From: Rhodanobacteraceae bacterium
GTDB lineage: Bacteria > Pseudomonadota > Gammaproteobacteria > Xanthomonadales > SZUA-5
Assembly (NCBI GenBank): GCA_016713135.1
Contig: JADJPR010000023.1
Location: 668,427 to 732,426, forward strand
Length of the DNA stretch: 64,000 nucleotides
Reading direction: 5' to 3'
Shown here: positions 1 through 64,000 of the stretch, one piece after another
How positions within the stretch are numbered: position 1 is the stretch's first letter
How the letters are laid out: the number at the start of each line of letters is the position of its first letter
The notes under the pieces: generated by a model
What the model saw: the letters and a program-made list of their open reading frames with translations, nothing else
Told to the model about the DNA's origin: nothing
The model's database searches: none
Translations under genes and position numbers: made by a program

Positions 1-2497
1 CCTCAACCGCTTCGCCGTAAAATTCGAGCACGGTATCACCACCCACCGTAGCTGGGTTGCCCAGCGCGCGAACGGGAACAATTCGATCACCGTGGCGGAG
101 CTTGATTGCGGCAACTGTCTGGCCCACGAGATTGACGCCTGCGGCGGCGATATCGGAAGCGCGGACTTGTTGCAGACCGGTCTTCGTCACACGGATCTCA
201 GCCGAGGGCGCACCCGCGCCACGTCCGAGTCGCTGGCGACGATCGAAACCCTCGTGGGTGGCGGCCTGCAGCCTGGCCTGTGCCCATGGCGCCGGCTCCA
301 AGCGCGGCTTGCTGCCGAGCGTCTGCCCGATGGCATAGGGACCGAAACGTTCACGCATGCCATCAACCGACCACTCTTCGAGGTAGATCGGCGCATCGGA
401 GCTAGTGGTGAATTCCTTCAGATACGACTGAGGGCGTGTTGTGTTGCCGAGGACACTGGCAACCGGATCACGGCCCAAGGGCTCGATAGAACCATCAGCC
501 TGTCGCTGCAGGACCTGGAAGCCAAGCGTGCCAGTCTCCGTCGCAGTGGTCCAGTCAACAGCAATACGCGAGGTATCGAGGCGGGCCACGCGAACTTCTG
601 CCAATGTCACCGGGAGCGTCCCGGGCGGCGCCTGCCAATCCTCCACTTCGCCGTCGCGCGCATACCCCCCCGAAGCGGGGCCACTCACACTGACGAACGA
701 AGGATCGGTGGAGAGCCGGAGACGAATTGCATCGGCGTTAGGCACCGTCACACTCGGCACGTTCCAGACAAGCACAACGTTGCCGCTGAAGCCGCTGGCT
801 AGATTGGGGGTAGCGAAGCTGCCGCCGGAACCGCCAAGCGTTGGCTCAGATCGTTCGTTGCTGTCGAATGCACCGTTATCGTTCCAGTCGATCCACCCGA
901 CCAAATTGGCTCCGGTACCTGCATTGTTCGTCGCACTGACTTGCAGGCAATATTGACCGGGGCCAACGGTGACCGGTCCGCAAGTCATGCTTGTCGCGTT
1001 GTAGGCTTGAATTCCGCCAGTGCCACCGACGATGGCATCCTCGTCGGCACCAACACCGTCGTCGCTGTCGAAGGCGGTGCTGGCAGTCCCAGAGGACTCG
1101 CCGTCGGGTGGATTTGCTCCGAGGTGAAGCAACCGACTGCCGAGCAAGTGGCGTGGCCCGCCCGCGGCAAAGGTTGTGCCGTAGGTCGACGGCGCGTCGC
1201 CGTAGTCGACGGCGCAGAAGCTCAATGGACTCAGCCAGACGGCATGCAAAAACCCCTCCCTGGTCTTGTCGCCGTGACCGAAAGTCACGCGTACCCGGTC
1301 TACCGGACTGAGGAACCGGTAGGTTGCCTCACCGGGTGCAAGCGCGTTGTCAGCAACAAGTGCGTCTGATTCTAGCCAATTGCCGTAGAAAGCAAGATTC
1401 GTATCGATCGTATTGACGAAACTGACGAACACGGGCACTGGCTGTGTGGAGGCACCCAAGAAGCCTTCCATCTTGGCGATGTCTTCGTAACCAGCTGTAG
1501 TACTCGGTGGAGTGCTGGTGTGGATGTCGCGGATACTCATTTGGAAATCGCGAACGGCCAGCGGCTGATCAGCGCTATCGCGAAGAACGAAATCTGCAAA
1601 TTCGATGTCGTTTTCTCCGCCACCAGGTGCCGGAATGGCGCCGCCCGTACCCGCGGTTGTCCTATATCGGTAATGCCGACTATTAGCGGGCACGTTGACA
1701 CCCGCGTCCGCCCGTAACGTAAAGCTTGCAATAGTGTCAGTATCCCCCGGCGCCTGACCGCTATTGCTGAGTTCGCGGAAGCGCACGTCATCGCGTGTGA
1801 CTGTGAAGTTGAACGTGGCATCCTCGGTACCCCCGGTCCAGTCATAGGAGGCGGTCGTCGAGCAGACCTGGGCCGGAGGAGACGGATTGACTTGACGCAG
1901 CACCAACTGGGCCGACTGTAGACTCCCGCTGTTGAGGCCAGGACCCACATCGTCGCAAACGCGCAATTCCCAATTCGTGTTGGCAACGTTGCCGGTATAT
2001 GCATTGATGGTAGCCGCGGGGACGCTGACAAGCCGCCGATAAGGCAGCCTGAAATTTGCGTCTGCTGCCTCGTGATCATTATCACCGTCGTCAAGCGGTG
2101 CTGGCCCTGCTAAGCCTGCGCGCGAACCGTCCTGGTTCTCCGTGAACGTGACATTGTAATGGTTGTCAGTGTCGCCGCTACTGGCTGCCACCAGATTCGT
2201 GTCCCCACCCGGTCTGACCAAGCGTATTCGCAGATCACCCCGGTTGTTGTGCCTTGCCAATACCCCAACGCTGATCGAAGCGTTCGTGAAACTCACCGAG
2301 CTTGGTACGTTAATCGTCCCGGCAGTAGCGAAGGCCGTGAAATCACCATTACAGAGCGGTATCGCTTGATTGGTGTTCGGGAAGTTGAACACGTGCACGA
2401 TGGAGGGAACCTGTGCTTCCGCACGCAGGCCCACGAGGCCCACACATAGCGCGAGCAGGGCGCCAAAAAGGTGCGATCGCCAGATTGCCAAGCTCAT
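1..2497 (-). CDS. large secreted protein, N-terminal ~832 codons (signal peptide, proprotein-convertase P-domain-like module, GEVED-type motif); continues past the left window edge
   Basis: Not in the ORF track because the frame never closes inside the window. My reverse-strand translation from the ATG (complement of 2495-2497) runs stop-free to nt 1. It starts [29 protein letters not shown] (signal-peptide-like). It contains [22 protein letters not shown]...[28 protein letters not shown] (P-domain-like) and DGEVEDWQ. The distal part ([23 protein letters not shown]...VLEFYGEAV) resembles regions that precede peptidase C25-type domains. G+C is visibly lower than in the rest of the window. Confidence 0.7.
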
Positions 2498-2681
2498 AAA
2501 ACGTCCTCACTTGTCAAAGTTGCCGCTGCACTGGGGGCGACAAAGCCCTACGCTCAATTGTGCCCCCGCCAGCGCGCCGTTGTCCATCACCCACACAGCC
2601 CACTTGGCGCAATCTCGCAAGACTGCAACCGCTGCGCGCCTTTCAGGATAGGCGAAAGGCGGCAGGTGGTGCGCTTTGGAT

Positions 2682-3085
2682 TTGCGATCGTCTCCCATCC
2701 GGATGCCGGCAAGACCACGCTGACGGAGAAGCTGCTGCTGTTCGGCGGGGCGATCCAGATGGCGGGGTCGGTGAAGTCGCGCAAGGCGGCGCGGCATGCC
2801 ACCTCTGACTGGATGGCGCTGGAGAAGGAGCGCGGGATCTCGGTGACGTCCTCGGTGATGCAGTTCCTACGCCGGGCGGATCGTCAACCTGCTGGACACG
2901 CCGGGCCACGCGGACTTCTCGGAGGACACCTAGCGCGTGCTGACTTCGGTGGACTCGGCGCTGATGGTGATCGACTGCGCCAAGGGCGTGGAGGAGCGCA
3001 CGATCAAGCTGATGGACGTGCGCCGGCTGCGCGACACGCCGGTCATGAGCTTCATCAACAAGCTGGACCGCGAGGGCCGCTCGCC
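2682..3085 (+). pseudogene. prfC: decayed duplicate of the 5' third of prfC (about codons 14-150 of RF3)
   Basis: Near-identical by eye to 4806-5212 of the intact gene. Translates [63 protein letters not shown] 2-nt deletion (about 2868-2880) then shifts the frame, and TAC->TAG occurs at 2931-2933. Similarity stops after ...[11 protein letters not shown]. Confidence 0.85.
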
Positions 3086-3191
3086 ATTCGCAGCGTCGTG
3101 CGCGCAGGCGTTGCATGGGATGATCGTGCCGGCGGCTTTGGCAGTGGCACAAGCGCCCGGCGTCGCATGGAGGTGGCTTTGTAACCGAAGC

Positions 3192-3461
3192 TCAAGGCCC
3201 CGCGTGCCCGGCGGGCTGGACCTCATCGCCGGTACGCGGAGGCTGTCCGCCCTCGCGCGCCATGATCGCGTCGAACCTGGCCAGATCTGCGCGGCTCTGT
3301 CGCTCCAGGAAAAACTGCTCGGCGGTCATGAAAGCCAGCTTTTCAGCCACGGCGGTCGCGACAAACTGGTTGGCGCTGGTGCCGTCCTGCTTGCTGACCC
3401 TTTCGACCGCGGCCTTGATCGAGCGTGGAAGACGCAAGGGAAAAGTTGAACTCGTTTTCAT
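3192..3461 (-). CDS. ribbon-helix-helix / HicB-like type II antitoxin (89 aa)
   Basis: ORF-track protein [45 protein letters not shown]... has the strand-helix-helix pattern of RHH antitoxins. It overlaps the upstream PIN gene by 4 nt (3458-3461). Confidence 0.6.
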
Positions 3462-3909
3462 CGCAATCTCGTCAACGCCTCCGACGGTAGCAACAGTTCG
3501 ATTCCAAACCTGGCCGGGGCTTTCGCGAAATCGCGCTGATTGAACGTGATCAACGCGTCTGCGCTGCCGTTGACTGCCGCCTCCAGGACCATTTCGTCGG
3601 CCGGATCACGCAGCTGCGGGCGCCACGAGTAGTGGATCGCAACCGGTCGCACGATCACAGCCAGTGCATCGAGGAAGGCCTGTGCATCCTCCCGAGGCTC
3701 GCCGCCAAAAGGCGTTCGTCCTCGCTGCACTTCGCTTCGTACTCGAGAAACAATGGGACACTGACCAGGAGAATCAGGCGTCCATGCCGGGCCATGCGCA
3801 ACAGTTCTGCCGAAGCGCCGGCCGGGCTTCGCAGGCACGCGATGAGGCCCACAAACGCAGAGTCAGAACAACACGAGCCCGAACTTCTCGAACGGCGCGA
3901 AATCCCCAC
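3458..3909 (-). pseudogene. PIN-domain toxin (TIGR00305-like), apparently frameshifted
   Basis: The N-terminal half (...DSAFVGLIACLRSPAGASAELLRMARHGRLILLVSVPLFLEYEAKCSEDERLLAASLG) is in the 3655-3909 frame. The C-terminal half (EDAQAFLDALAVIVRPVAIHYSWRPQLRDPADEMVLEAAVNGSADALITFNQRDF) is in the 3458-3838 frame. The halves join if one G is restored in the G-run near 3693-3697. The start codon is uncertain, and this may be a sequencing error. Confidence 0.5.
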
Positions 3910-4240
3910 GGTTGAGCGTCACGAATTCGGCGCCGACGTTGATCGCGCAGGCGGCGATCAGGGCGTCGGTTCGGGTTCTGCGGTTGCGGCCGGTTGCGTT
4001 GTACATCCTTCCGGCAAGATCGGCGGCGGCTTCTGTGACCGGCTCGATTCGGCCAGCAAGGACGGCACGGGCTAGCTCCTTGTGTTCGTCGCTGACCGGG
4101 CCGCAGACGAATTCGTACCAGACCAGCGCGCAAGCGGCGGCTGGCTGGCCCTGCTGAATGCGTTTGATCGCCGGATGATCCTCGCGCACCCAGACTGGCA
4201 AAGCAATCAGGCCGTTGGTATCGAACTGGATCCGGCTCAC
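3863..4240 (-). CDS. vapC: VapC-family PIN-domain toxin (125 aa)
   Basis: [14 protein letters not shown]...TDALIAACAINVGAEFVTLNRGDFAPF carries the acidic residues and layout of a PIN domain. It has an ATGA start/stop overlap with the upstream antitoxin at 4237-4240. Confidence 0.8.
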   Translation of the reverse strand: MSRIQFDTNGLIALPVWVREDHPAIKRIQQGQPAAACALVWYEFVCGPVSDEHKELARAVLAGRIEPVTEAAADLAGRMYNATGRNRRTRTDALIAACAINVGAEFVTLNRGDFAPFEKFGLVLF

Positions 4241-4500
4241 GAGCGGCGCTCATCGGCTTCGAGGCGTGCCGCGCGCGCCTCCGTGGTGAGAATCCGAAGT
4301 TGACCCGCGTCCATCGGCACTGCGCCCGCCCGAAAACAATCGAGGGCCTGCTGAGGCGTCAGGCGAACCGCGGCCCGCTCCACCGCGGCGCGCACCGCGC
4401 GCCGGACAACTCCGGCTTGGGACGTGCCCCACAGTTCCGCCAGTCGACGCAGGGCTTCGATGGTGTCGCTGTCGAGGCTGAAAGTCGTGCGATGGGCCAT
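4237..4500 (-). CDS. vapB: VapB-like RHH/CopG antitoxin (87 aa)
   Basis: An internal ATG (complement of 4498-4500) of ORF 4237-4608 gives [40 protein letters not shown]..., a typical RHH N-terminus. It is translationally coupled to vapC. Confidence 0.65.
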
Positions 4501-4766
4501 GGCCGCAATCCGATGTGATGGCATATTGCGATGGTATGCGCTCAGATCCTGGGCGAGCAACCCGAGAAAGACGAAAATGGTCGATTCAGGAGCGCCTGAC
4601 TCGACCAAGACAGTCTGTTCGGCGCCCGTTGACCCTTCGACGGGCTCAGGGGATTAGCAGCGGAGCGACCTCCGCTACAGGAATGCGACAAGGACCATCA
4701 TGGACTGGTCGCGACGTGCGTGTCGCTCCTACAATGCGCGCCCTTTTTGTATCTCCTGCCGAGTCC

Positions 4767-6368
<1,602 letters not shown>

Positions 6369-7211
6369 GCGCATTTGTGGGTTCGAACTTTGTTCGAACG
6401 CTTCTGCCCCGGATGGCACGACCAGCCCTGAGCGTCCGGACAAGGTCCGGACCCACGGGGGCTCATCGCCGCGTTGCCCCGCGGATGTGAGGGCATTTGT
6501 GGGTTCGAACCTTGTTCGAACGCTTCTGCCTCGGATGGCGACCAGCCCGAAGCGTCCGGACAAGGTCCGGACCCACGAGGGCTCATCGCCGCGTCGCCCT
6601 CGCGGATGTGGGGGCATTTGTGGGTTCGAACCTTGTTCGAACGCTTCTGCCTCGGATGGCACGACCAGCCCTGAGCGTCCGGACAAGGTCCGGACCCACG
6701 AGGGCTCATCGCCGCTTCGCCCTCGCGGATGTGGGGCATTTGTGGGTTCGAACCTTGTTCGAACGCTTCTGCCTCGGATGGCACGACCAGCCCGAAGCGT
6801 CCGGACTAGGTCCGGACCCACGAGGGCTCATCGCCGCGTCGCCCTCGCGGATGTAGGCGCATTTGTGGGTTCGAACCTTGTTCGAACGCTTCTGCCTCGG
6901 ATGGCACGACCAGCCCTGAGCGTGCGGACAAGGTCCGGACCCTCGAGGGCTCATCGCCGCGTCGGCCTCGCGGATGTGGGGGCATTTGTGGGTTCGAACC
7001 TTGTTCGAACGCTTCTGCCTCGGATGGCACGACCAGCCCTGAGCGTGCGGACAAGGTCCGGACCCTCGAGGGCTCATCGCCGCGTCGCCCTCGCGGATGT
7101 GGGGCATTTGTGGGTTCGAACCTTGTTCGAACGCTTCGGCCTCGGATGGCACGACCAGCCCGAAGCGTCCGGACAAGGTCCGGACCCACGAGGGCTCATC
7201 GCCGCTTCGCG
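6369..7211. repeat. tandem array of 7 x ~122 bp filling the prfC/permease convergent intergenic region
   Basis: The unit marker GCATTTGTGGGTTCGAAC recurs at 6371, 6493, 6614, 6736, 6859, 6982 and 7104 (periods 121-123). Each unit holds three potential hairpins: GTTCGAAC-ctt-GTTCGAAC, GTCCGGAC-aag-GTCCGGAC and CGAGGGC-N13-GCCCTCG. Confidence 0.9.
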
Positions 7212-8482
7212 GCCGCATACATCAACGCACTGACCGCCAGCGCCACGCCGATCGCGATCCACTCCTGGGCACTCAGGGAGGCCAGGATGACGCCCATCGC
7301 GGCGACGCCGATCAGCGGAATCAGGGGCCCGCCCGGCAGATGCATCGGCTCCTCGTGGGTACGCGAGTCGACGCGCTGCAGGCGCCACGCGGCGAGGCAG
7401 ACGAACAGGTAGAGCAAGCCGACGGCACCACCCGACACCAGCGCCAGCGTCGCGAAATCGCCGGTCAGCGCCAACGCCAGCGCGACCGCGGCGTGCACGA
7501 TCACGGCAACGTGCGGTACGCGCGTGCGCGGATGCACCGCGCCCAGCGCTGCCGGCAGCAGGCCGTCCCGGCCCAGCGCGTACAGCAGCCGCGAGTTGCC
7601 GAGGATGTTGCCGTGCAGGTAGCCGAGCATCGACAGGCCGGCGCCGAGCAGCAACAGGGTGAAGCCGGGCGTCCACAGCGCGCCGGCGGTGCTGGCCAGC
7701 GGCGTCTTGTCGCCTGCCAGCGCAGCGCCGAGAACGCCCTGCGCCGACAGCTGCAGGCCGACATACAACAGGATCACGAATACGATGGCCACCAGCGCCG
7801 CGCGCGGCACGGTGCGGCCTGGATCGCGCACTTCGCCGGTCGGCACCAGCGCGCTCTCCATCCCGGCGTAGGCAAACAGCACCAGCACCATCGCCTGGCC
7901 CCAGTGCTGCCACGCCGGCCATGCGGGCACCGTGAGCTGCGCCGGCTCGATGAACCAGATGCCGAGCAGGACCAGCAGCACCAGCGGGGTGAGTTTGGCA
8001 GCGGCCAGCACTCCAATCGCGCGCGCGCCGAGGCTCACGCCGCGCAGGTTGAGCGTCGCGAACAGCCCGAACAGCAGCACCAGCAGCAGCGCCCGCGCGC
8101 CGCCCTCGCCCGCCGCCGGCCAGACACGCGCGGATTGGTCGACCAGCGCTGCGGCGACGCCCGCGCAACCGGTGACATTCGAGATCCAGGTCAGCGCGCC
8201 GAAAGAGAATCCGGCGAAGGGCCCGAAGGCATCACGACCATAGCTGTAAGGGCCGCCGGTGGCGGTCGCACGGCTGCCGGCGGCGGCGAAACACAGGACC
8301 ACCGGCACCATCAACAGAGCGCCAAGCACGAATGCGTACGGCGCCGCGGGGCCCAGGGTATCCGCCAGGCGCCCCGGCAGCGCGAAGATGCCGCCGCCGA
8401 CAATGATGTTGACGATGGCCGCCGCCAGCAGGGTGGTGCCGAAGGCGCGGACCAGGAGTTGTTCGCTGGCGGTTTGGGTCAT
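7196..8482 (-). CDS. APC-family amino acid permease (428 aa)
   Basis: MTQTASEQLLVRAFGTTLLAAAIVNIIVGGGIFALPG... is polytopic and hydrophobic throughout. The ATG at the complement of 8480-8482 was chosen inside ORF 7196-8566. The last codons (KRR-stop) lie in the terminal repeat unit. Confidence 0.85.
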   Translation of the reverse strand: MTQTASEQLLVRAFGTTLLAAAIVNIIVGGGIFALPGRLADTLGPAAPYAFVLGALLMVPVVLCFAAAGSRATATGGPYSYGRDAFGPFAGFSFGALTWISNVTGCAGVAAALVDQSARVWPAAGEGGARALLLVLLFGLFATLNLRGVSLGARAIGVLAAAKLTPLVLLVLLGIWFIEPAQLTVPAWPAWQHWGQAMVLVLFAYAGMESALVPTGEVRDPGRTVPRAALVAIVFVILLYVGLQLSAQGVLGAALAGDKTPLASTAGALWTPGFTLLLLGAGLSMLGYLHGNILGNSRLLYALGRDGLLPAALGAVHPRTRVPHVAVIVHAAVALALALTGDFATLALVSGGAVGLLYLFVCLAAWRLQRVDSRTHEEPMHLPGGPLIPLIGVAAMGVILASLSAQEWIAIGVALAVSALMYAAAKRR

Positions 8483-8873
8483 GCGTCGACGGCCACGGCT
8501 GGGGGTCGCGCAGCATCGCACGGCGCGGGTCCAGGCTGCGTCGTTCCCGTCTGGGCCGTCGTGCACCTGGGGATGGCAGGCGCAGCTTCAGCGGCCGAAA
8601 AACCAGCAACCCGGCCGGTCCGGCACGCCGCCACAGGAATCCCGGGAGGAATTCACTCCGACCAGGGCCGCGCGCTGGTGTTCCGGCAGCGGCGGCAACG
8701 CGGCAACCAGGGCCAGCCACAAGCCGGCGGCCAGCAGCAGCGTGGAAGCGATTCGGGCAGCGGTGCGCATGACACGGAGTCCTCGGTACGTGCGACGGTC
8801 TTTCAGCGCGGGGCGCGGTCGATGACAGCGCCTGCTACCCCCGCAATCAGAAACTGTCGACTGGGTCCGCCTT

Positions 8874-10727
8874 TCAGAGCAGCACGCGCGTGCCGAGTTC
8901 CACGATCTGGTTCGGCGGCAGCCTGAACCAGGAGCCGACATCGTCGGCCTGCCGGCTCATCGCCGAGTACAGCCCCGCACGCCAGCCCGGCAGCTTGCCC
9001 GGACCGTCGGCGATGGTCGAGCGGCCGACCACCCAGGTGATCGCGATGTCGTCCGCCAGCAAGTCCGTATCGTGCCCGCGCAGGGCCACCGGCAGGTCGG
9101 GCTCCTCGCGGAAGCCGTAACGCACGCGCACGTCATAGAGGCCATTGCCCAGCGCTTGCACGGTCACCCGCTCGGGCCTGGAAACATAGGGCACCTCGAG
9201 GAAATCGGTGTGCACGAACAGCACCCGCTCGTGCAGCACCTTGAAATGCTTGAGGCAGTGCAAAAGCGCGCTCGGCACGCGGTCCGGATCGGAGTTGAGG
9301 TAGACCGCGGTGCCTGGCACCCGCGGCACGCCGGCTGCCAGCGTGACCGGGCATTCGGCCATCGGCAGGTCCAGCCGCTGGCGCTCGCGCGCGACCAGGG
9401 CGCTGCCGCGGCGCCAGGTGGTCAGCAGCACGAAGATCGCCGCGCCCAGCGCCAGCGGGAACCAGCCGCCGTGCATGAACTTGCTGGCGTTCGAGGCGAA
9501 GAACACGCACTCGAGCAGCAGCACCGGCAGCAGGAAGGCGATCAGGCGACGCCGCCCGGCGCCCGGGCGCTGCGCCGCGATCGCCACGGTCAGCAGCGAG
9601 GTCACGATCATCGTGCCCGACACCGCGACGCCATAGGCCGCCGCCAGCGCGCTCGATGAGCCGAAGGCGAGCACCAGCAGCAGCACCGCGACCAGCATCG
9701 CCCGGTTGACCGCCGGCACGTAGATCTGGCCGCGCTCGGTGTCCGAGGTGTGCAGCAGGCGGATGCGTGGCAGGTAGCCCAGGCGCGAAGCCTGCAGGGT
9801 GATCGAGTAGGCACCGGAGATGGTCGCCTGCGAGGCGATCACGGTGGCGGCGGTGGCCAGTGCGACCAGCGGCCACAGGAACCAGTCCGGCGCCAGCGCG
9901 TAGAAGGGATTGGCTGCCGCAACCGGGTCGCGCATCACCAGCGCGCCCTGGCCGAAGTAGTTCAGCAGCAGCGCCGGGCACACCAGGCCGTACCAGGCCA
10001 CCCGCACCGGCCAGGGCCCGAAGTGGCCCATGTCGGCATACAGCGCCTCGCCGCCGGTCAGCGCCAGGAACACCGCCGCCATCAACACGAAGGCGGCGTG
10101 CGGGTGCTCCAGCGCAAAGCCCAGCGCATGGCGCGGGTCGATCGCCCACAGCACTTCGGGCGTCTGCGCGATGCTGGCGACGCCGAGCATCGCCAGGGTG
10201 CCGAACCAGACCAGCGTGATCGGGCCGAAGGAGGCGCCAACCCGCCCGGTGCCATGGCGCTGCACCAGGAACAGTCCGAGCAGGATGCCGAGGGTGATCG
10301 GGATCACCCAGTGCGCCAGCGACGGCGCGGCCAGCGCCACACCCTCTACCGCCGAGAGCACCGAGATCGCCGGGGGGATGAGCGCATCGCCATAGAACAG
10401 CGCGGCGGCGAACACGCCGAGCACCGTCACCACCGCGGCCAGGCGCCGCCGCCCGGCGCTCGCCCGGTGCGCCAGCGCGGTCAGCGCGAGCACCCCGCCT
10501 TCGCCCTCGTTGTCGTGGCGCAACACGATCCACACATACTTCAGCGAGATCACCAGGGTCACCGCCCAGAACAACGCCGAGAGCGTGACCAGCACGTTCT
10601 CGGGCGTGGGCGCGAGGCCGTGACCAGGGGTGAAAGCCTCCTTGAAGGCGTACAGCGGGCTGGTGCCGATGTCGCCGTAGACGATGCCGAGGGCGGCCAG
10701 GACCAGCGCGGGTTTTTTCGATTGCAT
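8874..10727 (-). CDS. kup: KUP/HAK/KT potassium uptake transporter (617 aa)
   Basis: MQSKKPALVLAALGIVYGDIGTSPLYAFKEAF..., full-length Kup-like. The start at the complement of 10725-10727 lies inside ORF 8874-10796. Confidence 0.95.
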   Translation of the reverse strand: MQSKKPALVLAALGIVYGDIGTSPLYAFKEAFTPGHGLAPTPENVLVTLSALFWAVTLVISLKYVWIVLRHDNEGEGGVLALTALAHRASAGRRRLAAVVTVLGVFAAALFYGDALIPPAISVLSAVEGVALAAPSLAHWVIPITLGILLGLFLVQRHGTGRVGASFGPITLVWFGTLAMLGVASIAQTPEVLWAIDPRHALGFALEHPHAAFVLMAAVFLALTGGEALYADMGHFGPWPVRVAWYGLVCPALLLNYFGQGALVMRDPVAAANPFYALAPDWFLWPLVALATAATVIASQATISGAYSITLQASRLGYLPRIRLLHTSDTERGQIYVPAVNRAMLVAVLLLVLAFGSSSALAAAYGVAVSGTMIVTSLLTVAIAAQRPGAGRRRLIAFLLPVLLLECVFFASNASKFMHGGWFPLALGAAIFVLLTTWRRGSALVARERQRLDLPMAECPVTLAAGVPRVPGTAVYLNSDPDRVPSALLHCLKHFKVLHERVLFVHTDFLEVPYVSRPERVTVQALGNGLYDVRVRYGFREEPDLPVALRGHDTDLLADDIAITWVVGRSTIADGPGKLPGWRAGLYSAMSRQADDVGSWFRLPPNQIVELGTRVLL

Positions 10728-10800
10728 GCGGATCGCGAGCAGTTGAACGCGCCGCGCAGGCTGGGCGCGCGGGCACGTGCACGCAACCCACGCCACGCGG

Positions 10801-10818
10801 TTTTTACGCGGCGTTTAC
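10801..10818 (+). promoter_or_regulatory. candidate KdpE operator (direct repeat TTTAC-N6-TTTAC)
   Basis: TTTTTACGCGGCGTTTAC has two TTTAC half-sites 11 nt apart. It is the only T-rich patch in the kup-kdpF intergenic region and lies ~95 nt upstream of kdpF. The spacing fits tandem OmpR-family binding and recalls the T-rich E. coli kdp operator (from memory). Confidence 0.35.
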
Positions 10819-10909
10819 GGCCGGGCCTGCGCTTGCGCATCGCGCCGCTACGCCCGCCTGGCGCACTGTGGCGATGTCGGTGCCAGGTGCACTTTGTGGA
10901 GTAGCCACG

Positions 10910-10990
10910 ATGAATCTGCTGATCCTGTTGCTGGCCGTGGCGTTCGCGGCCTACCTGCTGGCCGCCGTGTGGTGGCCGGAGCGCTTCTGA
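10910..10990 (+). CDS. kdpF: K+-transporting ATPase subunit F (26 aa)
   Basis: Small ORF missing from the track: MNLLILLLAVAFAAYLLAAVWWPERF. GGAG lies 8 nt upstream and the stop is 1 nt before the kdpA ATG. Confidence 0.75.
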   Translation: MNLLILLLAVAFAAYLLAAVWWPERF

Positions 10991-10991
10991 C

Positions 10992-12716
10992 ATGGCCACC
11001 CTGCTGCTGACCTACCTGGTCGCGATCGCCGCCGCGCTGCCGCTCGGCTGGTGGCTGGCGCGCACACTGATGACCGCGCCGATGCCCGGCGAGGCGCTGT
11101 TCGCAGCCATCGAGAAACCGCTCTGGCGCGCGCTCGGCATCGATCCTGCCCGCGGCATGAGCTGGCAGGGCTACGCCCGTGCCTTCCTGCTCAGCAATGC
11201 GGTACTCGGCATCGCGGTGTTCGCGCTGCTGCTGGCGCAGGGCTCGCTGCCGCTGAATCCGGATGGCATTCCCGGCATGTCCTGGGACCTGGCCTTGCAC
11301 ACGATGGTCAGTTTCCTGACCAACACCAACCAGCAGCACTACTCCGGCCAGGCGCAGCTGTCCTACCTGTTGCAACTGGCCGGCATCGTCACGCTGCAGG
11401 TGGTGACTCCGATGATGGGCCTGGCCATCGCCGCGGCGATGCTGCGCGCGCTGACCGGCGGCCGCAACGCCGCCAGCGCGAAGGAGGGCGAGCCGCGCGA
11501 TGTCGGCAACTTCTACGTCGACGTGGTGCGCCTGACCCTGCGCGCCTTCCTGCCGGTCGCACTGGCACTGTCGCTGGCACTGTCCTGGCAGGGCGTGCCG
11601 AGCACTTTCGAGGGCGCCGCGAAGGCCACCCCGGTGGACGCCAGTGCCGGCCTGGGCGAGCAGTTGATCCCGGTTGGCCCGGTCGCACCGATGGTCGCGG
11701 TCAAGCAGCTCGGCACCAACGGCGGCGGCTGGTACGGGCCGAACTCTTCGGTGCCGCTGGAGAACCCGACACCCTTGTCGAACCTGCTGCAGACCGTCGC
11801 GATCATCGTGTTCCCGATCGCGATCGCCCTGATGATCGGCCCGCTGACTGGGCGTCGGCGGCTGGCCGCGATGGTCTTCGGCAGCATGCTGCTGATGTCG
11901 CTCGCGCTCGCGGGCGCTGCGCTGTGGCTGGAGCAGGCGCCGAATGCCGCCGCCAGCGGACTTGCGGCCGCGACACCCAACCTCGAGGGCAAGGAGGTGC
12001 GCTTCGGTGCCGATGCCTCGGCGCTGTGGGCGACCCTGACCACCCAGACCTCGAACGGCTCGGTCAATGCGATGCACGACTCGCTGAACCCGCTGACCGG
12101 CGTGATCACGCTGTCCGGCATGCTGGTCAACGCGGTCTGGGGCGGCGTCGGCTGCGGTCTGGTCAATTTCCTGGTCTACGTGTTGCTGGCGGTGTTCCTG
12201 TCCGGGCTGATGATCGGGCGCACGCCGGAGCTGTTCGGGCGCAAGCTCGAGGTTCCGGAGATCCGCCTGCTCTCGCTGGTGGTGATGCTGCAACCGCTGC
12301 TGGTGCTCGGCCTGACCGCGTACACGCTGGCGACGCCGGCGATCACCGGCAACAGCAACCCCGGCTTCCACGGCATCTCGCAGGTCTTCTACGAGTACAC
12401 CTCGGCCTTCGCCAACAACGGCTCCGGCTTCGAGGGCCTCGGCGACGCCACGGTCTGGTGGAACCTCTCCTGCGTGCTCGCATTGCTGGTCGGGCGCTAC
12501 GCCTGCCTGCTAATTCCCCTCGCGATCGCCGGTTCGCTGGCGGTCAAGCGCGTCGCGCCGACCACGCGCGCCTCGTTGAATGTCGAAGGCCCGGTGTTCG
12601 CCGCCACCCTGATCGCGGTGATCGTACTCATGACCCTGTTGTGCTTCCTGCCGGTGCTGGCGCTCGGGCCGATCGCCGAGCACCTCTCGCTGGCCGCCAC
12701 GGGAGCCATTCAATGA
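10992..12716 (+). CDS. kdpA: K+-transporting ATPase subunit A (574 aa)
   Basis: ORF-track protein [26 protein letters not shown]..., a polytopic KdpA-like sequence. ATGA overlap with kdpB. Confidence 0.95.
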
Positions 12717-14749
12717 ATACCCAGGTGATCAAGCGTCAACGCCATTCCAGCGGGCACACGCCGCTGCTGCCGGCCTTCGTGGACGCGCTGCGCAAACTCG
12801 ACCCGCGCGTGCAGTGGCGCAACCCGGTGATGTTCGTGGTTCTCGCCGGCACCGTGCTGACGCTGCTGCTGGCCTTCGCCGCCGGACCGTCCGATGCGCG
12901 CTTCGGCTTCACCCTCGCGGTGGCCGCGATCCTGCTCGCCACCGTGGTCTTCGCGAACTTCGCCGAGAGCATCGCCGAGGCGCGCGGACGCGGCCAGGCG
13001 GCCAGCCTGCGCGCCACCCGCAGCGAGCTGACCGGGGTGCGCATCGTGGACGGCCGCGAAGAGCGCGTGCCGGCCTCGGCGCTGCGCCGCGGCGACCAGG
13101 TGCGCGTGACTGCCGGCGAGCTGATCCCTGCCGATGGCGAAATCATCGAAGGCCTGGCCACGATCAACGAGGCCGCGGTCACTGGCGAGTCCGCGCCGGT
13201 GCTGCGCGAGGCCGGCACCGACAAGAGCGGCGTGATCGCCGGCACCAAGGTGCTGACCGACAGCATCCTGGTCGAGGTCAGCGCCGACCCCGGCGACAGC
13301 TTCCTCGACCGCATGATCCGCCTGGTCGAGGGCGCGCAGCGCCAGAAGACCCCGAACGAACTGGCGCTGACCGTTCTGCTGTCGGCGATGACCCTGGTGT
13401 TCCTGATCGTCTGCGTCAGCTTGCCGCCGATGGCGGGCTTCCTCGGCGTCGAACTTGACCTCGTGATGCTGGTCGCGCTGCTGGTGTGCCTGATCCCGAC
13501 CACGATCGGCGGCCTGCTGCCGGCGATCGGCATCGCCGGCATGGACCGCGCGATGCGTGCGAACGTGATCGCCAAGTCGGGCAAGGCGGTGGAACTGGCC
13601 GGCGACATCGACACCCTGCTGCTCGACAAGACCGGCACGATCACGCACGGCGATCGCCAGGCGACCACTTTCCACCCGATGCCGGGCGTGGCAGAGGGCC
13701 ATCTCGCGCGCGCTGCCGCGCTTGCCTCGCTGGCCGACCCGACCCCGGAGGGCAAGTCGATCGTACGCCTGGCCGAGCGCCAGGGCGTGCGCGAGGCGCT
13801 GCCCGCAGACAGCACGGTGATCGAGTTCTCGGCGCGCCTGCGCATGTCCGGCATCGACATTCCCGGGCGTGCGCCGCTACGCAAGGGCGCGCCCGACGCG
13901 GTCGCCCGCTGGGTCACGCAGGCCGGTGGGCATGCGCATGCCGCGCTGCAGATGACCGTCGAGCAGGTCGCGCGCGGCGGCGCCACCCCGCTGGTCGTCT
14001 CGGGGGGCAAGGAAGTGCTCGGCGTCGTCGCGCTCTCTGACATCGTCAAGTCCGGCGTGCGCGAACGTTTCGCGCGGCTGCGCGGCCTTGGCGTGCGCAC
14101 GGTGATGATCACCGGCGACAACCCGCTGACCGCCGCGGCGATCGCCGCGCAGGCCGGCGTCGATGACTTTCTCGCCGAAGCCACGCCCGAGGACAAGCTC
14201 GCGCGCATCCGCGCCGAACAGGCGCAGGGACGCCTGGTGGCGATGGTCGGCGACGGCACCAACGATGCGCCGGCGCTGGCGCAGGCCGACATCGGCCTGG
14301 CCATGAACGCGGGCACCCAGGCGGCCAAGGAAGCCGGCAACATGGTCGACCTCGACTCCGATCCGTCCAAGCTGGTGGACGTGGTCGAGATCGGCAAGCA
14401 GTTGCTGGTCACGCGCGGTGCGCTGACCACCTTCTCGCTCGCCAACGACGTGTCCAAGTACTTCGCGATCATCCCGGCGATCTTCGTCGCCGGCATCCCG
14501 TCGCTGGCGGCGCTGAATGTCATGGGGCTGTCGAGTGCGACCAACGCAGTCCTCTCGGCGCTGATCTTCAACGCCCTGATCATCCCGGCGCTGATCCCGC
14601 TGGCGCTGCGCGGCATCCGCGTGGCCGCCGCCAGCGGCGACGCGCTGCTCGCGCGCAACCTGTTGCTGTGGGGCGTCGGCGGCGTGATCCTGCCGTTCCC
14701 GGCAATCAAGCTGATCGACATGCTGCTCGCCGCCGTCCTCGGCGCCTGA
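12713..14749 (+). CDS. kdpB: K+-transporting P-type ATPase subunit B (678 aa)
   Basis: [11 protein letters not shown]... with the P-type phosphorylation motif [12 protein letters not shown] and [14 protein letters not shown]. The ATG at 12713 lies inside the long ORF 11051-14749. Confidence 0.95.
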
Positions 14750-14793
14750 TGCGCGCCATCGCCACGCTGTCGCACCAGCAAACCAGAAGCGTT

Positions 14794-14957
14794 GACGCAA
14801 AGGACGCAAAGGGGAGAAGAAAGGACGCAAAGGAAAGCAGGCGGGAAGCCGATCGGACCAGCCGCTCGCTGCATCTGCTTCCCTTGCTGCAACTGCTCCC
14901 CCGCTCCAATGGCTTCCTTCGTGTCCTTGCTTGCTGTTTTTTGCGTCCTTTGCGTCC
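14794..14957. repeat. oligomer-armed hairpin element (unit GACGCAAAG / CTTTGCGTC) inside the kdp operon
   Basis: Left arm: GACGCAAAG at 14794, 14803 and 14824. Right arm: CTTCGTGTC...TTTTGCGTC CTTTGCGTC, ending ~14957. It occupies most of the 243-nt kdpB-kdpC gap. Confidence 0.8.
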
Positions 14958-14992
14958 CACGCTCTTCAATTAACCGATCACGAGGCAACCCG

Positions 14993-15580
14993 ATGAACAC
15001 TCAAGCAGTACTCGACACCCGCGGCGGCGGCCTGCGCGCGGCGCTGGTGTTTGCCGCGCTGGCGATCGCGCTGACGGGCCTCGCCTACCCGGTCGGCGCC
15101 ACCCTGCTCGGTGGCTGGCTGTTCTCGCAGCAGGCGCGCGGCAGCCTGATCGAGCGGGATGGCCGCGTGGTCGGCTCGGCTCTGGTCGCGCAGCCCTTCG
15201 CCGATGCGCGCTACTTCGCGCCGCGCCCTTCGGCCGCCGGCTACAACCCGGTGGGTGCCGCCGGCAGCAACTGGGGCGCGTCCAACCCGGCTTTGCGTGA
15301 GCGCATGGCCGCCGAGGCCGCGGCGATCGCCGCGCGCGAAGGCGTGATCGCGAGCGAACTGCCGGCAGACCTCGTCAGCGCCTCCGGATCCGGCCTCGAT
15401 CCGCACATCACCCCGGCCGGCGCACAGGCGCAGGCGCCGCGGGTGGCGCGGGCACGCGGGATTCCCGAGGACCAGGTGCTGGCACTGATCGACGCGCATA
15501 CCGAGCCGCCGATGCTCGGCTTCTACGGTGGCGCGCGCGTCAACGTGCTGCAACTGAACCTGGCGCTGGACGCGCGCTGA
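14993..15580 (+). CDS. kdpC: K+-transporting ATPase subunit C (195 aa)
   Basis: MNTQAVLDTRGGGLRAALVFAALAIALTGLAYPV...SASGSGLDPHITP is KdpC-like. The ATG at 14993 lies inside ORF 14792-15580. Confidence 0.9.
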   Translation: MNTQAVLDTRGGGLRAALVFAALAIALTGLAYPVGATLLGGWLFSQQARGSLIERDGRVVGSALVAQPFADARYFAPRPSAAGYNPVGAAGSNWGASNPALRERMAAEAAAIAAREGVIASELPADLVSASGSGLDPHITPAGAQAQAPRVARARGIPEDQVLALIDAHTEPPMLGFYGGARVNVLQLNLALDAR

Positions 15581-15582
15581 CC

Positions 15583-18234
15583 GTGCCCGACGCGCGCAGC
15601 GCCCAGGCGGACGCCCTGCTCGAGGGCATCGCGCGCGAGCGCCGCGGCGCGGCGCTGAAGGTCTTCCTCGGCGCCGCGCCGGGCGTCGGCAAGACCTACG
15701 CGATGCTCTCGGCGGCGCGCGAGCTGAAGCGGCGCGGCATCGACGTCGTGGTCGGCATCGTCGAGACCCACGGCCGCGCCGAGACCGCGGCGCTTCTCGA
15801 AGGCCTGGAAGTGCTGCCGCGAAGGCGCGTCGAGTATCGCGATCGCACCCTCGAGGAACTCGACCTCGATGCGCTGCTGGCGCGCAAACCCAAGGTCGCG
15901 CTGATCGACGAACTCGCGCACAGCAACGCGCCCGGCAGCCGCCACCCATATCGCTACCAGGACGTGCTGGAACTGCTCGACGCCGGGATCGAGGTCTACA
16001 CCACGGTCAACATCCAGCACCTTGAGAGCCAGAACGACCTGGTCGAGCGCCTGACCCAGGTGCGGGTGCGCGAAACCGTGCCGGACGCGGTGTTCGACCG
16101 CGCGCGCGACATCGTGCTGGTCGACCTGCCCCCGCGCGAACTGATCGAGCGCCTGCAGCAAGGCAAGGTCTACGTGCCCGAACTGGCCAGTTCGGCGCTG
16201 CAGCGTTTCTTCAATCCCTCCAACCTGTCTGCCCTGCGCGAACTCGCGCTGCAGCAGATCTCCGACCGCGTCGACGCCGACCTGCGCGAGACCCTGACCG
16301 CGCGCGGCCAGCAAGTCGTGCCGATCCGGCGGCGCCTGCTGGTCGCGGTCGACGGCAGCGAGAACAGCGAATACCTTGTGCGGGTCGCGCGCAAGCTTGC
16401 CGAGCGCCGCGGCGCGCCTTGGACCGTGGCCTTCGTCGACACCGGGGATATCTCCGCGGAACGCCGGCACGCGGTCGACCAGGTGTTCGCGCTCGCACGC
16501 CGCCTGGGCGCCGAAACCGACTGGCTGCGTGGGGCCGATGTCGCCGACACCCTGCTCGACCACGCCGCGCAGCAGGCGGTGTCCGGGATCGTGCTCGGCC
16601 GTACCCGCGAGCGTCCCTTCGCGCGCATGTTCAACCGCACCCTGACGCAGCGCCTGCTGCAACACGGCGCGCACCTGGAGCTCACCATCCTGGCGACCCC
16701 GCAGGCGCGCCGCCGCGCCCGCCGGCGTCCGCGCGTCGGCGTGTGGCGCTGGAGCGATGTCGCGCTCGCCGCCGGCGGCGTGGTCGCCTCCCTGCTGCTG
16801 GCCTTGCTTGCAGAGCGCTGGCTGGCGCTGAAAGACCTGTCGCCGATCTTCCTGCTGGCGGTGCTGGTGGTGGCGGTGCGCACCCGCGGCAGCATCGCGG
16901 TACTGACCGCGGTGAGCTGCTTCCTCGGCTGGAACTTCTTCTTCACCGAGCCACGCTACACCCTCGCGGTGTGGGCGCACCGCGATTTCGTCAACCTGTT
17001 CCTGTTCCTGGTGGCTGCCCTGATCAGCGGTCGCCTGGCCGGCCACCTGCGGCGCCAGGTACTGAACCTGCGCGCCGCCAACGCCAGCATCCAGGCGCTG
17101 CAGTCGCTCGGACGCGAGCTGGCCACGGCAGCGGACGCCGAGAGCGTGCTCGCGGTCGCGCAACGCGCCCTCGCGCGCGCCGGCGGCTGCGATGTGGTGC
17201 TGTTCCTGCGTGAGAGCGGCGGGCAGCTGCGCCAGGCGGCCGGCAGCGCCACGCCGGGCCTGACCGAGCAGGCCGCAGCGGACTGGACCGGCACCCATGG
17301 CAAACCGGCTGGGCGCGGTACCGACACCCTGCAGGCCTCGGCCTGGTGGTTCCTGCCCTTGAAGAGCAAGGACAGCGTGCTCGGCGTGGCCGGGTTGCGG
17401 CCGGCCAGCGAGGCCGGCTTCGGCAGCGAGCAGGAGGAACTGCTGCAGACCATGGTCGACGACCTCGCGGACGCGCTCGCGCGCACCCGGCTCAACGATG
17501 CGCTGGAAGCCGCCCGCATGCAGAGCGAGACCGAGAACCTGCGCGCGGCGCTGCTGTCCTCGGTCTCGCACGATCTGCGCTCGCCGCTGTCGGCGATCGT
17601 CGGCGCCGCCGAGAGCCTGACGGCCTACGGCGATGCGATGCCGCCGGAGGACCGCCGCAGCCTGCAGGAGTCGATCCTCGGCGAGGGCCAGCGGTTGGAC
17701 CGCTACATCCAGAACCTGCTCGACATGACCCGCCTCGGCCACGGCGAGCTGAAGATCCAGCGCGACTGGATCGCGCCGGCGGAACTGCTGGGCGCGGCCG
17801 CGCGGCGCGTGCGCAAGCAGTTCCCTGGGATCGAGTTCGCGCTCGATGTGCCGCCCGACCTGCCCTTGCTATGGGTCCATCCGGCGCTGGTCGAACAAGC
17901 GGTGTTCAACATCCTGGAGAACGCCGCGCGCTTCTCGCCGCCCGGTGGGCCGGTGTCGCTGCGGGCGCGCGCCGATGCCGGCGAGCTGCGCATCGAAGTG
18001 GCCGATCGCGGCCCGGGGATCCCGGAAGAGGAGCGCGCGCGCATCTTCGACATGTTCTATTCGGTCGCGCGCGGCGACCGTGGCAAGGGTGGTACCGGCC
18101 TCGGACTCAGCATCTGCCAGGGGCTCATCGGTGCCCACGGCGGCCGCGTCGAGGCCTTGCCCGGTGCCGATGGATGCGGCACGCTGATCGTGGTGACCCT
18201 GCCGCTGACCTCTCCGCCCGAAGCGCCCGGATGA
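15583..18234 (+). CDS. kdpD: sensor histidine kinase KdpD (883 aa)
   Basis: N-terminal KdpD domain (GAAPGVGKTYAML), a USP-like segment, TM helices, the H-box SHDLRSPL and an ATPase domain. GTG start 2 nt after the kdpC stop. Confidence 0.95.
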   Translation: MPDARSAQADALLEGIARERRGAALKVFLGAAPGVGKTYAMLSAARELKRRGIDVVVGIVETHGRAETAALLEGLEVLPRRRVEYRDRTLEELDLDALLARKPKVALIDELAHSNAPGSRHPYRYQDVLELLDAGIEVYTTVNIQHLESQNDLVERLTQVRVRETVPDAVFDRARDIVLVDLPPRELIERLQQGKVYVPELASSALQRFFNPSNLSALRELALQQISDRVDADLRETLTARGQQVVPIRRRLLVAVDGSENSEYLVRVARKLAERRGAPWTVAFVDTGDISAERRHAVDQVFALARRLGAETDWLRGADVADTLLDHAAQQAVSGIVLGRTRERPFARMFNRTLTQRLLQHGAHLELTILATPQARRRARRRPRVGVWRWSDVALAAGGVVASLLLALLAERWLALKDLSPIFLLAVLVVAVRTRGSIAVLTAVSCFLGWNFFFTEPRYTLAVWAHRDFVNLFLFLVAALISGRLAGHLRRQVLNLRAANASIQALQSLGRELATAADAESVLAVAQRALARAGGCDVVLFLRESGGQLRQAAGSATPGLTEQAAADWTGTHGKPAGRGTDTLQASAWWFLPLKSKDSVLGVAGLRPASEAGFGSEQEELLQTMVDDLADALARTRLNDALEAARMQSETENLRAALLSSVSHDLRSPLSAIVGAAESLTAYGDAMPPEDRRSLQESILGEGQRLDRYIQNLLDMTRLGHGELKIQRDWIAPAELLGAAARRVRKQFPGIEFALDVPPDLPLLWVHPALVEQAVFNILENAARFSPPGGPVSLRARADAGELRIEVADRGPGIPEEERARIFDMFYSVARGDRGKGGTGLGLSICQGLIGAHGGRVEALPGADGCGTLIVVTLPLTSPPEAPG

Positions 18235-18920
18235 TCGAAGCCAAGCCGCGCATCCTGGTGGTCGACGACGAGCCGCAGATCCGCAAGCTGCTCGACATCA
18301 GCCTGCGCGCGCAGGGCTACCAGGTGGAACAGGCCGGCAACGGCGCCGCGGCGCTGGCGGCGCTGGCCGCGCACGGCGCCGACCTGGTGATCCTCGACAT
18401 CGGCCTGCCCGACCGCGACGGCCACAGCGTGCTGCGCGAGATCCGAGGCTGGACCGAGGTGCCGGTGATCATGCTCTCGGTGCGCGCTTCGGAGGCCGAG
18501 AAGGTGCGCGCCCTGGACCTCGGCGCGAACGACTACGTGACCAAGCCCTTCGGCGTGCAGGAACTCTCGGCGCGCATCCGCGCGTTGTTGCGCACGCGCC
18601 CAGCGCTCGCCGGCGAGACCGGCTGGGACGATGGCCACCTGCACGTAGACCCGCTGCGCCGGCGCGCCGATCTCGACGGCCAGACCTTGCGCCTGACGCC
18701 GAAGGAGTGGTCGCTGTTGCTGTTGCTGCTGCGCCACCGCGGCAAGGTCCTGACCCAGCCGCAACTGCTGCGCGAGCTGTGGGGCCCCGACCATGACGAG
18801 GACAGCCACTACCTGCGCATCCTGGTAGGCAAGCTGCGGCGCAAGCTGGGCGACGACCCGGTCTCACCCCAATACATCGAGACCGAGCCCGGGGTGGGCT
18901 TGCGCTGGCGCGCCGAGTAG
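18231..18920 (+). CDS. kdpE: OmpR-family response regulator KdpE (229 aa)
   Basis: MIEAKPRILVVDDEPQIRKLL... receiver domain plus a winged-helix C-terminus (...ETEPGVGLRWRAE). ATGA overlap with kdpD. Confidence 0.9.
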   Translation: MIEAKPRILVVDDEPQIRKLLDISLRAQGYQVEQAGNGAAALAALAAHGADLVILDIGLPDRDGHSVLREIRGWTEVPVIMLSVRASEAEKVRALDLGANDYVTKPFGVQELSARIRALLRTRPALAGETGWDDGHLHVDPLRRRADLDGQTLRLTPKEWSLLLLLLRHRGKVLTQPQLLRELWGPDHDEDSHYLRILVGKLRRKLGDDPVSPQYIETEPGVGLRWRAE

Positions 18921-19009
18921 CGCGCCTTGCAGGGGTCAGCGCGATCTGCCGCCGCGGCCACGGAGCCACGGCGCCGGGAAAGGACTCCGGTGCGCCTTTG
19001 CAGCCCGGG

Positions 19010-19166
19010 TGCGCGAGCTGTGGGGCCCCGACGATGACGAGGACAGCCACTACCTGCGCATCCTGGTAGGCAAGCTGCGGCGCAAGCTGGGCGACGACCC
19101 GGTCTCACCCCAATACATCGAGACCGAGCCCGGGGTGGGCTTGCGCTGGCGCGCCGAGTAGCGCGC
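19010..19166 (+). repeat. duplicate of the last ~150 nt of kdpE including its stop codon
   Basis: 19010-19166 matches 18769-18925 (offset 241 nt). I noticed a single difference (gaccatgac vs gacgatgac). The two copies are separated by an 84-nt spacer. Confidence 0.85.
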
Positions 19167-19182
19167 GGTCCCGGCCGCTACC

Positions 19183-19971
19183 TCAACCGCACTTCGAATA
19201 GCCGCAATTCAGGCAGGTCTGACAGCCATCCATCAGGACCACGGCCTTGGTGTTGCACTTGCCGCACATCGTCGCGCTGGGCGGGAAGGACAGGCTCTGC
19301 TCGGTGGCAACCACCACGAGCGGAGCCTTGGCTTCCGGCTCGCGGCTCACTTCAGCGTTTTTTTTTCCGCCGTCCGCGCTTTGCGCCTCGTACTGCGCGC
19401 GCTTCTTCGCGATCGCCTCGCGCTGCTCGATGCTGAGCTCGTCGCCGACGATCATGCCGATGCTCTTCAGGTGGTCCTCGACCACGAAGCCGAGTTCGGC
19501 GACGATCGACGGCATGTACACGCCACCGGCCTTGAAGTAGCCGCCGCGCGGATCGAACACCGCCTTCAGCTCCTCGACGATGAAGGTCACGTCGCCGCCC
19601 TTGCGGAACACCGCGCTCATGATGCGCGTGAGGGCCACGGCCCACTGGAAGTGGTCCATGTTCTTGCTGTTGATGAACACTTCGAAGGGCCGGCGAGACT
19701 CATGCGCGGTACCTTCGTTGAGCACGATGTCGTTGATCGTCACGTACAGGGCGTGCTCGAACAGCGGCGACTTGATCTTGTAAGTGCTGCCGTCGAGTCG
19801 CTCGGGGCGCTCGACGCGCTCGTGCATGTGAATCACTTCGGCGCTCGGGGCCTCCACCACGGCGGGCTCGGCGGCGGCAACGCGCGCAGCCTCGGCGGCT
19901 TCCGCCTTCGCCTTGTCTTCCGGGGTCTGCACCGCGTAGCCGGTGATCTTCTTGCTGATCTTGATGGTCAT
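19183..19971 (-). CDS. nrdJb: class II ribonucleotide reductase small fragment, NrdJb-like (262 aa)
   Basis: MTIKISKKITGY...PFEVFINSKNMDHFQWAVALTRIMSAVFRKGGDV... with a C-terminal Cys cluster CGKCNTKAVVLMDGCQTCLNCGYSKCG. Its architecture resembles the C-terminal part of the split NrdJ of Pseudomonas. Confidence 0.8.
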   Translation of the reverse strand: MTIKISKKITGYAVQTPEDKAKAEAAEAARVAAAEPAVVEAPSAEVIHMHERVERPERLDGSTYKIKSPLFEHALYVTINDIVLNEGTAHESRRPFEVFINSKNMDHFQWAVALTRIMSAVFRKGGDVTFIVEELKAVFDPRGGYFKAGGVYMPSIVAELGFVVEDHLKSIGMIVGDELSIEQREAIAKKRAQYEAQSADGGKKNAEVSREPEAKAPLVVVATEQSLSFPPSATMCGKCNTKAVVLMDGCQTCLNCGYSKCG

Positions 19972-20088
19972 CGTCAGGTCCTGCGGGCGACGCCTGCATG
20001 GCGCCGCCGGATCAATGCTTGCCCGCACTGCGTCGGGAGATTCAAAAAATCGCTGGCAGCCGCTCGCGCACGCGCGGCCGCCAGCGGC

Positions 20089-20619
20089 TCACTTCGCTGA
20101 GATCAGCTTCAACTCCCCACCCTGCTGATAGGCGGTGGTGACTTCAAGATCCCGCCCGATGCGGGCGAGTTCGAGCAGATGGTCGATCTGGATGGTGCGG
20201 TCCTCGCTGCTGAGCAGGACAATCTGGTCGATCACGTAGGCGCGGGCTACGCCGGCCAGCGCGTCCTCCAGGCTCAAAGAGTCGAAGACCTCGTCCTGGA
20301 ACAGGAACTGGTTGTCCCCGTGCGGCAGCAGTTCCACCTTGAGTCGCTGACCGGGCACCAGGTCTGCCGGCAGGGCAACCTTGTTTGCCGGCGAACCTGA
20401 CTCGACCTTCGCCGGCAAGCCGTTCGCGGACAGCACGGCGTCTTTCAGCGCCTGCTGCGACTTGTCCGCGCCGTACTTGGCGTTCAGCTCGGCCAGGTGC
20501 TTCTCGTAGGCCGCGCGGCCGCGCGGCGCGAGCATGGTGTCGCCGTTCTGCGCTTGCGCCCACAGCCCCTGCGGCGAGAGCAGCGCCAGTGCCAGGACCA
20601 TCGCCATCCGGTATTTCAT
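20089..20619 (-). CDS. hypothetical exported protein (176 aa)
   Basis: MKYRMAMVLALALLSPQGLWAQAQ is a signal peptide, and AAGGAG lies 6 nt upstream of the ATG (complement of 20617-20619). I recognise no family. Confidence 0.6.
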   Translation of the reverse strand: MKYRMAMVLALALLSPQGLWAQAQNGDTMLAPRGRAAYEKHLAELNAKYGADKSQQALKDAVLSANGLPAKVESGSPANKVALPADLVPGQRLKVELLPHGDNQFLFQDEVFDSLSLEDALAGVARAYVIDQIVLLSSEDRTIQIDHLLELARIGRDLEVTTAYQQGGELKLISAK

Positions 20620-20697
20620 TGCAACTCCTTGCGGCACCCTACGCACGGCTGTGCCTGCGCAACTTGCGGGCCCGGCAAACCGGGCCCGCCGAACGGA

Positions 20698-21396
20698 TCA
20701 AGACTTCTTGGCGGCTGGCTTCTTTGCCGGCGCCTTGGTGGCAGGCGCCTTCTTGGCCGGAGCCGCCTTCGCTGCAGGCTTCTTCGCCGGCGCCGCCTTG
20801 GCGGCCGGCTTCGCTGCAGCCTTGGCAGGCGCCTTGGCTGCGGGCTTCTTCGCCGGAGCCGCCTGCTTCGCCGGGGCCTTGGCTGCTGGCGCTGCCTTCT
20901 TCGCCGGGGCCTTGGCCGCTGGCGCTGCCTTCTTCGCCGGGGCCTTGGCCGCTGGCGCTGCCTTCTTCGCCGGAGCCTTGGCTGCCGGCGCCGCCTTCTT
21001 GGCCGGGGCCTTGGCCGGCTGTCCGGTCACCTTGGCAGCTGCGGCCTTGGCCTTGTCCACCGCCTTACCCACTTCCGCCTTGGCCTTTGCAACGGCCTTC
21101 TTCACCGCCTTGACCTTCGGCGCGGCGGCCTTCTCGGCTTTGGCCACGGTCTTCTTGGCAGCCTTCTTGACGTCAGCCACCTCCTTCTTGACCGCCTTGG
21201 TCACTTCGGCAGCCTTGGCTTCGACCGCCTTCTTGGCCGCACCGACTTTCTTCGCCGCAGCCTTCTTCACCGCCGCCACCTTGGATTCGGCCGCTGCAAC
21301 CGCTTCCTTGCCTTCCGCGATCAGCTTCTCGCCAATTGCCTCGGCCTTGTCTTTCAGCTCTTCGATCTTGCCCGCAATACCCTGATCACCGCTCAT
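20698..21396 (-). CDS. histone H1-like / AlgP-like Ala-Lys-Pro repeat nucleoid protein (232 aa)
   Basis: MSGDQGIAGKIEELKDKAEAIG... is followed by (APAKKAAPAAK)n. GAGGGAG lies 8 nt upstream of the ATG at the complement of 21394-21396. The rest of ORF 20698-21756 overlaps nrdJa and was discarded. Confidence 0.75.
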   Translation of the reverse strand: MSGDQGIAGKIEELKDKAEAIGEKLIAEGKEAVAAAESKVAAVKKAAAKKVGAAKKAVEAKAAEVTKAVKKEVADVKKAAKKTVAKAEKAAAPKVKAVKKAVAKAKAEVGKAVDKAKAAAAKVTGQPAKAPAKKAAPAAKAPAKKAAPAAKAPAKKAAPAAKAPAKKAAPAAKAPAKQAAPAKKPAAKAPAKAAAKPAAKAAPAKKPAAKAAPAKKAPATKAPAKKPAAKKS

Positions 21397-21443
21397 GACG
21401 ACCACTCCCTCGCTCAAGTCAGCGCCCGCCATGGGCGCGGTTC

Positions 21444-23591
21444 CTAGAACTTGCCGTAATAGCCTTCCTTCAGCGCATCGAACAGATTGGCGGCGGTATG
21501 GATCTCGCCGTCGTACTCGATTTCCTCGTTGCCCTTGACTTCGACCACGCTGCCGTCTTCGAGTTCGAAGCGGTAGAGGGTGTTCTCCAGATCCTGCTCC
21601 TTGACCAGCACGCCCTGGAAGGCGGCCGGATTGAAGCGGAACGTGGTGCAGCCCTTCAGCCCCTGCTTGTGCGCGTAGAGGTAGATGTCCTTGAAGTCCG
21701 CGTAAGGGTAGTCGGTGGGCACATTGGCGGTCTTGCTGATCGAGGAATCCACCCACTTCTGTGCCGCAGCCTGGATGTCGACGTGTTCTTTCGGGCTGAT
21801 GTCGTCGGCGGCGACGAAATAATCCGGCAGCTTTTCGTCGGCCTTCTCGCTGTAGGGCATCGCCTTCGGGTTGACCAGGTGACGGTAGGCCAGCAGCTCA
21901 AAGCTGTAGACCTCGACCTTTTCCTTGGACTTCTTGCCCTCGCGGATCACGTTGCGCGAGTAATGGTGCGCGAACGAGGGCTCGATGCCGTTGCTGGCGT
22001 TGTTGCCGATCGACAGCGAGATGGTGCCGGTCGGCGCGATCGAGCTGTGGTGGGTGAAGCGCGCGCCGGCCTCGGTCAGATCCTGGCACAGCTCCGGCGC
22101 AACGGTGGCCAGGCGCTGCATGTAGCGCGAGTACTTGCCGTGCAGCACGCGGCCGGGGATGCGGTCGCCCATCTGGTAGCCGTCGGCCACCATTTCCGGG
22201 CGCTTGCGCAGCATGTCGCCGGTCACCTCGAAGTCCTCGAGCATGATCGGGGCCGGGCCCTTTTCCTGCGACAGCGCGAGCGCTTCCTCCCAGCCGGCGA
22301 CCGCCATGTCGCGCGCCACCTGCTCGGTGAACTCGCAGGATTCGGGCGTGCCGTAACGCATCTTCAGCATCGTCAGGGTGGAGCCGAGGCCGAGGAAACC
22401 CATGCCGTGGCGGCGCTTGCGCATGATCTCGTTGCGCTGGCCTTCCAACGGCAGGCCGTTGACCTCGACCACGTTGTCCAGCATGCGCGTGAACACGCGC
22501 ACCACTTCCTTGTATTCCTCCCAGTCGAAGCGCGCGCGGCTGGTGAAGGGCTCGCGCACGAACTTGGTCAGGTTGACCGAGCCGAGCAGGCAGGAACCAT
22601 AAGGCGGCAACGGCTGCTCGCCGCAGGGATTGGTCGCGCGGATCTGCTCGCACCACCAGTTGTTGTTCATCTCGTTGACGCGGTCGATCAGGATGAACCC
22701 CGGCTCGGCGAAGTCGTAGGTCGAGGTCATGATCATTTCCCACAGACCTTTCGCCCGGATCTTGCCGTAGATCTTGCAGGCGACCAGGCCATCGTCACGG
22801 CTGACGTAGTTGTGCTTCGTCGGCCACTCGCGCCAGACCACCTGCCTGGGATCGGTGACGTCGATCTCGTGCTGTTCCTTGACGTGCACCGGGAACACCA
22901 GCGGCCAGTCGCCATCGGTCTCCACCGCGTGGATGAACTCGTCGGTGATCAGCAGCGACAGGTTGAACTGGCGCAGGCGACCGTCCTCGCGCTTGGCCTT
23001 GATGAACTCCTTGACGTCCGGATGCGAGACATCGAAGGTGCCCATCTGCGCGCCGCGGCGGCCGCCGGCGCTGGACACGGTGAAACACATCTTGTCGTAG
23101 ATATCCATGAAGGACAGCGGTCCGGAGGTATAGGCGCCGGCACCCGACACGTAGGCGCCGCGCGGGCGCAGCGTCGAGAATTCGTAGCCGATGCCGCAGC
23201 CGGCCTTGAGCGTCAGCCCGGCCTCGTGCACCTTGGCCAGGATGTCGTCCATCGAGTCGCCGATGGTACCGGACACGGTGCAGTTGATCGTGCTGGTGGC
23301 CGGCTTGTGCTCGAGCGCGCCGGCATTGGAGGTGATGCGGCCGGCGGGAATGGCGCCACGACGCAGCGCCCAGAGGAAGCGCTCGTACCAGTAGGCACGC
23401 TTTTCCGGCGTGGCTTCGGCATCCGCGAGCGCCCGCGCGACACGCTTGAAGCTGTCGTCCATGGTGCGGTCGATCGGATCGCCCAACTTGCTCTTCAGGC
23501 GGTACTTCTTGTCCCAGATGTCCTGGGATGCAGGCTGCAACGGGATGTCCACAATGTCATTGCGTACCGCTTCGAGACGAACGGTGCTCAT
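21444..23591 (-). CDS. nrdJa: adenosylcobalamin-dependent (class II) ribonucleotide reductase large fragment (715 aa)
   Basis: MSTVRLEAVRNDIVD... with the catalytic region ATNPCGEQPLPPYGSCLLGS, and full-length class II RNR similarity. Confidence 0.95.
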   Translation of the reverse strand: MSTVRLEAVRNDIVDIPLQPASQDIWDKKYRLKSKLGDPIDRTMDDSFKRVARALADAEATPEKRAYWYERFLWALRRGAIPAGRITSNAGALEHKPATSTINCTVSGTIGDSMDDILAKVHEAGLTLKAGCGIGYEFSTLRPRGAYVSGAGAYTSGPLSFMDIYDKMCFTVSSAGGRRGAQMGTFDVSHPDVKEFIKAKREDGRLRQFNLSLLITDEFIHAVETDGDWPLVFPVHVKEQHEIDVTDPRQVVWREWPTKHNYVSRDDGLVACKIYGKIRAKGLWEMIMTSTYDFAEPGFILIDRVNEMNNNWWCEQIRATNPCGEQPLPPYGSCLLGSVNLTKFVREPFTSRARFDWEEYKEVVRVFTRMLDNVVEVNGLPLEGQRNEIMRKRRHGMGFLGLGSTLTMLKMRYGTPESCEFTEQVARDMAVAGWEEALALSQEKGPAPIMLEDFEVTGDMLRKRPEMVADGYQMGDRIPGRVLHGKYSRYMQRLATVAPELCQDLTEAGARFTHHSSIAPTGTISLSIGNNASNGIEPSFAHHYSRNVIREGKKSKEKVEVYSFELLAYRHLVNPKAMPYSEKADEKLPDYFVAADDISPKEHVDIQAAAQKWVDSSISKTANVPTDYPYADFKDIYLYAHKQGLKGCTTFRFNPAAFQGVLVKEQDLENTLYRFELEDGSVVEVKGNEEIEYDGEIHTAANLFDALKEGYYGKF

Positions 23592-23786
23592 CAAAACTGC
23601 CTCCCCAGGCATCAGGCGCGTTTTTCTTGTGTGTTGCGGTGTTGCAACTAGTTCTTGATGCCAGTTGGCAGCTCAACCACAACATCTAGTGGTGCGACGG
23701 GCGCGAAGTTTGGAATCGCCGGGGCGGGACGTCAAGCGACTTCGTGCCGGAAGTGTGACCCATTGCTGCGCGAGCCGATGAGCGGA

Positions 23787-23954
23787 TGGTTGTGGGTTGT
23801 GGGTTGTGGGTTGTGGGTTGTGGGTTGTGGGTTCTGGGTTCTGGGTTGTGGGTTCTGGGTTGTGGGTTCTGGGTTGTGGGCAGAAAAGCCGGCCGCCGAC
23901 TGCATTCGCTTCGGCCTTTGCCGCCCACAACCCAGAACTCACAACCCCAGAACC
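23787..23954. repeat. oligomer-armed hairpin element (GGGTTGT/GGGTTCT heptamers vs ACAACCC/AGAACCC)
   Basis: The left arm has ~13 heptamers (23787-23881). The loop is AGAAAAGCCGGCCGCCGACTGCATTCGCTTCGGCCTTTGCC. The right arm (23923-23954) has only ~4 heptamers. The element ends 5 nt from the stop of the GGDEF-EAL gene. Confidence 0.85.
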
Positions 23955-23959
23955 GTGAC

Positions 23960-26917
23960 TCAAACGATCTCCCCCACCGGCAGCGGCCGGCTGAACAAGA
24001 AGCCCTGACCGAGCTTGCAGCCGAGCTCGCGCAGGGCCTGGCACTGAATGTGGGTCTCGATGCCCTCGCCGATGACCTCGATGCCGAGCGAGTCGGACAG
24101 GGCATGGATCGCGCGCACGACGGCGGCGCTGCCGCCTTCCTGGCCGGGTTTCAGGTCGGAGACGAAGGAGCGGTCGATCTTCAGCGAGTGGATCGGAAAG
24201 CGGTGCAGGTAGGACAGCGAGGAGTACCCGGTGCCGAAATCGTCCAGTTGCACCCGTACGCCATCTTCGCGCAGGCGCTCCAGCAGGCGCCGCACGTGGT
24301 CCGGGTTCTCCAGCAGCGCGCCCTCGGTGACTTCCAGGCGCACGCGCTGCGGCGCCAGGCCGTGGGCATCGATCAGGCGCATCACCGAGCGGTCGAAGTC
24401 GCCCGCGCGCAACTGGCGCGCGGAAACATTGATGCTGACGTAGGCGTCCGGTTGCGGCAGGCGCTGGGCGTCGCGACAGGCGAGCGCGAACATCTGCCAG
24501 TCGATCTGCTCGATCGAGCCGTTGTCTTCGGCGACGTTGAGGAAATCCCCCGGCAGCAGCAGGCCGCGCTCGCCATGGCGCCAGCGCAGCAGCGCCTCGT
24601 AGCCGACCACCGCTGCGTCTTCCAGGCGCACGATCGCCTGGAAGTGCGGCTCGAACTCGCCGCGCGCCAGAGCGCGTCGCAGGTCGCCCTCGAGATCCAG
24701 CACGCGCAAGGCTTCGGCGCGCAGCTGCTCGTCGAACAGCTCGAAGCGCTGGCGCCCCTGAGCCTTGGCGCGGTACATCGCCACGTCGGCATCGCGCAGC
24801 AGTTCCTCGGCGCGGGTGTAGCGCGGATGCGAGAAGGCAATGCCGATGCTGGCCGAGGTGAACAGCTCCTTGCCGCCGATGCGCATCGGCTCGGCGAGGG
24901 CCGAAATGACGCGGTCGGCGATGAAGGTGGCGCGGTCCGGGTGGTGCAGGTCGTCGAGCAGGATGGCGAATTCGTCGCCGCCCAGACGCGCGACGGTATC
25001 CGGCTCGCGTACCGCCGCGGCGATCCGGGTGGCCGCTTGTTTCAGCAACTCATCGCCCACCAGGTGGCCGACACTGTCGTTGACCACCTTGAAGCGGTCG
25101 AGATCGAGGAACAGCACGGCGAAGCCGCGCGATTCGCCGCGGCGGAAACGGGTCAGCGCGCGCGCCAGGCGGTCGAGCAGGAAAGCGCGGTTGGGCAGCC
25201 CGGTCAGGGTGTCGTGCAGGGCCTGGTGCTTGAGGGTGTCCTCGACCCGCTCGCGCTCGACGATCTCATTGGTCAGTTCGCGGTTGGCGACGGCCAGTTC
25301 GTGCGTGCGGTCGGCCACGCGCCGTTCCAGATCGGCATAGGCCGCGCGCAGTCCATCCTGCGCGCGCTTGCGCTCCAGCCCGTTGGCGATGTGGTAGCCG
25401 ACAAAAGTCAGCAGTTCCTGGTCGCGCTCGGTGAACGGGATGTCGGCCGAATAACTCTGCACCGCAACCACGCCGACGGTGCGTTCGTCGCAGATCAGCG
25501 GGACGCCGAGCCAGTAGACCGAGCGCGAACCGAAGCTCGCCACCTCTCCTGCGTGCGCCAGCGACTCGATGGCGTCGCGGTCGGCCAACAGCGCCTGCCC
25601 GGTGCGCAACACATATTCGGTCAGGCCCTTGGCCAGCTTGCGCCGCTGGCGCACCGGGTCGCGCTCGTCCACCGAATACGGAAACTCCAGCTCGCTGCCG
25701 TCATCGCTGACCAGCGCGATGTAGAAATTGCGCGCGTACAGCAGCTGGTCGACGATCCCGTGCACCGCCGCGTAGAACTCCTCCAGCGACTCGGCGGTGC
25801 TGGACTTCTCCGCGATCCGGTAGAGCGCCGCCTGCAGGCGTTCGCTGCGCTGGCGCTCCAGGACCTCCTGGCGCAGTTCGCGATTGGCCGCGGCCAGTTC
25901 GCGCGTGCGCTCGTCCACCCTACGCTCCATTTCCTCCTGCGCCTGCTTGCGATCCAGCGCGGTGAGGATGTGCTGCGCGACATAGGTCAGCAGGGTGCGG
26001 TCCTCGGCGCTGAATCGATGCTCCTCGCGGTAGCTCTGGACCACGATCGCGCCGCGAACCTCGCCCGCTCCGACCAGCGGCACGCCCAGCCAATCGACGC
26101 TGTCCGGGCCCAGGCTGTCGTCGCGCGCCACGCCCAGGCGCTCACGCAGCGTATCGGAAGGACCCATCTGCGCCTGGCCGCTCGCGAGCATCGCGAGCGT
26201 CAGGCTGTTCGGGATGCTGCTGACCGGGATCGCGGCGCCCGGGACCGGGCGGTCGGTGTCCTCGGTATCGGCGAAGTAGAGGAAGCGCAGGGAGTCGGGA
26301 TCGTGCTCGCGCAGCACGATGAAGAAGTTCTCGGCGTACATCAGCTCGCCGACGACGCCGTGCACGCTCTGCATCATCTCCGGCATGTCCAGTTCGGAGC
26401 TGGCCATCTCGGCAATCGCATACAGCGCGCGCTGCAGGCGCTCGGCGCGCTCCAGTCGCAGCACGGCCTGGGTCAGCGTGTCGAGTTCGACCAACCGCCC
26501 CGCCACGGCGGCGATATCGTCGACGAAGCGCTGCCACTCGCTGTCTACCGGCTGCGCGTGCGCAGCTGGCCAGGCCAGCGCGGCACGGCCCATGACGCCG
26601 GAGACCAGTTCGCGACAGGCGAAGGGTCCGTCGCCGCGCGGTCCGGCGTTTCCCGCCCATTGCTCCAGCCAGGCGCGTTCTTCATTGCTGGCCGCGGCGG
26701 CAGGGGCCACCAGTTGCCTCGCCGGCTCGCCCGACAGTGCGCTGCGCGACCACCAGACCAGCATCAGTCGCGGTATGCCGAAGCGGCGGTGGGCCTCGCG
26801 CGCGGCGACATGCGCGAGGGTTTCCAGGTCAGAGGTCCGCAGCAATTCGCGCACGAATCCGCCATGTCCGCCGTTGCCGCCGGTGGTGGCCATCGCTTCG
26901 ACTGCTTGCGGATTCAT
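23960..26917 (-). CDS. GAF-domain diguanylate cyclase/phosphodiesterase (GGDEF-EAL, 985 aa)
   Basis: Repeated GAF-like segments with coiled linkers, then RLGGDEFAILL (GGDEF) and GYEALLRW...QLDDFGTGYSSL (EAL). The start at the complement of 26915-26917 has AGGGAGG upstream. Confidence 0.9.
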   Translation of the reverse strand: MNPQAVEAMATTGGNGGHGGFVRELLRTSDLETLAHVAAREAHRRFGIPRLMLVWWSRSALSGEPARQLVAPAAAASNEERAWLEQWAGNAGPRGDGPFACRELVSGVMGRAALAWPAAHAQPVDSEWQRFVDDIAAVAGRLVELDTLTQAVLRLERAERLQRALYAIAEMASSELDMPEMMQSVHGVVGELMYAENFFIVLREHDPDSLRFLYFADTEDTDRPVPGAAIPVSSIPNSLTLAMLASGQAQMGPSDTLRERLGVARDDSLGPDSVDWLGVPLVGAGEVRGAIVVQSYREEHRFSAEDRTLLTYVAQHILTALDRKQAQEEMERRVDERTRELAAANRELRQEVLERQRSERLQAALYRIAEKSSTAESLEEFYAAVHGIVDQLLYARNFYIALVSDDGSELEFPYSVDERDPVRQRRKLAKGLTEYVLRTGQALLADRDAIESLAHAGEVASFGSRSVYWLGVPLICDERTVGVVAVQSYSADIPFTERDQELLTFVGYHIANGLERKRAQDGLRAAYADLERRVADRTHELAVANRELTNEIVERERVEDTLKHQALHDTLTGLPNRAFLLDRLARALTRFRRGESRGFAVLFLDLDRFKVVNDSVGHLVGDELLKQAATRIAAAVREPDTVARLGGDEFAILLDDLHHPDRATFIADRVISALAEPMRIGGKELFTSASIGIAFSHPRYTRAEELLRDADVAMYRAKAQGRQRFELFDEQLRAEALRVLDLEGDLRRALARGEFEPHFQAIVRLEDAAVVGYEALLRWRHGERGLLLPGDFLNVAEDNGSIEQIDWQMFALACRDAQRLPQPDAYVSINVSARQLRAGDFDRSVMRLIDAHGLAPQRVRLEVTEGALLENPDHVRRLLERLREDGVRVQLDDFGTGYSSLSYLHRFPIHSLKIDRSFVSDLKPGQEGGSAAVVRAIHALSDSLGIEVIGEGIETHIQCQALRELGCKLGQGFLFSRPLPVGEIV

Positions 26918-27108
26918 CGGCCTCCCTGCTCCGGCCCCGAGGATGCCCCAGCGGAGTCTCCGCCCGCTGCAAGTGTATGCCGATGCGCACCGTTTTTGCC
27001 GACCTCGCGCCGGCGACATGTCGATATGACGACGGCGACTGGTGTCGCCCCCGTCCGCTGGGGCACCATGCGGGTCCAATCTTCGATCGCACCGGTCCGG
27101 AGCGCGCC

Positions 27109-28074
27109 ATGATCCACGCCAGCATCCTCGACACCATCGGCAACACGCCGATCGTCCGCATCAATCGCCTCGCGCCGCCGGGCGTCGAGATGTACGTCAA
27201 GGTCGAGGCCTTCAACCCGGGATCCTCGGTCAAGGACCGCCTGGCACTGGCGATCATCCAGGACGCCGAGGCGCGCGGAGAACTGAAACCGGGACAGACC
27301 GTGGTCGAAGCCACCAGCGGCAACACCGGCATCGCGCTGGCGATGGTCTGCGCCGCGCGCGGCTATCCCTTCGTCTCGGTGATGGTCGAGACCTTCTCGA
27401 TCGAGCGGCGCAAGATCATGCGCGGCTACGGTGCCAAGGTGATCCTGACGCCGGCGGCCGAGCGCGGCTCGGGCATGGTGCGCCGCGCCGAGGAACTGGC
27501 GAAGAAGCACGGCTGGTTCCTCGCCCGCCAGTTCGAGAACGAGGCAAACCCGGCCTACCACCGCAGCACCACCGGCCCCGAGATCCTGCGCGACTTCGCC
27601 AACCGCCGGCTCGACTACTTCGTCAGCGGCTGGGGCACCGGCGGCACACTGACCGGCGTCGGCCAGATGCTCAAGCTCGCCCGCCCGGGCGTCCGGATCG
27701 TCACCACCGAACCCGCCGCGGCGCCGCTGCTGGCCGGCAAGCCCTGGTCGCCGCACAAGATCCAGGGCTGGACCCCGGATTTCGTGCCTGCAGTGCTGGA
27801 CCGCACGGTGTTCGACGACAACATCGCCATCGACGATGTCACCGCGCGCGACACCGCGCGCCTGCTGGCGCACCAGGAGGGCGTCTTCGTCGGCATCTCC
27901 GCCGGCGCCACCTTCGCCGCCGCGCTCGAAGTGGCGCGCCAGGCCGCACCCGGCAGCGTCATCCTTGCCATGCTCCCCGACACCGGCGAGCGCTACCTGT
28001 CCACCTTCCTGTTCGAAGGCGTCTCCGAAGGCTCGGACGACGAGTGGCTCTCTGCTCTGGACGCAGCCAGTTGA
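27109..28074 (+). CDS. cysK: cysteine synthase A (O-acetylserine sulfhydrylase, 321 aa)
   Basis: MIHASILDTIGNTPIVRINRL...NPGSSVKDRLA (PLP lysine), TSGNTGIALA, GWGTGGT. The ATG at 27109 lies inside ORF 26737-28074. Confidence 0.9.
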   Translation: MIHASILDTIGNTPIVRINRLAPPGVEMYVKVEAFNPGSSVKDRLALAIIQDAEARGELKPGQTVVEATSGNTGIALAMVCAARGYPFVSVMVETFSIERRKIMRGYGAKVILTPAAERGSGMVRRAEELAKKHGWFLARQFENEANPAYHRSTTGPEILRDFANRRLDYFVSGWGTGGTLTGVGQMLKLARPGVRIVTTEPAAAPLLAGKPWSPHKIQGWTPDFVPAVLDRTVFDDNIAIDDVTARDTARLLAHQEGVFVGISAGATFAAALEVARQAAPGSVILAMLPDTGERYLSTFLFEGVSEGSDDEWLSALDAAS

Positions 28075-28085
28075 ACGCGACGGGG

Positions 28086-28317
28086 CCGGTTAAACGCGGA
28101 GACGCAGAGAGCACGGAGGAAAGCCGCAGAGAAGGAGCGAGAGTGTTTCCGGGGAGACTCGAGCCTGCAGCACCTGCCGCGAACCCCGCCCACGTCTCTT
28201 GCTCGTCTCTGCGTCCTCCGCGTCTCTGCGTTGAATGGCCCCCGGCACTCCCGAGCCAAAACCTGACGCTCCTCCGCGGCTTTTCTCCGCGTCCTCCGCG
28301 TCTCCGCGTTTGACCGG
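28086..28317. mobile_element. MITE-like element with CCGGT(T/C)AAACGCGGAGACGC termini, copy 1
   Basis: Left end CCGGTTAAACGCGGAGACGCAGAGAG, right end ...CTCCGCGTCTCCGCGTTTGACCGG. The interior is rich in GCGGAG/GCAGAGA oligomers and their complements. It has the same termini as 51812-52134. Confidence 0.8.
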
Positions 28318-28329
28318 CCCGGCCGCGCC

Positions 28330-29712
28330 TCACCCGCCGAGCGGCGGGAGGCGGACTTCGAAGGACGCGCCACCCAGCGAAGATGAACGGCTGACCTTCA
28401 TCTCGCCGCCATAAGACGCGACGATGTCGCCGATGATCGACAGGCCGATGCCGTGGCCCTGGACGCGCTCGTCGCCGCGCACACCGCGCTTGAGCACTTC
28501 GCTGATCTTGTCATCCGGGATTCCTGGGCCGTCGTCCTCGACGCGCAAGAGCAGGCCGGGGCGACGGGCTTTGGGCAAGCCGAGCGGTTCGGCGGTCAGC
28601 AGCACGCGGCCCTTGCACCACTTGAAGGCGTTGTCGAGCAGATTGCCCATCAGCTCCATCAGATCGCCCTTGTCGCCATGGAACATGCTGCGCGGGTCGA
28701 CTTCGAACTCGGCCAGTGCGCCCTTGCGGGCATAGACCTTCTCCAGCGTCAGCGCAATCTCCTCGGCGTGCGGCTGGATCGCCAGCGGGGCGGCATAGGT
28801 CTGGTGCCCGCTCTTGGCCGCGCGCGCCAGCTGGTAGGCGACGATCTCGTCCATCCGCACGACCTGCTCCAGGCCGCCGGCGCGCATCTTTGCGGGGTCA
28901 GACTCGTTCTCGAACAGGCCGCGCATCACCGCCAGCGGCGTCTTCAGGCTGTGCGCCAGATCGCCCAGGGTATTGCGGTAGCGCCGCAGGTGCTCGCGCT
29001 CGCTCTTGATGAAGTCGTTGAGTCCACGGGTCAGCGCCGACAGTTCCAGCGGATAGTGCCCCGGGAGCTGTTCGGACTCGCCGCGCTCGACCAACGCCAG
29101 GTCGCGCGCGACCGCGCGCAGCGGGCGCAGGCTCCATACCAGCAGCAGCGCCTGGAACAGCAACAGCAGCAGGCCCAGACCACCGAGCACCACCCACATG
29201 GTTTCGCGGAAGGCGCGGATCTGGCGCCGCACCGAGGACTGGCGCTCGCCGACATTGATGGTCACGCGCACATCCTTGCCGGAGGGCGAACGCGCCTCGA
29301 ACAGCACCCCCATGCTCAGCATGTAGAAGCCGCCGCGGGTGCTGGTGGGCACCTTGAAGCTCATCTCGCCGGGCTTGAGCGCGTCTTCGAAGGGCAACTC
29401 GCGATCCAGCGCGGACGGCGATTCCCAGCGGAAGTTCTCGGCGTAAATCGAGGCCACCAGGTCCGAGCCCGGACGGTCCAGCCGTGGTTCGGGCAGGAAC
29501 TCCGGAACCAGCACCTCACCCCGCACCGAGGTGTCGGTCCGTGCGAGGAAGGAATAGGCCACCGACTGCAGGCGCTCGCGCAGCACCGAGTAGGCCCACT
29601 GCTCGAAGGCTCGCTCCAGCGCATAACCGGTCAGCCCGATGAAGGCCGCCAGCACCAGGCTCGCCGCCAGCAGCGAGCGCGCAGCCAGCGAGAACTGGCG
29701 GCGGGTGGTCAT
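28330..29712 (-). CDS. phoQ: sensor histidine kinase PhoQ (460 aa)
   Basis: Two TM segments, a HAMP-like region, the H-box LAHSLKTPLAVMRG (very close to the E. coli PhoQ H-box from memory) and an ATPase domain. Confidence 0.8.
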   Translation of the reverse strand: MTTRRQFSLAARSLLAASLVLAAFIGLTGYALERAFEQWAYSVLRERLQSVAYSFLARTDTSVRGEVLVPEFLPEPRLDRPGSDLVASIYAENFRWESPSALDRELPFEDALKPGEMSFKVPTSTRGGFYMLSMGVLFEARSPSGKDVRVTINVGERQSSVRRQIRAFRETMWVVLGGLGLLLLLFQALLLVWSLRPLRAVARDLALVERGESEQLPGHYPLELSALTRGLNDFIKSEREHLRRYRNTLGDLAHSLKTPLAVMRGLFENESDPAKMRAGGLEQVVRMDEIVAYQLARAAKSGHQTYAAPLAIQPHAEEIALTLEKVYARKGALAEFEVDPRSMFHGDKGDLMELMGNLLDNAFKWCKGRVLLTAEPLGLPKARRPGLLLRVEDDGPGIPDDKISEVLKRGVRGDERVQGHGIGLSIIGDIVASYGGEMKVSRSSSLGGASFEVRLPPLGG

Positions 29713-29760
29713 GGGGCGGCCAGCCCCGGAGCCAGGCCGCGGTCATGCGGCGCGGATATT

Positions 29761-29858
29761 GAGGGCACGAGGGCATGAGGGCACGAGGGCACGTGAAAGC
29801 CGGCGCTCGCACTGGGCGGCTCTTGCGTGCCCTCGTGCCCTCGTGCCCTCGTGCCCTC
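29761..29858. repeat. oligomer-armed hairpin element (GAGGGCAC x4 / GTGCCCTC x4) between phoP and phoQ
   Basis: 32-nt arms at 29761-29792 and 29827-29858 are complementary with one mismatch, around a 34-nt loop. The loop is the reverse complement of the loops of the GAGGGCAC hairpins at 33249-33920. Confidence 0.9.
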
Positions 29859-29920
29859 CAACGAAAAAGACGCGGCCGGCATCACACCATCCGTCGCTAG
29901 CCGCGTCCCCACGCCCGCCC

Positions 29921-30601
29921 TCAGGACGTCCGCGGGATCGAGAAGCGGTAGCCGCGGCCGCGCACGGTCTCGATCGGCTTCAGCTCGCCGTCCGGATCCA
30001 GCTTCTTGCGCAAGCGGCCGATGAAGACCTCGATGACATTGCTGTCGCGGTCGAAGTCCTGCTCGTAGATGTGCTCGGTCAGGTCGCTCTTCGAGACCAG
30101 CTCGCCGGCGTGCAGGATCAGGTACTCGAGCACCTTGTACTCGTAGCTGGTCAGGTCCACCGAGGTGTCGTTGACCGTCACCGATTGCGCCGTGGTGTCG
30201 AGCTTGACCGGACCGCATTCGAGCAGCGGCTTGCTCCAGCCGGCGCTGCGTCGCACCAGCGCGTTCATGCGCGCCAGCAACTCCTCGATGTGGAAGGGCT
30301 TGACCAGGTAGTCGTCGGCGCCGCACTTCAGGCCCTCGACCTTGTCCTCCCAGCTGCCGCGGGCAGTCAGGATCAGGATCGGGTAGCGGCGGCCGGACTC
30401 GCGCAGGCGCTTGACCACTTCCAGGCCGGGCAGCTTGGGCAGGCCGAGATCGACGATGGCGACGTCGAAAGGCACCTCCTTGCCCATGTACACGGCCTCG
30501 TCGCCGTCGGCCGCGGTGTCCACCGCGAATCCTTCGCGCTGCAGGCGCGCAGCCAGGGTTTCGCGCAACGGGGCTTCGTCTTCTACCAACAGCACGCGCA
30601 T
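29921..30601 (-). CDS. phoP: OmpR-family response regulator PhoP (226 aa)
   Basis: MRVLLVEDEAPLRETLAARLQ... receiver domain plus a winged helix (...ETVRGRGYRF). The ATG at the complement of 30599-30601 lies inside ORF 29921-30652. Confidence 0.85.
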   Translation of the reverse strand: MRVLLVEDEAPLRETLAARLQREGFAVDTAADGDEAVYMGKEVPFDVAIVDLGLPKLPGLEVVKRLRESGRRYPILILTARGSWEDKVEGLKCGADDYLVKPFHIEELLARMNALVRRSAGWSKPLLECGPVKLDTTAQSVTVNDTSVDLTSYEYKVLEYLILHAGELVSKSDLTEHIYEQDFDRDSNVIEVFIGRLRKKLDPDGELKPIETVRGRGYRFSIPRTS

Positions 30602-30623
30602 GATTGACTCCTCGTCGGGTGTC

Positions 30624-30845
30624 TCAGGCCGGGATCTGGAAAATGCGGACACGCCCGTCTGGCATCAGAACCTTGATGCGGTAGACGACCGTCCCGCGGG
30701 TACGGATGGTGTCGGCTGCCAGCACCTTGCCGCGGGTCTCGCGCTCCACCTGCTCGATCGCTTCCTTCAGCGTCGCGGCGGCGAGCGGCGAGGCCGACAG
30801 CCACAGGCAGGCAGCGATGAGGATGGGGCGGAAGATCGACTTCAT
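30624..30845 (-). CDS. PepSY-domain small periplasmic protein (73 aa)
   Basis: Signal peptide [24 protein letters not shown], then LKEAIEQVERETRGKVLAADTI...YRIKVLMPDGRVRIFQI (PepSY-like). It ends 22 nt upstream of phoP. Confidence 0.7.
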   Translation of the reverse strand: MKSIFRPILIAACLWLSASPLAAATLKEAIEQVERETRGKVLAADTIRTRGTVVYRIKVLMPDGRVRIFQIPA

Positions 30846-39567: not shown

Positions 39568-41293
39568 GACCATCGCCCTCGATACTCTTCTGCCGGCGCT
39601 GGCCAATCGCCCGCTGCTGGCCTGGCGCGGCGCGCACAGTGTCGGCGGACCTGCTTTCCTGGCGCGCGTCGGCGCCTGGCATCGCGCGCTCGACCTGCCC
39701 GCCGGCAGCACCCTGGCGCTGGTGCATGGCGATGCGATCGAGTTCGCCGCAGCCCTGTACGCGGCCTGGCTGCGCCGGCTGGTGGTACTGGTGCCGGGCG
39801 ACACCCTGCCGGCCACCGTCGCGACCGTCGCCGCCGACGTGGCCGCCCTGGCCGGCGAGTTCGGCGCGGCCACGACCCACCCGCAGCCGCCCACGGACGC
39901 CGAACCGCTGCCGGCCGCGCTGCCGCTCGGCCTGGCGAGCCCCCTGGTGCTGCAGACCTCGGGCTCGACCGGCACACCGCTGCGGGTGCCCAAGACCCTG
40001 CGCCAGCTGGACGCCGAAGTACGCACGCTGGAGGCTTGCTTCGGCCATGCGCTCGGCAGCGCGCGGATCGCCGCCACGGTGTCGCACCAGCACATCTACG
40101 GCCTGCTGTTCCGCCTGCTCTGGCCGCTCGCCAGCGGGCGCGCTTTCGAGGCGCACGCGCATCCCTACCTGGAGTCCGTGGCGCCGCTGCTGGGCGAGGG
40201 TGCGACCGCGCTGGTGTCCAGCCCGGCGCACCTGAAGCGGCTGCCGGCGGGCATCGACTGGCATCCGGGCGGGCGCACGCTGTCGGCGCTGTTCTCCTCC
40301 GGCGGTCCGCTGGATGCACCCGCGGCGCAGGCGCTGCAGGCGGCGACCGGCGTGTTGCCGATCGAGGTCTGGGGCAGCACCGAGACCGGCGGTATCGGCT
40401 GGCGCCAGCAAGCGAGCAGCGATACGCCGTTCGCGCCGCTGCCCGGCGTGTCGCTGTCCGCGGATGAGCACGGCGCGCTGGTCCTGCGCTCGCCGCACCT
40501 CGCCAGCGAGGACTGGCAAAGGCTGGCCGATCGCGGCGACCTGGATCCGGATGGGCGGGTGCGCCTGCGCGGGCGCGACGACCGCATCGTCAAGATCGGC
40601 GAGAAGCGTGTTTCGCTCAGCGCCATCGAGCGCGCGGCGGCGGGCGGTCCGTGGCTGAACGAGGTGCGCCTGGTGGCGCTGCCCGGGGACCGGCTGCAGC
40701 TTGGTCTGGTGGGCGTGCCCAACGCTGCTGCGCGCGAGGTCCTGCTCAAGGCCGGCCGGCGCGCGCTGGCGGATGCGCTGCGCGCCGGACTGGCCGCGCA
40801 CTGCGAGCGCGTGGCGCTGCCGCGGCGCTTCCGCTTTGTCCATGCACTGCCGCAGAACAGCCAGGGCAAGACCACCGATGCCGCGCTGGCCGCGCTGTTC
40901 GCCGACACCGAAACGCGCCCGCTGCTGCCTTTCCACGACTGGCCTATGCGCGAAGCCTGTCGGGCGACCGCGGAGCTGTGGATAGGCCCGGACCTGTACC
41001 ATTTCCAGGGCCATTTTCCGGGACAGCCGATCCTCCCCGGCGTGGCCCAGATCGACTGGGCAATCAGCCTGGCGCGCCAGATGTTCGCGCTGCCGCCGCA
41101 CCTGGTGCGCATGGAGGCGCTCAAGTTCCAGGCACTGATCCAGCCCGGCACCCGCCTCACCCTGGACCTCGAATGGAAGCCAGACCGGCAGCAGTTGGAG
41201 TTCCGCGCGCACTCGGCGGCAGGGGCGCATGCGAGTGCCAGGCTCGTGTTCGATAGTGCGTGTTCTGGCGCAGAGGTGAGACGTGAAACGTGA
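39560..41293 (+). CDS. adenylate-forming (AMP-dependent) ligase fused to a C-terminal hot-dog dehydratase-like domain (577 aa)
   Basis: LQTSGSTGTPLRVPKT is an adenylation core motif. The C-terminus has YHFQGHFPGQPILPGVAQIDWAI (FabA/FabZ-like). The stop TGA at 41291-41293 lies inside the GTGAAAC repeat element. Confidence 0.85.
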   Translation: MPETIALDTLLPALANRPLLAWRGAHSVGGPAFLARVGAWHRALDLPAGSTLALVHGDAIEFAAALYAAWLRRLVVLVPGDTLPATVATVAADVAALAGEFGAATTHPQPPTDAEPLPAALPLGLASPLVLQTSGSTGTPLRVPKTLRQLDAEVRTLEACFGHALGSARIAATVSHQHIYGLLFRLLWPLASGRAFEAHAHPYLESVAPLLGEGATALVSSPAHLKRLPAGIDWHPGGRTLSALFSSGGPLDAPAAQALQAATGVLPIEVWGSTETGGIGWRQQASSDTPFAPLPGVSLSADEHGALVLRSPHLASEDWQRLADRGDLDPDGRVRLRGRDDRIVKIGEKRVSLSAIERAAAGGPWLNEVRLVALPGDRLQLGLVGVPNAAAREVLLKAGRRALADALRAGLAAHCERVALPRRFRFVHALPQNSQGKTTDAALAALFADTETRPLLPFHDWPMREACRATAELWIGPDLYHFQGHFPGQPILPGVAQIDWAISLARQMFALPPHLVRMEALKFQALIQPGTRLTLDLEWKPDRQQLEFRAHSAAGAHASARLVFDSACSGAEVRRET

Positions 41294-41455
41294 AACGGAG
41301 GAAGTGAAACGTGAAACGTAAAACGTCAATGGGCGGCGGCTCTGATTGACGTTTTACGTTTGACGTTTGACCTTTTCGCACCGCAACGTCAAAGGACCGC
41401 GCCTCCGATTGACGTTTCACGTTTCACGTTTGACCTTTGATTCCTCACGTTTGAA
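41276..41455. repeat. oligomer-armed hairpin element (GTGAAAC / GTTTCAC heptamers) with one left and two right arms
   Basis: Left arm: GTGAGAC GTGAAAC GTGAAAC ... GTGAAAC GTGAAAC GTAAAAC GTCAAT (41276-41330). Right arm 1: ATTGAC GTTTTAC GTTTGAC GTTTGAC (41345-41371). Right arm 2: ATTGAC GTTTCAC GTTTCAC GTTTGAC ... (41408-41455). Confidence 0.85.
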
Positions 41456-41485
41456 ATTCCCAGAGATTCCGAGCAGCCCCACCCC

Positions 41486-42229
41486 ATGCCCATCCGCCCC
41501 CTGATCGTCATCCCGGTCTACAACCACGAACGCGGCCTGGCGACGATGCTCGACGGGCTGCGCGCGAGTGGGTTGCCATGCCTGCTGGTGGATGACGGCA
41601 GCGAGCCGGGCTGCGCGGCGGCGCTGGCGGAGATGGCGCGGACACACGCCGGCTGGCTGAGTCTGGTCAGCCGCGCCGAGAACGGCGGCAAGGGCGCGGC
41701 GCTGATGACCGGCTTTGCCGAGGCGGCGCGGCGCGGCTACAGCCATGTGCTGCAGATCGACGCCGATGGCCAGCACGACACCGCGGACATCCCGCGCTTC
41801 CTGGCCGCGGCGCAGGCCAATCCGCAGGCGCTGATCCTGGGCCAGCCGCGCTACGACCAGAGCGTGCCGACCGGGCGCCTGATCGGGCGCTACGTGACCC
41901 ATGTCTGGGTCTGGATCAACACGCTGAGCCTGGCGATTGCCGACACCATGTGCGGCTTCCGCGTCTATCCGCTGGCGCCGGTGCAGGCCGTGCTGGCGCA
42001 GGAAAAGCTCGGCTCGCGGATGGATTTCGACACCGAGATCGTGGTCCGCCTGCATTGGCGCGGCGTGCGTGTGATCAATCTGCCCACGCCGGTGCGCTAC
42101 CCTGCCGATGGCGTGTCGCACTTCAAGCTGTGGCTGGACAATTTGATGATCTCGCGCATGCATGCGCGACTTTTCTTCGGCATGTTGTGGCGTGCGCCGC
42201 GGCTGCTGTGGCGGCGGCTTGCCGGATGA
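41486..42229 (+). CDS. family 2 glycosyltransferase (247 aa)
   Basis: LIVIPVYNHERGL...LLVDDGSEPG...QIDADGQH are GT2 signatures. Confidence 0.85.
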   Translation: MPIRPLIVIPVYNHERGLATMLDGLRASGLPCLLVDDGSEPGCAAALAEMARTHAGWLSLVSRAENGGKGAALMTGFAEAARRGYSHVLQIDADGQHDTADIPRFLAAAQANPQALILGQPRYDQSVPTGRLIGRYVTHVWVWINTLSLAIADTMCGFRVYPLAPVQAVLAQEKLGSRMDFDTEIVVRLHWRGVRVINLPTPVRYPADGVSHFKLWLDNLMISRMHARLFFGMLWRAPRLLWRRLAG

Positions 42230-43153
42230 GCGGGGAGCGCCACTGGGCCGACATCGGTGAGGCCGGCTTCGTCGGCGGCATGCGTTTCCTGGTGTGGACC
42301 TACCGCTGGTTCGGGCGGCTGCCGTTCCGCATCGCGCTGTACCCGGTGCTCGGCTACTTCTTCCTGGTGCGCGGCATCGCGCGGCGGGCGTCGCTGGAAT
42401 ACCTCGGGCGGCTGCAGGCGGCGCACGCGGTGTTCGTCCGGCCGCCCGGCCTAGGCACCGCCTGGCGCCACTTCCTGAGCTTCGCGGATGCCCTGCTCGA
42501 CAAGGTGCTGGCGATGGGCGGCGCCTTCACCCTCGAGCAGATCACGATGGACAACCAGCAGGTGGTGCTGCCGCTGCTGGATGCCGGGCGCGGAGCGGTG
42601 ATGCTGACCGCGCACGTGGGCAACCTCGAGGTCTGCCAAGCGCTGGCCGAACTGCAGCCCCGGCTGCTTCTGAACATCCTGGTGCACCACGTCAACGCGC
42701 AGAAGTTCAACCGCTTGCTGGAACGCCAGGGCGCCAGCCAGGTGCGCCTGATCGAGGTGACCGAGATCACGCCGGCCACGGCGATGGAGCTGGAGCGGCG
42801 CGTGGCCGCGGGCGAGATGCTGGTGATCGCCGCCGACCGCCTGACCCCGGGCAGCGCGCGGCGTTCGCTGGCGGTGCCTTTCCTCGGGCCACGCCGCGCA
42901 CTTCCCGCAAGGCCCGTTCATCCTCGCCAGCCTGCTGCGCTGCCCGGTGTTCCTGGTTTTCTGCACCCGCCGCGCCGGCTGCTACCACATCGATTTCGAA
43001 ACCTTCGCCGAGCGCATCGAGCGGGTCCGCGGCGCGCCGGACGCGGGCCTGCGTCCGTGGATCGAGCGTTACGCCGCACGCGTCGAGCAGCAATGCCGCC
43101 AGGCGCCGCTGCAGTGGTTCAATTTCTATCCCTTCTGGGCGCACCCCGGTTGA
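42226..43153 (+). pseudogene. LpxL/HtrB-like lipid A-type acyltransferase interrupted by a +1 frameshift near 42889
   Basis: The N-terminal part (MSGERHWADIGEAGF...LTAHVGNLEV...SLAVPFLG) is in the 42226 frame. The C-terminal part (HAAHFPQGPFILASLLRCPVFLVFCTRRAGCYHIDFE...QWFNFYPFWAHPG) is in the frame of ORF 42947-43153. One extra C in CGGGCC (42885-42890) separates them. This may be a sequencing error. Confidence 0.55.
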
Positions 43154-43223
43154 CCGCTGCTTTCTCGCGCCACCGCCGCGCCCGGCTATCCTCCGTCCTT
43201 CACGCCGTGCCCACACCTCCCCG

Positions 43224-44768
43224 ATGCCCGACCGCAACCCGACGCCTGTCCGCTTCGACGGCCAGCCATTGACCATCGAAGACATCGTCGCGCTGGCCCG
43301 CCGGCAACGCCCGGCGGTGCTCGACGACAGCGAGCCCCTGCGCCAGCGGATCCAGGCCGGCGCTGATTTCCTCGACCGCGTGCTGGCCGAGGACGGCGTG
43401 ATCTACGGCGTGACCACCGGCTACGGCGATTCCTGCACCGTCAGCATCCCGACCGGCCTGGCGCTGGAGCTGCCGCAGCGGCTGTACACCTACCACGGTT
43501 GCGGCGCGGGGGCGCTGCTGACGCGCGAACAGACCCGCGCGGTGCTGGCCACGCGCCTGAATTCGCTGGTCCAGGGCTATTCCGGCGTGAGCTGGCGCCT
43601 GCTGCAGCAGCTCGCCGGCCTGCTCCGGCACGATGTGCTGCCGCGTATTCCGTCCGAAGGATCGGTCGGCGCCAGCGGCGACCTGACCCCACTCAGTTAT
43701 GTCGCCGCCGTGCTGTGCGGCGAGCGTGAAGTGTGGAAGGGCGAAGGCGCCGAGCCGGCGGCCGATGCGCTCGCCGCTGCGGGCCTTGCGCCGTTGAAGC
43801 TGCGGCCGAAGGAAGGCCTGGCGGTGATGAACGGCACCGCGGTGATGACCGCGCTGGCCTGCCTGGCGCACGCGCGCGCCGACTACCTGTCGCGCCTGGC
43901 CACCCGCATCACCGCGCTGGCGGTGGTGGTGATCGACGGCAATCCGCACCACTACGACGAGCGCCTGTTCGCGGTGAAGCCGCATCCGGGACAGATGCGC
44001 GTGGCCGCGCGGCTGCGCGCGGACCTGGCCGCCGACCGCCCGCCGCGCAATGAGCAGCGCCTGCAGGATCGCTATTCGCTGCGCTGCGCGCCGCACGTGC
44101 TGGGCGCGCTGGAAGATGCGCTGCCCTGGCTGCGAACGCTGATCGAAACCGAGCTCAACAGCGCCAACGACAACCCGATCATCGATCCGGATGACCTGCG
44201 CGTGCTCCACGGCGGCCATTTCTACGGCGGTCACATCGCGATGGCGATGGACACCCTGAAGTGCCAGGTGGCCAACCTGGCCGATCTGCTCGACCGCCAG
44301 ATGGCGCTGCTGGTGGATGCGCGCTACAACCACGGGTTACCGGCCAACTTGTCCGGCGCCAGCGGCAGCCGACGGCCGATCAACCACGGCCTGAAGGCGC
44401 TGCAGATCAGCGCCTCGGCCTGGACCGCCGAAGCGCTCAAACAGACCCTGCCGGCCTCGGTATTCAGCCGCTCCACCGAGTGCCACAACCAGGACAAGGT
44501 GAGCATGGGCACGATCGCCGCGCGCGACTGCCTGCGCGTGCTGGAACTGGCCGAGCAGGTCGCCGCGGCGCTGCTGGTCACGGTGCGCCAGGGCATCGAA
44601 CTGCGCCTGAAACTGACGCCCGGCAGTACGCTGCCGACAGCGCTGGCGACGATGCAGCAGGATCTCGCGGCCCGGATCGGGTTCATTGACGAGGACCGCG
44701 CGCTCGACCGCACCCTGGTCGAACTGATGGCCGCGATCGATGCCCGCGCGTGGCCACTGTATGACTGA
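43224..44768 (+). CDS. MIO-dependent aromatic amino acid ammonia-lyase (HAL/TAL/PAL family, 514 aa)
   Basis: YGVTTGYGDS..., GSVGASGDLTPLS (Ala-Ser-Gly MIO triad), NDNPII. The ATG at 43224 lies inside the 824-aa ORF 42294-44768. Confidence 0.9.
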   Translation: MPDRNPTPVRFDGQPLTIEDIVALARRQRPAVLDDSEPLRQRIQAGADFLDRVLAEDGVIYGVTTGYGDSCTVSIPTGLALELPQRLYTYHGCGAGALLTREQTRAVLATRLNSLVQGYSGVSWRLLQQLAGLLRHDVLPRIPSEGSVGASGDLTPLSYVAAVLCGEREVWKGEGAEPAADALAAAGLAPLKLRPKEGLAVMNGTAVMTALACLAHARADYLSRLATRITALAVVVIDGNPHHYDERLFAVKPHPGQMRVAARLRADLAADRPPRNEQRLQDRYSLRCAPHVLGALEDALPWLRTLIETELNSANDNPIIDPDDLRVLHGGHFYGGHIAMAMDTLKCQVANLADLLDRQMALLVDARYNHGLPANLSGASGSRRPINHGLKALQISASAWTAEALKQTLPASVFSRSTECHNQDKVSMGTIAARDCLRVLELAEQVAAALLVTVRQGIELRLKLTPGSTLPTALATMQQDLAARIGFIDEDRALDRTLVELMAAIDARAWPLYD

Positions 44769-45183
44769 GACGCCCGCGGCCTGGCAGGCCGACACCCTGA
44801 TCGACCCGGCCTTTTTCGATATCGACCCGATGGAGATCGTCTGGCACGGCAACTATGTGAAATACCTCGAGGTGGCGCGCTGCACCCTGCTCGACCAGAT
44901 CGACTACAACTACTACCAGATGAAGGACTCCGGCTACGCCTGGCCGATCGTGGACCTGCACCTGCGCTACGTGCAGCCGGTGCGCTTCCGCCAGAAGATC
45001 CGCATCAACGCGAAGATCATCGAGTGGGAGCACCGCCTGAAGATCCACTACCGCATCTGCGACGACGCCAGCGGCCGCAAGCTCACCACCGGCCACACGG
45101 TGCAGGTGGCGGTGGACATCCGCAACGGCGAACTGCAGTTCGAGACCCCGCCGGTGTTGCGGCGGAAGCTGGGGCTGGCGTGA
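44761..45183 (+). CDS. 4HBT/YbgC-type hot-dog thioesterase (140 aa)
   Basis: DIDPMEIVWHGNYVKYLEVARCTLLDQI is typical of acyl-CoA/ACP thioesterases. The start overlaps the lyase stop. Confidence 0.8.
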   Translation: MTETPAAWQADTLIDPAFFDIDPMEIVWHGNYVKYLEVARCTLLDQIDYNYYQMKDSGYAWPIVDLHLRYVQPVRFRQKIRINAKIIEWEHRLKIHYRICDDASGRKLTTGHTVQVAVDIRNGELQFETPPVLRRKLGLA

Positions 45184-45188
45184 GCCGC

Positions 45189-46043
45189 ATGGCGCCGGGC
45201 ATCGCGCAGCGTGATCGACGCGCTCCGGGTTGCGCTGATGCACGCGCTGCAGGGTTGTGGGTTGTGGGTTGTGGGTTGTGGGCAGCGCGACCGGCGCGAG
45301 ATCCCGGGCGCAGGGCAACTTGGCTGGCCGCCATCTTCGCACTCGCCAGTGCCCTTGCTCCTGCCTTTGCTGCCCAGAACCCAGAACCCACAACCCAGAA
45401 CCCGCTTATCGCTGCCCACAACCCACAATCCACAACCCAGAACCCGCATATCGCTGCCCAGAACCCACAACCCACAACCCAGAACCCGCTGACCGCTGCC
45501 ACGGACCTCCTCACCACCATCGCCGCCCGCATCCAGCCCGCCGCGGTGCTGCGCGGCGAGTTCGTGCAGGAGCGCACGCTGGTGGGCTTCGCCAAACCGC
45601 TGCGCTCCACCGGGCGCTTCGTGGCGGCGCGCGGGCGCGGGGTGCTGTGGATCACGCAATCGCCGTTTCCGGGAGAACTGGTGATCACCGAGGGCGCGAT
45701 CCGCGAGCGGGTGGACGGCAGCGAGAGCGTGGTCGTCGATGCCAGCCGGGAACCTGCGCTGCAGCAAATCAATCGCGTGCTGCTGGCGCTGCTGCAGGGC
45801 GATCTCGCCACCCTGCGCGAGCAGTTCAGCGTGGCTGGCCAGGACGATTCCCAAGGTTGGGCGCTGACGCTGACGCCGCAGCCGCCGTTGAGCGAGGCCA
45901 TCGGCCTGGTCGAACTGGCCGGAAACAGCCAGGTCGAAGTGGTCAGCATCCGTGAGCACAACGGCGATCTCAGCCGGGTCGAGTTCCATGCGCTGTCCGG
46001 CGGCGACGCGCTGACCGCCGACGAAGCGGCGCGCCTTGACTGA
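45189..46043 (+). CDS. LolA-like outer-membrane lipoprotein-carrier family protein; its N-terminus is read through a hairpin repeat element (284 aa if the ATG at 45189 is used)
   Basis: The conserved body is DLLTTIAARIQPAAVLRGEFVQERTLVGFAKPLRSTGRFVAARGRGVLWITQSPF... The only upstream in-frame ATG is 45189. The signal-like stretch RRATWLAAIFALASALAPAFAA lies in the loop of the repeat element. Confidence 0.65.
   Translation: MAPGIAQRDRRAPGCADARAAGLWVVGCGLWAARPARDPGRRATWLAAIFALASALAPAFAAQNPEPTTQNPLIAAHNPQSTTQNPHIAAQNPQPTTQNPLTAATDLLTTIAARIQPAAVLRGEFVQERTLVGFAKPLRSTGRFVAARGRGVLWITQSPFPGELVITEGAIRERVDGSESVVVDASREPALQQINRVLLALLQGDLATLREQFSVAGQDDSQGWALTLTPQPPLSEAIGLVELAGNSQVEVVSIREHNGDLSRVEFHALSGGDALTADEAARLD
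45252..45494. repeat. oligomer-armed hairpin element (GGGTTGT heptamers; right arm = 3 x 42 nt) inside the LolA-like reading frame
   Basis: Left arm: GGGTTGT x4 (45252-45283). Right arm 45369-45494 = GCTGCCCAGAACCCAGAACCCACAACCCAGAACCCGCTTATC and two variants. Related to 23787-23954. Confidence 0.85.
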
Positions 46044-48357
46044 ATCCGCGCCGCCGCGCCGCCACTGGCTCGCCTGGGCCTGGGCGCTGCTGGTGCTGGG
46101 TTGTGCGGCGCACCTGGCGCTGGTCGGATCGCGCGGCGAGTGGCCGGTCGACACCGACGTGATGGCGCTGCTACCGCAGGACACGCGCCACCCCGCGGCC
46201 GAACAGGCGCTGGCGCGCTTGAGCGATGCCGCCTCGCGACGGGTGGTCGTGGTCCTGGCCGCCGACGACTTTGCCCGCGTGCGCGCGGCGGCCAGCGAGA
46301 TCCAGGTGTTACTCGCGGGCAGCGACAGCCCACTGCAGGCGGCGGCGGGCAACACCGGCGCCAGCCGCGAGTTGATCGAGTTCTACGCGCCCTGGCGCGA
46401 CCGTCTGCTCGCCCGCAGCGACCGCGAGCGCCTGGCGCAGCAGAGTCCCGAGCAGATCGCGCGGGCCGCGGTGCAGCGGCTGTATCGCCCGGGGCCGGGC
46501 ATGCGGGCGCTCGGGCCGCTGGAGGATCCGCTCGACAGCTACGCCGCCTGGCTCGCCGAGCGCGCCGGCGCCACCCGCTTGCGCCCGCGCGAAGGCTGGC
46601 TGTGGCAGCAGGCCGATGGGCACGAGTTGATCGTGCTGCCCTTCGAACTGCGCGCCACCGCGCTCAGCGTCGCGGCGCTGCAGCAGTTGCAGCCGCGCCT
46701 CACCGCCGCGCGCGCCGCGGCGGCGGCCCAGGGCGTGGAGATGCTCAGCGCCGGCGTGCCGGTGCATGCCGCCGCCGCCGCGCTGCAGGCCGAGCGCGAG
46801 ATGAGCCTGATCGGTGCCGGCGCGGCGCTCGGGATCGTGGTGCTGATGCTGCTGTGTTTCCGCCGCCTGCGGCCGATGCTGCTGGTGCTGGGATCGGTGG
46901 GTGTCGGCCTGCTGGTCGCGCTGTCGCTCTGCCTGTTGCTGTTCGAGCGCGTGCACCTGCTGACGCTGGTGTTCGGCGCCAGCCTGGTCGGCGTCGCCGA
47001 GGACTACGCCATCCACTGGCTCAGCGCGCGGGCGCTGGCGCCGCCCGGCGAGGCCGAGCGCACGACGCGCGCGCTGGTGCCCGGGCTGTGGCTGGCCTTC
47101 GCCACCTCCGCGCTCGGCTACCTGGCGCTGGCGCTGGCGCCTTTCCCCGGCTTGCAGCAGATGGCGCTGTTCTCGATCGCAGGACTCGCCGGCGCGCTGG
47201 TCTCGGTGCTGCTGTGGATGCCGCAGCTGGTCGGCCGCGAACCGACGGCCACCGCGATCAGCGTGTGGCTGGCCGGCTCCTTCCGCCGCTGGCCCCGGCT
47301 GCGCGCCACGCCGACATCGCTCGGCATCCTCGGGCTGCTGCTCCTGCTGGCGTCAGCCGGCGCCGCGCGCCTGCGCAGCAGCGACGATTTGCGCGCGCTG
47401 CAATCCTCGCCGCCGGCGCTGGTTGCGGAGCAGGCGCGCATCGGCGCGTGGCTGGCCGAGCCCAGCCCGGTGCAGTTCTACCTGGTACAGGGGCGCGACC
47501 ACGCCGAACTGTTGGCGCGCGAGGAAGCGCTGGTCGTGAAGCTGGACGCGCTGCGGCAGGAGGGCTTCATCGACGGTCATCGTGCGCTGTCCGACTGGGT
47601 CCCTTCGCCCACCCGGCAGGCGCAGGACCGCACCTTGTGGCAACCCGCGGCTGGCGCTGCGCGCGCCGCCATCGCAGCCGAGCTGGGCGGCAGCGGCGCA
47701 GCCGCGAGGCCGCTGGCCGACGCTCCGCTGACTCTCGACGAATGGCTCGCCAGCCCGGCGGCGCTGGCGCTCCGCCCGCTGTACCTCGGCCAGCTCGACG
47801 GCGCGTTCCAGAGCGTGGTCCAGGTCCATGGGCTCGACTCGGCGGCACAGCTGCCGCGCCTCGCTGCCCAGGCCCAGGCGCTGCCGGGCGTAACCTGGGT
47901 CGATCGCATCGGCGACTATTCGCGGCTGCTGCGCGAGTACCGGATCGCCATGATCCAGGTGCTCGGCGCCAGCATCGTGCTGGTCGCGGTCCTGCTGGCC
48001 TGGCGCTACCGACGCCAGGCCTGGCGGGTTTTGCTGCCGACGCTGGTCGCGATGCTCGCGGTGCTGGCCTGGCTCGGCTGGCGCGGCGAGCCGCTGCAAC
48101 TGTTCCACGTGCTCGGCCTGATCGTGCTGCTCGGCATGGCCGACGACTACGGCATCTTCCTGCTCGAAGCGGATGCCGCCGGACCCGCGTGGCTCGGCGT
48201 GGTGCTCGGCGCGGTCAACACCCTGCTGGCCTTCGGCCTGCTCGCCTTCTCGGGCACGCCGGCGCTGGCGGCTTTCGGGTTGACGCTGCTGATCGGAATT
48301 GCCGTGGCCTGGTTGCTGGCGCCAACCGTGGCGCCCACTCCGCAGCGCCCGGGTTGA
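46036..48357 (+). CDS. MMPL/RND-superfamily exporter (773 aa)
   Basis: Two blocks of TM helices separated by large periplasmic domains. TTG start per the ORF track, overlapping the LolA-like stop. Its position matches the MMPL gene of aryl-polyene clusters. Confidence 0.85.
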   Translation: MTESAPPRRHWLAWAWALLVLGCAAHLALVGSRGEWPVDTDVMALLPQDTRHPAAEQALARLSDAASRRVVVVLAADDFARVRAAASEIQVLLAGSDSPLQAAAGNTGASRELIEFYAPWRDRLLARSDRERLAQQSPEQIARAAVQRLYRPGPGMRALGPLEDPLDSYAAWLAERAGATRLRPREGWLWQQADGHELIVLPFELRATALSVAALQQLQPRLTAARAAAAAQGVEMLSAGVPVHAAAAALQAEREMSLIGAGAALGIVVLMLLCFRRLRPMLLVLGSVGVGLLVALSLCLLLFERVHLLTLVFGASLVGVAEDYAIHWLSARALAPPGEAERTTRALVPGLWLAFATSALGYLALALAPFPGLQQMALFSIAGLAGALVSVLLWMPQLVGREPTATAISVWLAGSFRRWPRLRATPTSLGILGLLLLLASAGAARLRSSDDLRALQSSPPALVAEQARIGAWLAEPSPVQFYLVQGRDHAELLAREEALVVKLDALRQEGFIDGHRALSDWVPSPTRQAQDRTLWQPAAGAARAAIAAELGGSGAAARPLADAPLTLDEWLASPAALALRPLYLGQLDGAFQSVVQVHGLDSAAQLPRLAAQAQALPGVTWVDRIGDYSRLLREYRIAMIQVLGASIVLVAVLLAWRYRRQAWRVLLPTLVAMLAVLAWLGWRGEPLQLFHVLGLIVLLGMADDYGIFLLEADAAGPAWLGVVLGAVNTLLAFGLLAFSGTPALAAFGLTLLIGIAVAWLLAPTVAPTPQRPG

Positions 48358-48426
48358 TCGCACGACCGTGCTCCGGGCGGGCATCCAAGGCATCATCCTC
48401 ACCCCGAATTCACACGCGCGCCGTCC

Positions 48427-49659
48427 ATGACCCTGCCCCGGATCGACACCGAGTCCCTGATCATCGGCGCAGGTCCCTCGGGCGCGGTGGCGGCGGCAAT
48501 GCTGCGGCGGGCCGGTCGCGAGGTGCTGGTGCTGGAGCGCGAGTCCTTCCCGCGCTTCTCGATCGGCGAGAGCCTGTTGCCGCAGAGCATGCAGTACATC
48601 GAGGAGGCCGGCCTGCTGCGCGACGTGGTCGAGGCCGGCTTCCAGTTCAAGAACGGCGCCAGCTTCGTCTGGGGCGAGCGCCAGACCGCCTTCGATTTCC
48701 GCGACAAGTTCTCCCAAGGCTGGGGCACCACCTACCAGGTGCAACGTGCGCGCTTCGACCAGGTGCTGGCGGATGGCGCCGCGCGGATGGGCGCCGACGT
48801 GCGCTATCGCCATGAGGTGCTGGCGCTGGCGCCCGCGCGCGGCGCCTCGCTGGCGCGCGTGCGTGGGCCCGACGGCAGCGAGTTCGAGGTGGCAGCGCGC
48901 TTCGTGCTGGATGCCAGTGGATTCGGCCGCACCCTACCGCGGTTACTGGGCCTGGAGCGCCCGAGCGACTTCCCGGCGCGCGGCGCGATCTTCACCCACA
49001 TCCGCGACGGCGTGATGCCGGGCGCCTTCGACCGCGACAAGATCCGCATCACGGTGCACCCGCGCCATGTGGATGTGTGGTACTGGCTGATCCCCTTCTC
49101 GGACGGCCGATGCTCGATCGGCGTGGTTGCCCGCCGCGAGTTCCTCGAACAGTACGCCGGCAGCGAAACCGAACGCCTGCGCGCGCTGGTCGATGAGGAT
49201 CCCGCGTTGCGCGCCCTGCTCGCCAACGCCGGATGGGACACGCCCGCGCGCCAGATCGTCGGCTACGCGAGCAATGTGTCCGCGCTGTGGGGACCGGGCT
49301 ATGCCCTGCTCGGCAACGCCGGCGAGTTCCTCGACCCGGTGTTCTCCTCCGGCGTGACCATCGCGGTGAAGTCCGCCAGCCTCGCGGTGGCGGCGATCCG
49401 ACGCGAGATCGCGGGCGAGACGGTGGATTGGGAAGCGGATTACGCGCGTCCGCTGCGCGCGGGTGTCGATTGCTTCCGCGCCTTCGTCGAAGCCTGGTAC
49501 GCCGGCAGCTTCCAGAAAATCATCTTCCACGAACCGCAGCAGGCGGCGATCCGGCGGATGATCTCGTCGATCCTCGCCGGCTACGCCTGGGACAGCGCCA
49601 ATCCCTATGTGGCCGAGCCGCAACGCCGGCTGCGGGTGCTCGAGGGCCTGTGCGAATGA
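48427..49659 (+). CDS. FAD-dependent halogenase (410 aa)
   Basis: IIGAGPSGAVAA (GxGxxG), DVWYWLIPF (WxWxIP, a flavin-halogenase hallmark) and FLDPVFSSGV. Confidence 0.8.
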   Translation: MTLPRIDTESLIIGAGPSGAVAAAMLRRAGREVLVLERESFPRFSIGESLLPQSMQYIEEAGLLRDVVEAGFQFKNGASFVWGERQTAFDFRDKFSQGWGTTYQVQRARFDQVLADGAARMGADVRYRHEVLALAPARGASLARVRGPDGSEFEVAARFVLDASGFGRTLPRLLGLERPSDFPARGAIFTHIRDGVMPGAFDRDKIRITVHPRHVDVWYWLIPFSDGRCSIGVVARREFLEQYAGSETERLRALVDEDPALRALLANAGWDTPARQIVGYASNVSALWGPGYALLGNAGEFLDPVFSSGVTIAVKSASLAVAAIRREIAGETVDWEADYARPLRAGVDCFRAFVEAWYAGSFQKIIFHEPQQAAIRRMISSILAGYAWDSANPYVAEPQRRLRVLEGLCE

Positions 49660-50198
49660 GGGGGCCGACGCTGCTGGCCGCCACCCTGCTGCTTGCGGCC
49701 TGTGCAAACGCGCCGCGCCGGCCGTCGCCATCGCCGGCCCTGCGCCTGGCGCCGGCCGCGCTCGATGCCAGGCTGTCGCTGCAGCAGCGATTGACGGTCA
49801 GCCAAGGCGCGCGCGTCCAGCGCGCGGACGCGCTGCTGGAAGTCGATCGCGACGCCCTGCGCCTGGTTCTGCTGGTGGGACCCAGGCGCATGCTGACGCT
49901 GGTGTTCGACGGCGAGTCCATCGTGCAACAGCGCGATCCGGCCCTGCCCGAGGCCCTGGCGGGCGAGCGCTTCGTCGACGACATCCAGCTGGCCTACTGG
50001 CCCGCGGCGGCGATCCGCGCGGCCCTGCCGCCGGGATGGACTCTCGACGAATCGCCGCTGCGACGCACCCTGCGCCAGGCTGGCGCGGCGGCCGTCGAAG
50101 TGCGCTATTCGCAAACGCCGCGCTGGCTCGGGCACATCGAGATCCACCACCTGGGCCAGGACTACCGGCTCGCCATCGATTCGGCGGCGCAGCCATGA
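49656..50198 (+). CDS. lipoprotein, DUF3261-like (180 aa)
   Basis: MRGPTLLAATLLLAACAN is a lipobox. ATGA overlap with the halogenase. Its position matches the DUF3261 gene of aryl-polyene clusters (from memory). Confidence 0.7.
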   Translation: MRGPTLLAATLLLAACANAPRRPSPSPALRLAPAALDARLSLQQRLTVSQGARVQRADALLEVDRDALRLVLLVGPRRMLTLVFDGESIVQQRDPALPEALAGERFVDDIQLAYWPAAAIRAALPPGWTLDESPLRRTLRQAGAAAVEVRYSQTPRWLGHIEIHHLGQDYRLAIDSAAQP

Positions 50199-51382
50199 GC
50201 GCGCAGGTCTACCTGCACGGACTCGGGCTGGTGTGCGCGCTGGGCGCGGATGCCGCGAGTGCCCGACAGGGCTTGCTGCGCAGCGATACGCCCGGCGGTG
50301 TCGCGCCGACCGAGGCCTGCAGCCCCGGCCGCAGCCTGCACCTGGGCGTGGCTGCCGGCGCGTGGCGCGCACGCGAGGACTGGCCGCTGCCGCTGCGCAG
50401 CCGCAACAACGCCTTGCTCGATGGCGCGCTGGCAGGGCTGCAGCCAACCCTGGCGTGCGCGTTGCCAGGGGTGGATCCGGCGCGCGTAGGCGTGGTCATC
50501 GGCAGCAGCACCTCGGGGATCGCCGAGGGCGAGGACGCAGTGGCGGCGCTGGTGCGCGAGGGGCGGATGCCGCGCGGATTTCACTTCGGGCAGCAGGATT
50601 TGTCTTCGGCCGCGCGCTTCGTTGCGGCGCAAACCGGCGCGCGCGGGCCAGCGATGACTGTGTCGACCGCGTGCTCTTCCGGCGCGAAGGCGCTGGCGAG
50701 CGCCGCGCGCTGGCTGCGTACCGGCCTGTGCGACGCGGTCATCGCCGGCGGCGCAGACAGCCTGTGCGCCTTCACCGTGGCCGGTTTCGCCGCGCTGGAA
50801 TCGGTCAGCGCCGAGCGCTGCAACCCGTCCAGCCGCAACCGCCGCGGCATCAACATCGGCGAAGGCGCCGCACTGTTCCTGCTGACGCGCAAGCCGGGCC
50901 CGGTGCGCCTGTCGGGCTGGGGCGAGAGCTCGGACGCGCACCATATCTCGGCGCCCGAGCCGCAGGGACGCGGGGCGGAAGCGGCGATGCGCGAGGCGCT
51001 CCGGCGCGCTGGCCTGGCGGCGGAGGACATCGATTACATCAACCTGCACGGCACCGCGACCGCGCACAACGACCTGGCCGAGAGCCTCGCCGTGCAGCGG
51101 GTCTTCGGCGAACGCCCGTGGTGCAGTTCGACCAAGCCACTGACCGGACACGCGCTCGGCGCCGCCGGCGCGATCGAGGCGGGCTTCTGCTGGATGCTGC
51201 TGCAGGACAATCCGGACGGCCGGCTACCGCCGCACTGGTGGGACGGCGCGGCCGACCCGGCGCTCGCGCCGCTGCGCCTGGTGCCGCCGGGCGCGCGCCT
51301 GGGGCGCGCACCGCGCCATCTGCTCAGCAACTCCTTCGCCTTCGGCGGCAACAACGCCTGCCTGCTGCTGTCCGCGGAATAG
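50195..51382 (+). CDS. beta-ketoacyl-ACP synthase (395 aa)
   Basis: VSTACSSGAKAL (active Cys), LHGTATAHND and TGHALGAAGAIE (His/His). Confidence 0.9.
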   Translation: MSAQVYLHGLGLVCALGADAASARQGLLRSDTPGGVAPTEACSPGRSLHLGVAAGAWRAREDWPLPLRSRNNALLDGALAGLQPTLACALPGVDPARVGVVIGSSTSGIAEGEDAVAALVREGRMPRGFHFGQQDLSSAARFVAAQTGARGPAMTVSTACSSGAKALASAARWLRTGLCDAVIAGGADSLCAFTVAGFAALESVSAERCNPSSRNRRGINIGEGAALFLLTRKPGPVRLSGWGESSDAHHISAPEPQGRGAEAAMREALRRAGLAAEDIDYINLHGTATAHNDLAESLAVQRVFGERPWCSSTKPLTGHALGAAGAIEAGFCWMLLQDNPDGRLPPHWWDGAADPALAPLRLVPPGARLGRAPRHLLSNSFAFGGNNACLLLSAE

Positions 51383-51384
51383 CC

Positions 51385-51819
51385 ATGCGCGCCTGCGAGA
51401 TCCCGATTGTCGAGCTTTTGCCGCATGCGCCACCGATGGTGTTGCTGGACCGCGTCGTCGACGCCGCCGACGAGCACCTGACCGCCTCCGTCACCCTGCG
51501 CAGCGACTCCGAGTTCTGCCGCGAGGGCCGCGTCGGCGCCTGGGTCGGCATCGAATACATGGCCCAGGCCGTCGCCGCCTGGTCGGGCTGGCAGGCCCGC
51601 CTGCGCGGGGAGCCGGTCAAGGTCGGCTTCCTGCTCGGCACCCGACGCTACGACGCCCTGCGCCCCGAGTTTCTGGTCGGCGAGACCCTGCTGGTATTCG
51701 TCGAGCGCGAATTCCAGGCCGACAACGGCCTCGCCCGCTTCCGCGCCGAGATCCGCTGCGGCGAGGAGCTGTGCGCGCAGGCCAGCATCAGCGTGTACGA
51801 GCCGGCCGGGGCCGGTTAA
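51385..51819 (+). CDS. hot-dog fold 3-hydroxyacyl-ACP dehydratase-like protein (144 aa)
   Basis: ELLPHAPPMVLLDRVV...GIEYMAQAVAAW. The stop TAA (51817-51819) lies inside the terminal inverted repeat of the element at 51812-52134. Confidence 0.75.
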   Translation: MRACEIPIVELLPHAPPMVLLDRVVDAADEHLTASVTLRSDSEFCREGRVGAWVGIEYMAQAVAAWSGWQARLRGEPVKVGFLLGTRRYDALRPEFLVGETLLVFVEREFQADNGLARFRAEIRCGEELCAQASISVYEPAGAG

Positions 51820-52134
51820 ACGCGGAGACGCAGAGGGCGCGGAGAAAAGCGCCGAGAAGGCAGGAGGGTTCGGCGGCCGGAAACGGGTTGTCTCGCGGGC
51901 CGGACAAAGAGCAGGACGCAGAGAACGCAGAGGAGAAGCAGAGAGATCACAGAGGGAGCGGGCCATTCCTGTGCCCGCTGGAACGTCGTTCTTTGCCTTC
52001 TCCGCGATCTCTCTGCCTTTCCTCTGCGCTCTCTGCGTCCTGCTTCGTCCTCGGTCCCCGGCGATGCCCGACCGTGCCCTGCCGCACCCTCTGCTGCTCT
52101 TCTCCGCGCTCTCTGCGTCTCCGCGTTTAACCGG
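51812..52134. mobile_element. MITE-like element with CCGGTTAAACGCGGAGACGCAGAG termini, copy 2
   Basis: Perfect 24-nt terminal inverted repeats. An internal second hairpin is built from GCAGAGA-type oligomers. It lies between the dehydratase and ketoreductase genes. Confidence 0.85.
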
Positions 52135-52212
52135 CATCGATCGCGCGCTGACCGGCATCCTCATTCGTCGCAGTCGTGAATAATGCGTGGACCTTTCCCT
52201 GCCTGCCGCACC

Positions 52213-52947
52213 ATGCCCCAACGCCCATCCGTCCTCGTCACCGGTTCCTCGCGCGGTATCGGGCGCGCGATCGCCTTGCGCCTGGCGCGCGATGGCTACG
52301 ATCCGGTGCTGCATTGCCGCTCGCGCATCGACGAGGCCGCGGCGGTGGCGGCCGAAATCGCCGGGCTGGGCGGGCGCAGCCGGATCCTGATCTTCGATGT
52401 GGCCGATCGCGCCGCCACGGCGCACTCGCTGCATGCCGACATCGAGGCCCACGGCTGCTACTACGGGGTGGTCTGCAACGCCGGCATCACGCGCGACAAC
52501 GCCTTCCCGGCAATGCCGGGCAGCGACTGGGATGCGGTGATCCACACCAACCTGGACGCCTTCTACAACGTGCTGCACCCGCTGGTGATGCCGCTGGTGC
52601 GCCGGCGCGCGCCGGGGCGCATCGTGACCCTGGCCTCGGTGTCGGGGCAGATGGGCAATCGCGGCCAGGTCAACTACAGCGCCGCCAAGGCCGGCGTCAT
52701 CGGCGCCACCAAGGCGCTGGCGGTGGAACTGGCCAAGCGCCAGATCACGGTCAATTGCGTCGCACCCGGGGTGATCGAGTCCGACATGATCACGCCCGAG
52801 ATTCTCGAGCACGCGCTGCCGATCATCCCGGCACAGCGCGCCGGCAAGCCGGAGGAAGTCGCCGCGCTGGTCAGTTTCCTTCTGTCGCCTGATGCGGCAT
52901 ACATCACCCGCCAGGTCATCGCGGTCAACGGCGGGATGTATTCATGA
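52213..52947 (+). CDS. 3-oxoacyl-ACP reductase (SDR, FabG-like, 244 aa)
   Basis: VLVTGSSRGIGRAIA, NAG, YSAAKAG (YxxxK). Confidence 0.9.
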   Translation: MPQRPSVLVTGSSRGIGRAIALRLARDGYDPVLHCRSRIDEAAAVAAEIAGLGGRSRILIFDVADRAATAHSLHADIEAHGCYYGVVCNAGITRDNAFPAMPGSDWDAVIHTNLDAFYNVLHPLVMPLVRRRAPGRIVTLASVSGQMGNRGQVNYSAAKAGVIGATKALAVELAKRQITVNCVAPGVIESDMITPEILEHALPIIPAQRAGKPEEVAALVSFLLSPDAAYITRQVIAVNGGMYS

Positions 52948-54167
52948 AGCGCGTGGTCATCAGTGGCATCGGCGGCATCAGTCCGCTCGGCAACGACTGG
53001 CCGACGATCGCCGCGCGCCTGCGCGAGGTGCGCAATGCGGTGGCGCGGGTGCCGGACTGGGAACCCTACGACGGGCTCAACACCAAGCTCGGCGCGGCGG
53101 CCGCGGATTTCGAACTCCCGGCGCACTACAACCGCAAGACCATGCGCGCGATGGGCCGCGTGGCGCTGCTCGCCACCCGCAGCGCCGAGCTGGCGCTGGA
53201 GGACGCCGGCCTGCTCGGCGATCCCCTGCTCAAGAGCGGCCGCGTGGGCATCTCCTACGGCTCCTCGGCGGGCTCGCCCAAGGCGATCGGGGACTTCGGC
53301 CGGATGCTGCAGAACAAGTCCACCGAGGGCATCAACGCCACCACCTACATCCGCATGATGAGCCACACCACGGTGGCCAACATCAGCGTGTTCTTCGGCA
53401 TCTGCGGGCGGGTGATCACCACGTCCAGCGCCTGCACCTCGTCGAGCCAGGGCATCGGCTATGCCTATGAGGCGATCCGCCAGGGCAAGCAAGTGGCGAT
53501 GGTCGCCGGCGGCGCGGAGGAGCTCGACCCCACCGCGGCGGCGGTGTTCGACACCCTGTTCGCCACCAGCACGCGCAATGACACGCCGCAGGCCACGCCA
53601 CGCCCTTTCGACGCCGAGCGCGACGGCCTGGTGCTCGGCGAAGGCGGCTGCACCTTCATCCTGGAGGAACGCGAGCACGCGCTGGCGCGCGGCGCGAAGG
53701 TCTACGCCGAGATCATCGGCTACGGCACCAACTGCGATGGCTTGCACGTCACCCAGCCCAATCCGGACACCATGCAGGTCGCGATGCGCCTGGCGCTGGA
53801 CGATGCCGGCCTGACGCCGGAAGAGATCGGCTACGTCAACGCGCATGGCACCGCCACCGACCATGGCGATGTCGCGGAATCCCAGGCCACCGCCGGCCTG
53901 TTCGGCCCGCGCATGCCGATCAGCTCGCTCAAGAGCTACATGGGCCACACGCTCGGCGCCTGCGGCGCGCTGGAAGCGTGGATGACGGTGATGATGATGA
54001 ACGAGGGCTGGTTCGCGCCCACCGCCAACCTCCAGCGCATCGACCCGCGCTGCGCCGAGCTCGATTACATCCGCGACCGACCGCGGGTGCTCGATACCGA
54101 GTTTGTCATGAGCAACAACTTCGCATTCGGCGGAATCAACACCTCGCTGGTGTTCCGGCGCGTCTGA
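52944..54167 (+). CDS. beta-ketoacyl-ACP synthase (FabF/FabB-like, 407 aa)
   Basis: TTSSACTSSSQGIG (Cys), NAHGTATDHGD, MGHTLGACGALE. Confidence 0.9.
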   Translation: MKRVVISGIGGISPLGNDWPTIAARLREVRNAVARVPDWEPYDGLNTKLGAAAADFELPAHYNRKTMRAMGRVALLATRSAELALEDAGLLGDPLLKSGRVGISYGSSAGSPKAIGDFGRMLQNKSTEGINATTYIRMMSHTTVANISVFFGICGRVITTSSACTSSSQGIGYAYEAIRQGKQVAMVAGGAEELDPTAAAVFDTLFATSTRNDTPQATPRPFDAERDGLVLGEGGCTFILEEREHALARGAKVYAEIIGYGTNCDGLHVTQPNPDTMQVAMRLALDDAGLTPEEIGYVNAHGTATDHGDVAESQATAGLFGPRMPISSLKSYMGHTLGACGALEAWMTVMMMNEGWFAPTANLQRIDPRCAELDYIRDRPRVLDTEFVMSNNFAFGGINTSLVFRRV

Positions 54168-54301
54168 GGCGGCGCGGATTGCGGGCGGTGACTGCCGCCT
54201 GCCGCGCCTTGCCACCCCGGTGCGGCTGCGGCAACATCGGGTTACACACGGTTGCAGCGCTTGCACCCGGTATTCACTCAAGACAGCACGGAGCCAGGGC
54301 C

Positions 54302-54736
54302 ATGAACAAAGCCATCCTGATCGTCGCGGCAACCTGGGCTTGTGCCCTGGCCGGACAGGCGCAGGCGCGCGACACCCGCCTGCTGCTGCCGGTCGATGAC
54401 GCCATCAAGCAGGGCCGCAGCGAGGGCATCATCGGCGACGACATCGCCTTCCGCTTCGGCAACGGCAACCGCGGCGGGCACGCCAAGACCATCGGCACCG
54501 AGGTCGCCAACCGCAAGACCAATGCACTCAACAAGAGCGATGTGGAGGCCTGCAACTGGGTCTTCCTGTCCTCCCTCAAGGCGCTGCAGGAAGGTGCCCG
54601 CGGGGTCAATGCCAAGGCCGTGGTCGAGATCGTCAGCTATTACAAGAAGCGCGAGTTCTCCAGTGCCACCGAATTCGAGTGCCATGTCGGCACCCTGATG
54701 GCGGGTGTGGCGCTGAAGGGCAGTTACGCGAAGTAG
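54302..54736 (+). CDS. conserved small exported protein (144 aa)
   Basis: Signal peptide MNKAILIVAATWACALAGQAQA, then ...NKSDVEACNWVFLSSLKALQEGARG...YYKKREFSSATEFECHVGTLMAGVALKG. As I recall, this family is often mis-annotated as an excinuclease ATPase subunit. Confidence 0.6.
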   Translation: MNKAILIVAATWACALAGQAQARDTRLLLPVDDAIKQGRSEGIIGDDIAFRFGNGNRGGHAKTIGTEVANRKTNALNKSDVEACNWVFLSSLKALQEGARGVNAKAVVEIVSYYKKREFSSATEFECHVGTLMAGVALKGSYAK

Positions 54737-54747
54737 CCGGACAGCTC

Positions 54748-56223
54748 ATGTTCGAATCCGCCGAAGTCGGCCATCGCATCGGCAAAGTTGAATACGCGCG
54801 CCAGGAACCGCTGCTGCGCGAAGCTTTGCTGAAGGCGCAATACCGCCTGCTCGAGGACGCGAGCTTCCCGGTGGTGATCGTCATCGGCGGGGTCGATGGC
54901 GCCGGCAAGGGCGAGACCGTCAACCTGCTCAACGAGTGGATGGACCCGCGCCACATCGTCACCCGCGCCTTCGGCACACCCACCGACGAGGAAGCGCAGC
55001 GGCCACCAATGTGGCGTTTCTGGCGCGCGCTGCCGCCGAAGGGGCGCATCGGCATCCTGTTCGGGTCCTGGTACACCGAGCCGATCGTGCGCCGCGCCGA
55101 GGGTGAGATCGGCAAGTCGGAGTTGGTCGAACACATCGAGCAGATCCGCCACTTCGAACGCATGCTGGTCGCCGAAGGCGCGCTGGTGCTGAAGTTCTGG
55201 TTCCACCTGTCGCACGCTGCGCAGAAGAAGCGCCTGCAGGCTTTGTCCGATGACCCGGACACGCGCTGGCGCGTGACCGACACCGACTGGCACCGCTTCC
55301 GCCGTTACCAGCGCTATCGCAAGGTGTCCGAACTGACCCTGCGCGAGACCAGCACTGGCGATGCGCCGTGGGTGATCGTCGAGGGTCACGATCCGGGCTA
55401 CCGCTCGCTGACCGTCGGCCAGCACCTGCTCGACGCACTGAATGAGCGACTGGCGCATCCGGCGCCGAAGCTCACCGCAGCGCCCGCTCCACTGTCGCCG
55501 CAGCTCGACCCGCGCAATGTGCTGAATGCGCTCGACTACACGAAATCGCTGGCACGCAAGGCCTACAAGCGGCAACTGGAGAAGTACCAGGGCCGGCTCA
55601 ACCTGCTGACCCGCGACCGCGCCTTCCGCGGGCGCTCGCTGATCGTGGTGTTCGAAGGCCAGGACGCCGCCGGCAAGGGCAGCAGCATCCGGCGCATCAC
55701 CGGGGCGCTCGACGCGCGGCACTACCAGGTGATCCCGATCGCCGCGCCGACCCAGGAGGAACGCGCGCAACCCTACCTGTGGCGCTTCTGGCGCCATTTG
55801 CCGCTGCGCGGGCGAGTCACGATCTTCGACCGCTCGTGGTACGGACGGGTGCTGGTCGAGCGGGTCGAAGGCTATTGCGCCGAGGCCGACTGGATGCGCG
55901 CCTATCACGAGATCAACGAGTTCGAGGAACAGCTGGCGCGCAGCGGCGCGATCGTCGTCAAGTTCTGGCTCGCGATCACGCCGGAAGAGCAGCTCAAGCG
56001 CTTCAACGCGCGTGCGGAGATTCCGTTCAAGAGCTTCAAGATCACAAGCGAGGACTGGCGCAACCGCGACCGCTGGGGCGCCTACGAACAGGCGGTGTGC
56101 GACATGGTCGAGCGCACCAGCACCGACACCGCGCCCTGGCACCTGATTCCGGCCAACGACAAGCTGCACGCGCGCATCGCGATCCTCAAGCGCCTGTGCG
56201 CCGCGATTGAGGCCGGCGACTGA
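54748..56223 (+). CDS. two-domain polyphosphate kinase 2 (polyphosphate:AMP phosphotransferase type, 491 aa)
   Basis: Two PPK2 modules with Walker A motifs GGVDGAGKGE and EGQDAAGKGS, and RFWR(A/H)LP repeated in both halves. Confidence 0.9.
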   Translation: MFESAEVGHRIGKVEYARQEPLLREALLKAQYRLLEDASFPVVIVIGGVDGAGKGETVNLLNEWMDPRHIVTRAFGTPTDEEAQRPPMWRFWRALPPKGRIGILFGSWYTEPIVRRAEGEIGKSELVEHIEQIRHFERMLVAEGALVLKFWFHLSHAAQKKRLQALSDDPDTRWRVTDTDWHRFRRYQRYRKVSELTLRETSTGDAPWVIVEGHDPGYRSLTVGQHLLDALNERLAHPAPKLTAAPAPLSPQLDPRNVLNALDYTKSLARKAYKRQLEKYQGRLNLLTRDRAFRGRSLIVVFEGQDAAGKGSSIRRITGALDARHYQVIPIAAPTQEERAQPYLWRFWRHLPLRGRVTIFDRSWYGRVLVERVEGYCAEADWMRAYHEINEFEEQLARSGAIVVKFWLAITPEEQLKRFNARAEIPFKSFKITSEDWRNRDRWGAYEQAVCDMVERTSTDTAPWHLIPANDKLHARIAILKRLCAAIEAGD

Positions 56224-56289
56224 CGCGCTCTGCCCTGACGCTGCGGGCTGCGCTATGTTGCGGGCTCCTTCCCGACGGGTATCGACGCG

Positions 56290-58764
56290 ATGGCGCTGCG
56301 GCAACTGATCCTATGGACGGCGCTGCTGGCGCCGACAGCGCCGGCACTGGCGGCCGACAAGCCGGTCGACCCGCGCTGCGGCACCACCTTGGAACGCGGA
56401 TTCGTCGATGTCTACCGTGATGCCGACAGCGGCCGCGTGCTGATCGGCGTGCACCAGCTGGACACCCCGTTCCTGCTGGTGACCTCGCTGCCCGGCGGCC
56501 TGGGGTCGAATGATGTCGGACTCGATCGTGGCCAGGTCGGGCGCCAGCAGATGGCGCATTTCCGCCGCGTGGGCGGGCGCCTGCTGCTGGTCGCGGACAA
56601 CACGCGTTTCGTCGCCGACTCCGCCGATGAGGACGAGCGCCGCGCCGCGACCGATGCCTTCGCGCCCTCGGTCCTGTGGGCCGGGAGCATCCTCGCGCGT
56701 CCGCCCAAACCCGGCTGCAAAGCGCACTGGAAGACGCGCGACGACGACGCGCTGCTGTTCGACGCCGGCAGCCTGCTGACCGCCGACCTGCACGGCATCG
56801 CCCCGGCGATGGGCGGCGGTCCGGGCATCGCCGGGGCGCTGAAGGCCGCCGGCCAGGGCGACTACGCGCTGGATCCGGCGCGCAGCGCGGTGCTGCCCGA
56901 GGCCGCGCGCAGCTTCCCCGACAACAGCGAGTTCGAGGCGCTGCTGACCTTCGCCGGCGAGGGCGCGGGCGAATTCGTGAACCAGGTCGCGGTGGATGCC
57001 TCGGCGCTGTCGCTGCGCCAGCACCTGTCCTTCGTGCGCCTGCCGCCGCCGGGCTACGTCCCGCGCGCCTACCACCCGGCCTCGGGCGGTTTCAGCATCG
57101 GTCAGTTCGACTTCGCGCAGCCGCTCGGCGCCAGTCTGGACGTGCGCCGGCAAGTCCGTTTCCGGCTGGAACTGGATGCCGCCGGCAAGGTGGTCAAGCC
57201 GATCGTCTTCCACCTCGACCGCGGCACCCCCGAGCCGGTACGCGCGGCCCTGCTGGACGGCGCACGCTGGTGGTCGCGCGCCTTCGACGAGGCCGGTTTT
57301 CCGGGCGGCTTCCACGTGGAACTGATGCCGGAGGGCGCCGATCCGATGGACATCCGCTACAACACGATCACCTGGACCCACCGCGCCACGCGCGGATGGT
57401 CCTATGGCCTGGTGATCACCGACCCGCGCACCGGCGAGATCATCAAGGGCGCGGTCAACCTGGGCTCGCAGCGCGTGCGCCAGGACATCCTGATCGCCGA
57501 AGCATTGCTCGCGCCGTACGACAAGCCAGACGCCGACGCGCGCCGCGAGGAAGCGCTCAAGATGGCGCTCGCGCGCCTGCGCCAGCTGTCCGCGCACGAG
57601 GTGGGCCACACGCTCGGCTTCAACCACAACTTCGCCGCCAGCCGCACGGGCAACGGCTCGGTGATGGACTATCCGCACCCGCTGATCGCACTCGACGAGC
57701 GTGGCACGCCGCGGCTGGCGGATGCCTATGGTGTCGGCGTCGGCGACTGGGATCTGTACCTGGTCCGGCACGCCTATGCGGACCTCGATGACGCAGGGCT
57801 CTCGCAGCTGCGGGCGCAGATCGCCCAAGCGGGATTCGAGTACGCCGACGACGCCGATGCGCGCGGCGTCGGCGACGCCCACGCGGCCGGCGCCACCTGG
57901 GACCTGGCCGGCATGGATGCACTCGCCGGCTTCGACCGCATCGCCGAGGCGCGCGCCCACGCGCTCGCGCACTTCACGCGCGGCGTCGTGCCGCCGGCGC
58001 GCCAGCACGGAGAACTGGAAGCACGCCTGGTGCCGGTGTACCTGCTGCATCGCTACCAGGTCGACGCGCTCGCGCACCTGCTCGGCGGTGTGCGCTACCG
58101 GCATGCGCAGGCAGGCGACGGGCTCACCGGCACGGAAATGGTCGATGCGGCCGCCCAGCGCGCCGCGCGCGATCGCCTGCTCGGCACGCTGTCCGCGCAA
58201 TTCCTCGCGATTCCACCCGCAGTGCTCGACCTGCTTTCGCCGCCTGGCGCGGACTACCGCCGCGACCGCGAGTACTTCGCCGGCCGCGCGGGCCAGCCCT
58301 TCGACCCTCTCGCCGCTGCCGACGCCGCCGCCACGTTGACGCTGCAGGCCCTGCTCGCGCCGCCGCGGCTGCATCGCCTCGCGCTGCAGCATGCGCGCGA
58401 TCCGGCACAGCCTGGCCTGCGCGAAAGCCTGGATGCGCTGCTCACGGCCACCTGGAAGGCGCCGGCCGCGTCCGATGCACGCATGCGCCAGATCCAGCGC
58501 AGCGTCGCCTGGGTGACCCTCGACGCGCTGCTGGCCACGCACAATGGCGGAGCCCCGGTGCCCGATGCGAAACTCGCGCTGCATCCGGTGGTGGCAGCCG
58601 ATGTGCGCGCGGCGCTCGTGGCGCTGCAGGCGTGGGCGCAGGCGCGGGCTGGCGAAGACGCCGACTGCGCCGCAGCCTCGGACCGCATCGCTCGCTTTCT
58701 CGCCGACCCGGCCTCGGTGCCCCTGCGCCCGCTGCCGCCGGCCCCACCCGGGGCACCGATCTGA
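56290..58764 (+). CDS. secreted zinc-dependent metalloprotease (824 aa)
   Basis: Signal peptide MALRQLILWTALLAPTAPALAA and the zinc site LSAHEVGHTLGFNHNF. Confidence 0.85.
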   Translation: MALRQLILWTALLAPTAPALAADKPVDPRCGTTLERGFVDVYRDADSGRVLIGVHQLDTPFLLVTSLPGGLGSNDVGLDRGQVGRQQMAHFRRVGGRLLLVADNTRFVADSADEDERRAATDAFAPSVLWAGSILARPPKPGCKAHWKTRDDDALLFDAGSLLTADLHGIAPAMGGGPGIAGALKAAGQGDYALDPARSAVLPEAARSFPDNSEFEALLTFAGEGAGEFVNQVAVDASALSLRQHLSFVRLPPPGYVPRAYHPASGGFSIGQFDFAQPLGASLDVRRQVRFRLELDAAGKVVKPIVFHLDRGTPEPVRAALLDGARWWSRAFDEAGFPGGFHVELMPEGADPMDIRYNTITWTHRATRGWSYGLVITDPRTGEIIKGAVNLGSQRVRQDILIAEALLAPYDKPDADARREEALKMALARLRQLSAHEVGHTLGFNHNFAASRTGNGSVMDYPHPLIALDERGTPRLADAYGVGVGDWDLYLVRHAYADLDDAGLSQLRAQIAQAGFEYADDADARGVGDAHAAGATWDLAGMDALAGFDRIAEARAHALAHFTRGVVPPARQHGELEARLVPVYLLHRYQVDALAHLLGGVRYRHAQAGDGLTGTEMVDAAAQRAARDRLLGTLSAQFLAIPPAVLDLLSPPGADYRRDREYFAGRAGQPFDPLAAADAAATLTLQALLAPPRLHRLALQHARDPAQPGLRESLDALLTATWKAPAASDARMRQIQRSVAWVTLDALLATHNGGAPVPDAKLALHPVVAADVRAALVALQAWAQARAGEDADCAAASDRIARFLADPASVPLRPLPPAPPGAPI

Positions 58765-58792
58765 ACCGCGTTCCCGGAACAAGATTTCGCCG

Positions 58793-59698
<906 letters not shown>

Positions 59699-59753
59699 GT
59701 CGCGCTGTTCGCGAGACCGCAGTCTCGGCTGGCCCGGGTGCCGGACCCACGGA

Positions 59754-60419
59754 TCAAGCCGGGCGTTTGGCGTGCACGCTCCATTTCTGAAAGGCAAGGC
59801 CTTCGAGCACGAGTTCCAGATCATGTTCGAAATACACGGTCAGTGTGCTGAACTCCTCAGTCTCGTAATTCACGCCGATCACGGGATTTTCGAGCAGCCT
59901 GCCGAGCTCCGGCAGCCGGCAAGTCCTGAAACACACGAATTGAATCAAGGCGTAGCTGCCGTCGGCGAGCGTCCACTCGGTGACGATTCCGGACACCCAT
60001 TCCCGCAACAGGCGAATACCGGAGAAATGCGCGCCGACCAGATCCTCGAAGGAGGTCAATCCGCTGCGCTTGGCCCCGCGTTTCAGGTCGCGATTGTCGA
60101 ATCCGGCGTCCTGCGGGTCTGCACACACCATGTCCTGGTCGTGGAACCAGTCCACGATGTCGCGAATCGGGGACTCGTCGGTCACGCCGTGCAGCGACCA
60201 GGACAGGAATCCGGGGGTCAGCGTCAGTTCGCCGAGTCCAAAGTTGGCCACGCGTCCCTGCATCGGGTCGCCTTCGATAGTGGAACCCGGGTGTGCCTCC
60301 AGCAGCTTCGCGAGGAGCTTCTTGCGCGCGCGGATGCTGGCGGGCGTCGGCACGAAGTCACTCGACCGCACCTCTTCGATCGACAGCTTGCGCGGGAGGA
60401 AGAACAGGTCGAGGGCCAT
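59754..60419 (-). CDS. hypothetical protein (221 aa)
   Basis: ORF 59754-60449 trimmed to MALDLFFLPRKLSIEEV... I recognise no motif. G+C is visibly lower than in the neighbours. Two MITEs abut its 5' side. Confidence 0.5.
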   Translation of the reverse strand: MALDLFFLPRKLSIEEVRSSDFVPTPASIRARKKLLAKLLEAHPGSTIEGDPMQGRVANFGLGELTLTPGFLSWSLHGVTDESPIRDIVDWFHDQDMVCADPQDAGFDNRDLKRGAKRSGLTSFEDLVGAHFSGIRLLREWVSGIVTEWTLADGSYALIQFVCFRTCRLPELGRLLENPVIGVNYETEEFSTLTVYFEHDLELVLEGLAFQKWSVHAKRPA

Positions 60420-60451
60420 GTGCGTCCTTGATAGGGGAAACCGCGACACTA

Positions 60452-60598
60452 GTGTGGTGTTCCGTAATTAAGTTGAAGAAATTTCCGATGAATTTTGCGG
60501 CGAGGCAAGGCGAGAGGAGGAGTCATAGCAGTTGGCGCGACGAGCAACGCGCGGCGCAAAGGGCGGAAATAATTCAAGGTAATTGCGGAACACCACAC
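60452..60598. mobile_element. TA-flanked MITE (GTGTGGTGTTCCG(T/C)AATTA termini)
   Basis: Left end GTGTGGTGTTCCGTAATTAAG, right end ...TAATTGCGGAACACCACAC. TA lies on both sides (60450-60451 and 60599-60600). The interior is A/T-richer. Confidence 0.8.
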
Positions 60599-60600
60599 TA

Positions 60601-60847
60601 GCCCGGATGTTTCATGAAGTCGCGTGGAAATGGATCGACTTCTATGTTGTGACACGGGAATCGCCGTGTTTTGCGCGCTCTCGGACCGGACGCACCATTT
60701 CCTCGCTCACGCGGCCCTCGCTCGTTCTTTGCGCCGGACTCATCGTTGCTCGTCGTCGCAATGGAACAACCATTCCTCCTCCTCGCGCCTCGATCCCGGC
60801 GCAAAGCCCTTCGCGATCATCCGCGTGCCTTCATGAAACATCCGGGC
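60601..60847. mobile_element. TA-flanked MITE (GCCCGGATGTTTCATGAAG termini), copy 2 of the 36678 family
   Basis: Perfect 19-nt inverted termini GCCCGGATGTTTCATGAAG / CTTCATGAAACATCCGGGC. TA lies on both sides (60599-60600 and 60848-60849). Confidence 0.85.
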
Positions 60848-61213
60848 TAGATGTTATGGCAGGCAAGTATCCAGCGGCGTTCTCAGGGGCATTACCGAGG
60901 CACGGGATGGTCGCAACGCTGCTCCGCGCGCGCACCAAGACCCGACGCCGGGGCGCTGCAGCAAAGGCTGGCACTGCGCTCGGCCAGCGCATCGCGATCT
61001 GGAGGATCCGGCGTCGGTGAAACTGCGCCCGCTGCCGATGGTGCCGCCAGGGGCGCCGATTCGAGCCGCAGCTCCAGACCGGGCGCGCGCGCAGACAGCA
61101 CGGATTGACCCGCATCAAGGCAAGGAGGCGACACCGGTCCAAGCTGGAAGCATCGGGCAAGTCGCGGGTGCCTCGGCACTCGCGAGACGCTCTCCAGCAT
61201 GGGAGTCCGGGTC

Positions 61214-63661
61214 ATGCTCAAGCGATTCGTGTCGTTCGGCCTTGCGTTGGCGTTGCTGCCTGGCGGCGCAGCTGCCGCCACCTTTACGGTCACCAGCACC
61301 GCGGCGAGTGGCGCCGGGAGCCTGGAGACGATGATCGTGGCCGCCAACGGCGCGCCTGGCACCGACACCATCAACTTCGGCATCCCCGGGACAGGCATCA
61401 AGACGCTGCTGGCACCGCCTGGTGGCTACACGACGATCAGCGAGAGCCTGATCATCGACGGTGGAACCCAGGCCGGGGCGGCGCTCAACACGCTGCCGAA
61501 CGACGCGACCAATGCGGTGATCCGGATCGAGATCGACGCCAGCGCGGTGACCACGCCGTTTTCGCGGGTGTTCGCGGTCGACACCGGCACCGCAATCTTT
61601 CGCAGCCTGGCACTGAAGAACCTCGCCAACAACGTCTGGGGCATCCGCCAGGGCAGCGCGGCGGGCAACCTGGCGGTGTACGGTTGCTTCCTGGGCACCG
61701 ACGCCAGCGGCAATAACGATCTCTCGTCGGGCAATGCGATCGAGGTCGCCGCCAACGCCAACATCGGCAGCAGCAATCCGGCTGATCGCAACCTGATTTC
61801 GGGCAATTTCTTCGCGCTGGTGATCCAACCCACGTCGGCCGCCGCATTCATCCAGGGCAACCTGTTCGGCACGAATGCCGGCGGCAGCGCTTCGCTGCCC
61901 AATGCCCGGGCCATCGACGTCAGCGCCGGCTCCTCCAGTGCTCACATGATCGGCGGGATCGGCGCATCCGACGGCAACCGTATCGTGGGATCCACCCTGA
62001 GCTCGCTGCGGCTCTACGGCGGCAGCACCACCACCTGGCTGCGTAACCGCATTTACGCCAACGAGGGGCTCGGCGTCGACATCGGCGGCGACGGCATCGA
62101 CGCGAACGATCCTGGCGACGGCGACAGCGGCCCGAACGGCCGCGAAAACGCGCCAGTGATGTATTCCGCTCACATCACCGGGGGCGTCCTGCGGCTCAAT
62201 GGAAGCCTGGATGGCGACTTCACTGGCGGCGCCAAGCGGATCGAGTTTTACGCCAGCGCGCTGGCGGATCAGAGCGGCTATGGCGAGGGCGATGTGTTCC
62301 TCGGCGCCGGCACGTTGTTCCCCGGCGCGTCGGTCAGCGTCCTCGAGTTCAAGACCGCGATCACGCCGGCCAGCATGCCCGCGCTGCCCTTCGTGGTCTC
62401 GGCCATCGTCACCTCGGCGCAAGGCGCCAGCTCCGAGTTCTCCAACGTGGTCAGCGCCTTCGATGCCGGCACCCTGCACACGGTCGTCAACACCGCGGAC
62501 TCGGGTGCCGGCTCCTTGCGCCAGGCGTTGCTGGACGCGAACGCCAACCCGGGTCCCGACCTGATTCACTTCAACATCCCGGGGTCCGGCCCGCACACCA
62601 TCGCACCCCTGTCGGGTCTGAATGCCCTCAACGACACCACGGTCATCGACGGCTATTCGCAACCAGGCGCGCTGCACAACACCACGGAGAGCGGCTGGAA
62701 CGGGGCGATCAAGATCGTGATCGATGGCGCCACCGCGGGCGCGGTCGACGCCTTCCTGCTGAATGGCGGCAGCTCCCGCATCCACGGTCTGGCGATCGGC
62801 AACTACTTCGGAGTGGCGATCGGGCAGTTCGGCGGCGCTTCCCACCTGATCACCGGCAACCTGATCGGCACCGATGCCAGTGGCCTGCTCGACCGCGGGA
62901 ATGGCATCGGCATCAGTGCCGGGAGTGTTCCGGGCGGGGCGATCGGCGGCTCGCGCGCCTATCAACGCAATGTGGTGTCCGGCAACGGTGCGGGGATCAT
63001 CACCGGCGGCAGCAACGCCACGGTCTGGGGCAACTACGTGGGCGTGGCGGCCGACGGCGTCACCAGCCTGGGCAACGACGGCAGCGGCATCCTGGTGTCG
63101 GGCTCCGGCACGCGCGTGTACCAGAACCTGGTGCGCAACAATCTGGCTCGCGGTGTCAGTGTTGCCACCGATTCGGCGCGGGTCGAGATCCGCAACAACC
63201 GCATCTGGGGCAACGGGCTGCTGGGCATCGACCTCAACAACGACGGCGTCACGCCGAACGACGCGGACGACAGCGACACCGGTCCGAATCTGCGGCAGAA
63301 CTATCCGGTGCTGACGCGCGCACGTTCGATCGACGGTGCCGGCACGCTGGTCGAAGGCACGCTGGATCGCCCGGCCACTGCCGGCGCGCTGAGTTATCTG
63401 CTTGAGTTTGCATCGAACGCGAGTTGCGATCCGTCCGGCTTCGGCGAAGGCGAAGCGCCATTCGCCACGCACGCACTGACGCTGGCGACGCCGGCGGACG
63501 AGAGCTTCAGCATCTGGCTCCCGGGATACGTCGCGCCACCGGGGCGAGCGATCACGGCAACGGCGACCGCGACCGATGGCATCGATGTCACCAGCGAGTA
63601 CTCGCCGTGCGTCACCAGCACCCTGGTCGGCCAGACAGTGTTCGCCAACGGCTTCGAATGA
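61214..63661 (+). CDS. secreted right-handed beta-helix repeat protein with an internal two-fold duplication (815 aa)
   Basis: Signal peptide MLKRFVSFGLALALLPGGAAAA. Two homologous halves each carry xNFxIPGxGxxTI, Gly/Asn-rich beta-helix turns (GNxIGxxxxG) and an acidic loop (DANDPGDGDSGPNGRENAPVM / TPNDADDSDTGPNLRQNYPVL). Confidence 0.75.
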   Translation: MLKRFVSFGLALALLPGGAAAATFTVTSTAASGAGSLETMIVAANGAPGTDTINFGIPGTGIKTLLAPPGGYTTISESLIIDGGTQAGAALNTLPNDATNAVIRIEIDASAVTTPFSRVFAVDTGTAIFRSLALKNLANNVWGIRQGSAAGNLAVYGCFLGTDASGNNDLSSGNAIEVAANANIGSSNPADRNLISGNFFALVIQPTSAAAFIQGNLFGTNAGGSASLPNARAIDVSAGSSSAHMIGGIGASDGNRIVGSTLSSLRLYGGSTTTWLRNRIYANEGLGVDIGGDGIDANDPGDGDSGPNGRENAPVMYSAHITGGVLRLNGSLDGDFTGGAKRIEFYASALADQSGYGEGDVFLGAGTLFPGASVSVLEFKTAITPASMPALPFVVSAIVTSAQGASSEFSNVVSAFDAGTLHTVVNTADSGAGSLRQALLDANANPGPDLIHFNIPGSGPHTIAPLSGLNALNDTTVIDGYSQPGALHNTTESGWNGAIKIVIDGATAGAVDAFLLNGGSSRIHGLAIGNYFGVAIGQFGGASHLITGNLIGTDASGLLDRGNGIGISAGSVPGGAIGGSRAYQRNVVSGNGAGIITGGSNATVWGNYVGVAADGVTSLGNDGSGILVSGSGTRVYQNLVRNNLARGVSVATDSARVEIRNNRIWGNGLLGIDLNNDGVTPNDADDSDTGPNLRQNYPVLTRARSIDGAGTLVEGTLDRPATAGALSYLLEFASNASCDPSGFGEGEAPFATHALTLATPADESFSIWLPGYVAPPGRAITATATATDGIDVTSEYSPCVTSTLVGQTVFANGFE

Positions 63662-63769
63662 GGGCCGACTCGCGCGCGGCGCCGGCCAGCCGGCGCCGCG
63701 TCGCGGGCGTATGATCCGCGCCGCAAGTGGCGCCTGCCCGGCGCCGCTGCGAGCGCAGCGAGGCCCGTC

Positions 63770-64000
63770 ATGTCCGCCGTCCATCCCCTGCCCTGTCCCG
63801 AGGCCGCGCCGCAGTCGCTGCAGGCTTGGTTCGAGCGCTTCCGCGCCAACACCATCGGCATCGACCAGCCCTTCGACAGCCCCTACGGGCGCCAGCGCGT
63901 GATCTACGCCGACTGGATCGCCAGCGGCCGGATGTATGCGCCGATCGAGGAACTGATGCGCCACCGCATCGCGCCCTTCGTCGGCAACACGCACACCGAG
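63770..64000 (+). CDS. class-V aminotransferase-fold PLP enzyme, first 77 codons (runs off the right edge)
   Basis: My own translation from the ATG at 63770: MSAVHPLPCPEAAPQSLQAWFERFRANTIGIDQPFDSPYGRQRVIYADWIASGRMYAPIEELMRHRIAPFVGNTHTE. The YADWIASGR...P(F/Y)VGNTHTE pattern is typical of this family. Not in the ORF track because there is no stop in the window. Confidence 0.65.
   Translation, partial: MSAVHPLPCPEAAPQSLQAWFERFRANTIGIDQPFDSPYGRQRVIYADWIASGRMYAPIEELMRHRIAPFVGNTHTE

Follow-up and report, generated by a model that had tools for sequence, protein, structure and literature searches.

A probable BIME-type cluster of seven tandem inverted REP pairs between prfC and an amino-acid permease gene in a Rhodanobacteraceae bacterium

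REPs are selfish intergenic repeats familiar from Escherichia coli, Pseudomonas, and Stenotrophomonas, and a genome usually holds more than 100 dispersed, mostly extragenic copies. Their mechanistic hallmark is the association with a cognate RAYT, a Y1 HUH transposase flanked by two inverted REPs, which is usually single copy per genome and needs the whole genome to be found. Rolling-circle amplification of modules by RAYT has been proposed and, to our knowledge, never demonstrated. REPs are defined by a GT(A/G)G head and a GC-rich palindrome, and BIMEs by regularly spaced, alternating REPs in tandem basic modules (PMC2817692). GTGG heads have been published for Pflu1, Pflu2, Smal3, and S_sp2, and the 3' ends of genes can be captured in inter-REP segments (PMC2817692). 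Large clusters consist of dimers reiterated with flanking DNA, include heterodimers with different stems, and have REP termini that often give stop codons (PMC3733652). In E. coli, some 60% of the REPs sit between convergent genes, a position that correlates with higher expression of both genes, and REP325, which comprises 12 hairpins (six Y/Z2 pairs), is a partly Rho-dependent terminator and a stabilizer of the upstream mRNA (bioRxiv 10.64898/2026.03.23.713779).

The 64-kb window (the whole stretch of DNA analyzed here) contains a tandem array between the convergent genes for peptide chain release factor 3 (prfC) and an APC-family amino-acid permease. We put the probability that this array is a BIME-type cluster, built from a REP family of Lysobacterales (Rhodanobacteraceae-like), at roughly 0.8. 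The closest published look-alikes are the REPs and BIMEs of Stenotrophomonas (Smal3/S_sp2) and, in organization, BIME-2/REP325 of E. coli.

TRF delimited a single array at 6362-7210 with a period of 123 (also 245 and 368), 6.9 copies, and 94% matches, bearing out the seven tandem ~122-bp units described in the first-pass annotation. The units align in register, and the end of the last one was placed at ~7216 by extending the homology through comparison with L169/L134, two loci of relatives described below. Any two units differ at 3 to 16 positions, the edge units at 9 to 16 and the central units at 3 to 6, with unit 1 being the most diverged. All follow the same order: a copy of the prfC end, 8 nt, a Y REP, a 28-nt segment, an inverted Z REP, 6 nt, and a copy of the permease 3' end (Table 1). 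The two doubled palindromes noticed earlier, GTTCGAAC-NTT-GTTCGAAC and GTCCGGAC-NAG-GTCCGGAC, each occur seven times in the array (~0 expected by chance) and nowhere else in the 64-kb window, and the two unit variants are likewise present, CCCTGAGCGT in four units (1, 3, 5, and 6) and CCCGAAGCGT in three (2, 4, and 7). The motif CGAGGGC-N13-GCCCTCG, which had been ascribed to each unit, is exact in only four of the seven (units 2, 3, 4, and 6); it is present as a variant in units 1 and 5 and is missing from unit 7. Two statements in the first-pass annotation needed correction. The array was said to start 1 nt after the prfC stop, but its start at 6362 lies 7 nt within prfC, and the prfC stop TAG is also repeat sequence. 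All six reading frames were said to be open, but only one plus-strand frame is free of stops across 6369-7195, and the other five contain 1 to 4 stops. The ORFs crossing the array had no Pfam match above curated cut-offs, and the long ORFs at 6328-7233 and 4698-6821 are not genes.

Table 1. Coordinates of the array, its units, and the flanking genes. Unit starts and lengths are from the unit alignment; Y REPs lie on the plus strand and Z REPs on the minus strand.
Feature	Coordinates	Strand	Y REP (+)	Z REP (-)	Permease-end copy	Remarks and basis
prfC (peptide chain release factor 3)	4767..6368	+				533 aa; translation, RF3 Pfam domains
Probable BIME-type array	6362..7216	.				7 tandem units, 121-123 nt; TRF, unit alignment, folding
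Unit 1	6362..6483		6377-6402 (loop TTT)	6431-6456	6463-6483	
Unit 2	6484..6604		6499-6524	6551-6576	from 6583	GAAGC variant
Unit 3	6605..6727		6620-6645	6674-6699	from 6706	TGAGC variant
Unit 4	6728..6849		6742-6767	6796-6821 (loop CTA)	from 6828	
Unit 5	6850..6972		6865-6890	6919-6944 (degenerate; GTGCGGAC, CCCTC head)		begins GATGTAGGCGCATTT
Unit 6	6973..7095		6988-7013	7042-7067 (degenerate)		
Unit 7	7096..7216		7110-7135	7164-7189		permease-end segment is the genuine permease 3' end
APC-family amino-acid permease	7196..8482	-				428 aa from MTQTAS; AA_permease_2 domain

The REP element is 26 nt long: the head GTGG is followed by a stem of 8 bp closed by the loop CTT, and the tail is GCT. 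The Y type, on the plus strand, reads GTGG-GTTCGAAC-CTT-GTTCGAAC-GCT (TTCGAA stem), and the Z type, on the minus strand, reads GTGG-GTCCGGAC-CTT-GTCCGGAC-GCT (TCCGGA stem). Seven Y and seven Z elements alternate strictly between the strands, with none elsewhere in the window, and the GTGG head is present on all 12 of the 12 intact elements. The tails of a Y/Z pair are 28 nt apart and the heads of neighboring pairs 42 nt apart; from one 8-bp half-site to the next it is 11 bp, roughly a single turn of the helix. The array thus combines GC-rich, imperfect palindromes that form stem-loops and lie in the 20- to 40-nt size range of REPs, a GT(A/G)G head on their 5' side (PMC2817692), and regularly spaced alternating REPs in tandem modules. 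Because the 14 REPs alternate strictly, it conforms to the published definition of a BIME. The unit, which the first reading did not recognize, can be recognized as an inverted pair of GT(A/G)G-headed REP hairpins in a BIME-type cluster.

Base pairing also joins the Y arm to the Z arm, and on either strand the fold of lowest energy is one ~85-nt hairpin. An earlier count of three hairpins per unit is therefore right in that separate palindromes are present, and incomplete in that the two doubled ones co-fold. With its heads facing outward, the Y/Z doublet is REPIN-like and is predicted to be able to fold either as two small hairpins or as the single ~85-nt one. The inverted repeat of unit 7 (I3) has 33-nt arms that are 85% complementary. 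Folding of the whole array is much more stable than that of shuffled sequence, with z = -11 and -15 for the two strands.

The E. coli BIME-2 and atypical BIMEs (REP325) resemble the array in the alternation of Y and Z variants, in the two fixed linker types, and in their tandem arrangement; they also occupy the 3' regions of genes, preferentially between convergent genes, and form a transcribed hairpin stack with no U-tract. They share no sequence similarity with it, however. In the array, the head is GTGG instead of GTAG, the stem has eight matched base pairs and a loop of 3 nt where theirs is longer and mismatched, the linkers include copies of both gene ends, and the hairpins number 14. The Stenotrophomonas Smal3/S_sp2 elements (Nunvar et al. 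2010, PMC2817692) come from the same bacterial order and have the head G-GTGG-G followed by an 8-bp stem and a short loop with CCTTG or CCGTTG (compare GGTGGGTGCCAACCTTGGTTGGCAC with GTGGGTCCGGACCTTGTCCGGAC). Their modules are also arranged head to tail, their modified REPs keep palindromy, and hybrid two-REP BIMEs exist among them. In contrast to the present family, they flank identified rayt genes, and their stems differ, with about half of the stem positions identical as judged by eye only.

Two further systems are similar in part. In the REPINs of Pseudomonas fluorescens SBW25, two REPs in inverted orientation, their GTGG heads facing outward, flank a short spacer and form one long hairpin; many copies are dispersed, with singlets as remnants. 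Here, most doublets are instead heterodimers or Z/Z homodimers, the spacer being 10 to 29 nt, and in the window the doublet is tandemly amplified, not dispersed. Clusters of GTAG-type REPs (Di Nocera et al. 2013, PMC3733652) share HH/TT dimers, heterodimers with different stems, reiteration of dimers with flanking DNA, and termini that give stop codons to flanking ORFs. The tag is GTGG in the present case and, to judge from text searches, that catalogue does not include the Y/Z family.

The prfC and permease genes converge on the array, as had been annotated. The prfC product is 92% identical to its best database relative (P0001); an exact look-up found no identical protein on record, so that the collection does not contain the source genome. 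The permease is 92 to 87% identical to P0121-P0125, with C-terminal tails that vary among relatives. The prfC C-terminus, AQPVEM*, and the DNA that encodes it, GTGGAGATGTAG, are common to relatives without the repeat and are therefore native; the last 7 nt of the gene, GATGTAG (6362-6368), are also the first 7 nt of the repeat unit. At the opposite edge, the last permease codons and stop (complement of 7196-7210) are sequence common to the other units, in agreement with the first-pass annotation. The stop itself, TGA, is the complement of 7196-7198, at a distance of 6 nt to the last Z REP's head.

The informative loci for the same site in relatives came from permease homologues. Synteny anchored on prfC yielded, for the nearest relatives (P0001, P0004, and the Tahibacter P0013), other downstream genes and no Y/Z arms. 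The locus L130, from a Rhodanobacteraceae MAG (permease identity, 90%), shows the convergent pair with its two stops just 15 nt apart and represents an empty site. At this place L132 (permease 92% identical) has a REP of another kind, GTAG-headed, in two tandem units of ~110 nt. L134/L169 (87%) carry one Z REP and share with the window the 21-nt segment CCTCGGATGGCACGACCAGCC and the ...CGATGA stop; before these come three tandem copies of another GTGG-headed REP. No Z REP is present in L133 (87%), where the permease reading frame runs on for one more codon, to a TAG stop. The states of the site range from a 15-nt spacer to seven modules, and the repeats at this one site vary among relatives in presence, size, and composition, as expected of BIMEs. 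The different contents of L130, L132, L133, L134/L169, and the window make the prfC/permease spacer a hot spot whose repeat content differs by lineage, as described for BIMEs. Since L133, which lacks the Z REP, stops one codon later and the single-Z L134/L169 stop at the same TGA, the TCA/TGA stop beside the Z REP probably arrived with the element in an ancestor. The earlier claim that the repeat supplies the permease stop has to be reversed in part, however, since the units for their part contain copies of both gene ends, the whole spacer having been duplicated in place.

These copies bear on how the array arose. The sequence GATGT(A/G), which opens every unit, duplicates the native end of prfC, and the GATGTAGGCGCATTT at 6850 that opens unit 5 is exactly the prfC end plus its downstream 8 nt. 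Every internal unit holds TCATCGCCGCGTCGCCC(T/C)CGC, and TCATCGCCGCGTCGCCC is closer to the permease 3' end of L169/L134 (TCATCGCCGCGTCGCCCCCGC) than to the window's own (TCATCGCCGCTTCGCGGCCGC). The duplicated segment thus had one end 7 nt within prfC and the other ~21 nt within the permease gene. Because the units carry both gene ends, the array grew by in-place tandem duplication of the entire spacer, yielding seven copies of the whole ancestral spacer and not seven insertions.

We infer the following order of events and mechanism of amplification. A doublet, or first a single Z REP, would have landed in a very short prfC/permease spacer, replacing the last one or two permease codons and giving the gene its TGA. 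Head-to-tail duplication would then have raised the whole spacer to seven copies, each including 7 nt from the end of prfC and ~21 nt from that of the permease gene, by slippage during replication, by unequal recombination, or by amplification of modules through a RAYT as has been proposed for BIMEs. Homogenization of the central units and divergence of the edge units would have come last; that edge units are the most diverged is expected from unequal exchange.

The cluster is most likely a non-autonomous selfish or neutral element, with hairpin effects in the 3' untranslated regions (3'-UTRs) of both mRNAs as likely side effects. By analogy with E. coli, from which these effects on expression are carried over, an array transcribed as the 3'-UTR of either gene would present a hairpin stack that blocks 3'-5' exonucleases. 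The stack would also impede read-through into the opposing gene, in a partly Rho-dependent manner and with no U-tract. The first hairpin is 8 nt from the nearest stop codon and the last hairpin 6 nt, and hairpins this close to both stops may interfere with translation termination. Liang, Rudd, and Deutscher reportedly found in 2015 that terminating ribosomes can be stalled by a REP that is no more than ~15 nt away from a stop codon.

If such effects were the reason for its maintenance, the array would be kept by selection as a bidirectional transcription stop or mRNA-stabilizing stack for prfC and the permease gene and would not be merely selfish. The short distances to the two stop codons and the very strong folding on both strands fit this explanation, as do the higher expression of convergent genes separated by E. 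coli REPs and the terminating and stabilizing activity of REP325. A single hairpin would do, however, which leaves seven copies unaccounted for, and the U-tract of a terminator is missing. In addition, the site in close relatives is a mere 15-nt spacer in L130 and holds very different repeats in L132, L133, and L169, so no particular structure is conserved there. Because relatives do without the array, we consider a selected, locus-specific function unlikely.

Between 6000 and 7600, no sigma-70-like promoter was found, and neither strand contained an intrinsic terminator (hairpin plus U-tract; 0 sites), the sequence after each hairpin being GC-rich. Rfam 15, which the first-pass annotation had named as a place to look, was searched permissively over 5800-7800 and at gathering score over the window, and no family reached gathering score. 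The sub-threshold matches were to eukaryotic miRNA precursors only; such matches are typical of long hairpins. A tRNA/tmRNA scan found nothing. An intrinsic terminator, an Rfam family, and a tRNA-derived repeat were each rejected as identities of the unit on these results, and a CRISPR array was rejected because the inter-REP segments are themselves repeated in every unit. The roles first suggested for the array (bidirectional terminator or stabilizer, sRNAs, and protein-binding platform) are the same as those discussed for REPs in the literature, but the canonical terminator and promoter are missing, and nothing pointed to an sRNA gene.

Arrays of 122-nt tandem repeats are difficult to reconstruct from short-read data, and the copy number, or the array itself, could in principle be an assembly artefact. 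The internal junction between units had 0 matches in the metagenome scan and occurs in no metagenome contig or independent assembly found. We nevertheless regard an artefact as quite unlikely. The units are not identical, differing at 3 to 16 positions, which argues against a trivial assembly duplication; they also carry unit-specific variants and are most diverged at the edges, as in a real array. Both outer junctions run on into native gene ends, and relatives carry REPs at the same site.

Further evidence that the array belongs to a REP family comes from other genomes and metagenomes, for which the scans provide the matches listed or exact matches only. Genomes, one per species, were scanned with the 19-mer of the Y hairpin. 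Among the matches listed, those that extend past the 19-mer were from Lysobacterales MAGs only (labelled Xanthomonas sp., Rhodanobacteraceae, and Lysobacterales). In these MAGs the copies are dispersed as lone arms or as doublets of the Y-loop-Z or Z-spacer-Y form, in which Y is consistently accompanied by an arm of the TCCGGA type. Other users of the 19-mer, namely an alphaproteobacterial ~66-nt unit beside tRNA genes, Prochlorococcus, Flavobacterium, and a Burkholderia coding repeat, are unrelated; they were rejected as relatives because nothing matches beyond the 19-mer. A separate metagenome scan with the Z arm returned at least 36 contigs, many from the same samples. With a Y/R-degenerate consensus, at least 92 instances were collected outside the window in at least 49 loci, with up to ~14 contigs in one metagenome sample and at least 5 loci in one MAG. 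The dimers among these instances comprise 18 head-out (gaps of 10 to 29 nt), 20 tail-to-tail, and 1 head-to-tail. Two units compared with a plasmid collection by distant blastn gave no match, and searches for the arm sequences as strings in the literature found no relevant paper. The class of element is already known, and the particular Y/Z sequences were not found in the literature searched or in plasmid records.

The stems of the family occur in four variants (TTCGAA/TTCGAA, TCCGGA/TCCGGA, TTTGGA/TCCAAA, and TCCAGA/TCTGGA), all of them 8/8 paired, and full 8/8 stem pairing is found in 83 of 106 instances. Among 45 distinct sequences, 93.6% of the cells are paired, double changes occur in 4 of 8 pairs, and 0 of 500 shuffles reach the observed score; the set was gathered with the Y/R-degenerate consensus and contains few subfamilies, such that the compensatory changes represent few independent events. 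Positions G1, G3, and G4 of the head are each conserved in at least 90% of the same 45 sequences. The W and V variants keep the hairpin and lose the palindromy within each arm; therefore, the conserved feature is the hairpin and not the restriction-site-like palindromes. On the same grounds, each 8-mer palindrome (TTCGAA or TCCGGA) was rejected as a protein half-site. This result weighs on the explanation that the array is a DNA-level platform for gyrase, IHF, or HU that relieves supercoiling between the convergent genes. The regular spacing of the REPs, with half-sites 11 bp apart, is consistent with a platform, and BIME-2 binds gyrase and BIME-1 binds IHF (PMC2817692). However, the loss of 8-mer palindromy in W and V argues against a dimeric protein reading each 8-mer, and no role of REP325 in chromosome compaction was found (bioRxiv 10.64898/2026.03.23.713779), which makes this explanation very unlikely.

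A search for the cognate transposase with an E. coli TnpA-REP probe (verified against PDB 4ER8; tblastn and phmmer) gave no RAYT match in the window or in the 170 fetched loci. In a Pfam scan of the window ORFs, Y1_Tnp was not among the 25 families listed of 56 matched. The ORFs located between REP pairs in L003 and L031 are a long alpha-amylase-like ORF and a protein whose C-terminal domain appears, by eye, to be of the cold-shock type, and not transposases. A derivation of the unit from a MITE, in which a deleted insertion sequence would have contributed its terminal inverted repeats as the Y/Z arms and the unit would have been mobilized by a DDE transposase and tandemly amplified, would suit the 27- to 33-nt imperfect inverted arms around a short variable core but is highly improbable given that the arms are found alone, in both orders (head-out as well as tail-to-tail), and in Z/Z, Y/Z, W/Z, and V/Z combinations, that each arm is itself a hairpin kept by compensatory changes, that the GTGG head is typical of REPs, that no target-site duplications are evident at the flanks of dimers, and that no transposase gene next to any copy and no related insertion sequence were found.

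Reading the locus as a BIME-type cluster avoids a mis-annotation, as the array is neither a new RNA nor a defence system and the ORFs that cross it are not genes. It opens no new biological question. The array could be a natural record of BIME growth, in which the amplified segment extends beyond the doublet and is anchored outside the REPs, and might offer a possible handle on BIME formation or a copy-number-dependent dial on prfC, a prospect that we consider unlikely. If the source genome were without a RAYT, or if the Y/Z heterodimer were amplified by a RAYT at the outer GTGG heads, the locus would be a direct handle on the mechanism of BIME formation, and a stack of 14 hairpins 6 to 8 nt from the stop of the gene for an essential translation factor could tune prfC expression by copy number. 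For uncultured Rhodanobacteraceae-like bacteria, the analysis defines a REP family, GTGG-GTYYRRAC-CTT-GTYYRRAC-GCT, that is of use in annotation and strain typing. With an empty site and intermediate states in relatives, the locus is a clean example of a REP doublet amplified in situ together with both gene ends and, as such, bears on the origin of BIMEs.

At the position occupied in the window by the Y/Z array, the tandem units carrying the 26-nt, GTGG-headed REP types Y and Z, the relative L132 bears classical GTAG-headed REP units (GTAG-CCCGGGGTACGC...GCGTTCCCCGGG). A second GTGG-headed class, of the Pseudomonas/Xanthomonas-like GA-containing type, is present in L169 and L133, two further relatives with the prfC/permease pair, and in L169 forms three ~42-nt tandem copies adjoining a single Z REP. 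The coordinates of these and other features are collected in the table.

Repeat, REP and gene features in the window and in loci of other genomes or metagenomes (L-numbers)
Feature	Location	Remarks
Intergenic tandem-repeat block	window 33003-33968	~960 bp, 4-5 modules; TRF
GGTGTTGG / CCAACACC runs	window 32990-33010 and 34000-34110	flank the 33-kb repeat block on both sides
Solitary hairpin: (GAGGGCAC)x4, ~30-nt loop, (GTGCCCTC)x4	window 29761-29858	directly downstream of gene end
(GGTTGTG)x13	window 23788-23880	
(GGGTTGT)x4	window 45252-45282	
CCCAGAA/CCCACAA, three 42-nt units	window 45369-45500	
Classical GTAG-headed REP, two tandem ~110-nt units	L132 1740-1960	prfC-permease spacer
Second GTGG-headed REP class	L169 1-130; L133 ~3130-3160	reverse complement GTGGGAGCGGGTTCACCCCGCGAGC
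Two adjacent paralogous genes	L031 5065-5913; 6159-7289	each between Y/Z REP doublets

Periods of 198 and 378 were assigned by TRF to the repeat block at 33 kb of the window, in which every module opens with a conserved ~55-nt head (TGTTCGGTGAGAGTCCCGGTCGCCCCTGGCGGTGCGCTTATTCGCGCATCGAAC), continues as a long hairpin built of inverted arrays of short units, and is closed by the tail TTTACCTTTTCTAAATCAATGCCTTGCGACA. The hairpins are of two alternating kinds, the GCAAAGGAC/GCAAAGAAC type versus (GAGGGCAC)x4...(GTGCCCTC)x4, and the GCAAAGG-type hairpin of the block is present also in the relatives L133 (~3200-3290) and L126 (~12080-12200). Inverted heptamer/octamer arrays resembling the solitary hairpin of the window adjoin REP doublets in relatives, for example in L142, where the doublet is flanked by (GGCACGG)n ... 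(CCGTGCC)n, and in L008, L135, L140, and L154. Reiterated heptamers that are rich in G and T, or complementary to such sequence, make up the (GGTTGTG)x13, (GGGTTGT)x4, CCCAGAA/CCCACAA, and GGTGTTGG / CCAACACC entries of the table; some of these window runs may lie inside coding sequence.

The 19-mer used for the genome scan, the perfect Y-type hairpin GTTCGAAC-TTT-GTTCGAAC, is in Alphaproteobacteria part of an unrelated, often tandem ~66-nt unit (among the matches listed, L001, L004, L006, L013, L022, L024, L030, L073, L075, L085, L087, L093, and others). By eye, this unit adjoins apparent tRNA gene ends and includes a copy of an apparent tRNA 3′ acceptor end (TGGCGCGCCC). Both strands of the 19-mer contain GTTC-N7-GTTC, the motif of the alphaproteobacterial LexA box. 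Single-cell genomes of Prochlorococcus carry GTTCGAACCTTGTTCGAAC followed by TTTT, recurrently 3′ of a conserved GGATTAGAAGGAATCC-like segment; the loci with GTTCGAACCTTGTTCGAAC among the matches listed are L021, L028, L033, L038, L042, L045, L046, L091, and L104. GTTCGAACCTTGTTCGAAC-TTTT looks like a repeated terminator-like element.

Both products of the paralogous genes bracketed by REP doublets in L031 have, by eye, a long acidic N-terminal region, and their C-terminal segment resembles a cold-shock domain on visual inspection.

Follow-up and report, generated by a model that had tools for sequence, protein, structure and literature searches.

Some large GC-rich bacterial genomes are rich in long microsatellites with units of 5-11 nt, whose origin and role have posed a question ever since they were catalogued. 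Cyanobacteria carry another set of intergenic heptamer repeats, known as STRR. As summarized in later papers (PMC4679880, PMC4692102), the prokaryotic long simple sequence repeats (SSRs) of 5-11-nt units described by Mrazek and co-workers are intergenic, and slippage has been proposed as their source. The closest described system is that of Xanthomonas, in which Rehm et al. 2015 (PMC4692102) reported 70-75 "convergent" pairs of inverted GGGAATC heptamer arrays per genome. The Xanthomonas arrays are 89-93% intergenic, rare between divergent genes and close to the neighbouring ORF; four units are preferred, and species differ in length and sequence at the same junction (PMC4692102). The convergent pairs could form stem-loops, and they were given neither a name nor a function or mobilizing mechanism (PMC4692102).

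The 64-kb stretch of DNA analysed here (the window) belongs to an uncultured Rhodanobacteraceae/Lysobacterales lineage, a relative of Xanthomonas but not Xanthomonas itself, and carries hairpins of the design (unit)n-loop-(reverse-complement unit)n at eight intergenic loci between 14.8 and 52.1 kb, amounting to about 13 hairpins plus extra arms. The original prediction had counted at least a dozen loci; that number falls to eight, while the design it described, one architecture with several units and with arms unequal in copy number, stands, and all the listed loci are present where they had been placed. The elements, E1 to E8 of unit families A to F, are as follows.

14794..14957, no strand assigned: E1, family A (GACGCAAAG / CTTTGCGTC), between kdpB (12710-14749 +) and kdpC (14993-15580 +)
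23787..23954, no strand assigned: E2, family D, some 13 units of GGGTTGT/GGGTTCT facing 4 of ACAACCC/AGAACCC
28076..28327, no strand assigned: E3, family C, a nested hairpin rich in purines, termini GCCGGTTAAACGCGGAGACGCAGAG / ...CCGCGTTTGACCGGC
29761..29858, no strand assigned: E4, family B, (GAGGGCAC)4-loop-(GTGCCCTC)4, between phoP (29921-30601 -) and phoQ (28330-29712 -)
32979..33008, no strand assigned: outer left arm of E5, family F (GGTGTTG-like), beginning 1 nt past the upstream stop codon
33009..33968, plus strand: cargo of E5, five cassettes with repeat periods of 198 and 378
33082-33165 and 33460-33540: family A hairpins of the E5 cargo
33247-33347, 33623-33724 and 33820-33922: family B hairpins of the E5 cargo
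33999..34193, no strand assigned: right arms of E5, family F, three ACCAACACC-type arrays within an approximately 80-nt tandem unit
41271..41455, no strand assigned: E6, family E, GTGAAAC/GTAAAAC against GTTTCAC/GTTTGAC, a single left region facing two or three right arms
45252..45494, plus strand: E7, family D, (GGGTTGT)4-loop-three right arms (42-nt unit x3.1)
51811..52135, no strand assigned: E8, family C, 325-nt nested hairpin folding at -238.6 kcal/mol (z -16.8)

TRF recovered the arrays as GACGCAAAG x2.1 at 14794 and TTTGCGTCC x2.0 at 14940 (family A), GGTTGTG x13.3 at 23788-23880 against 4 units at 23926-23953 (E2), GAGGGCAC x4.1 at 29761 and CGTGCCCT x4.1 at 29826 (family B, with the GAGGGCAC unit again at 33249, 33690 and 33822), GTGAAAC x7.3 at 41276 (E6) and GGGTTGT x4.4 at 45252, the three right arms of this last element, E7, lying within a 42-nt repeat at 45369-45500. 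Unit families of 7-9 nt in this one 64-kb window number at least six. The arms are periodic, span 20-90 nt and have no tag common to all elements; an inverted-repeat finder gives lengths of 25-59 nt and complementarity of 83-96%, E3 having 59-nt arms at 83%. All 12 hairpins fold far more stably than dinucleotide shuffles (z -3.2 to -16.8), among them E1 (-82.0 kcal/mol as RNA, z -6.0), E3 (z -8.5), E4 (-94.8 kcal/mol, z -14.8) and E6 (z -9.6). The GCGGAGAC/GCAGAGA elements E3 and E8, which had been listed with the others, are present as hairpins with 26-nt termini in common, but are purine-rich and weakly periodic.

The comparison set comprised about 30 related contigs (L numbers below) from MAGs or metagenomes, of which L096 may be chimeric. 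An origin by assembly error or chance is of negligible probability: repeats and palindromes are easily misassembled, and the identity of L096 to the window is mosaic, yet more than 15 independent assemblies, produced by different studies, have homologous elements at the same junctions, and L102 is collinear with the window across E3 and E4 at 96-98% identity. A detector of hairpins able to pair in several registers returned 15 clusters in the window, compared with 0-1 when the sequence was simulated 20 times with a third-order Markov model. Because homologous elements recur in many independent assemblies, they are not assembly artefacts, and the hairpins are real elements.

The statement in the original prediction that this is not a described element class went too far, since the convergent GGGAATC pairs were published in 2015 (PMC4692102). 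Like those pairs, the present elements are made of tandem heptamers, lie between genes next to ORFs, prefer four units, vary between species and place the G-rich array first. The convergent G-first pairing holds for all window elements and those of relatives, the G-rich arm being the 5' arm on either strand in 13/13 informative unit types and 8/8 independent groups. Four units per arm is the commonest count, with 4+4 in E4, E5e, L085, L002 and L094. The window arrays are tandem with G exceeding C; they do not follow the GGGAATC / GGGANTN unit, no GGGAATC unit occurring in the window, and the related units GGGACTC and CGGGATT are found in L010 and L036. Unlike the Xanthomonas arrays, the present ones comprise at least six unit families of 7-9 nt per 64 kb, most of them unable to form a G-quadruplex; nearly all are paired as hairpins with family-specific loops and termini, and they exhibit compensatory arm change, nesting, cassette arrays and uptake into coding sequence. 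The range of units, the compensatory and concerted change of arms, the G-first polarity across all unit families, the nesting with cassettes and the coding exaptation are new here. Long SSRs and STRR share with these elements several heptamer units per genome, an intergenic position and a proposed origin by polymerase slippage, but they are direct arrays, and inverted pairing, arm complementarity or shared loops do not feature in their usual description.

Regulatory G-quadruplex repeats in which the hairpin arrangement is incidental, as proposed for Xanthomonas GGGAATC, would account for the four GGG tracts of the GAGGGCAC, GGGGCAC, GGGTTGT and GGGACTC arrays and for the four-unit arms, which are also commonest in Xanthomonas (PMC4692102). 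This explanation is nevertheless very improbable: eight unit types are free of GGG (GACGCAAAG, AGGACGCGA, GCGGAGAC, GTGAAAC, GGTGTTG, CGGTTGT, AGTGAGA and ACACGGAGC), CGGTTGT is still arranged as 4+4 units, and compensatory changes keep the pairing rather than the G-tracts, GGG having become CGG in L094, L099 and L002. In this set the basic unit is the hairpin with its paired arms, pairing survives through compensatory change, and G-quadruplex potential is not the common factor.

Seven of the eight loci lie between co-directional genes, one between convergent genes and none between divergent genes, and the gene contexts first proposed (kdpB|kdpC, phoP|phoQ, ApeI/AMP-ligase|GT2 and ApeP dehydratase|ketoreductase) were borne out. 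The stop of a GGDEF-EAL gene (23960-27079 -) is 5 nt away from E2, which itself lies upstream of the RNR gene (21444-23612 -), and E3 separates phoQ (stop 28330) from the PALP gene (stop 28074), the two genes being convergent. E6 is placed between the ApeI/AMP-ligase gene (39509-41293) and GT2 (41486-42229), the second unit containing the stop codon TGA (41291-41293) of the former, and E8 between the ApeP dehydratase ORF, whose TAA (51817-51819) falls within GGTTAAAC, and the ketoreductase gene (52183-52947). E6 and E8 thus supply a stop codon, as had been suggested for some elements, whereas the PALP gene does not receive one from E3. Distances to start and stop codons, earlier given as a few nt, are mostly 0-63 nt and reach about 175 nt between E2 and the RNR start; this closeness is a trivial consequence of where the elements insert, as relatives have spacers of 8-30 nt there.

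Hairpin terminators without a U-tract have been proposed for some high-GC bacteria. Ordinary selected terminators or attenuators, with periodicity as a side effect, would be consistent with the very stable stems, with the positions at gene ends (E3 between convergent genes, 0/8 loci between divergent genes) and with the 13 C-rich E2 units past the GGDEF stop, which would make an unpaired C-rich tract before the RNR promoter. We consider this improbable, as stems are present but no T-run follows any right arm, several elements lie within read-through operons (kdpFABC, phoPQ and the aryl-polyene cluster), relatives have empty spacers of 8-30 nt, and Rfam covariance models give 0 matches in the window at gathering score. 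Nor is there a strand-specific G.U signal: G.U pairs number 39 in sense and 60 in antisense orientation, and since the sense strand has no excess, selection at the RNA level is not supported.

Orthologous junctions were compared among the relatives, and the empty sites expected there were found. The phoP|phoQ spacer is empty (8-30 nt) in L005 and L007-L011 and contains a hairpin in the window, L001, L002, L004, L006 and L085; the phoQ/PALP spacer is 31 nt in L002, and the hyp|CNNM spacer measures 1215 nt in the window against about 85 nt in nine relatives. L094, L095 and L098 have retained E6 between ApeI and GT2 in the form of one or two hairpins, family C orthologs of E3 occur in L100-L103, with two left arms in L103, and the L096 copy of E8 is truncated at 51930. 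The comparison shows that elements have long been inherited at some junctions and have been gained or lost at others. The lineage offers an unusually dense and varied set, with orthologous sites traceable from 80% to 98% identity.

Change of the slippage type, as anticipated, is visible in the unit and arm numbers of orthologous elements. The E2 unit ratio is 13:4 in the window and 4:4 in L002, and the family A orthologs in L001 and L004 do not match in either the number or the variants of their units. Between strains of about 98% identity (L102), E3 and E4 differ by point substitutions only, with constant arm length and an unchanged overall length of E3, so slippage is not fast at four-unit arms. 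The stems of E4 are identical to those of L085 at 64/64 positions, including the imperfect unit, although the flanks are unalignable and phoQ is only about 80-85% identical, and L103 holds a decayed copy; this pattern fits master-copy renewal or interlocus conversion better than pure drift in situ. The phoP|phoQ position carries the unrelated units A or B depending on the genome, therefore replacement or repeated insertion is needed. Loop motifs and a variant unit are common to the family B copies E4, E5b/d/e and L085. Since same-unit copies share loops, termini and a specific imperfect unit, each type is a sequence family copied between loci, and the earlier contrast with REP and MITE families, that structure is conserved here while sequence changes, was overstated.

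Evolution of the elements is rapid, and the two arms change together. Within orthologous sites, the unit changes in all copies of both arms and in a compensatory manner (GGGTTGT/ACAACCC vs CGGTTGT/ACAACCG). At the E2 site the unit is GTTGTGG in the window, GTTGTCG in L002 (CGGTTGT/GACAACC, 4+4) and GTTGGTG in L106 (three GGTGTTG-type hairpins), with right arms that match each; the E4 site carries either GAGGGCAC or GGGGCAG, again with matching right arms. In E7, the loop codes for the signal peptide of a LolA-like protein (ORF to 46043) and the right arms are in frame, translating as AQNPEPTTQNPLIA x3; the claim that one element is translated holds for E7, whose arm is a linker of the LolA-like protein exapted into coding sequence. 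E7 is found in every same-genus LolA-like homolog and is absent from distant ones, and its right arms number one, two or three among orthologs. Across these orthologs 89.4% of cells pair, against 22-49% with the partner slid, and seven pairs are altered on both sides; at the four of them spaced with period 7, the window, L096 and L098 have G-C where L094 and L099 have C-G. This arm change cannot be replacement, because the unit type changed while the signal-peptide loop stayed orthologous.

Loops also take in further elements. In E5, right-arm copies lie at 34000-34024, 34081-34108 and 34161-34193, the last pairing with the left arm at 32979-33008, and each cassette of the enclosed cargo consists of an approximately 50-nt module (52-nt; GGTGAGAGTCCCGGTCGCCCCTGGCGGTGCGCTTATTCGCGCATCGAAC), a hairpin and a tail (ATCAAT-N13-TTCGGTGAGAG). 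The same junction has a simple family F hairpin without cargo in L101 and two cassettes in changed order in L102 (about 98% identical overall), against five in the window; L096 has a single cassette at another locus, 98% identical to window 33771-33966. A terminator scan of E5 picks up small inner loops only, and Rfam gives only sub-threshold generic miRNA-hairpin matches there. An integron cassette array was considered and rejected: in attC sites the RYYYAAC...GTTRRRY cores pair across an imperfect hairpin, an integrase and attI lie nearby and cassettes usually carry ORFs, whereas in E5 ATCGAAC and GTTCGGT are each one mismatch from core sites and asymmetric about the hairpin, the inter-site "cassette" is about 45 nt and no integrase is present.

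REP, BIME and REPIN sequences resemble the present elements in being intergenic, forming hairpins, lying in operons and between convergent genes, forming many-copy sequence families and tandem mosaics, having no target-site duplication and probably affecting mRNA 3' ends in a similar way. REPs are imperfect, non-periodic palindromes, 20-40 nt long, that carry a conserved GTAG or CGTC tag at one end; they number hundreds per genome and flank the gene of an associated RAYT (Y1) transposase. The hairpins are periodic and have no common tag. MITEs are likewise small, non-coding and dispersed, with inverted ends and presence or absence at orthologous sites, but the elements here have no target-site duplication, no related IS element in the window (no IS element is present in it) and arms that are tandem arrays of variable length. 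Two other repeat groups occur in the window: a separate CGTC-tagged REP-like family at 6362-7210, distinct from the periodic hairpins and also seen in hairpin loops of L001 and L006, and ordinary MITE-like elements bounded by CTAG at 60449-60850, apart from the hairpins.

Non-autonomous mobile elements (MITE-, REPIN- or IS200/IS605-PATE-like), mobilized in trans by one hairpin-recognizing enzyme per family, would explain the periodic stems as multiple enzyme-binding sites and the differences between genomes as repeated insertion or replacement. Such mobility is in keeping with the filled or empty junctions, the family-specific termini, loops and conserved imperfect unit, the window and L085 stems that are identical between diverged flanks, the unrelated families at one junction, the nesting within loops, the displaced 98%-identical cassette of L096 and the variable number and order of cassettes between strains of about 98% identity; moreover, CGTC, which tags the REP sequences of this genus, also occurs within the units of families A, C and E. 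We regard it as a possible but doubtful explanation. Comparison of filled with empty sites for families A, B, C and F revealed neither direct repeats nor a shared target at their boundaries, the scanned ORFs of the 64-kb window include no transposase, numerous cognate enzymes would be required to serve six or more unit families in 64 kb, and units of 7-9 nt are short as protein-binding sites; E6 and E7 are stable across the genus, and the E7 arms switched unit type around an orthologous signal-peptide loop.

In E. coli, quasipalindrome template switching (Ripley model) copies a change in one arm to the other and perfects imperfect palindromes. The same process could explain the mirrored arm changes seen here; to our knowledge, it is known at single sites and has never been described as the maintenance of a repeat family. 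We favour, at a probability of roughly 55%, inverted-microsatellite hairpins that grow by slippage, with selection or hairpin-templated correction preserving their complementarity and with occasional copying that founds new sites. Against this explanation count the constant arm lengths of E3 and E4 between close strains, the E4 stems identical to those of L085, the unrelated units A and B at the phoP|phoQ position, the lack of a sense-strand excess of G.U pairs and the metagenomic origin of the relatives. The steps that we infer are as follows. Replication slippage and tandem duplication would alter array length and homogenize the units within an arm, and a periodic stem tolerates slippage because re-pairing is possible in any register. 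The arms could stay complementary through selection for a stem, or through strand switching with the hairpin as template (quasipalindrome correction), and occasional copying into new spacers may proceed partly as module-plus-hairpin cassettes of about 190 nt. A very stable stem-loop without a U-tract would thereby be placed in polycistronic transcripts, where it may act in a REP/BIME-like manner as a 3' exonuclease barrier, attenuator or insulator. A C-rich arm, if transcribed first, would offer Rho a place to load, which may be why the G-first polarity persists.

We think it unlikely, by comparison, that the elements form a previously undescribed, self-renewing repeat system, with hairpin-templated repair, interlocus homogenization and cassettes moved by a dedicated hairpin-directed activity, in which the G-first order reflects DNA-end biology. 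The G-first geometry would then be akin to two G-strand telomere arrays joined head to head; an SbcCD-type tip cut, for example, might expose the arms with the GT-rich strand facing RecBCD in Chi orientation. Family F arms contain GCTGGTG and GTTGGTGG, which are close to Chi octamers of other bacteria.

E2 (13:4 units), E4 (empty vs filled operon junctions), E5 (strain-variable cassettes) and E7 (arm turned protein linker) are concrete test cases for measuring slippage and template switching as well as Rho dependence and the effect on operon expression. For annotation, the elements matter as a source of spurious ORFs, of stop codons and of N-terminal extensions.

Eight intergenic loci (E1-E8) carry hairpins of the form (unit)n-loop-(reverse-complement unit)n, whose left and right tandem arrays are referred to as arms and whose repeat units define families A to F. 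All the loci listed in the original prediction were found in the window, with their arrays reported by TRF, and the flanking genes were assigned by Pfam.

Hairpin loci in the window, with flanking genes assigned by Pfam
14794-14957: E1, kdpB | kdpC; family A, arms GACGCAAAG
23787-23954: E2, GGDEF-EAL | RNR; family D, arms of 13:4 heptamers
28076-28327: E3, PALP and phoQ (convergent); family C, purine-rich
29761-29858: E4, phoP | phoQ; family B, arms 4+4 GAGGGCAC
32979-34193: E5, hyp | CNNM; composite arms, the outer ones family F
41271-41455: E6, ApeI-ligase | GT2; family E, arms GTGAAAC
45252-45494: E7, thioesterase | LolA-like; family D, (GGGTTGT)4 and three right arms
51811-52135: E8, ApeP | ketoreductase; family C

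An inverted-repeat finder returned arms of 25-59 nt with 83-96% complementarity in the window, whose G+C content ranges from 61 to 75%. Upon folding, all individual hairpins (12/12) exceeded dinucleotide shuffles by far, with z-scores from -3.2 to -16.8, and E8 formed one 325-nt hairpin of -238.6 kcal/mol. The initial word-based detector was tightened, its noise being too high in GC-rich coding DNA; a multi-register hairpin detector identified 15 clusters in the window versus 0-1 in each of 20 Markov simulations, and true periodic hairpins numbered about 14 in 271 kb of same-genus loci versus 3-4 in 1.29 Mb of other Lysobacterales. Given these fold scores, the contrast with simulation and the lower counts in relatives, the observation is real and the hairpin density of the window is unusually high. 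E3 and E8 are present as described, but their periodicity is weak (8-nt) and they consist of purine-rich nested hairpins. The elements had been placed within a few nucleotides of a start or stop codon; the actual distance is mostly 0-63 nt, and such nearness is expected because the empty spacers of relatives measure just 8-30 nt. As proposed, two elements contain a stop codon: the second unit of E6 includes a TGA and the GGTTAAAC terminus of E8 a TAA, and this terminus also supplies the phoQ stop in the related contig L101.

The elements had been described as conserved in structure while changing in sequence, a view that proved overstated, as copies with the same unit are alike beyond their architecture. 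Family B copies have in common the loop motif GCAAGAGCC...GCGA...TTT and an imperfect unit located at an identical position, family A copies share TTGTCCGCAAAG termini, and E3 and E8 share termini of 26 nt. Because of these common loops, termini and imperfect units, the sequences indicate that each element type is a sequence family copied from locus to locus. Polarity is uniform, with the 5' arm richer in G than in C in every element (13/13 informative unit types, 8/8 independent groups). For a possible inversion of the E4 loop between the window and L085, the reverse-complement alignment scored 6 versus 4 for the forward one, with a shuffle maximum of 5, and we make no claim.

About 30 related contigs, found via PhoQ, CNNM and LolA homologs, exact PhoP matches and one GGDEF homolog, were compared with the window. 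The closest relatives are uncultured Rhodanobacteraceae/Lysobacterales MAGs: PhoQ identity to the window is 80-91% in L001-L011 and about 55% in Dokdonella, Ahniella and Pseudomarimonas. Exact-protein look-up returned no matching record for the window kdpC and GT2, and the junction comparison excludes kdpB|kdpC. Empty or short spacers were indeed present in some relatives at phoP|phoQ, phoQ/PALP and hyp|CNNM. At phoP|phoQ, L005 and L007-L011 have no element; the window, L085 and L002 hold family B, which is decayed in L103 and L104; L100 and L101 have a 7-mer version built on GGGGCAG, L006 has GGGGCAG/(CCCCGTG)9, and L001 and L004 have family A. REP doublets lie within hairpin loops in L001 and, at this junction, L006. 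The phoQ/PALP spacer measures 31 nt in L002 and holds differing elements in other relatives, while the hyp|CNNM spacer is about 85 nt in nine relatives versus a 1215-nt composite in the window, with a simple hairpin of GGTGTTG type in L101 and multiple arms in L100 and L104.

Spread of the elements into new spacers clearly happens. The reading of the elements as mobile keeps real weight, because the E4 stems of the window and L085 are identical although their flanks are unalignable and phoQ is only ~80-85% identical, and the L103 copy is decayed, a pattern that points to master-copy renewal or conversion between loci. Against it, target-site duplications were not found at element sites, and Pfam scans of about 30 window ORFs for the mobilising enzyme considered earlier contained no transposase. 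The simplest account is that the elements are inverted-microsatellite hairpins, in which slippage and tandem duplication would alter and homogenise the arrays; a periodic stem tolerates such change because pairing re-forms in any register. Either selection or strand switching templated by the hairpin would then keep the arms complementary; such switching is an established source of mutation at quasipalindromes.

Arm-length polymorphism, expected if the stems grow by slippage, was observed among relatives at E2, E3, E6 and E7, but in L102, a strain 97.6-98.5% identical to the window across 12 kb, E3 and E4 are equal in length to those of the window and differ solely by point substitutions. E2 has 13:4 units in the window versus 4:4 in L002, E7 has one, two or three right arms across relatives, E6 has one or two hairpins, and in L103 the left arm of E3 is doubled. 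The E2 site of L106 (3235-3600) holds three tandem copies of a 125-nt unit, each made up of the final ~20 nt of the GGDEF-EAL gene with its stop codon and of a GGTGTTG-type hairpin, and this triplication shows the origin of arrangements in which one arm faces several.

The E7 element occurs in all same-genus LolA-like homologs, is missing from distant ones, and is inherited vertically because its loop encodes the LolA-like signal peptide. Its arms are GGGTTGT/ACAACCC in the window, L096 and L098 and CGGTTGT/ACAACCG in L094 and L099. In the alignment, 89.4% of cells pair versus 22-49% with the partner slid, and seven pairs are altered on both sides (4/7 at period 7), a compensatory concerted change. 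The E2-site unit is GTTGTGG in the window, GTTGTCG in L002 and GTTGGTG in L106, the right arm matching each and the downstream flank being shared; for unit types of E2 and E7 within one genome, L100 and L094 belong to the same genome, but L100 stops at the GGDEF stop. G-quadruplex formation is not the common factor of the elements, since eight unit types have no GGG and the compensatory change converts GGG to CGG. No strand-specific G.U excess, a sign of RNA-level selection, was found. The prediction that one element is translated was borne out: behind the signal peptide, the E7 right arms encode AQNPEPTTQNPLIA x3, and the start codon can come from the left arm, an exaptation into coding sequence.

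The family F hairpin of E5 has five cassettes in its loop, each composed of a ~50-nt module, an A or B hairpin and a tail; L102 has two cassettes in changed order with a different A variant. Every copy of the conserved module, GGTGAGAGTCCCGGTCGCCCCTGGCGGTGCGCTTATTCGCGCATCGAAC, stands ahead of an A or B hairpin, with ATCAAT-N13-TTCGGTGAGAG following (window 33009-33968; L091:820-880; L085:3975-4060; L096:7188-7382). In L091, L093 and L085, module and family A hairpin lie beside a rhomboid gene, where the window has ~35 nt; a module match to the start of this gene (ATGTTCGGT) is coincidental. The fold of the module is not better than that of shuffled sequence (z -0.6 to -1.1), and the module has no Rfam or promoter-like match; it may serve as a binding site or a recombination site, or be a small gene. 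An integron attC array was rejected for E5 after comparison with attC features. In L096, within a flank 98-99.8% identical to the window, E8 breaks off at 51930, and a cassette 98% identical to window 33771-33966 comes next. This junction could come from a chimeric contig, because identity to the window is mosaic along this single metagenome contig, rising from ~85% (44702-46540) to 98-99.8% (47747-51343), as either recombination between lineages or chimeric assembly could produce.

The closest description is that of the Xanthomonas GGGAATC arrays, of which each genome has 183-186, 89-93% of them intergenic, with four units preferred, 70-75 convergent inverted pairs capable of stem-loops, length varying among species and no function found (Rehm et al. 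2015, PMC4692102). Earlier surveys, as summarised in PMC4679880, place X. campestris among the genomes richest in 5-11-nt repeats; the later papers searched only cite these repeats. The elements had been thought an undescribed class; the architecture was in fact reported for one unit, but without name or mechanism (PMC4692102), and the window extends it to many units, with comparative evidence from relatives. Rfam searches (whole window at gathering threshold, E5 by E-value) gave only generic miRNA-hairpin noise, and a tRNA/tmRNA scan had zero matches. Like REP/BIME, the elements are stable stem-loops without a U-tract that lie within operons and between convergent genes, and by this analogy they may function as REP/BIME do. 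The G-first polarity could stem from counter-selection of C-rich arms that are transcribed first (Rho loading) or, alternatively, from cutting of the hairpin tip and processing of the resulting DNA ends.

Several other features were recorded in the window.

Other features of the window
6362-7210: apparent BIME-like array of a 123-bp unit x6.9 (94% matches), flanked by prfC (4515-6368, +) and an amino-acid permease gene (7196-8566, -)
20704-21017: 30-33-nt tandem repeats (up to 4.8 copies, 92% matches) in ORF 20698-21756 (-), probably an Ala/Lys/Pro-rich repeat protein
37506-37559: 54-nt G-rich tract of GGGGGCCCGGGGCGGGGG type (TRF run scored G34), where the aryl-polyene cluster region begins
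39500-54200: aryl-polyene/xanthomonadin-like biosynthetic cluster carrying E6-E8 (ApeI-AMP ligase, GT2, aromatic ammonia-lyase, thioesterase, LolA-like protein, MMPL, halogenase-like protein, KS, ApeP, KR)
60449-60601 and 60598-60850: adjoining pair of ordinary MITE-like elements, each CTAG-bounded, with terminal inverted repeats of 29-31 nt

Each unit at 6362-7210 contains two CGTC-tagged REP-like palindromes, GTGGGTTCGAACCTTGTTCGAACGC and GCGTCCGGACAAGGTCCGGACCCAC, and a small CGAGGGC...GCCCTCG hairpin with a motif similar to the family B unit. L102 and L105 contain a copy of the 60598-60850 element (78% identical), inserted between the positions that correspond to 36769 and 36798 of the window, which itself lacks an insertion there. 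G+C is reduced to 61-63% at 1-4500. This region includes a PIN-domain ORF (3458-3838, -) and a fragment encoding an EF-Tu-type GTPase domain (2471-3184, +) that lies immediately 5' of the full prfC; the region may represent an island that was inserted and in which the 5' end of prfC is duplicated.

Follow-up and report, generated by a model that had tools for sequence, protein, structure and literature searches.

A GTGAAAC-unit palindrome that carries a stop codon in an aryl-polyene operon is probably one copy of a dispersed REP-like family

The window, by which we mean the whole 64,000-nucleotide stretch of Rhodanobacteraceae DNA analyzed here, contains an aryl-polyene cluster in which a ligase-dehydratase gene is followed, in the same orientation, by a glycosyltransferase gene. 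Between them lies a palindromic repeat built from GTGAAAC units (Table 1). A sequence-only reading of this DNA had described a left arm of about seven units, a loop, two right arms separated by a spacer with unit-related sequence in it, and the start of the glycosyltransferase gene. All of these were present where it had placed them, and the unit-related sequence in the spacer is a remnant of a left-arm tip.

Table 1. Features of the ligase-dehydratase/glycosyltransferase junction (positions in the window)
Feature	Position	Strand	Description
AMP-ligase / ApeI-like dehydratase gene	39509-41293	+	Pfam AMP-binding and ApeI-like; aryl-polyene (xanthomonadin-like) cluster
GTGAAAC-unit palindromic repeat	41276-41455	+	180 bases, between two pigment-pathway genes
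Left arm, whole	41276-41330		7 units: GTGAGAC GTGAAAC GTGAAAC / GGAGGAA / GTGAAAC GTGAAAC GTAAAAC, then GTCAAT
Outer left arm (LA)	41276-41296	+	GTGAGAC GTGAAAC GTGAAAC; TGA 41291-41293 inside third unit; predicted partner R2
GGAGGAA interruption	41297-41303	+	Resembles the CAGAGG that flanks the element on its left, as if copied from it
Inner left arm (LB)	41304-41330	+	GTGAAAC GTGAAAC GTAAAAC and tip GTCAAT; equals canonical family left arm
Loop 1	41331-41344	+	GGGCGGCGGCTCTG; related to family loop consensus, approximately TCGAAGCGCGCTCTG
Right arm 1 (R1)	41345-41371	+	ATTGAC GTTTTAC GTTTGAC GTTTGAC; partner inner left arm
Spacer	41372-41384	+	CTTTTCGCACCGC; CCTTT(T/C)CGC right-terminus type, also in family members (L056)
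Second left-arm-tip remnant	41385-41392	+	AACGTCAA
Loop 2	41393-41407	+	AGGACCGCGCCTCCG
Right arm 2 (R2)	41408-41455	+	Core to 41434: ATTGAC GTTTCAC GTTTCAC GTTTGAC; degenerate units CTTTGAT TCCTCAC GTTTGAA; partner outer left arm
Family-2 glycosyltransferase gene	41486-42229	+	Pfam GT2; ATG at 41486

The heptamer array is not a chance occurrence. With up to two mismatches allowed, GTGAAACGTGAAAC matches nine times in the 64-kb window (0.18 expected), always within the element, and TRF reports a period of 7 there with 7.3, 4.3 and 4.6 copies. The left arm looks as if it contains a 28-nt tandem duplication, GAGG(AA)GTGAAACGTGAAACG, marked by the GGAGGAA interruption, which the window shares with L001 and which L004 lacks. 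R1 is identical to an arm of the first L004 hairpin. R2 may have arisen by a recent 63-nt tandem duplication or may be what is left of a second family copy; the 87% identity of its region is restricted to the family-consensus parts, and the arms are followed by spacers that have nothing in common. The remnant and loop 2 are predicted to form a small hairpin with the tip of R2 (p about 0.5).

The element also reaches into the upstream gene. On translation, the ligase-dehydratase ORF ends in ...LVFDSACSGAEVRRET and a stop, and its last six codons plus the TGA (41273-41293, EVRRET-stop) are made of element sequence, as the sequence-only reading had proposed. A C-terminal alignment with 30 homologues bears this out: the tail after ...ARLVF (from 41252) is non-conserved, and orthologues without the GTGAAAC-encoded tail stop 11-13 residues sooner, at ...ARLVF(A/G/E). 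In the three closest lineages the tails differ with the number of units (EVRRET, EVKRETEEVKRET and EVKRETSMGDRTSALD, each followed by the stop). The outer left arm of L001 has only two units, so the frame is shifted and the tail lengthened by 7 residues. Because the GTGAAAC array presents a TGA within five codons in all reading frames, any gene that reads into it is terminated, and the element thus supplies both a stop and a short, variable, non-conserved tail.

The same junction is occupied by the element throughout a clade of 74-97% nucleotide identity. One relative, L008, has the same element as the window and is 100% identical to it across the junction, versus 96.7% overall; this is uninformative as to extra conservation of the element, since mismatch-free runs of 413 nt also occur in coding sequence, in a mosaic. 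The closest distinct lineage, L001 (89% identical), has a single hairpin whose left arm carries the same duplication and which lacks R2, while L004 (82% identical) has two complete hairpins, the second at the place of R2. Judged from this comparison, R2 is lineage-specific. L009 and L011 carry a degenerate, purine-rich derivative that has the same GAGCGGTGAA...TTCACCGCTC ends and again contains the stop codon. In L012 the ligase-dehydratase and glycosyltransferase genes overlap, and in 41 of 43 more distant clusters the gap between them is -11 to +23 nt. Such overlapping or abutting junctions indicate that the element is a derived insertion.

Outside this locus, the 20-mer GTGAAACGTNAAACGTCAAT was found in 109 GTDB genome stretches, where our own estimate predicts about 4 (about 25-fold over). 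It is multi-copy in five Lysobacterales genomes, with exact matches on 9-22 contigs per genome; this multi-copy status was established for related genomes of 63-66% GC, the source genome lying outside the scanned GTDB representatives. About 36 hairpins in these five genomes have common arms, tips and loop consensus and end in common motifs, GCAAGCAG or AGCGG, and the family consensus reads (GCAAGCAGRG or RAGCGG)-(GTNAAAC)x3-GTCAAT-loop of about 14 nt-ATTGAC-(GTTTNAC)x3-(complementary end). None of the 36 family members is inside an ORF, 13 of 35 start -7 to +11 nt from a stop codon reading toward them, and many extend all the way from one stop to the following start. The gene context of 26 members, counted with start-codon positions that are approximate only, was co-directional in 18, convergent in six and divergent in two. 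Of the traits of a MITE, inverted ends are present in a trivial sense only; about 36 copies showed no direct duplication of a target site at their flanks, and no empty site with precise boundaries was recovered. No transposase, target-site duplication or empty/filled polymorphism was found, so any mobility of the family is putative. Viral contigs, a possible phage vehicle, contained no family matches. Rfam gave no match for the whole window at the gathering threshold and, for the element at E up to 10, only sub-threshold miRNA-hairpin noise; a literature search for the element sequence returned human miRNA primers only.

The 64-kb window holds no other GTGAAAC copies. It does hold at least eight further hairpins with tandem-unit arms made from other units, at least five different units in all; the hairpin families named beside GTGAAAC are GAGGGCAC, GACGCAAAG and GGTTGTG. 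The presence of these other hairpins indicates a genome-wide phenomenon and not a device specific to the aryl-polyene operon.

Among known systems, the heptamer repeats of Xanthomonas campestris and X. axonopodis offer a close parallel: 70-75 GGGAATC repeats per genome, in convergent inverted pairs, within 50 bp of a stop codon or overlapping it, mostly transcribed, 65-70% between co-oriented genes, 16% convergent and 7-8% divergent (Rehm et al. 2015, PMC4692102). Both families come from the same order and consist of 7-nt tandem units, typically about 3-4 per array; in both, arrays on opposite strands pair up and could form a stem-loop, lie intergenically near or over stops, mostly between co-oriented ORFs and rarely between divergent ones, and keep their position between species while the unit number changes. 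Our element likewise has at least two tandem heptamers in a close convergent pair, in a co-oriented, stop-proximal intergenic space. What sets the GTNAAAC family apart from the Xanthomonas repeats is a defined tip (GTCAAT/ATTGAC), together with a consensus for the loop and ends that are conserved. The G-quadruplex proposed for the G-rich GGGNATC unit (PMC4692102) is inapplicable here, since GTGAAAC/GTTTCAC has no G-tracts.

REP/BIME and REPIN sequences of Enterobacteria and Pseudomonas, including the GTAG- and CGTC-tagged REP superfamilies (PMC3733652, PMC3116915, PMC2817692), resemble the family, as seen in the related genomes, in being dispersed, multi-copy intergenic palindromes, mostly downstream of genes, inside operons and in composite arrays, which are transcribed into stable hairpins, as we propose for the GTNAAAC family. 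The details differ. The arms are 27-50 nt of tandem heptamers, against a 5-13 bp stem in REPs of the RAYT-associated type (with a cognate Y1 transposase gene that the repeats flank), and the loop is about 14 nt, against 2-5 nt, or 2-20 nt on a wider definition. In place of an unpaired GTAG or CGTC tag there is a CGTC only within the base-paired tip, CGTCAAT...ATTGACG, and the ends are GCAAGCAG or AGCGG. We therefore rejected membership of the CGTC-tagged REPs, in which the tag must be unpaired, the stem 8-9 bp and the loop 4-5 nt. Like GTNAAAC, cyanobacterial STRR heptamers and the TAACTGA repeats of Beggiatoaceae, Cyanobacteria and Bacteroidetes (MacGregor 2015, PMC4679880) have a heptamer period, lie between genes, give stops in all frames in the forward orientation and are spread patchily over several phyla by no known vehicle; the GTGAAAC/GTCAAT 20-mer is also multi-copy in Chitinophagaceae and Chloroflexota. 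However, they are overwhelmingly direct arrays, many of them just before start codons, whereas the Lysobacterales family forms mostly hairpins (33 of 61 arrays, versus 2 of 30 and 6 of 28 comparison arrays) at the 3' ends of genes. Intrastrand triplex repeats (PMC4666352) were also considered and are not relevant to the element.

Taken with these comparisons, the element is probably one locus of a dispersed, REP-like palindromic family with arms of tandem GTNAAAC heptamers, acting passively and not as a conditional switch. Four other readings were weighed against this one. An unlikely alternative is that the inverted heptad arrays work at the DNA level, either bound by some protein (a transposase, a recombinase or a nucleoid protein, for instance) or by forming cruciforms or slipped DNA, the RNA fold being incidental. 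Six of the seven unit positions (GT-AAAC) are sequence-conserved and position 3 is free, paired in about 49% of cases, which looks more like a recognition motif than a compensated stem. Such pairing at position 3 also weighs against the main reading, since a neutral or selfish repeat would account for it no less well than a functional hairpin. Neither strand nor orientation relative to transcription is biased in the family, which again weighs against the main reading: G:U versus A:C mismatches in the mRNA sense number 27 to 18, which gives no signal of an RNA strand, and loop orientation is 6 to 5 with 13 ambiguous. Related heptamer arrays of GTGAAAC, GTCAATC and GTGAATG occur as direct repeats without hairpins in Bacteroidota and Chloroflexota. 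In L084, L109 and L039, half-elements and GTAG-type REPs are neighbors in tandem arrays that resemble BIMEs. Against this reading, no candidate binding protein was identified, viral contigs carry no copies, and the strong bias toward gene 3' ends with avoidance of divergent promoters is a trait of transcribed or tolerated 3'-UTR elements.

We consider it quite unlikely that the element serves as a bridge for translational coupling, in which the base of the stem brings the stop near the start, or a terminating ribosome melts the stem base, so that reinitiation survives the insertion. The ancestral overlap or gap of at most 23 nt agrees with such a role, as do the stop codon in the 5' base of the stem in the window, L009 and L011, the ATG only 5-9 nt past its 3' base in L009 and L011, and the many family members that span the whole stop-to-start space (the start positions being approximate). 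No recognizable Shine-Dalgarno sequence was seen in the 30 nt upstream of the glycosyltransferase ATG. In the window, however, this ATG lies 31 nt past the last degenerate unit and 52 nt past the paired part of R2 and is not sequestered, and six of the 26 family members sit between convergent genes, where coupling is irrelevant.

Just as doubtful is a purely local origin, with a short palindrome expanded in situ by replication slippage, its likeness to sequences elsewhere a matter of convergence, and neither function nor mobility. Unit number does vary between arms and lineages, and single arms expand (7 left versus 4 right units in L001; opposite arms in L009 and L011); the internal duplication of the left arm and the variety of units among the hairpins of the window point the same way. 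Nevertheless, five genomes have the units, the tip, the loop consensus and the ends in common, which independent slippage would not yield, and the 20-mer is over-represented.

The sequence-only reading had gone further and proposed mutually exclusive hairpins with the geometry of an attenuator. In such an attenuator, the choice of R1 or R2 as partner of the left arm would decide if the glycosyltransferase gene is reached by transcription or translation. As in trp-type leaders and riboswitch platforms, one segment is complementary to two downstream ones between co-directional genes: the inner left arm matches R1 over 27 nt (93%) and R2 over 35 nt (89%, taking in part of the loops). The fold comparison suggested by that reading, over 41260-41470, gave one nested structure (-94.6 kcal/mol, z = -7.5; z = -7.0 for the ssDNA fold) and not two competing folds. 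In the equilibrium ensemble the inner left arm pairs with R1 (p = 0.91) and the outer left arm with R2 (p = 0.78), and pairing of the inner left arm with R2 has p = 0.00; forcing the R2-exclusive pairing costs 24 kcal/mol. The left arm is long enough for both right arms simultaneously, so these do not have to compete. When the outer left arm is blocked, the predicted MFE structure pairs the inner left arm with R2, and R1 with the remnant (-66.9 kcal/mol). In silico, then, R1 would give way to R2 only when something such as a ribosome at the stop codon occludes the outer left arm, and this switch would have no evident output. A scan of 40800-41900 found no terminator-like site, and no hairpin is followed by a U-tract (the arms are followed by CCTTTTCGC and CCTTTGATTCC). 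Neither a leader peptide nor a known aptamer was found at the element, and in neither predicted conformation does it specifically sequester the glycosyltransferase start region. The competing geometry is not conserved among close relatives, since R2 is missing in L001 and the second hairpin of L004 is self-contained; the architecture differs in L009 and L011 as well. With GTNAAAC elements also present at dozens of unrelated junctions, regulation by attenuation is very unlikely.

Returning to the dispersed-family explanation, a family copy sits in a stop/start junction of the aryl-polyene operon that overlaps or abuts in more distant relatives. Units have since been gained and lost, 28 nt of the left arm duplicated, and a second tandem hairpin gained or decayed; the outcome is a single long left arm facing two right arms, and slippage and segmental duplication have altered the C-terminal tail of the ligase-dehydratase. 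The scan of the intergenic region showed no promoter consensus and, as above, no terminator, so the operon mRNA probably includes the element, which would fold there as a nested double hairpin of great stability (-95 kcal/mol). In their classical role, REP/BIME sequences shield upstream mRNA from 3'-5' decay, as at malE-malF. By analogy, the effect here is most likely passive too: the hairpin would hold back 3'-5' exonucleases or be a site of processing, so that the operon segments on either side of it are uncoupled in stability and in translation. The family may have spread by transposition, or by local amplification and gene conversion.

A bolder reading, to which we give little credence, is that there is an undescribed mechanism for recognizing or generating arrays of the GTNAAAC type, present in Lysobacterales and, in a different form, in some Bacteroidota and Chloroflexota. 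The Lysobacterales palindromes would insert preferentially at operon stop/start junctions, the stem base with the upstream stop codon in it would bridge coupling across 70-180 nt, and slippage would retune both C-termini and coupling.

For aryl-polyene biosynthesis, the element reveals no new regulatory mechanism. It does illustrate that a repeat can capture the stop codon of a gene, after which 7-nt slippage rewrites the C-terminus (three close lineages, three tails), and that a biosynthetic cluster can persist although a tightly coupled gene junction in its operon has been parted by about 100-190 nt. For genome annotation, spurious C-terminal extensions and apparent regulatory hairpins are to be expected at sites of the GTNAAAC type. 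The GTNAAAC family is an addition to a known but poorly understood class of heptamer inverted repeats; it extends the little-studied Xanthomonas repeats to a unit that is not G-rich, which argues against the G-quadruplex as a general explanation of the class.

The GTGAAAC element between the ligase-dehydratase and glycosyltransferase genes is present as the sequence-only reading described it, as judged from the sequence and tandem-repeat inspection. With up to two mismatches, GTGAAACGTGAAAC matches nine times, always within the element, against 0.18 matches expected by chance. The element folds stably both as RNA (-94.6 kcal/mol, z = -7.5) and as single-stranded DNA (z = -7.0).

Features of the element and other repeats in the window
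Feature	Position	Description
Left arm	41276-41330	GTGAGAC GTGAAAC GTGAAAC / GGAGGAA / GTGAAAC GTGAAAC GTAAAAC GTCAAT
Ligase-dehydratase stop codon	41291-41293	TGA
Loop 1	41331-41344	GGGCGGCGGCTCTG
Right arm 1 (R1)	41345-41371	ATTGAC GTTTTAC GTTTGAC GTTTGAC
Spacer after R1		13 nt
Remnant	41385-41392	AACGTCAA
Loop 2	41393-41407	
Right arm 2 (R2)	from 41408	ATTGAC GTTTCAC GTTTCAC GTTTGAC, then degenerate units up to 41455
Glycosyltransferase start	41486	
Intergenic tandem-unit hairpin	14794-14957	
Intergenic tandem-unit hairpin	23788-23953	
Intergenic tandem-unit hairpin	28204-28309	
Intergenic tandem-unit hairpin	29761-29858	
Intergenic tandem-unit hairpin	45252-45500	Within the same aryl-polyene cluster as the GTGAAAC element
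Intergenic tandem-unit hairpin	51921-52126	
REP/BIME-like array	6362-7210	123-nt unit x6.9, 94% identity; GTGG-preceded self-complementary octamers (GTGGGTTCGAACCTTGTTCGAAC, reverse complement of GTCCGGACAAGGTCCGGACCCAC); resembles classical REP/BIME arrays with a GT(A/G)G tag
Periodic repeats	20704-21277	15-, 30- and 33-nt periods (GCCTTCTTCGCCGGGGCCTTGGCCGCTGGCGCT, 4.8 copies at 92%); strongly negative AT skew; may be a repetitive protein-coding gene, minus strand
Tandem array	33003-33968	~190-nt units with a super-period of 378 nt; a conserved block of ~55 nt, TGTTCGGTGAGAGTCCCGGTCGCCCCTGGCGGTGCGCTTATTCGCGCATCGAAC, recurs in every unit, and a GACGCAAAG-type or GAGGGCAC-type hairpin follows it, alternating; no Rfam match; perhaps a small-RNA gene in repeated copies or a BIME-like mosaic
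Hexamer arrays	33980-34220	Three AACCAACACCAACAACC-type arrays ~80 nt apart, each with a partial reverse complement after it (GGTGTTGG); AACACC inverted pair also at L073 (locus of a 'Xanthomonas sp.' MAG)
G/C run	37506-37559	Nearly pure G/C (GGGGGCCCGGGGCGGGGG..., 34 nt of it at 87% G) within KS-like ORF 36320-37684; megablast alignments to related loci L001, L004 and L006 broken over 37498-37627; either a hypervariable gene insert or an assembly problem

The sequence-only reading had proposed that the two right arms compete for one left arm, as in an attenuator. The predicted fold refutes this exclusivity, as both right arms are paired simultaneously. Both the MFE structure and the ensemble pair the inner half of the left arm with R1 (p = 0.91) and, concurrently, the outer half with R2 (p = 0.78); the ensemble gives p = 0.00 for the inner half with R2. 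In these models the left arm is effectively two tandem arms. Relative to the -94.6 kcal/mol of this nested structure, blocking R1 or R2 leaves -70.2 or -58.1 kcal/mol, respectively, and co-transcriptional truncations merely add the outer helix after R2 synthesis. A switch to pairing of the inner half with R2, in which R1 pairs with the AACGTCAA remnant (-66.9 kcal/mol), is predicted only if the outer left arm is unavailable, for example under a ribosome on the stop codon. The glycosyltransferase initiation region is specifically sequestered in neither predicted conformation, a scan of the element region found no U-tract terminator or promoter consensus, and no Rfam family matches the element. 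The attenuator reading is therefore unsupported.

In contrast to this, the proposal that the element supplies the stop codon of the upstream gene holds and can be extended. The upstream ORF (AMP-binding plus ApeI-like dehydratase) ends in ...ARLVFDSACSGAEVRRET*, its TGA lying in the third unit. Every reading frame entering a GTGAAAC array stops within five codons; thus, such elements can lie across the ends of genes and supply their stop codons. Ligase-dehydratase homologues end in ...ARLVF plus 0-4 residues, and the variable, repeat-encoded tails occur only in the three closest: EVRRET* in P0001, as in the window, EVKRETEEVKRET* in P0002 and EVKRETSMGDRTSALD* in P0003. The downstream ORF encodes a family-2 glycosyltransferase, and KS-like, acyltransferase, two ACP, lipid-A-type acyltransferase and aromatic amino-acid lyase genes lie nearby; taken together, this gene set identifies the locus as an aryl-polyene, xanthomonadin-like cluster.

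Related loci record the history of the junction. When ligase genes are compared by nucleotide identity, the window groups with L001 (88.9%), then with L004 (82%), and L009 and L011 form a separate pair (~75%). The L008 junction is identical in DNA to that of the window. L001 has a single right arm and the same duplicated left arm minus one unit; the resulting frameshift places the stop 7 codons further downstream. L004 carries two complete, separate hairpins, the first with a right arm identical to R1. L009 and L011 have one hairpin each, in which the family ends GAGCGGTGAA...TTCACCGCTC are kept, the interior has drifted to purine-rich units (GGAAAAT, GGAAAAG) and the stop codon is again in the first unit, so unit identity can drift in place. 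In these two hairpins (L009 11690-11800; L011 3745-3875) units are expanded on one arm only, on opposite arms in each. The two genes overlap in L012 (ATGATTGA). Among 43 more distant clusters, found by way of the glycosyltransferase, 41 have their ligase stop at -11 to +23 nt relative to the approximate glycosyltransferase start. This overlap and these short gaps show that the hairpin-bearing spacer is a derived feature of one clade, inserted at a once-compact junction. Later changes comprise slippage of 7-nt units, a 28-nt left-arm duplication marked by the GGAGGAA interruption, itself a copy of the left flank, and a second hairpin that was gained or has decayed. R2 may be what is left of another copy of the family, or it may stem from an old 63-nt duplication; the 87% direct repeat is restricted to parts common to any two family members.

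Exact matches to GTGAAACGTNAAACGTCAAT occur in 109 stretches of GTDB representative genomes (~4 expected by estimate), on 4-22 contigs each in five Lysobacterales genomes. These five hold ~36 hairpins of one architecture: an end GCAAGCAGRG or RAGCGG, three GTNAAAC, the tip GTCAAT, a near-palindromic ~14-nt loop (~TCGAAGCGCGCTCTG), ATTGAC, three GTTTNAC and the complementary end. In the window, the inner hairpin and the two loops conform. None of the ~36 copies lies within an ORF; gene context is co-directional for 18, convergent for 6 and divergent for 2, and 13 of 35 start -7 to +11 nt from a stop codon facing them. There is no signature of strand-specific RNA function, because unit position 3 is free (paired in only ~49% of cases), mismatches in the mRNA sense are G:U 27 versus A:C 18, and loop orientation relative to transcription splits 6 to 5.

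Multiple copies of the same 20-mer also occur in unrelated phyla: in Chitinophagaceae, in Chloroflexota and in a few further lineages. Among loci L016-L121 these include Paracnuella aquatica, Taibaiella soli, Flavisolibacter, Pinibacter, several Chloroflexota/Anaerolineae MAGs, Ignavibacteria and Verrucomicrobiota. The copies usually lie within long direct arrays mixing GTGAAAC, GTCAAAC, GTCAATC and GTGAATG units. Few of these arrays (2/30 and 6/28) have an inverted partner, versus 33/61 in Lysobacterales. Viral contigs contained no copies, and no vehicle was evident. In three Lysobacterales MAG loci (L084 5300-5700; L109 ~6500-6700; L039 7250-7700), ~98-111-nt tandem units join a GTAG-tagged REP (GTAGGTCACGTTGACCGC...GCGGTCTACGTGAC) to a GTGAAAC left half (GTGAAACGTGAAACGTAAAACGTCAAT) without right arm; half-elements thus enter BIME-like mosaics.

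REP/BIME elements provide the model for a role. By this analogy, the element would be transcribed within the operon mRNA as a stable intercistronic hairpin, which could be protective for the upstream message or act as a site of processing, and any effect would be constitutive, not conditional. We also keep open that it bridges the stop/start junction for translational coupling, given that the stem base contains the stop codon, that in L009 and L011 the ATG comes shortly after the stem, and that the start lacks a visible Shine-Dalgarno sequence. Two other readings likewise kept open are an array bound by protein at the DNA level and a purely neutral product of slippage.

At least eight further window hairpins have arms of tandem 7-9-nt units (GAGGGCAC, GACGCAAAG, GGTTGTG, CGTCTCTG and others), and several of these unit types are also found in the other Lysobacterales genomes. 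At the six intergenic sites tabulated, units vary by locus: GACGCAAAG (9 nt), GGTTGTG/GGTTCTG (7 nt, 13 copies), CGTCTCTG/CGTCCTCCG (8 nt), GAGGGCAC (8 nt), GGGTTGT versus CCCACAA/CCCAGAA (7 nt, three 42-nt right-arm blocks), and GAGAACGCAGAG. Identity with GTAG-/CGTC-tagged REPs was rejected, the element falling outside their definition (PMC3733652). The tandem-unit hairpins of the window and of Lysobacterales represent the phenomenon reported for Xanthomonas GGGAATC repeats, which form 70-75 convergent pairs per genome, lie between co-oriented (65-70%) or divergent (7-8%) ORFs, within 50 bp of a stop codon or overlapping it, are mostly transcribed, and vary in length at conserved positions (PMC4692102). 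A G-quadruplex was proposed for GGGAATC (PMC4692102); GTGAAAC, however, is unable to form one, so this explanation is not general. The cross-phylum GTGAAAC/GTCAATC direct arrays are reminiscent of the unexplained cross-phylum TAACTGA heptamers (PMC4679880). The element is a new, non-G-rich member of this heptamer inverted-repeat, REP-like class of Xanthomonadales/Lysobacterales.

Follow-up and report, generated by a model that had tools for sequence, protein, structure and literature searches.

In Neisseria opa genes, CTCTT repeats in the region encoding the signal peptide bring about phase variation. In Xanthomonas, G-rich heptamer simple-sequence repeats (SSRs) of the type (GGGAATC)n, defined as at least two tandem units of GGGAATC or (GGGANTN)n, strongly prefer four units, the smallest number that allows a quadruplex; they lie mostly near the stop codon of the upstream gene, 7–11% overlap open reading frames (ORFs), and about 40% form convergent inverted pairs able to fold into stem-loops (PMC4692102). 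The Rickettsia RPE and Yersinia YPAL/RU-2 elements are small hairpin repeats that are tolerated when fused in frame into conserved genes, and such an element contributes part of the signal peptide of Yersinia YPO1552, described as a putative exported protein (PMC2229807). In aryl-polyene clusters, the gene order ApeK–ApeL–ApeM corresponds to a thioesterase, a LolA-like protein and an RND/MMPL protein (PMC8253772, Table 1), and ApeL has been proposed to act with the RND protein ApeM and the LolB-like ApeN (PMC8253772). Here we describe a heptamer-repeat hairpin at the 5' end of a LolA-like gene of such a cluster, in a 64,000-nt stretch of Rhodanobacteraceae DNA (hereafter the window).

The hairpin and its host gene

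TRF and repeat searches placed the ORF, the left arm, the loop and the three-copy right arm where the sequence-only reading had put them (Table 1), and translation returned its peptides (GLWVVGCGLW, RRATWLAAIFALASALAPAFA and three 14-aa repeats). The right-arm copies are 92–94% identical to one another. Each does span 14 codons but consists of four CCCA[C/G]AA heptamers plus a 14-nt spacer, not of six heptamers; a 42-nt step keeps the frame, as had been pointed out. The left arm is 91–94% complementary to each of the three copies over 35–36 nt and fits the G3N4 quadruplex motif (G3N4G3N4G3N4G3). Across the 64-kb window the heptamer-dimer pattern matched 27 times against 0.29 expected, with all but one of the matches in 23788–23946 and 45253–45486. 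RNA folding of 45170–45510 gave −160 kcal/mol (z = −4.5). The hairpin is real, because stems of ~30 bp form in three lineages, with fold z scores from −4.4 to −6.2, and the arms pair beyond shuffled controls. Promoter and terminator scans of the hairpin found nothing, the empty terminator scan ruling out an intrinsic terminator, and an Rfam search returned only far-below-threshold matches to plant miRNA precursor models, which are generic long hairpins.

Table 1 Features of the window discussed in the text (positions count from the first letter of the window)
Feature	Position	Strand	Details
Sister element, same heptamer unit	23788..23953	+	13 units left, ~4 right, 42-nt loop; intergenic
Thioesterase gene, 4HBT-type (ApeK-like)	44740..45183	+	Pfam 4HBT_2 E 4e-14; stop TGA 45181-45183
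Candidate ancestral start region	45180..45191	+	GTG 45180 overlapping thioesterase stop (GTGA); ATG 45189, same frame
Pre-arm N-terminal extension	45180..45251	+	24 codons if translated
LolA-like ORF	ATG 45189 to TGA 46041-46043, in frame	+	284 aa
Heptamer-repeat hairpin	45252-45500	+	4 x GGGTTGT, then three 42-nt copies of complement; LolA-like gene 5' end
Left arm (GGGTTGT)4 GGG	45252..45282	+	TRF x 4.4, 100% matches; encodes GLWVVGCGLW
Loop	45283..45371	+	89 nt; encodes n-region and hydrophobic stretch
Right arm	45369..45500	+	TRF 42-nt unit x 3.1, 90% matches
LolA-like body and stop codon	45504..46043	+	Begins DLLTTIAARIQ; Pfam, AF2, Foldseek
MMPL/RND-type transporter gene (ApeM-like)	46036..48357	+	Pfam MMPL; synteny

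Pfam searches matched aa 111–278 of the ORF to LolA_3 (E 9.9e-9; 35.2 bits, cut-off 23) and LolA (E 6.2e-8; 33 bits, cut-off 23.6). The AlphaFold (AF2) model is of high confidence from about aa 100 onward, across the LolA body, and its top Foldseek matches are solved LolA structures (E 1e-14); the fold opens with the helix DLLTTIAARIQ, and the DLLxxIAARIQ helix has a pLDDT of 87–94. The start of the ApeM-like gene overlaps the end of the LolA-like gene, and the gene order around the thioesterase gene is common to the window and the related loci L020, L021 and L031. Judged by sequence, the gene is the ApeL-type LolA-like gene of an aryl-polyene/xanthomonadin cluster. Its dN/dS between the window and locus L032 is 0.23, similar to that of neighbouring genes, so the gene is not a remnant by this measure; an inactive remnant is what the sequence-only reading had named as fatal to its proposal.

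Signal peptide, start codon and right-arm extension

The loop encodes a positively charged n-region, AARPARDPGRR, and then a 19-aa hydrophobic stretch, ATWLAAIFALASALAPAFA, with a predicted signal-peptidase site between AFA and AQ (between 45371 and 45372), as called by a simple rule-based script (hydrophobicity and the small-x-small rule); the mature protein would then begin near AQNPEP. AF2 predicted a short helix at aa 45–52, in the loop-encoded part. The loop is homologous over its full length to those of L020 and L021, and in all element-bearing lineages an uncharged hydrophobic stretch of 14–24 aa with a small-x-small end directly precedes the right arm, follows a segment of net positive charge and shares the frame of the body; the residues themselves differ. 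In element-free orthologues the signal peptide stands immediately before DLL. By this rule-based prediction a Sec-type signal peptide is read from the loop in every case, in the frame of the LolA body, in agreement with the claim that it is the sole credible signal peptide of the ORF.

The suggestion that this signal is Tat-like did not survive comparison. At the position of the window's RRATWL, the twin arginine is missing from most orthologues (MTGDRCSK, QVRGGWAIQ, SRSHRLLL, ARSFGLRL), P0001 (TRRDRCS) being the exception, and an S/T-R-R-x-F-L-K-type motif is not conserved at the n/h boundary. We likewise rejected a lipobox in the left-arm peptide (VVG followed by Cys), as the Cys is not conserved and relatives have VVGS, VVGT or VVGF.

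The right arm encodes three 14-aa Q/N/P/T-rich repeats at the predicted mature N-terminus, and this peptide is predicted to be disordered (AF2 pLDDT 42–61). Among orthologues the right-arm copy number is one to three, a deletion inside the arm in one lineage removes 3 nt, not 7, and the arm is identical between the window and L032. Both the placement of the hairpin inside the coding region and the translation of its right arm as an N-terminal extension, as first proposed from the window, are consistent with orthologues that keep the arrangement in frame. Read-through of the loop and right arm is well supported on these comparisons, because an in-frame signal peptide is predicted across about ten lineages. 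That the arm peptides keep their 'phase' (VVG, PTT) was discarded as evidence for translation, since any of the three frames of a heptamer array yields one and the same cyclic heptapeptide. A protein search for other read-through copies, with the 87-aa peptide encoded by the repeats as query, gave 50 candidates, none of which scored.

In outgroups, the LolA-like gene starts with an ATG that overlaps the thioesterase TGA (ATGA). At this junction ATGAGCCGCATGGCG of L016 matches GTGAGCCGCATGGCG of the window, with 14 nt shared with window positions 45181–45194, and the G that creates GTGA is present in 10/10 element-bearing loci whose junction was read. From the G of GTGA to the VLRGEF anchor in the body, nine lineages measure 366 (window), 294, 324, 324, 204, 246, 258, 339 and 321 nt, that is, 0 mod 3 in all nine with eight different lengths. 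Counted from the GTG, the left arm ends after 34, 23, 45, 16 or 17 codons, depending on the lineage, which implies at least four indels, all multiples of 3 (p roughly 0.01, an approximate statistic, as the lineages are not phylogenetically independent), and the length of the pre-arm extension likewise differs between lineages only in multiples of 3. The outgroup starts and the multiple-of-3 spacing to the body make it probable that translation begins at the ancestral site, which overlaps the thioesterase stop, with GTG 45180 or ATG 45189 as its codon. The sequence-only reading had taken 45189, as the only in-frame upstream ATG, for the start. It is not the sole candidate, since GTG 45180, TTG 45255, GTG 45264 and TTG 45276 compete, and models from GTG 45180 and from the in-arm GTG would measure 287 and 259 aa; a start at or next to it fits the ATGA/GTGA start of outgroups but is out of frame in L032.

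Our main reading, to which we give a probability of roughly 0.6, is that initiation at GTG 45180 or ATG 45189 is translationally coupled to the thioesterase gene. The left arm would be read through and join a long n-region, the loop would be read as a Sec-type signal peptide cleaved after AFA, and the right arm would become a 42-residue disordered Q/N/P/T extension of a periplasmic LolA-like protein. Both arms would be tolerated because almost any sequence is acceptable where they fall, in the n-region and at the mature N-terminus. Only multiple-of-3 changes, for example the 42-nt step, would survive in the arms, and concerted change of both arrays would keep them complementary.

The observation that the frame stays open upstream of the body is correct but weighs little, because the other two frames are nearly open too (45211–45492 and 45257–45955) in this high-GC stretch, and we did not use it as evidence for translation. 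Codon usage in 45180–45500 is non-native in the LolA frame (log-odds −0.72, −0.74 and −0.17; GC3 0.56–0.67), falling below the 1st percentile of in-frame windows, where the real genes of the window have GC3 of 0.86–0.94; the pre-arm extension has log-odds −0.72 and GC3 0.58. At the upstream starts, Shine–Dalgarno energies are −5.0 and −5.3 kcal/mol, against −4.4 for an in-arm start and +1.2 for GTG 45546. Such sites are generally weak in the genes of this cluster, and the scores disfavour only 45546.

Translation might instead begin inside the left arm, at GTG 45264 or TTG 45276 (TTG 45255 is a further in-frame codon), with 45180–45260 as an untranslated leader. We consider this a somewhat unlikely but serious alternative. 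An array of at least three heptamers has TTG and GTG in every frame and so would supply an in-frame start at any copy number, and such codons are the sole in-frame starts 5' of the signal peptide in the three-unit allele (L032/P0032), whose gene is under purifying selection. The window has no in-frame ATG, GTG or TTG between 45276 and the h-region, CTG 45324 and CTG 45489 (a weak start codon) being the only candidates before GTG 45546; the pre-arm segment is non-coding-like in its codon usage; and in P0001, P0032 and P0035 the called genes start inside the arm. An in-arm start would, however, make the 0 mod 3 spacing from GTGA a coincidence in nine lineages with eight lengths. The context of the ancestral start codon is also kept, an in-arm codon would be buried in a ~30-bp stem, and it does not exceed the upstream start in Shine–Dalgarno score.

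The sister element of Table 1 ends 7 nt from the stop (23960) of a minus-strand GGDEF-EAL gene. Its loop has only marginal similarity to the LolA loop of the window (p ~0.03), and we did not accept the two as homologous; its similarity to the loop of an octamer-armed element is at least as high, and a further match was to the 5' portion of the LolA loop in L020 (0/400 shuffles). No further copies of the heptamer element were found in ~45 kb of related loci. An origin of the repeat family from the 5' end of this gene, one of two options offered earlier, is disfavoured by element-free outgroups, which are ancestral, and by the weakly similar sister loop, though the L020 match softens this verdict. 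The signal peptide of the loop itself may be element-derived or ancestral, with evidence pointing both ways: in the ancestral arrangement a signal peptide directly follows the same start codon, and the window loop has non-native codon usage and ends that look like loops of non-coding elements.

Arm pairing and left-arm unit number

The same hairpin arrangement occurs in about ten related lineages, in which the arms switch unit type jointly (GGGTTGT in the G type; CGGTTGT and TGGTTGY in C- and T-type relatives) and the loops remain orthologous. In an alignment of the arms, 90% of cells pair and 10/31 pairs have changed on both sides; 0/500 shuffles reached the observed value, and slid controls paired at 25–48%. 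The G-tract of C- and T-type relatives is only GG, so that arm pairing is conserved and quadruplex potential is not. P0033, whose body is 93% identical, has a right arm of the T type. Orthologues P0010, P0012 and P0019 and the outgroups lack the element and have no N-terminal extension. A metagenome scan for orthologous loci returned one contig, L034, an apparent chimera with an unrelated upstream part.

We infer that the hairpin is a tolerated passenger, not a selected device. The converse, that it is a selected mRNA structure, seems doubtful to us and yet deserves weight. Arm pairing would then block independent initiation, so that LolA-like synthesis would need ribosomes coming from the thioesterase gene; alternatively, the hairpin would set mRNA stability. 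Complementarity has been kept through three unit types with compensatory changes while loops stayed orthologous, stems are stable in three lineages, and the arrangement has persisted in about ten. Against this, orthologues without the element exist, the hairpin lies 5' of the signal peptide in L025, and the arms are decaying in L035. Non-coding copies share the architecture, and the searches found no terminator or known RNA family. Concerted change can also arise mechanistically: templated correction of quasi-palindromes can produce it in inverted tandem arrays.

The closest relative, L032, is 96.8% identical over 5.3 kb and has three left-arm units; the window has four (4.4 by TRF), and the remaining lineages that were read have about four. 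The one-unit difference between L032 and the window is the only change in a 402-nt stretch. We did not take the zero substitutions over 45125–45527 as special conservation, since the MMPL gene has an identical run of the same length. With three units, the distance from GTGA to VLRGEF in L032 is 359 nt (2 mod 3) against 366 in the window, which puts GTG 45180 and ATG 45189 out of frame; a TGA stands just 5' of the arm in the LolA frame, and the only starts are GTG and TTG codons inside the arm. On 8 further contigs (P0032), gene calls of the three-unit allele likewise begin at the in-arm GTG.

The locus thus has features of a contingency locus: a 7-nt unit, whose length is not divisible by 3, separates 45180/45189 from the signal peptide, and the frame changes with the unit number, which is four in the window and three in L032 and P0032. 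A single unit gained or lost could switch the coupled start ON (four) or OFF (three) and make pigment-lipid export phase-variable. The difference separates 97%-identical strains as the sole change in 402 nt, and most lineages are in the ON frame, yet we think such a switch unlikely. Two alleles only were seen, each apparently fixed in its own (consensus) assemblies; four units are short for frequent slippage; the three-unit allele could initiate inside its arm; and the preference for four units has been reported for non-coding copies too (PMC4692102). Were the 3-versus-4-unit difference to switch expression, repeat-mediated phase variation would extend to pigment export in environmental Xanthomonadales relatives. 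Less probable again is a two-part control device in which arm pairing, kept by selection through three unit types, would impose thioesterase-coupled translation and the four-unit arm would be a slippage switch; if true, it would mean phase-variable aryl-polyene export in environmental Rhodanobacteraceae.

It is highly improbable that the repeat region is untranslated and that the protein begins, without a signal peptide, at GTG 45546, where an identical 165-aa protein (MBK8070354.1) has its publicly annotated start and as a similar call for P0007 would have it: the non-native codon usage of 45180–45500 would agree, but this start deletes the conserved first helix, lacks Shine–Dalgarno pairing (+1.2 kcal/mol) and sets aside the signal peptides of all element-free orthologues and outgroups, the in-frame signal-peptide-like loop of all lineages and the periplasmic action of LolA-type carriers. 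By our main reading, the public annotation loses the predicted signal peptide together with the first helix, and for almost every orthologue different gene callers place the start differently. Hairpins of repeats beside overlapping stop/start junctions are a systematic source of start-annotation errors. The case also suggests how a non-coding-type repeat can persist in an essential part of a gene by occupying its two permissive segments, the n-region and mature N-terminus, and the joint change of unit type around loops that are orthologous offers a clear natural case of concerted evolution in an inverted tandem array.

Comparison with described repeats and clusters

As in ApeL (PMC8253772), the window gene stands between thioesterase and RND/MMPL genes and has LolA Pfam domains and a LolA fold; unlike ApeL, it has ~100 extra repeat-made N-terminal codons. 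Its element lies in frame within a conserved protein gene, as RPE and YPAL do. Those are MITE-like, with fixed sequence and terminal inverted repeats, whereas the window arms are expandable tandem arrays around a loop that varies by copy, with the signal peptide in the loop between the arms. The two copies in 64 kb have loops of 89 and 42 nt with weak similarity, unlike a MITE family, and we saw neither a target-site duplication at the element ends nor dispersed full-length copies. The likeness to Neisseria opa lies in a unit that is not a multiple of 3, within the region encoding the leader peptide, and in a one-unit difference between close strains. Here, however, the tract has only four units and forms one hairpin arm, two alleles alone were observed, in-arm GTG or TTG codons could rescue the shifted allele, and switching is only a candidate property.

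Like the Xanthomonas SSRs (PMC4692102), the window has tandem G3-tract heptamers, in the same bacterial order, arranged as a convergent inverted pair with 36-nt arms that are 94% complementary (z −4.4 to −6.2). The left arm follows the four-unit preference, with three units in L032 and 13 in the sister element, and it begins 69 nt from the thioesterase stop (24–70 nt in relatives; the Xanthomonas criterion is ~50 nt). The unit differs, GGGTTGT having T at position 4, so that the consensus (GGGANTN)n does not cover it, and no GGGAATC is present; the pair also lies entirely inside one gene, in frame, where different lineages have conserved it. The element thus appears to resemble the known Xanthomonas repeat class with the unit GGGTTGT, a conserved oddity and not a new kind of system.

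The LolA-like gene and its repeat-bearing 5' end

The interval 45189-45494 had been described from the sequence alone as a repeat hairpin translated as the N-terminus (export signal plus linker) of the LolA-like protein, and re-reading the sequence bore this description out. ATG 45189 opens a 284-aa frame, closed by TGA 46041-46043, in which Pfam LolA_3 and LolA both score above cut-off on residues 111-278. An AlphaFold model built with 23 homologues as input was confident from about residue 100, and Foldseek matched it to solved LolA structures (E 1e-14). Each of the three right-arm copies is complementary to the left arm (91-94% over 35-36 nt), and the predicted RNA fold of 45170-45510 (-160 kcal/mol, z = -4.5) places the left arm in a stem of ~30 bp. 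A two-unit heptamer pattern had 27 matches against 0.29 expected, all but one of them within 23788-23946 and 45253-45486. The open frame itself is weak evidence for read-through, because the other two frames are nearly open here as well. Nor is ATG 45189 the sole candidate start: GTG 45180, TTG 45255, GTG 45264 and TTG 45276 are also in frame, and between 45276 and GTG 45546 the only in-frame candidate start codon type is the weak CTG.

The gene lies between a 4HBT thioesterase (5') and an MMPL/RND transporter (3') by Pfam, and related contigs carry further cluster genes (ketosynthase, two ACPs, AMP-ligase/ApeI-like, glycosyl- and acyltransferases, aromatic ammonia-lyase and halogenase). The cluster is of the aryl-polyene/xanthomonadin type. 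The order is identical to that of E. coli ApeK (thioesterase), ApeL (LolA-like) and ApeM (RND), with a proposed role in outer-membrane delivery of the pigment lipid (PMC8253772). Over its C-terminal 165 residues the protein matches NCBI MBK8070354.1, of a Rhodanobacteraceae MAG, with full identity. The annotated start of that entry is the codon equivalent to GTG 45546, so that it comprises window 45546-46043, without signal peptide and first helix; this start was probably mis-called. At 42885 the window has one base more than its closest relative, L032, and the LipA-type acyltransferase gene there is frameshifted, whereas it is an intact 308-aa ORF in L020, L021, L031 and L032. Either a sequencing error or a pseudogene would account for this; an error, if true, bears on trust in indels of the window assembly.

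Repeat features of the window and of related loci
Feature	Position	Description
Left arm	45252-45282	(GGGTTGT) x 4.4, 100% matches (Tandem Repeats Finder)
Right arm	45369-45500	42-nt unit x 3.1, 90% matches (Tandem Repeats Finder)
Sister element	23788-23953	GGGTTGT hairpin, strongly asymmetric; 13 units left, ~4 right, 42-nt loop
Octamer-armed hairpins	29761-29858, 33249-33345, 33690-33723, 33822-33920	arms of four tandem octamers GAGGGCAC / GTGCCCTC; loops 32-35 nt
Nonamer-armed hairpins	14794-14957, 33087-33160, 33465-33535; L030 1540-1650	CGCAAAGGA / TCCTTTGCG
Composite array	33003-33968	periods 198 and 378 nt; octamer- and nonamer-armed hairpins alternating with a conserved segment (…CCGGTCGCCCCTGGCGGTGCGCTTATTCGCGCATCGAAC…)
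Heptamer-armed hairpins	41236-41482 (elements 41276-41440)	GTGAAAC/GTTTCAC and GTCAAAC
Tandem-armed inverted repeats	28204-28309, 51921-52126	CGTCTCTG/TCTCCGCG-type and GAGAACGCAGAG-type units
123-nt tandem repeat	6362-7210	x 6.9, 94% matches; short palindromes GGGTTCGAACCTTGTTCGAAC, GTCCGGACAAGGTCCGGAC
30- and 33-nt tandem repeats	20707-21017	up to 4.8 copies, 92% matches; GCC/CTT-rich; possibly encode an Ala/Lys/Pro-repeat protein, minus strand
G-rich stretch	37506-37559	54 nt, nearly all G, few C (GGGGCGGGGG…)
Repeats at LolA-like orthologue 5' ends	L023 1400-1420, L028 100-190, L030 1680-1760, L033 1-230, L001 5920-5975, L002 5700-5760	in frame in most gene calls
LolA body joined to unrelated upstream sequence	L034 (WBZT01066224.1) 640-1070	at repeat-region position

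The sister element is intergenic, 7 nt from the stop of a minus-strand GGDEF-EAL gene (23960-27079) and upstream of a minus-strand ribonucleotide reductase gene (21444-23612). Three of the octamer-armed hairpin loops end in GCCTTTGC, as in the heptamer elements. The nonamer unit recurs in L030, an unrelated metagenome contig, where it lies 5' of the LolA-like gene, so this family is shared by more than one genome. The stretch with other heptamer hairpins spans 247 nt in the window and 125 nt in the 97% identical L032 contig, marking another strain-variable repeat element.

Orthologues, translation and the start codon

Comparison of 35 homologues and about 20 loci revealed three states. In state (a), comprising the proteins P0010, P0012 and P0019 together with Roseateles/Pelomonas and Pseudoxanthomonas outgroups, the heptamer element is absent and DLLxxVAARI comes straight after a short signal peptide. 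State (b), found in L025/P0015, has a complete short-loop hairpin upstream of an ancestral-type signal peptide. In state (c) a left arm is followed by a signal-peptide-encoding loop, one to three right-arm copies and then DLL; this holds for DNA of the window, L020, L021, L023, L027, L028, L029, L031, L032 and L035, and, from protein sequence only, for P0005, P0006 and P0033.

The loop and right arm are very probably translated. Every state-(c) loop, read in the LolA frame, encodes net positive charge and then an uncharged hydrophobic stretch of 14-24 residues that ends small-x-small (AFA|A, ALA|A, VLA|A, ASA|A) directly before the right arm, and these signal-peptide-like residues differ from lineage to lineage. 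The window, L020 and L021 have loops that can be aligned from end to end (p < 0.003) and are therefore orthologous, with signal-peptide character retained. A right-arm deletion in one lineage is 3 nt, not 7. The gene is under purifying selection, with a dN/dS of 0.23 against L032 (neighbouring genes, 0.02-0.32). The right-arm peptide is predicted to be disordered (pLDDT 42-61). A Tat-like signal, suggested earlier, is not supported because the twin arginine is not conserved among orthologues.

As to where translation begins, we favour, at a probability of about 0.6, the ancestral thioesterase-coupled start as still in use in the four-unit allele. Outgroup LolA-like genes open with an ATG overlapping the thioesterase TGA (ATGA), with the signal peptide immediately after; the junction reads ATGAGCCGCATGGCG in the related locus L016 and GTGAGCCGCATGGCG in the window (45180-45194), and GTGA was present in 10/10 element-bearing loci in which the junction was read. 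From the G of GTGA to a VLRGEF anchor, nine lineages measure 366, 294, 324, 324, 204, 246, 258, 339 and 321 nt, all multiples of 3. The distance from GTG to the left-arm end (34, 23, 45, 16 or 17 codons among lineages) implies four or more indels, each a multiple of 3 in length, for which p is roughly 0.01 if the stretch is non-coding. Against this start, however, L032 (96.8% identity over 5.3 kb) carries one left-arm unit fewer than the window, three against four, as the sole change in a 402-nt stretch. Its distance to the anchor is 359 nt (2 mod 3), immediately 5' of the arm a TGA comes into the LolA frame, and on eight more contigs the gene of this allele type (P0032) is called from an in-arm GTG. 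Codon usage of 45180-45500 is also non-native in the LolA frame (log-odds -0.72, -0.74 and -0.17), and its GC3 of 0.56-0.67, compared with 0.86-0.94 in real genes here, falls below the 1st percentile of real-gene windows.

The three-unit allele would initiate at in-arm GTG/TTG codons, which an array of at least three heptamers offers in every frame, or would be switched off. That the element is a coupled-translation and phase-variation device seems unlikely. The annotated start at GTG 45546 is very unlikely: it would cost the protein its conserved first helix (pLDDT 87-94), a carrier of periplasmic type would have no signal, and Shine-Dalgarno pairing is absent there.

Arm pairing and the origin of the element

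Units are of type GGGTTGT/ACAACCC (G; window, L021, L027 and L031), CGGTTGT/ACAACCG (C; L020 and L029) or TGGTTGY/RCAACCA (T; L023, L025 and L028). In a hand-built alignment of ten hairpins with four loop-proximal units per side, whose arms were picked by eye, which biases the test towards structure, 90.3% of cells were paired (25-48% with partner columns slid), both sides had changed in 10 of 31 pairs, and the observed covariation was reached in 0/500 shuffles. At unit position 1, G-C, C-G and U-A were all seen at each of the four repeat positions. Unit type is discordant with LolA-body phylogeny (the close relatives P0009, P0014 and P0015 are G, C and T, and P0033 is T type and the window G type despite a 93% identical body); the arms therefore change fast and jointly around an inherited loop. 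This joint change may reflect either selection for pairing or templated repair. G3 tracts are kept in the G type only, which means that what is conserved is not a quadruplex.

The sequence-only reading had offered two origins. Exaptation of the element as signal and linker proved correct in one half: in the right arm, repeat sequence has clearly become protein. Evidence on the signal peptide points both ways. In favour of an ancestral one, it sits directly behind the same start, which is the ancestral position, and the window shares 'ACTTGGCTG' (TWL) with the distant P0018. Pointing instead to derivation from the element are the non-native codon usage, a loop end, GCCTTTGC, common to four non-coding elements, and the short loops of L025 and the sister element, which resemble the two ends of long LolA loops. 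Birth of the repeat family from the 5' end of the LolA-like gene is not supported: element-free genes are ancestral, the window has other tandem-unit-armed hairpin families (octamer, nonamer and other heptamers), and the sister loop, weakly similar to the window LolA loop (p about 0.03), is at least as similar to the loop of an octamer-armed element (p about 0.006).

Xanthomonas-type heptamer repeats are located close behind stop codons (Rehm et al., PMC4692102). This offers a simple reason for the location: with the following gene opening on the stop codon itself, whatever lands there falls inside the signal-peptide region of that gene. Other repeat types are in frame at the same spot in L002, L023, L028, L030 and L033, and repeat elements apparently have a hot spot at the thioesterase/LolA junction. 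Repeats at orthologue 5' ends include a TGTGGGAGCGGGC-type REP palindrome, source of an 'ARSHR' n-region, a ~96-nt duplicated element and other hairpins. L034, the only metagenome-scan match, was probably misassembled into a chimera at the repeat.

Comparison with known repeat systems

The original observation is confirmed and its interpretation supported in part. In Neisseria opa, frame-shifting repeat tracts lie in the leader-peptide coding region. The architecture of the window element resembles that of the G-rich heptamer repeats of Xanthomonas, in which four units are preferred, convergent pairs account for ~40% and overlap with ORFs is seen for 7-11% (PMC4692102). The window unit lies outside the published GGGANTN consensus. 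In-frame palindromic elements are already known from Rickettsia (RPE) and Yersinia (YPAL), and the signal peptide of one Yersinia protein has been described as partly element-formed (PMC2229807). The novelty lies in how the features combine: a tandem-armed hairpin sits astride the signal peptide in a conserved gene and has stayed in frame in ~10 lineages, its arms co-vary, and closely related strains differ by one unit, which shifts the frame.
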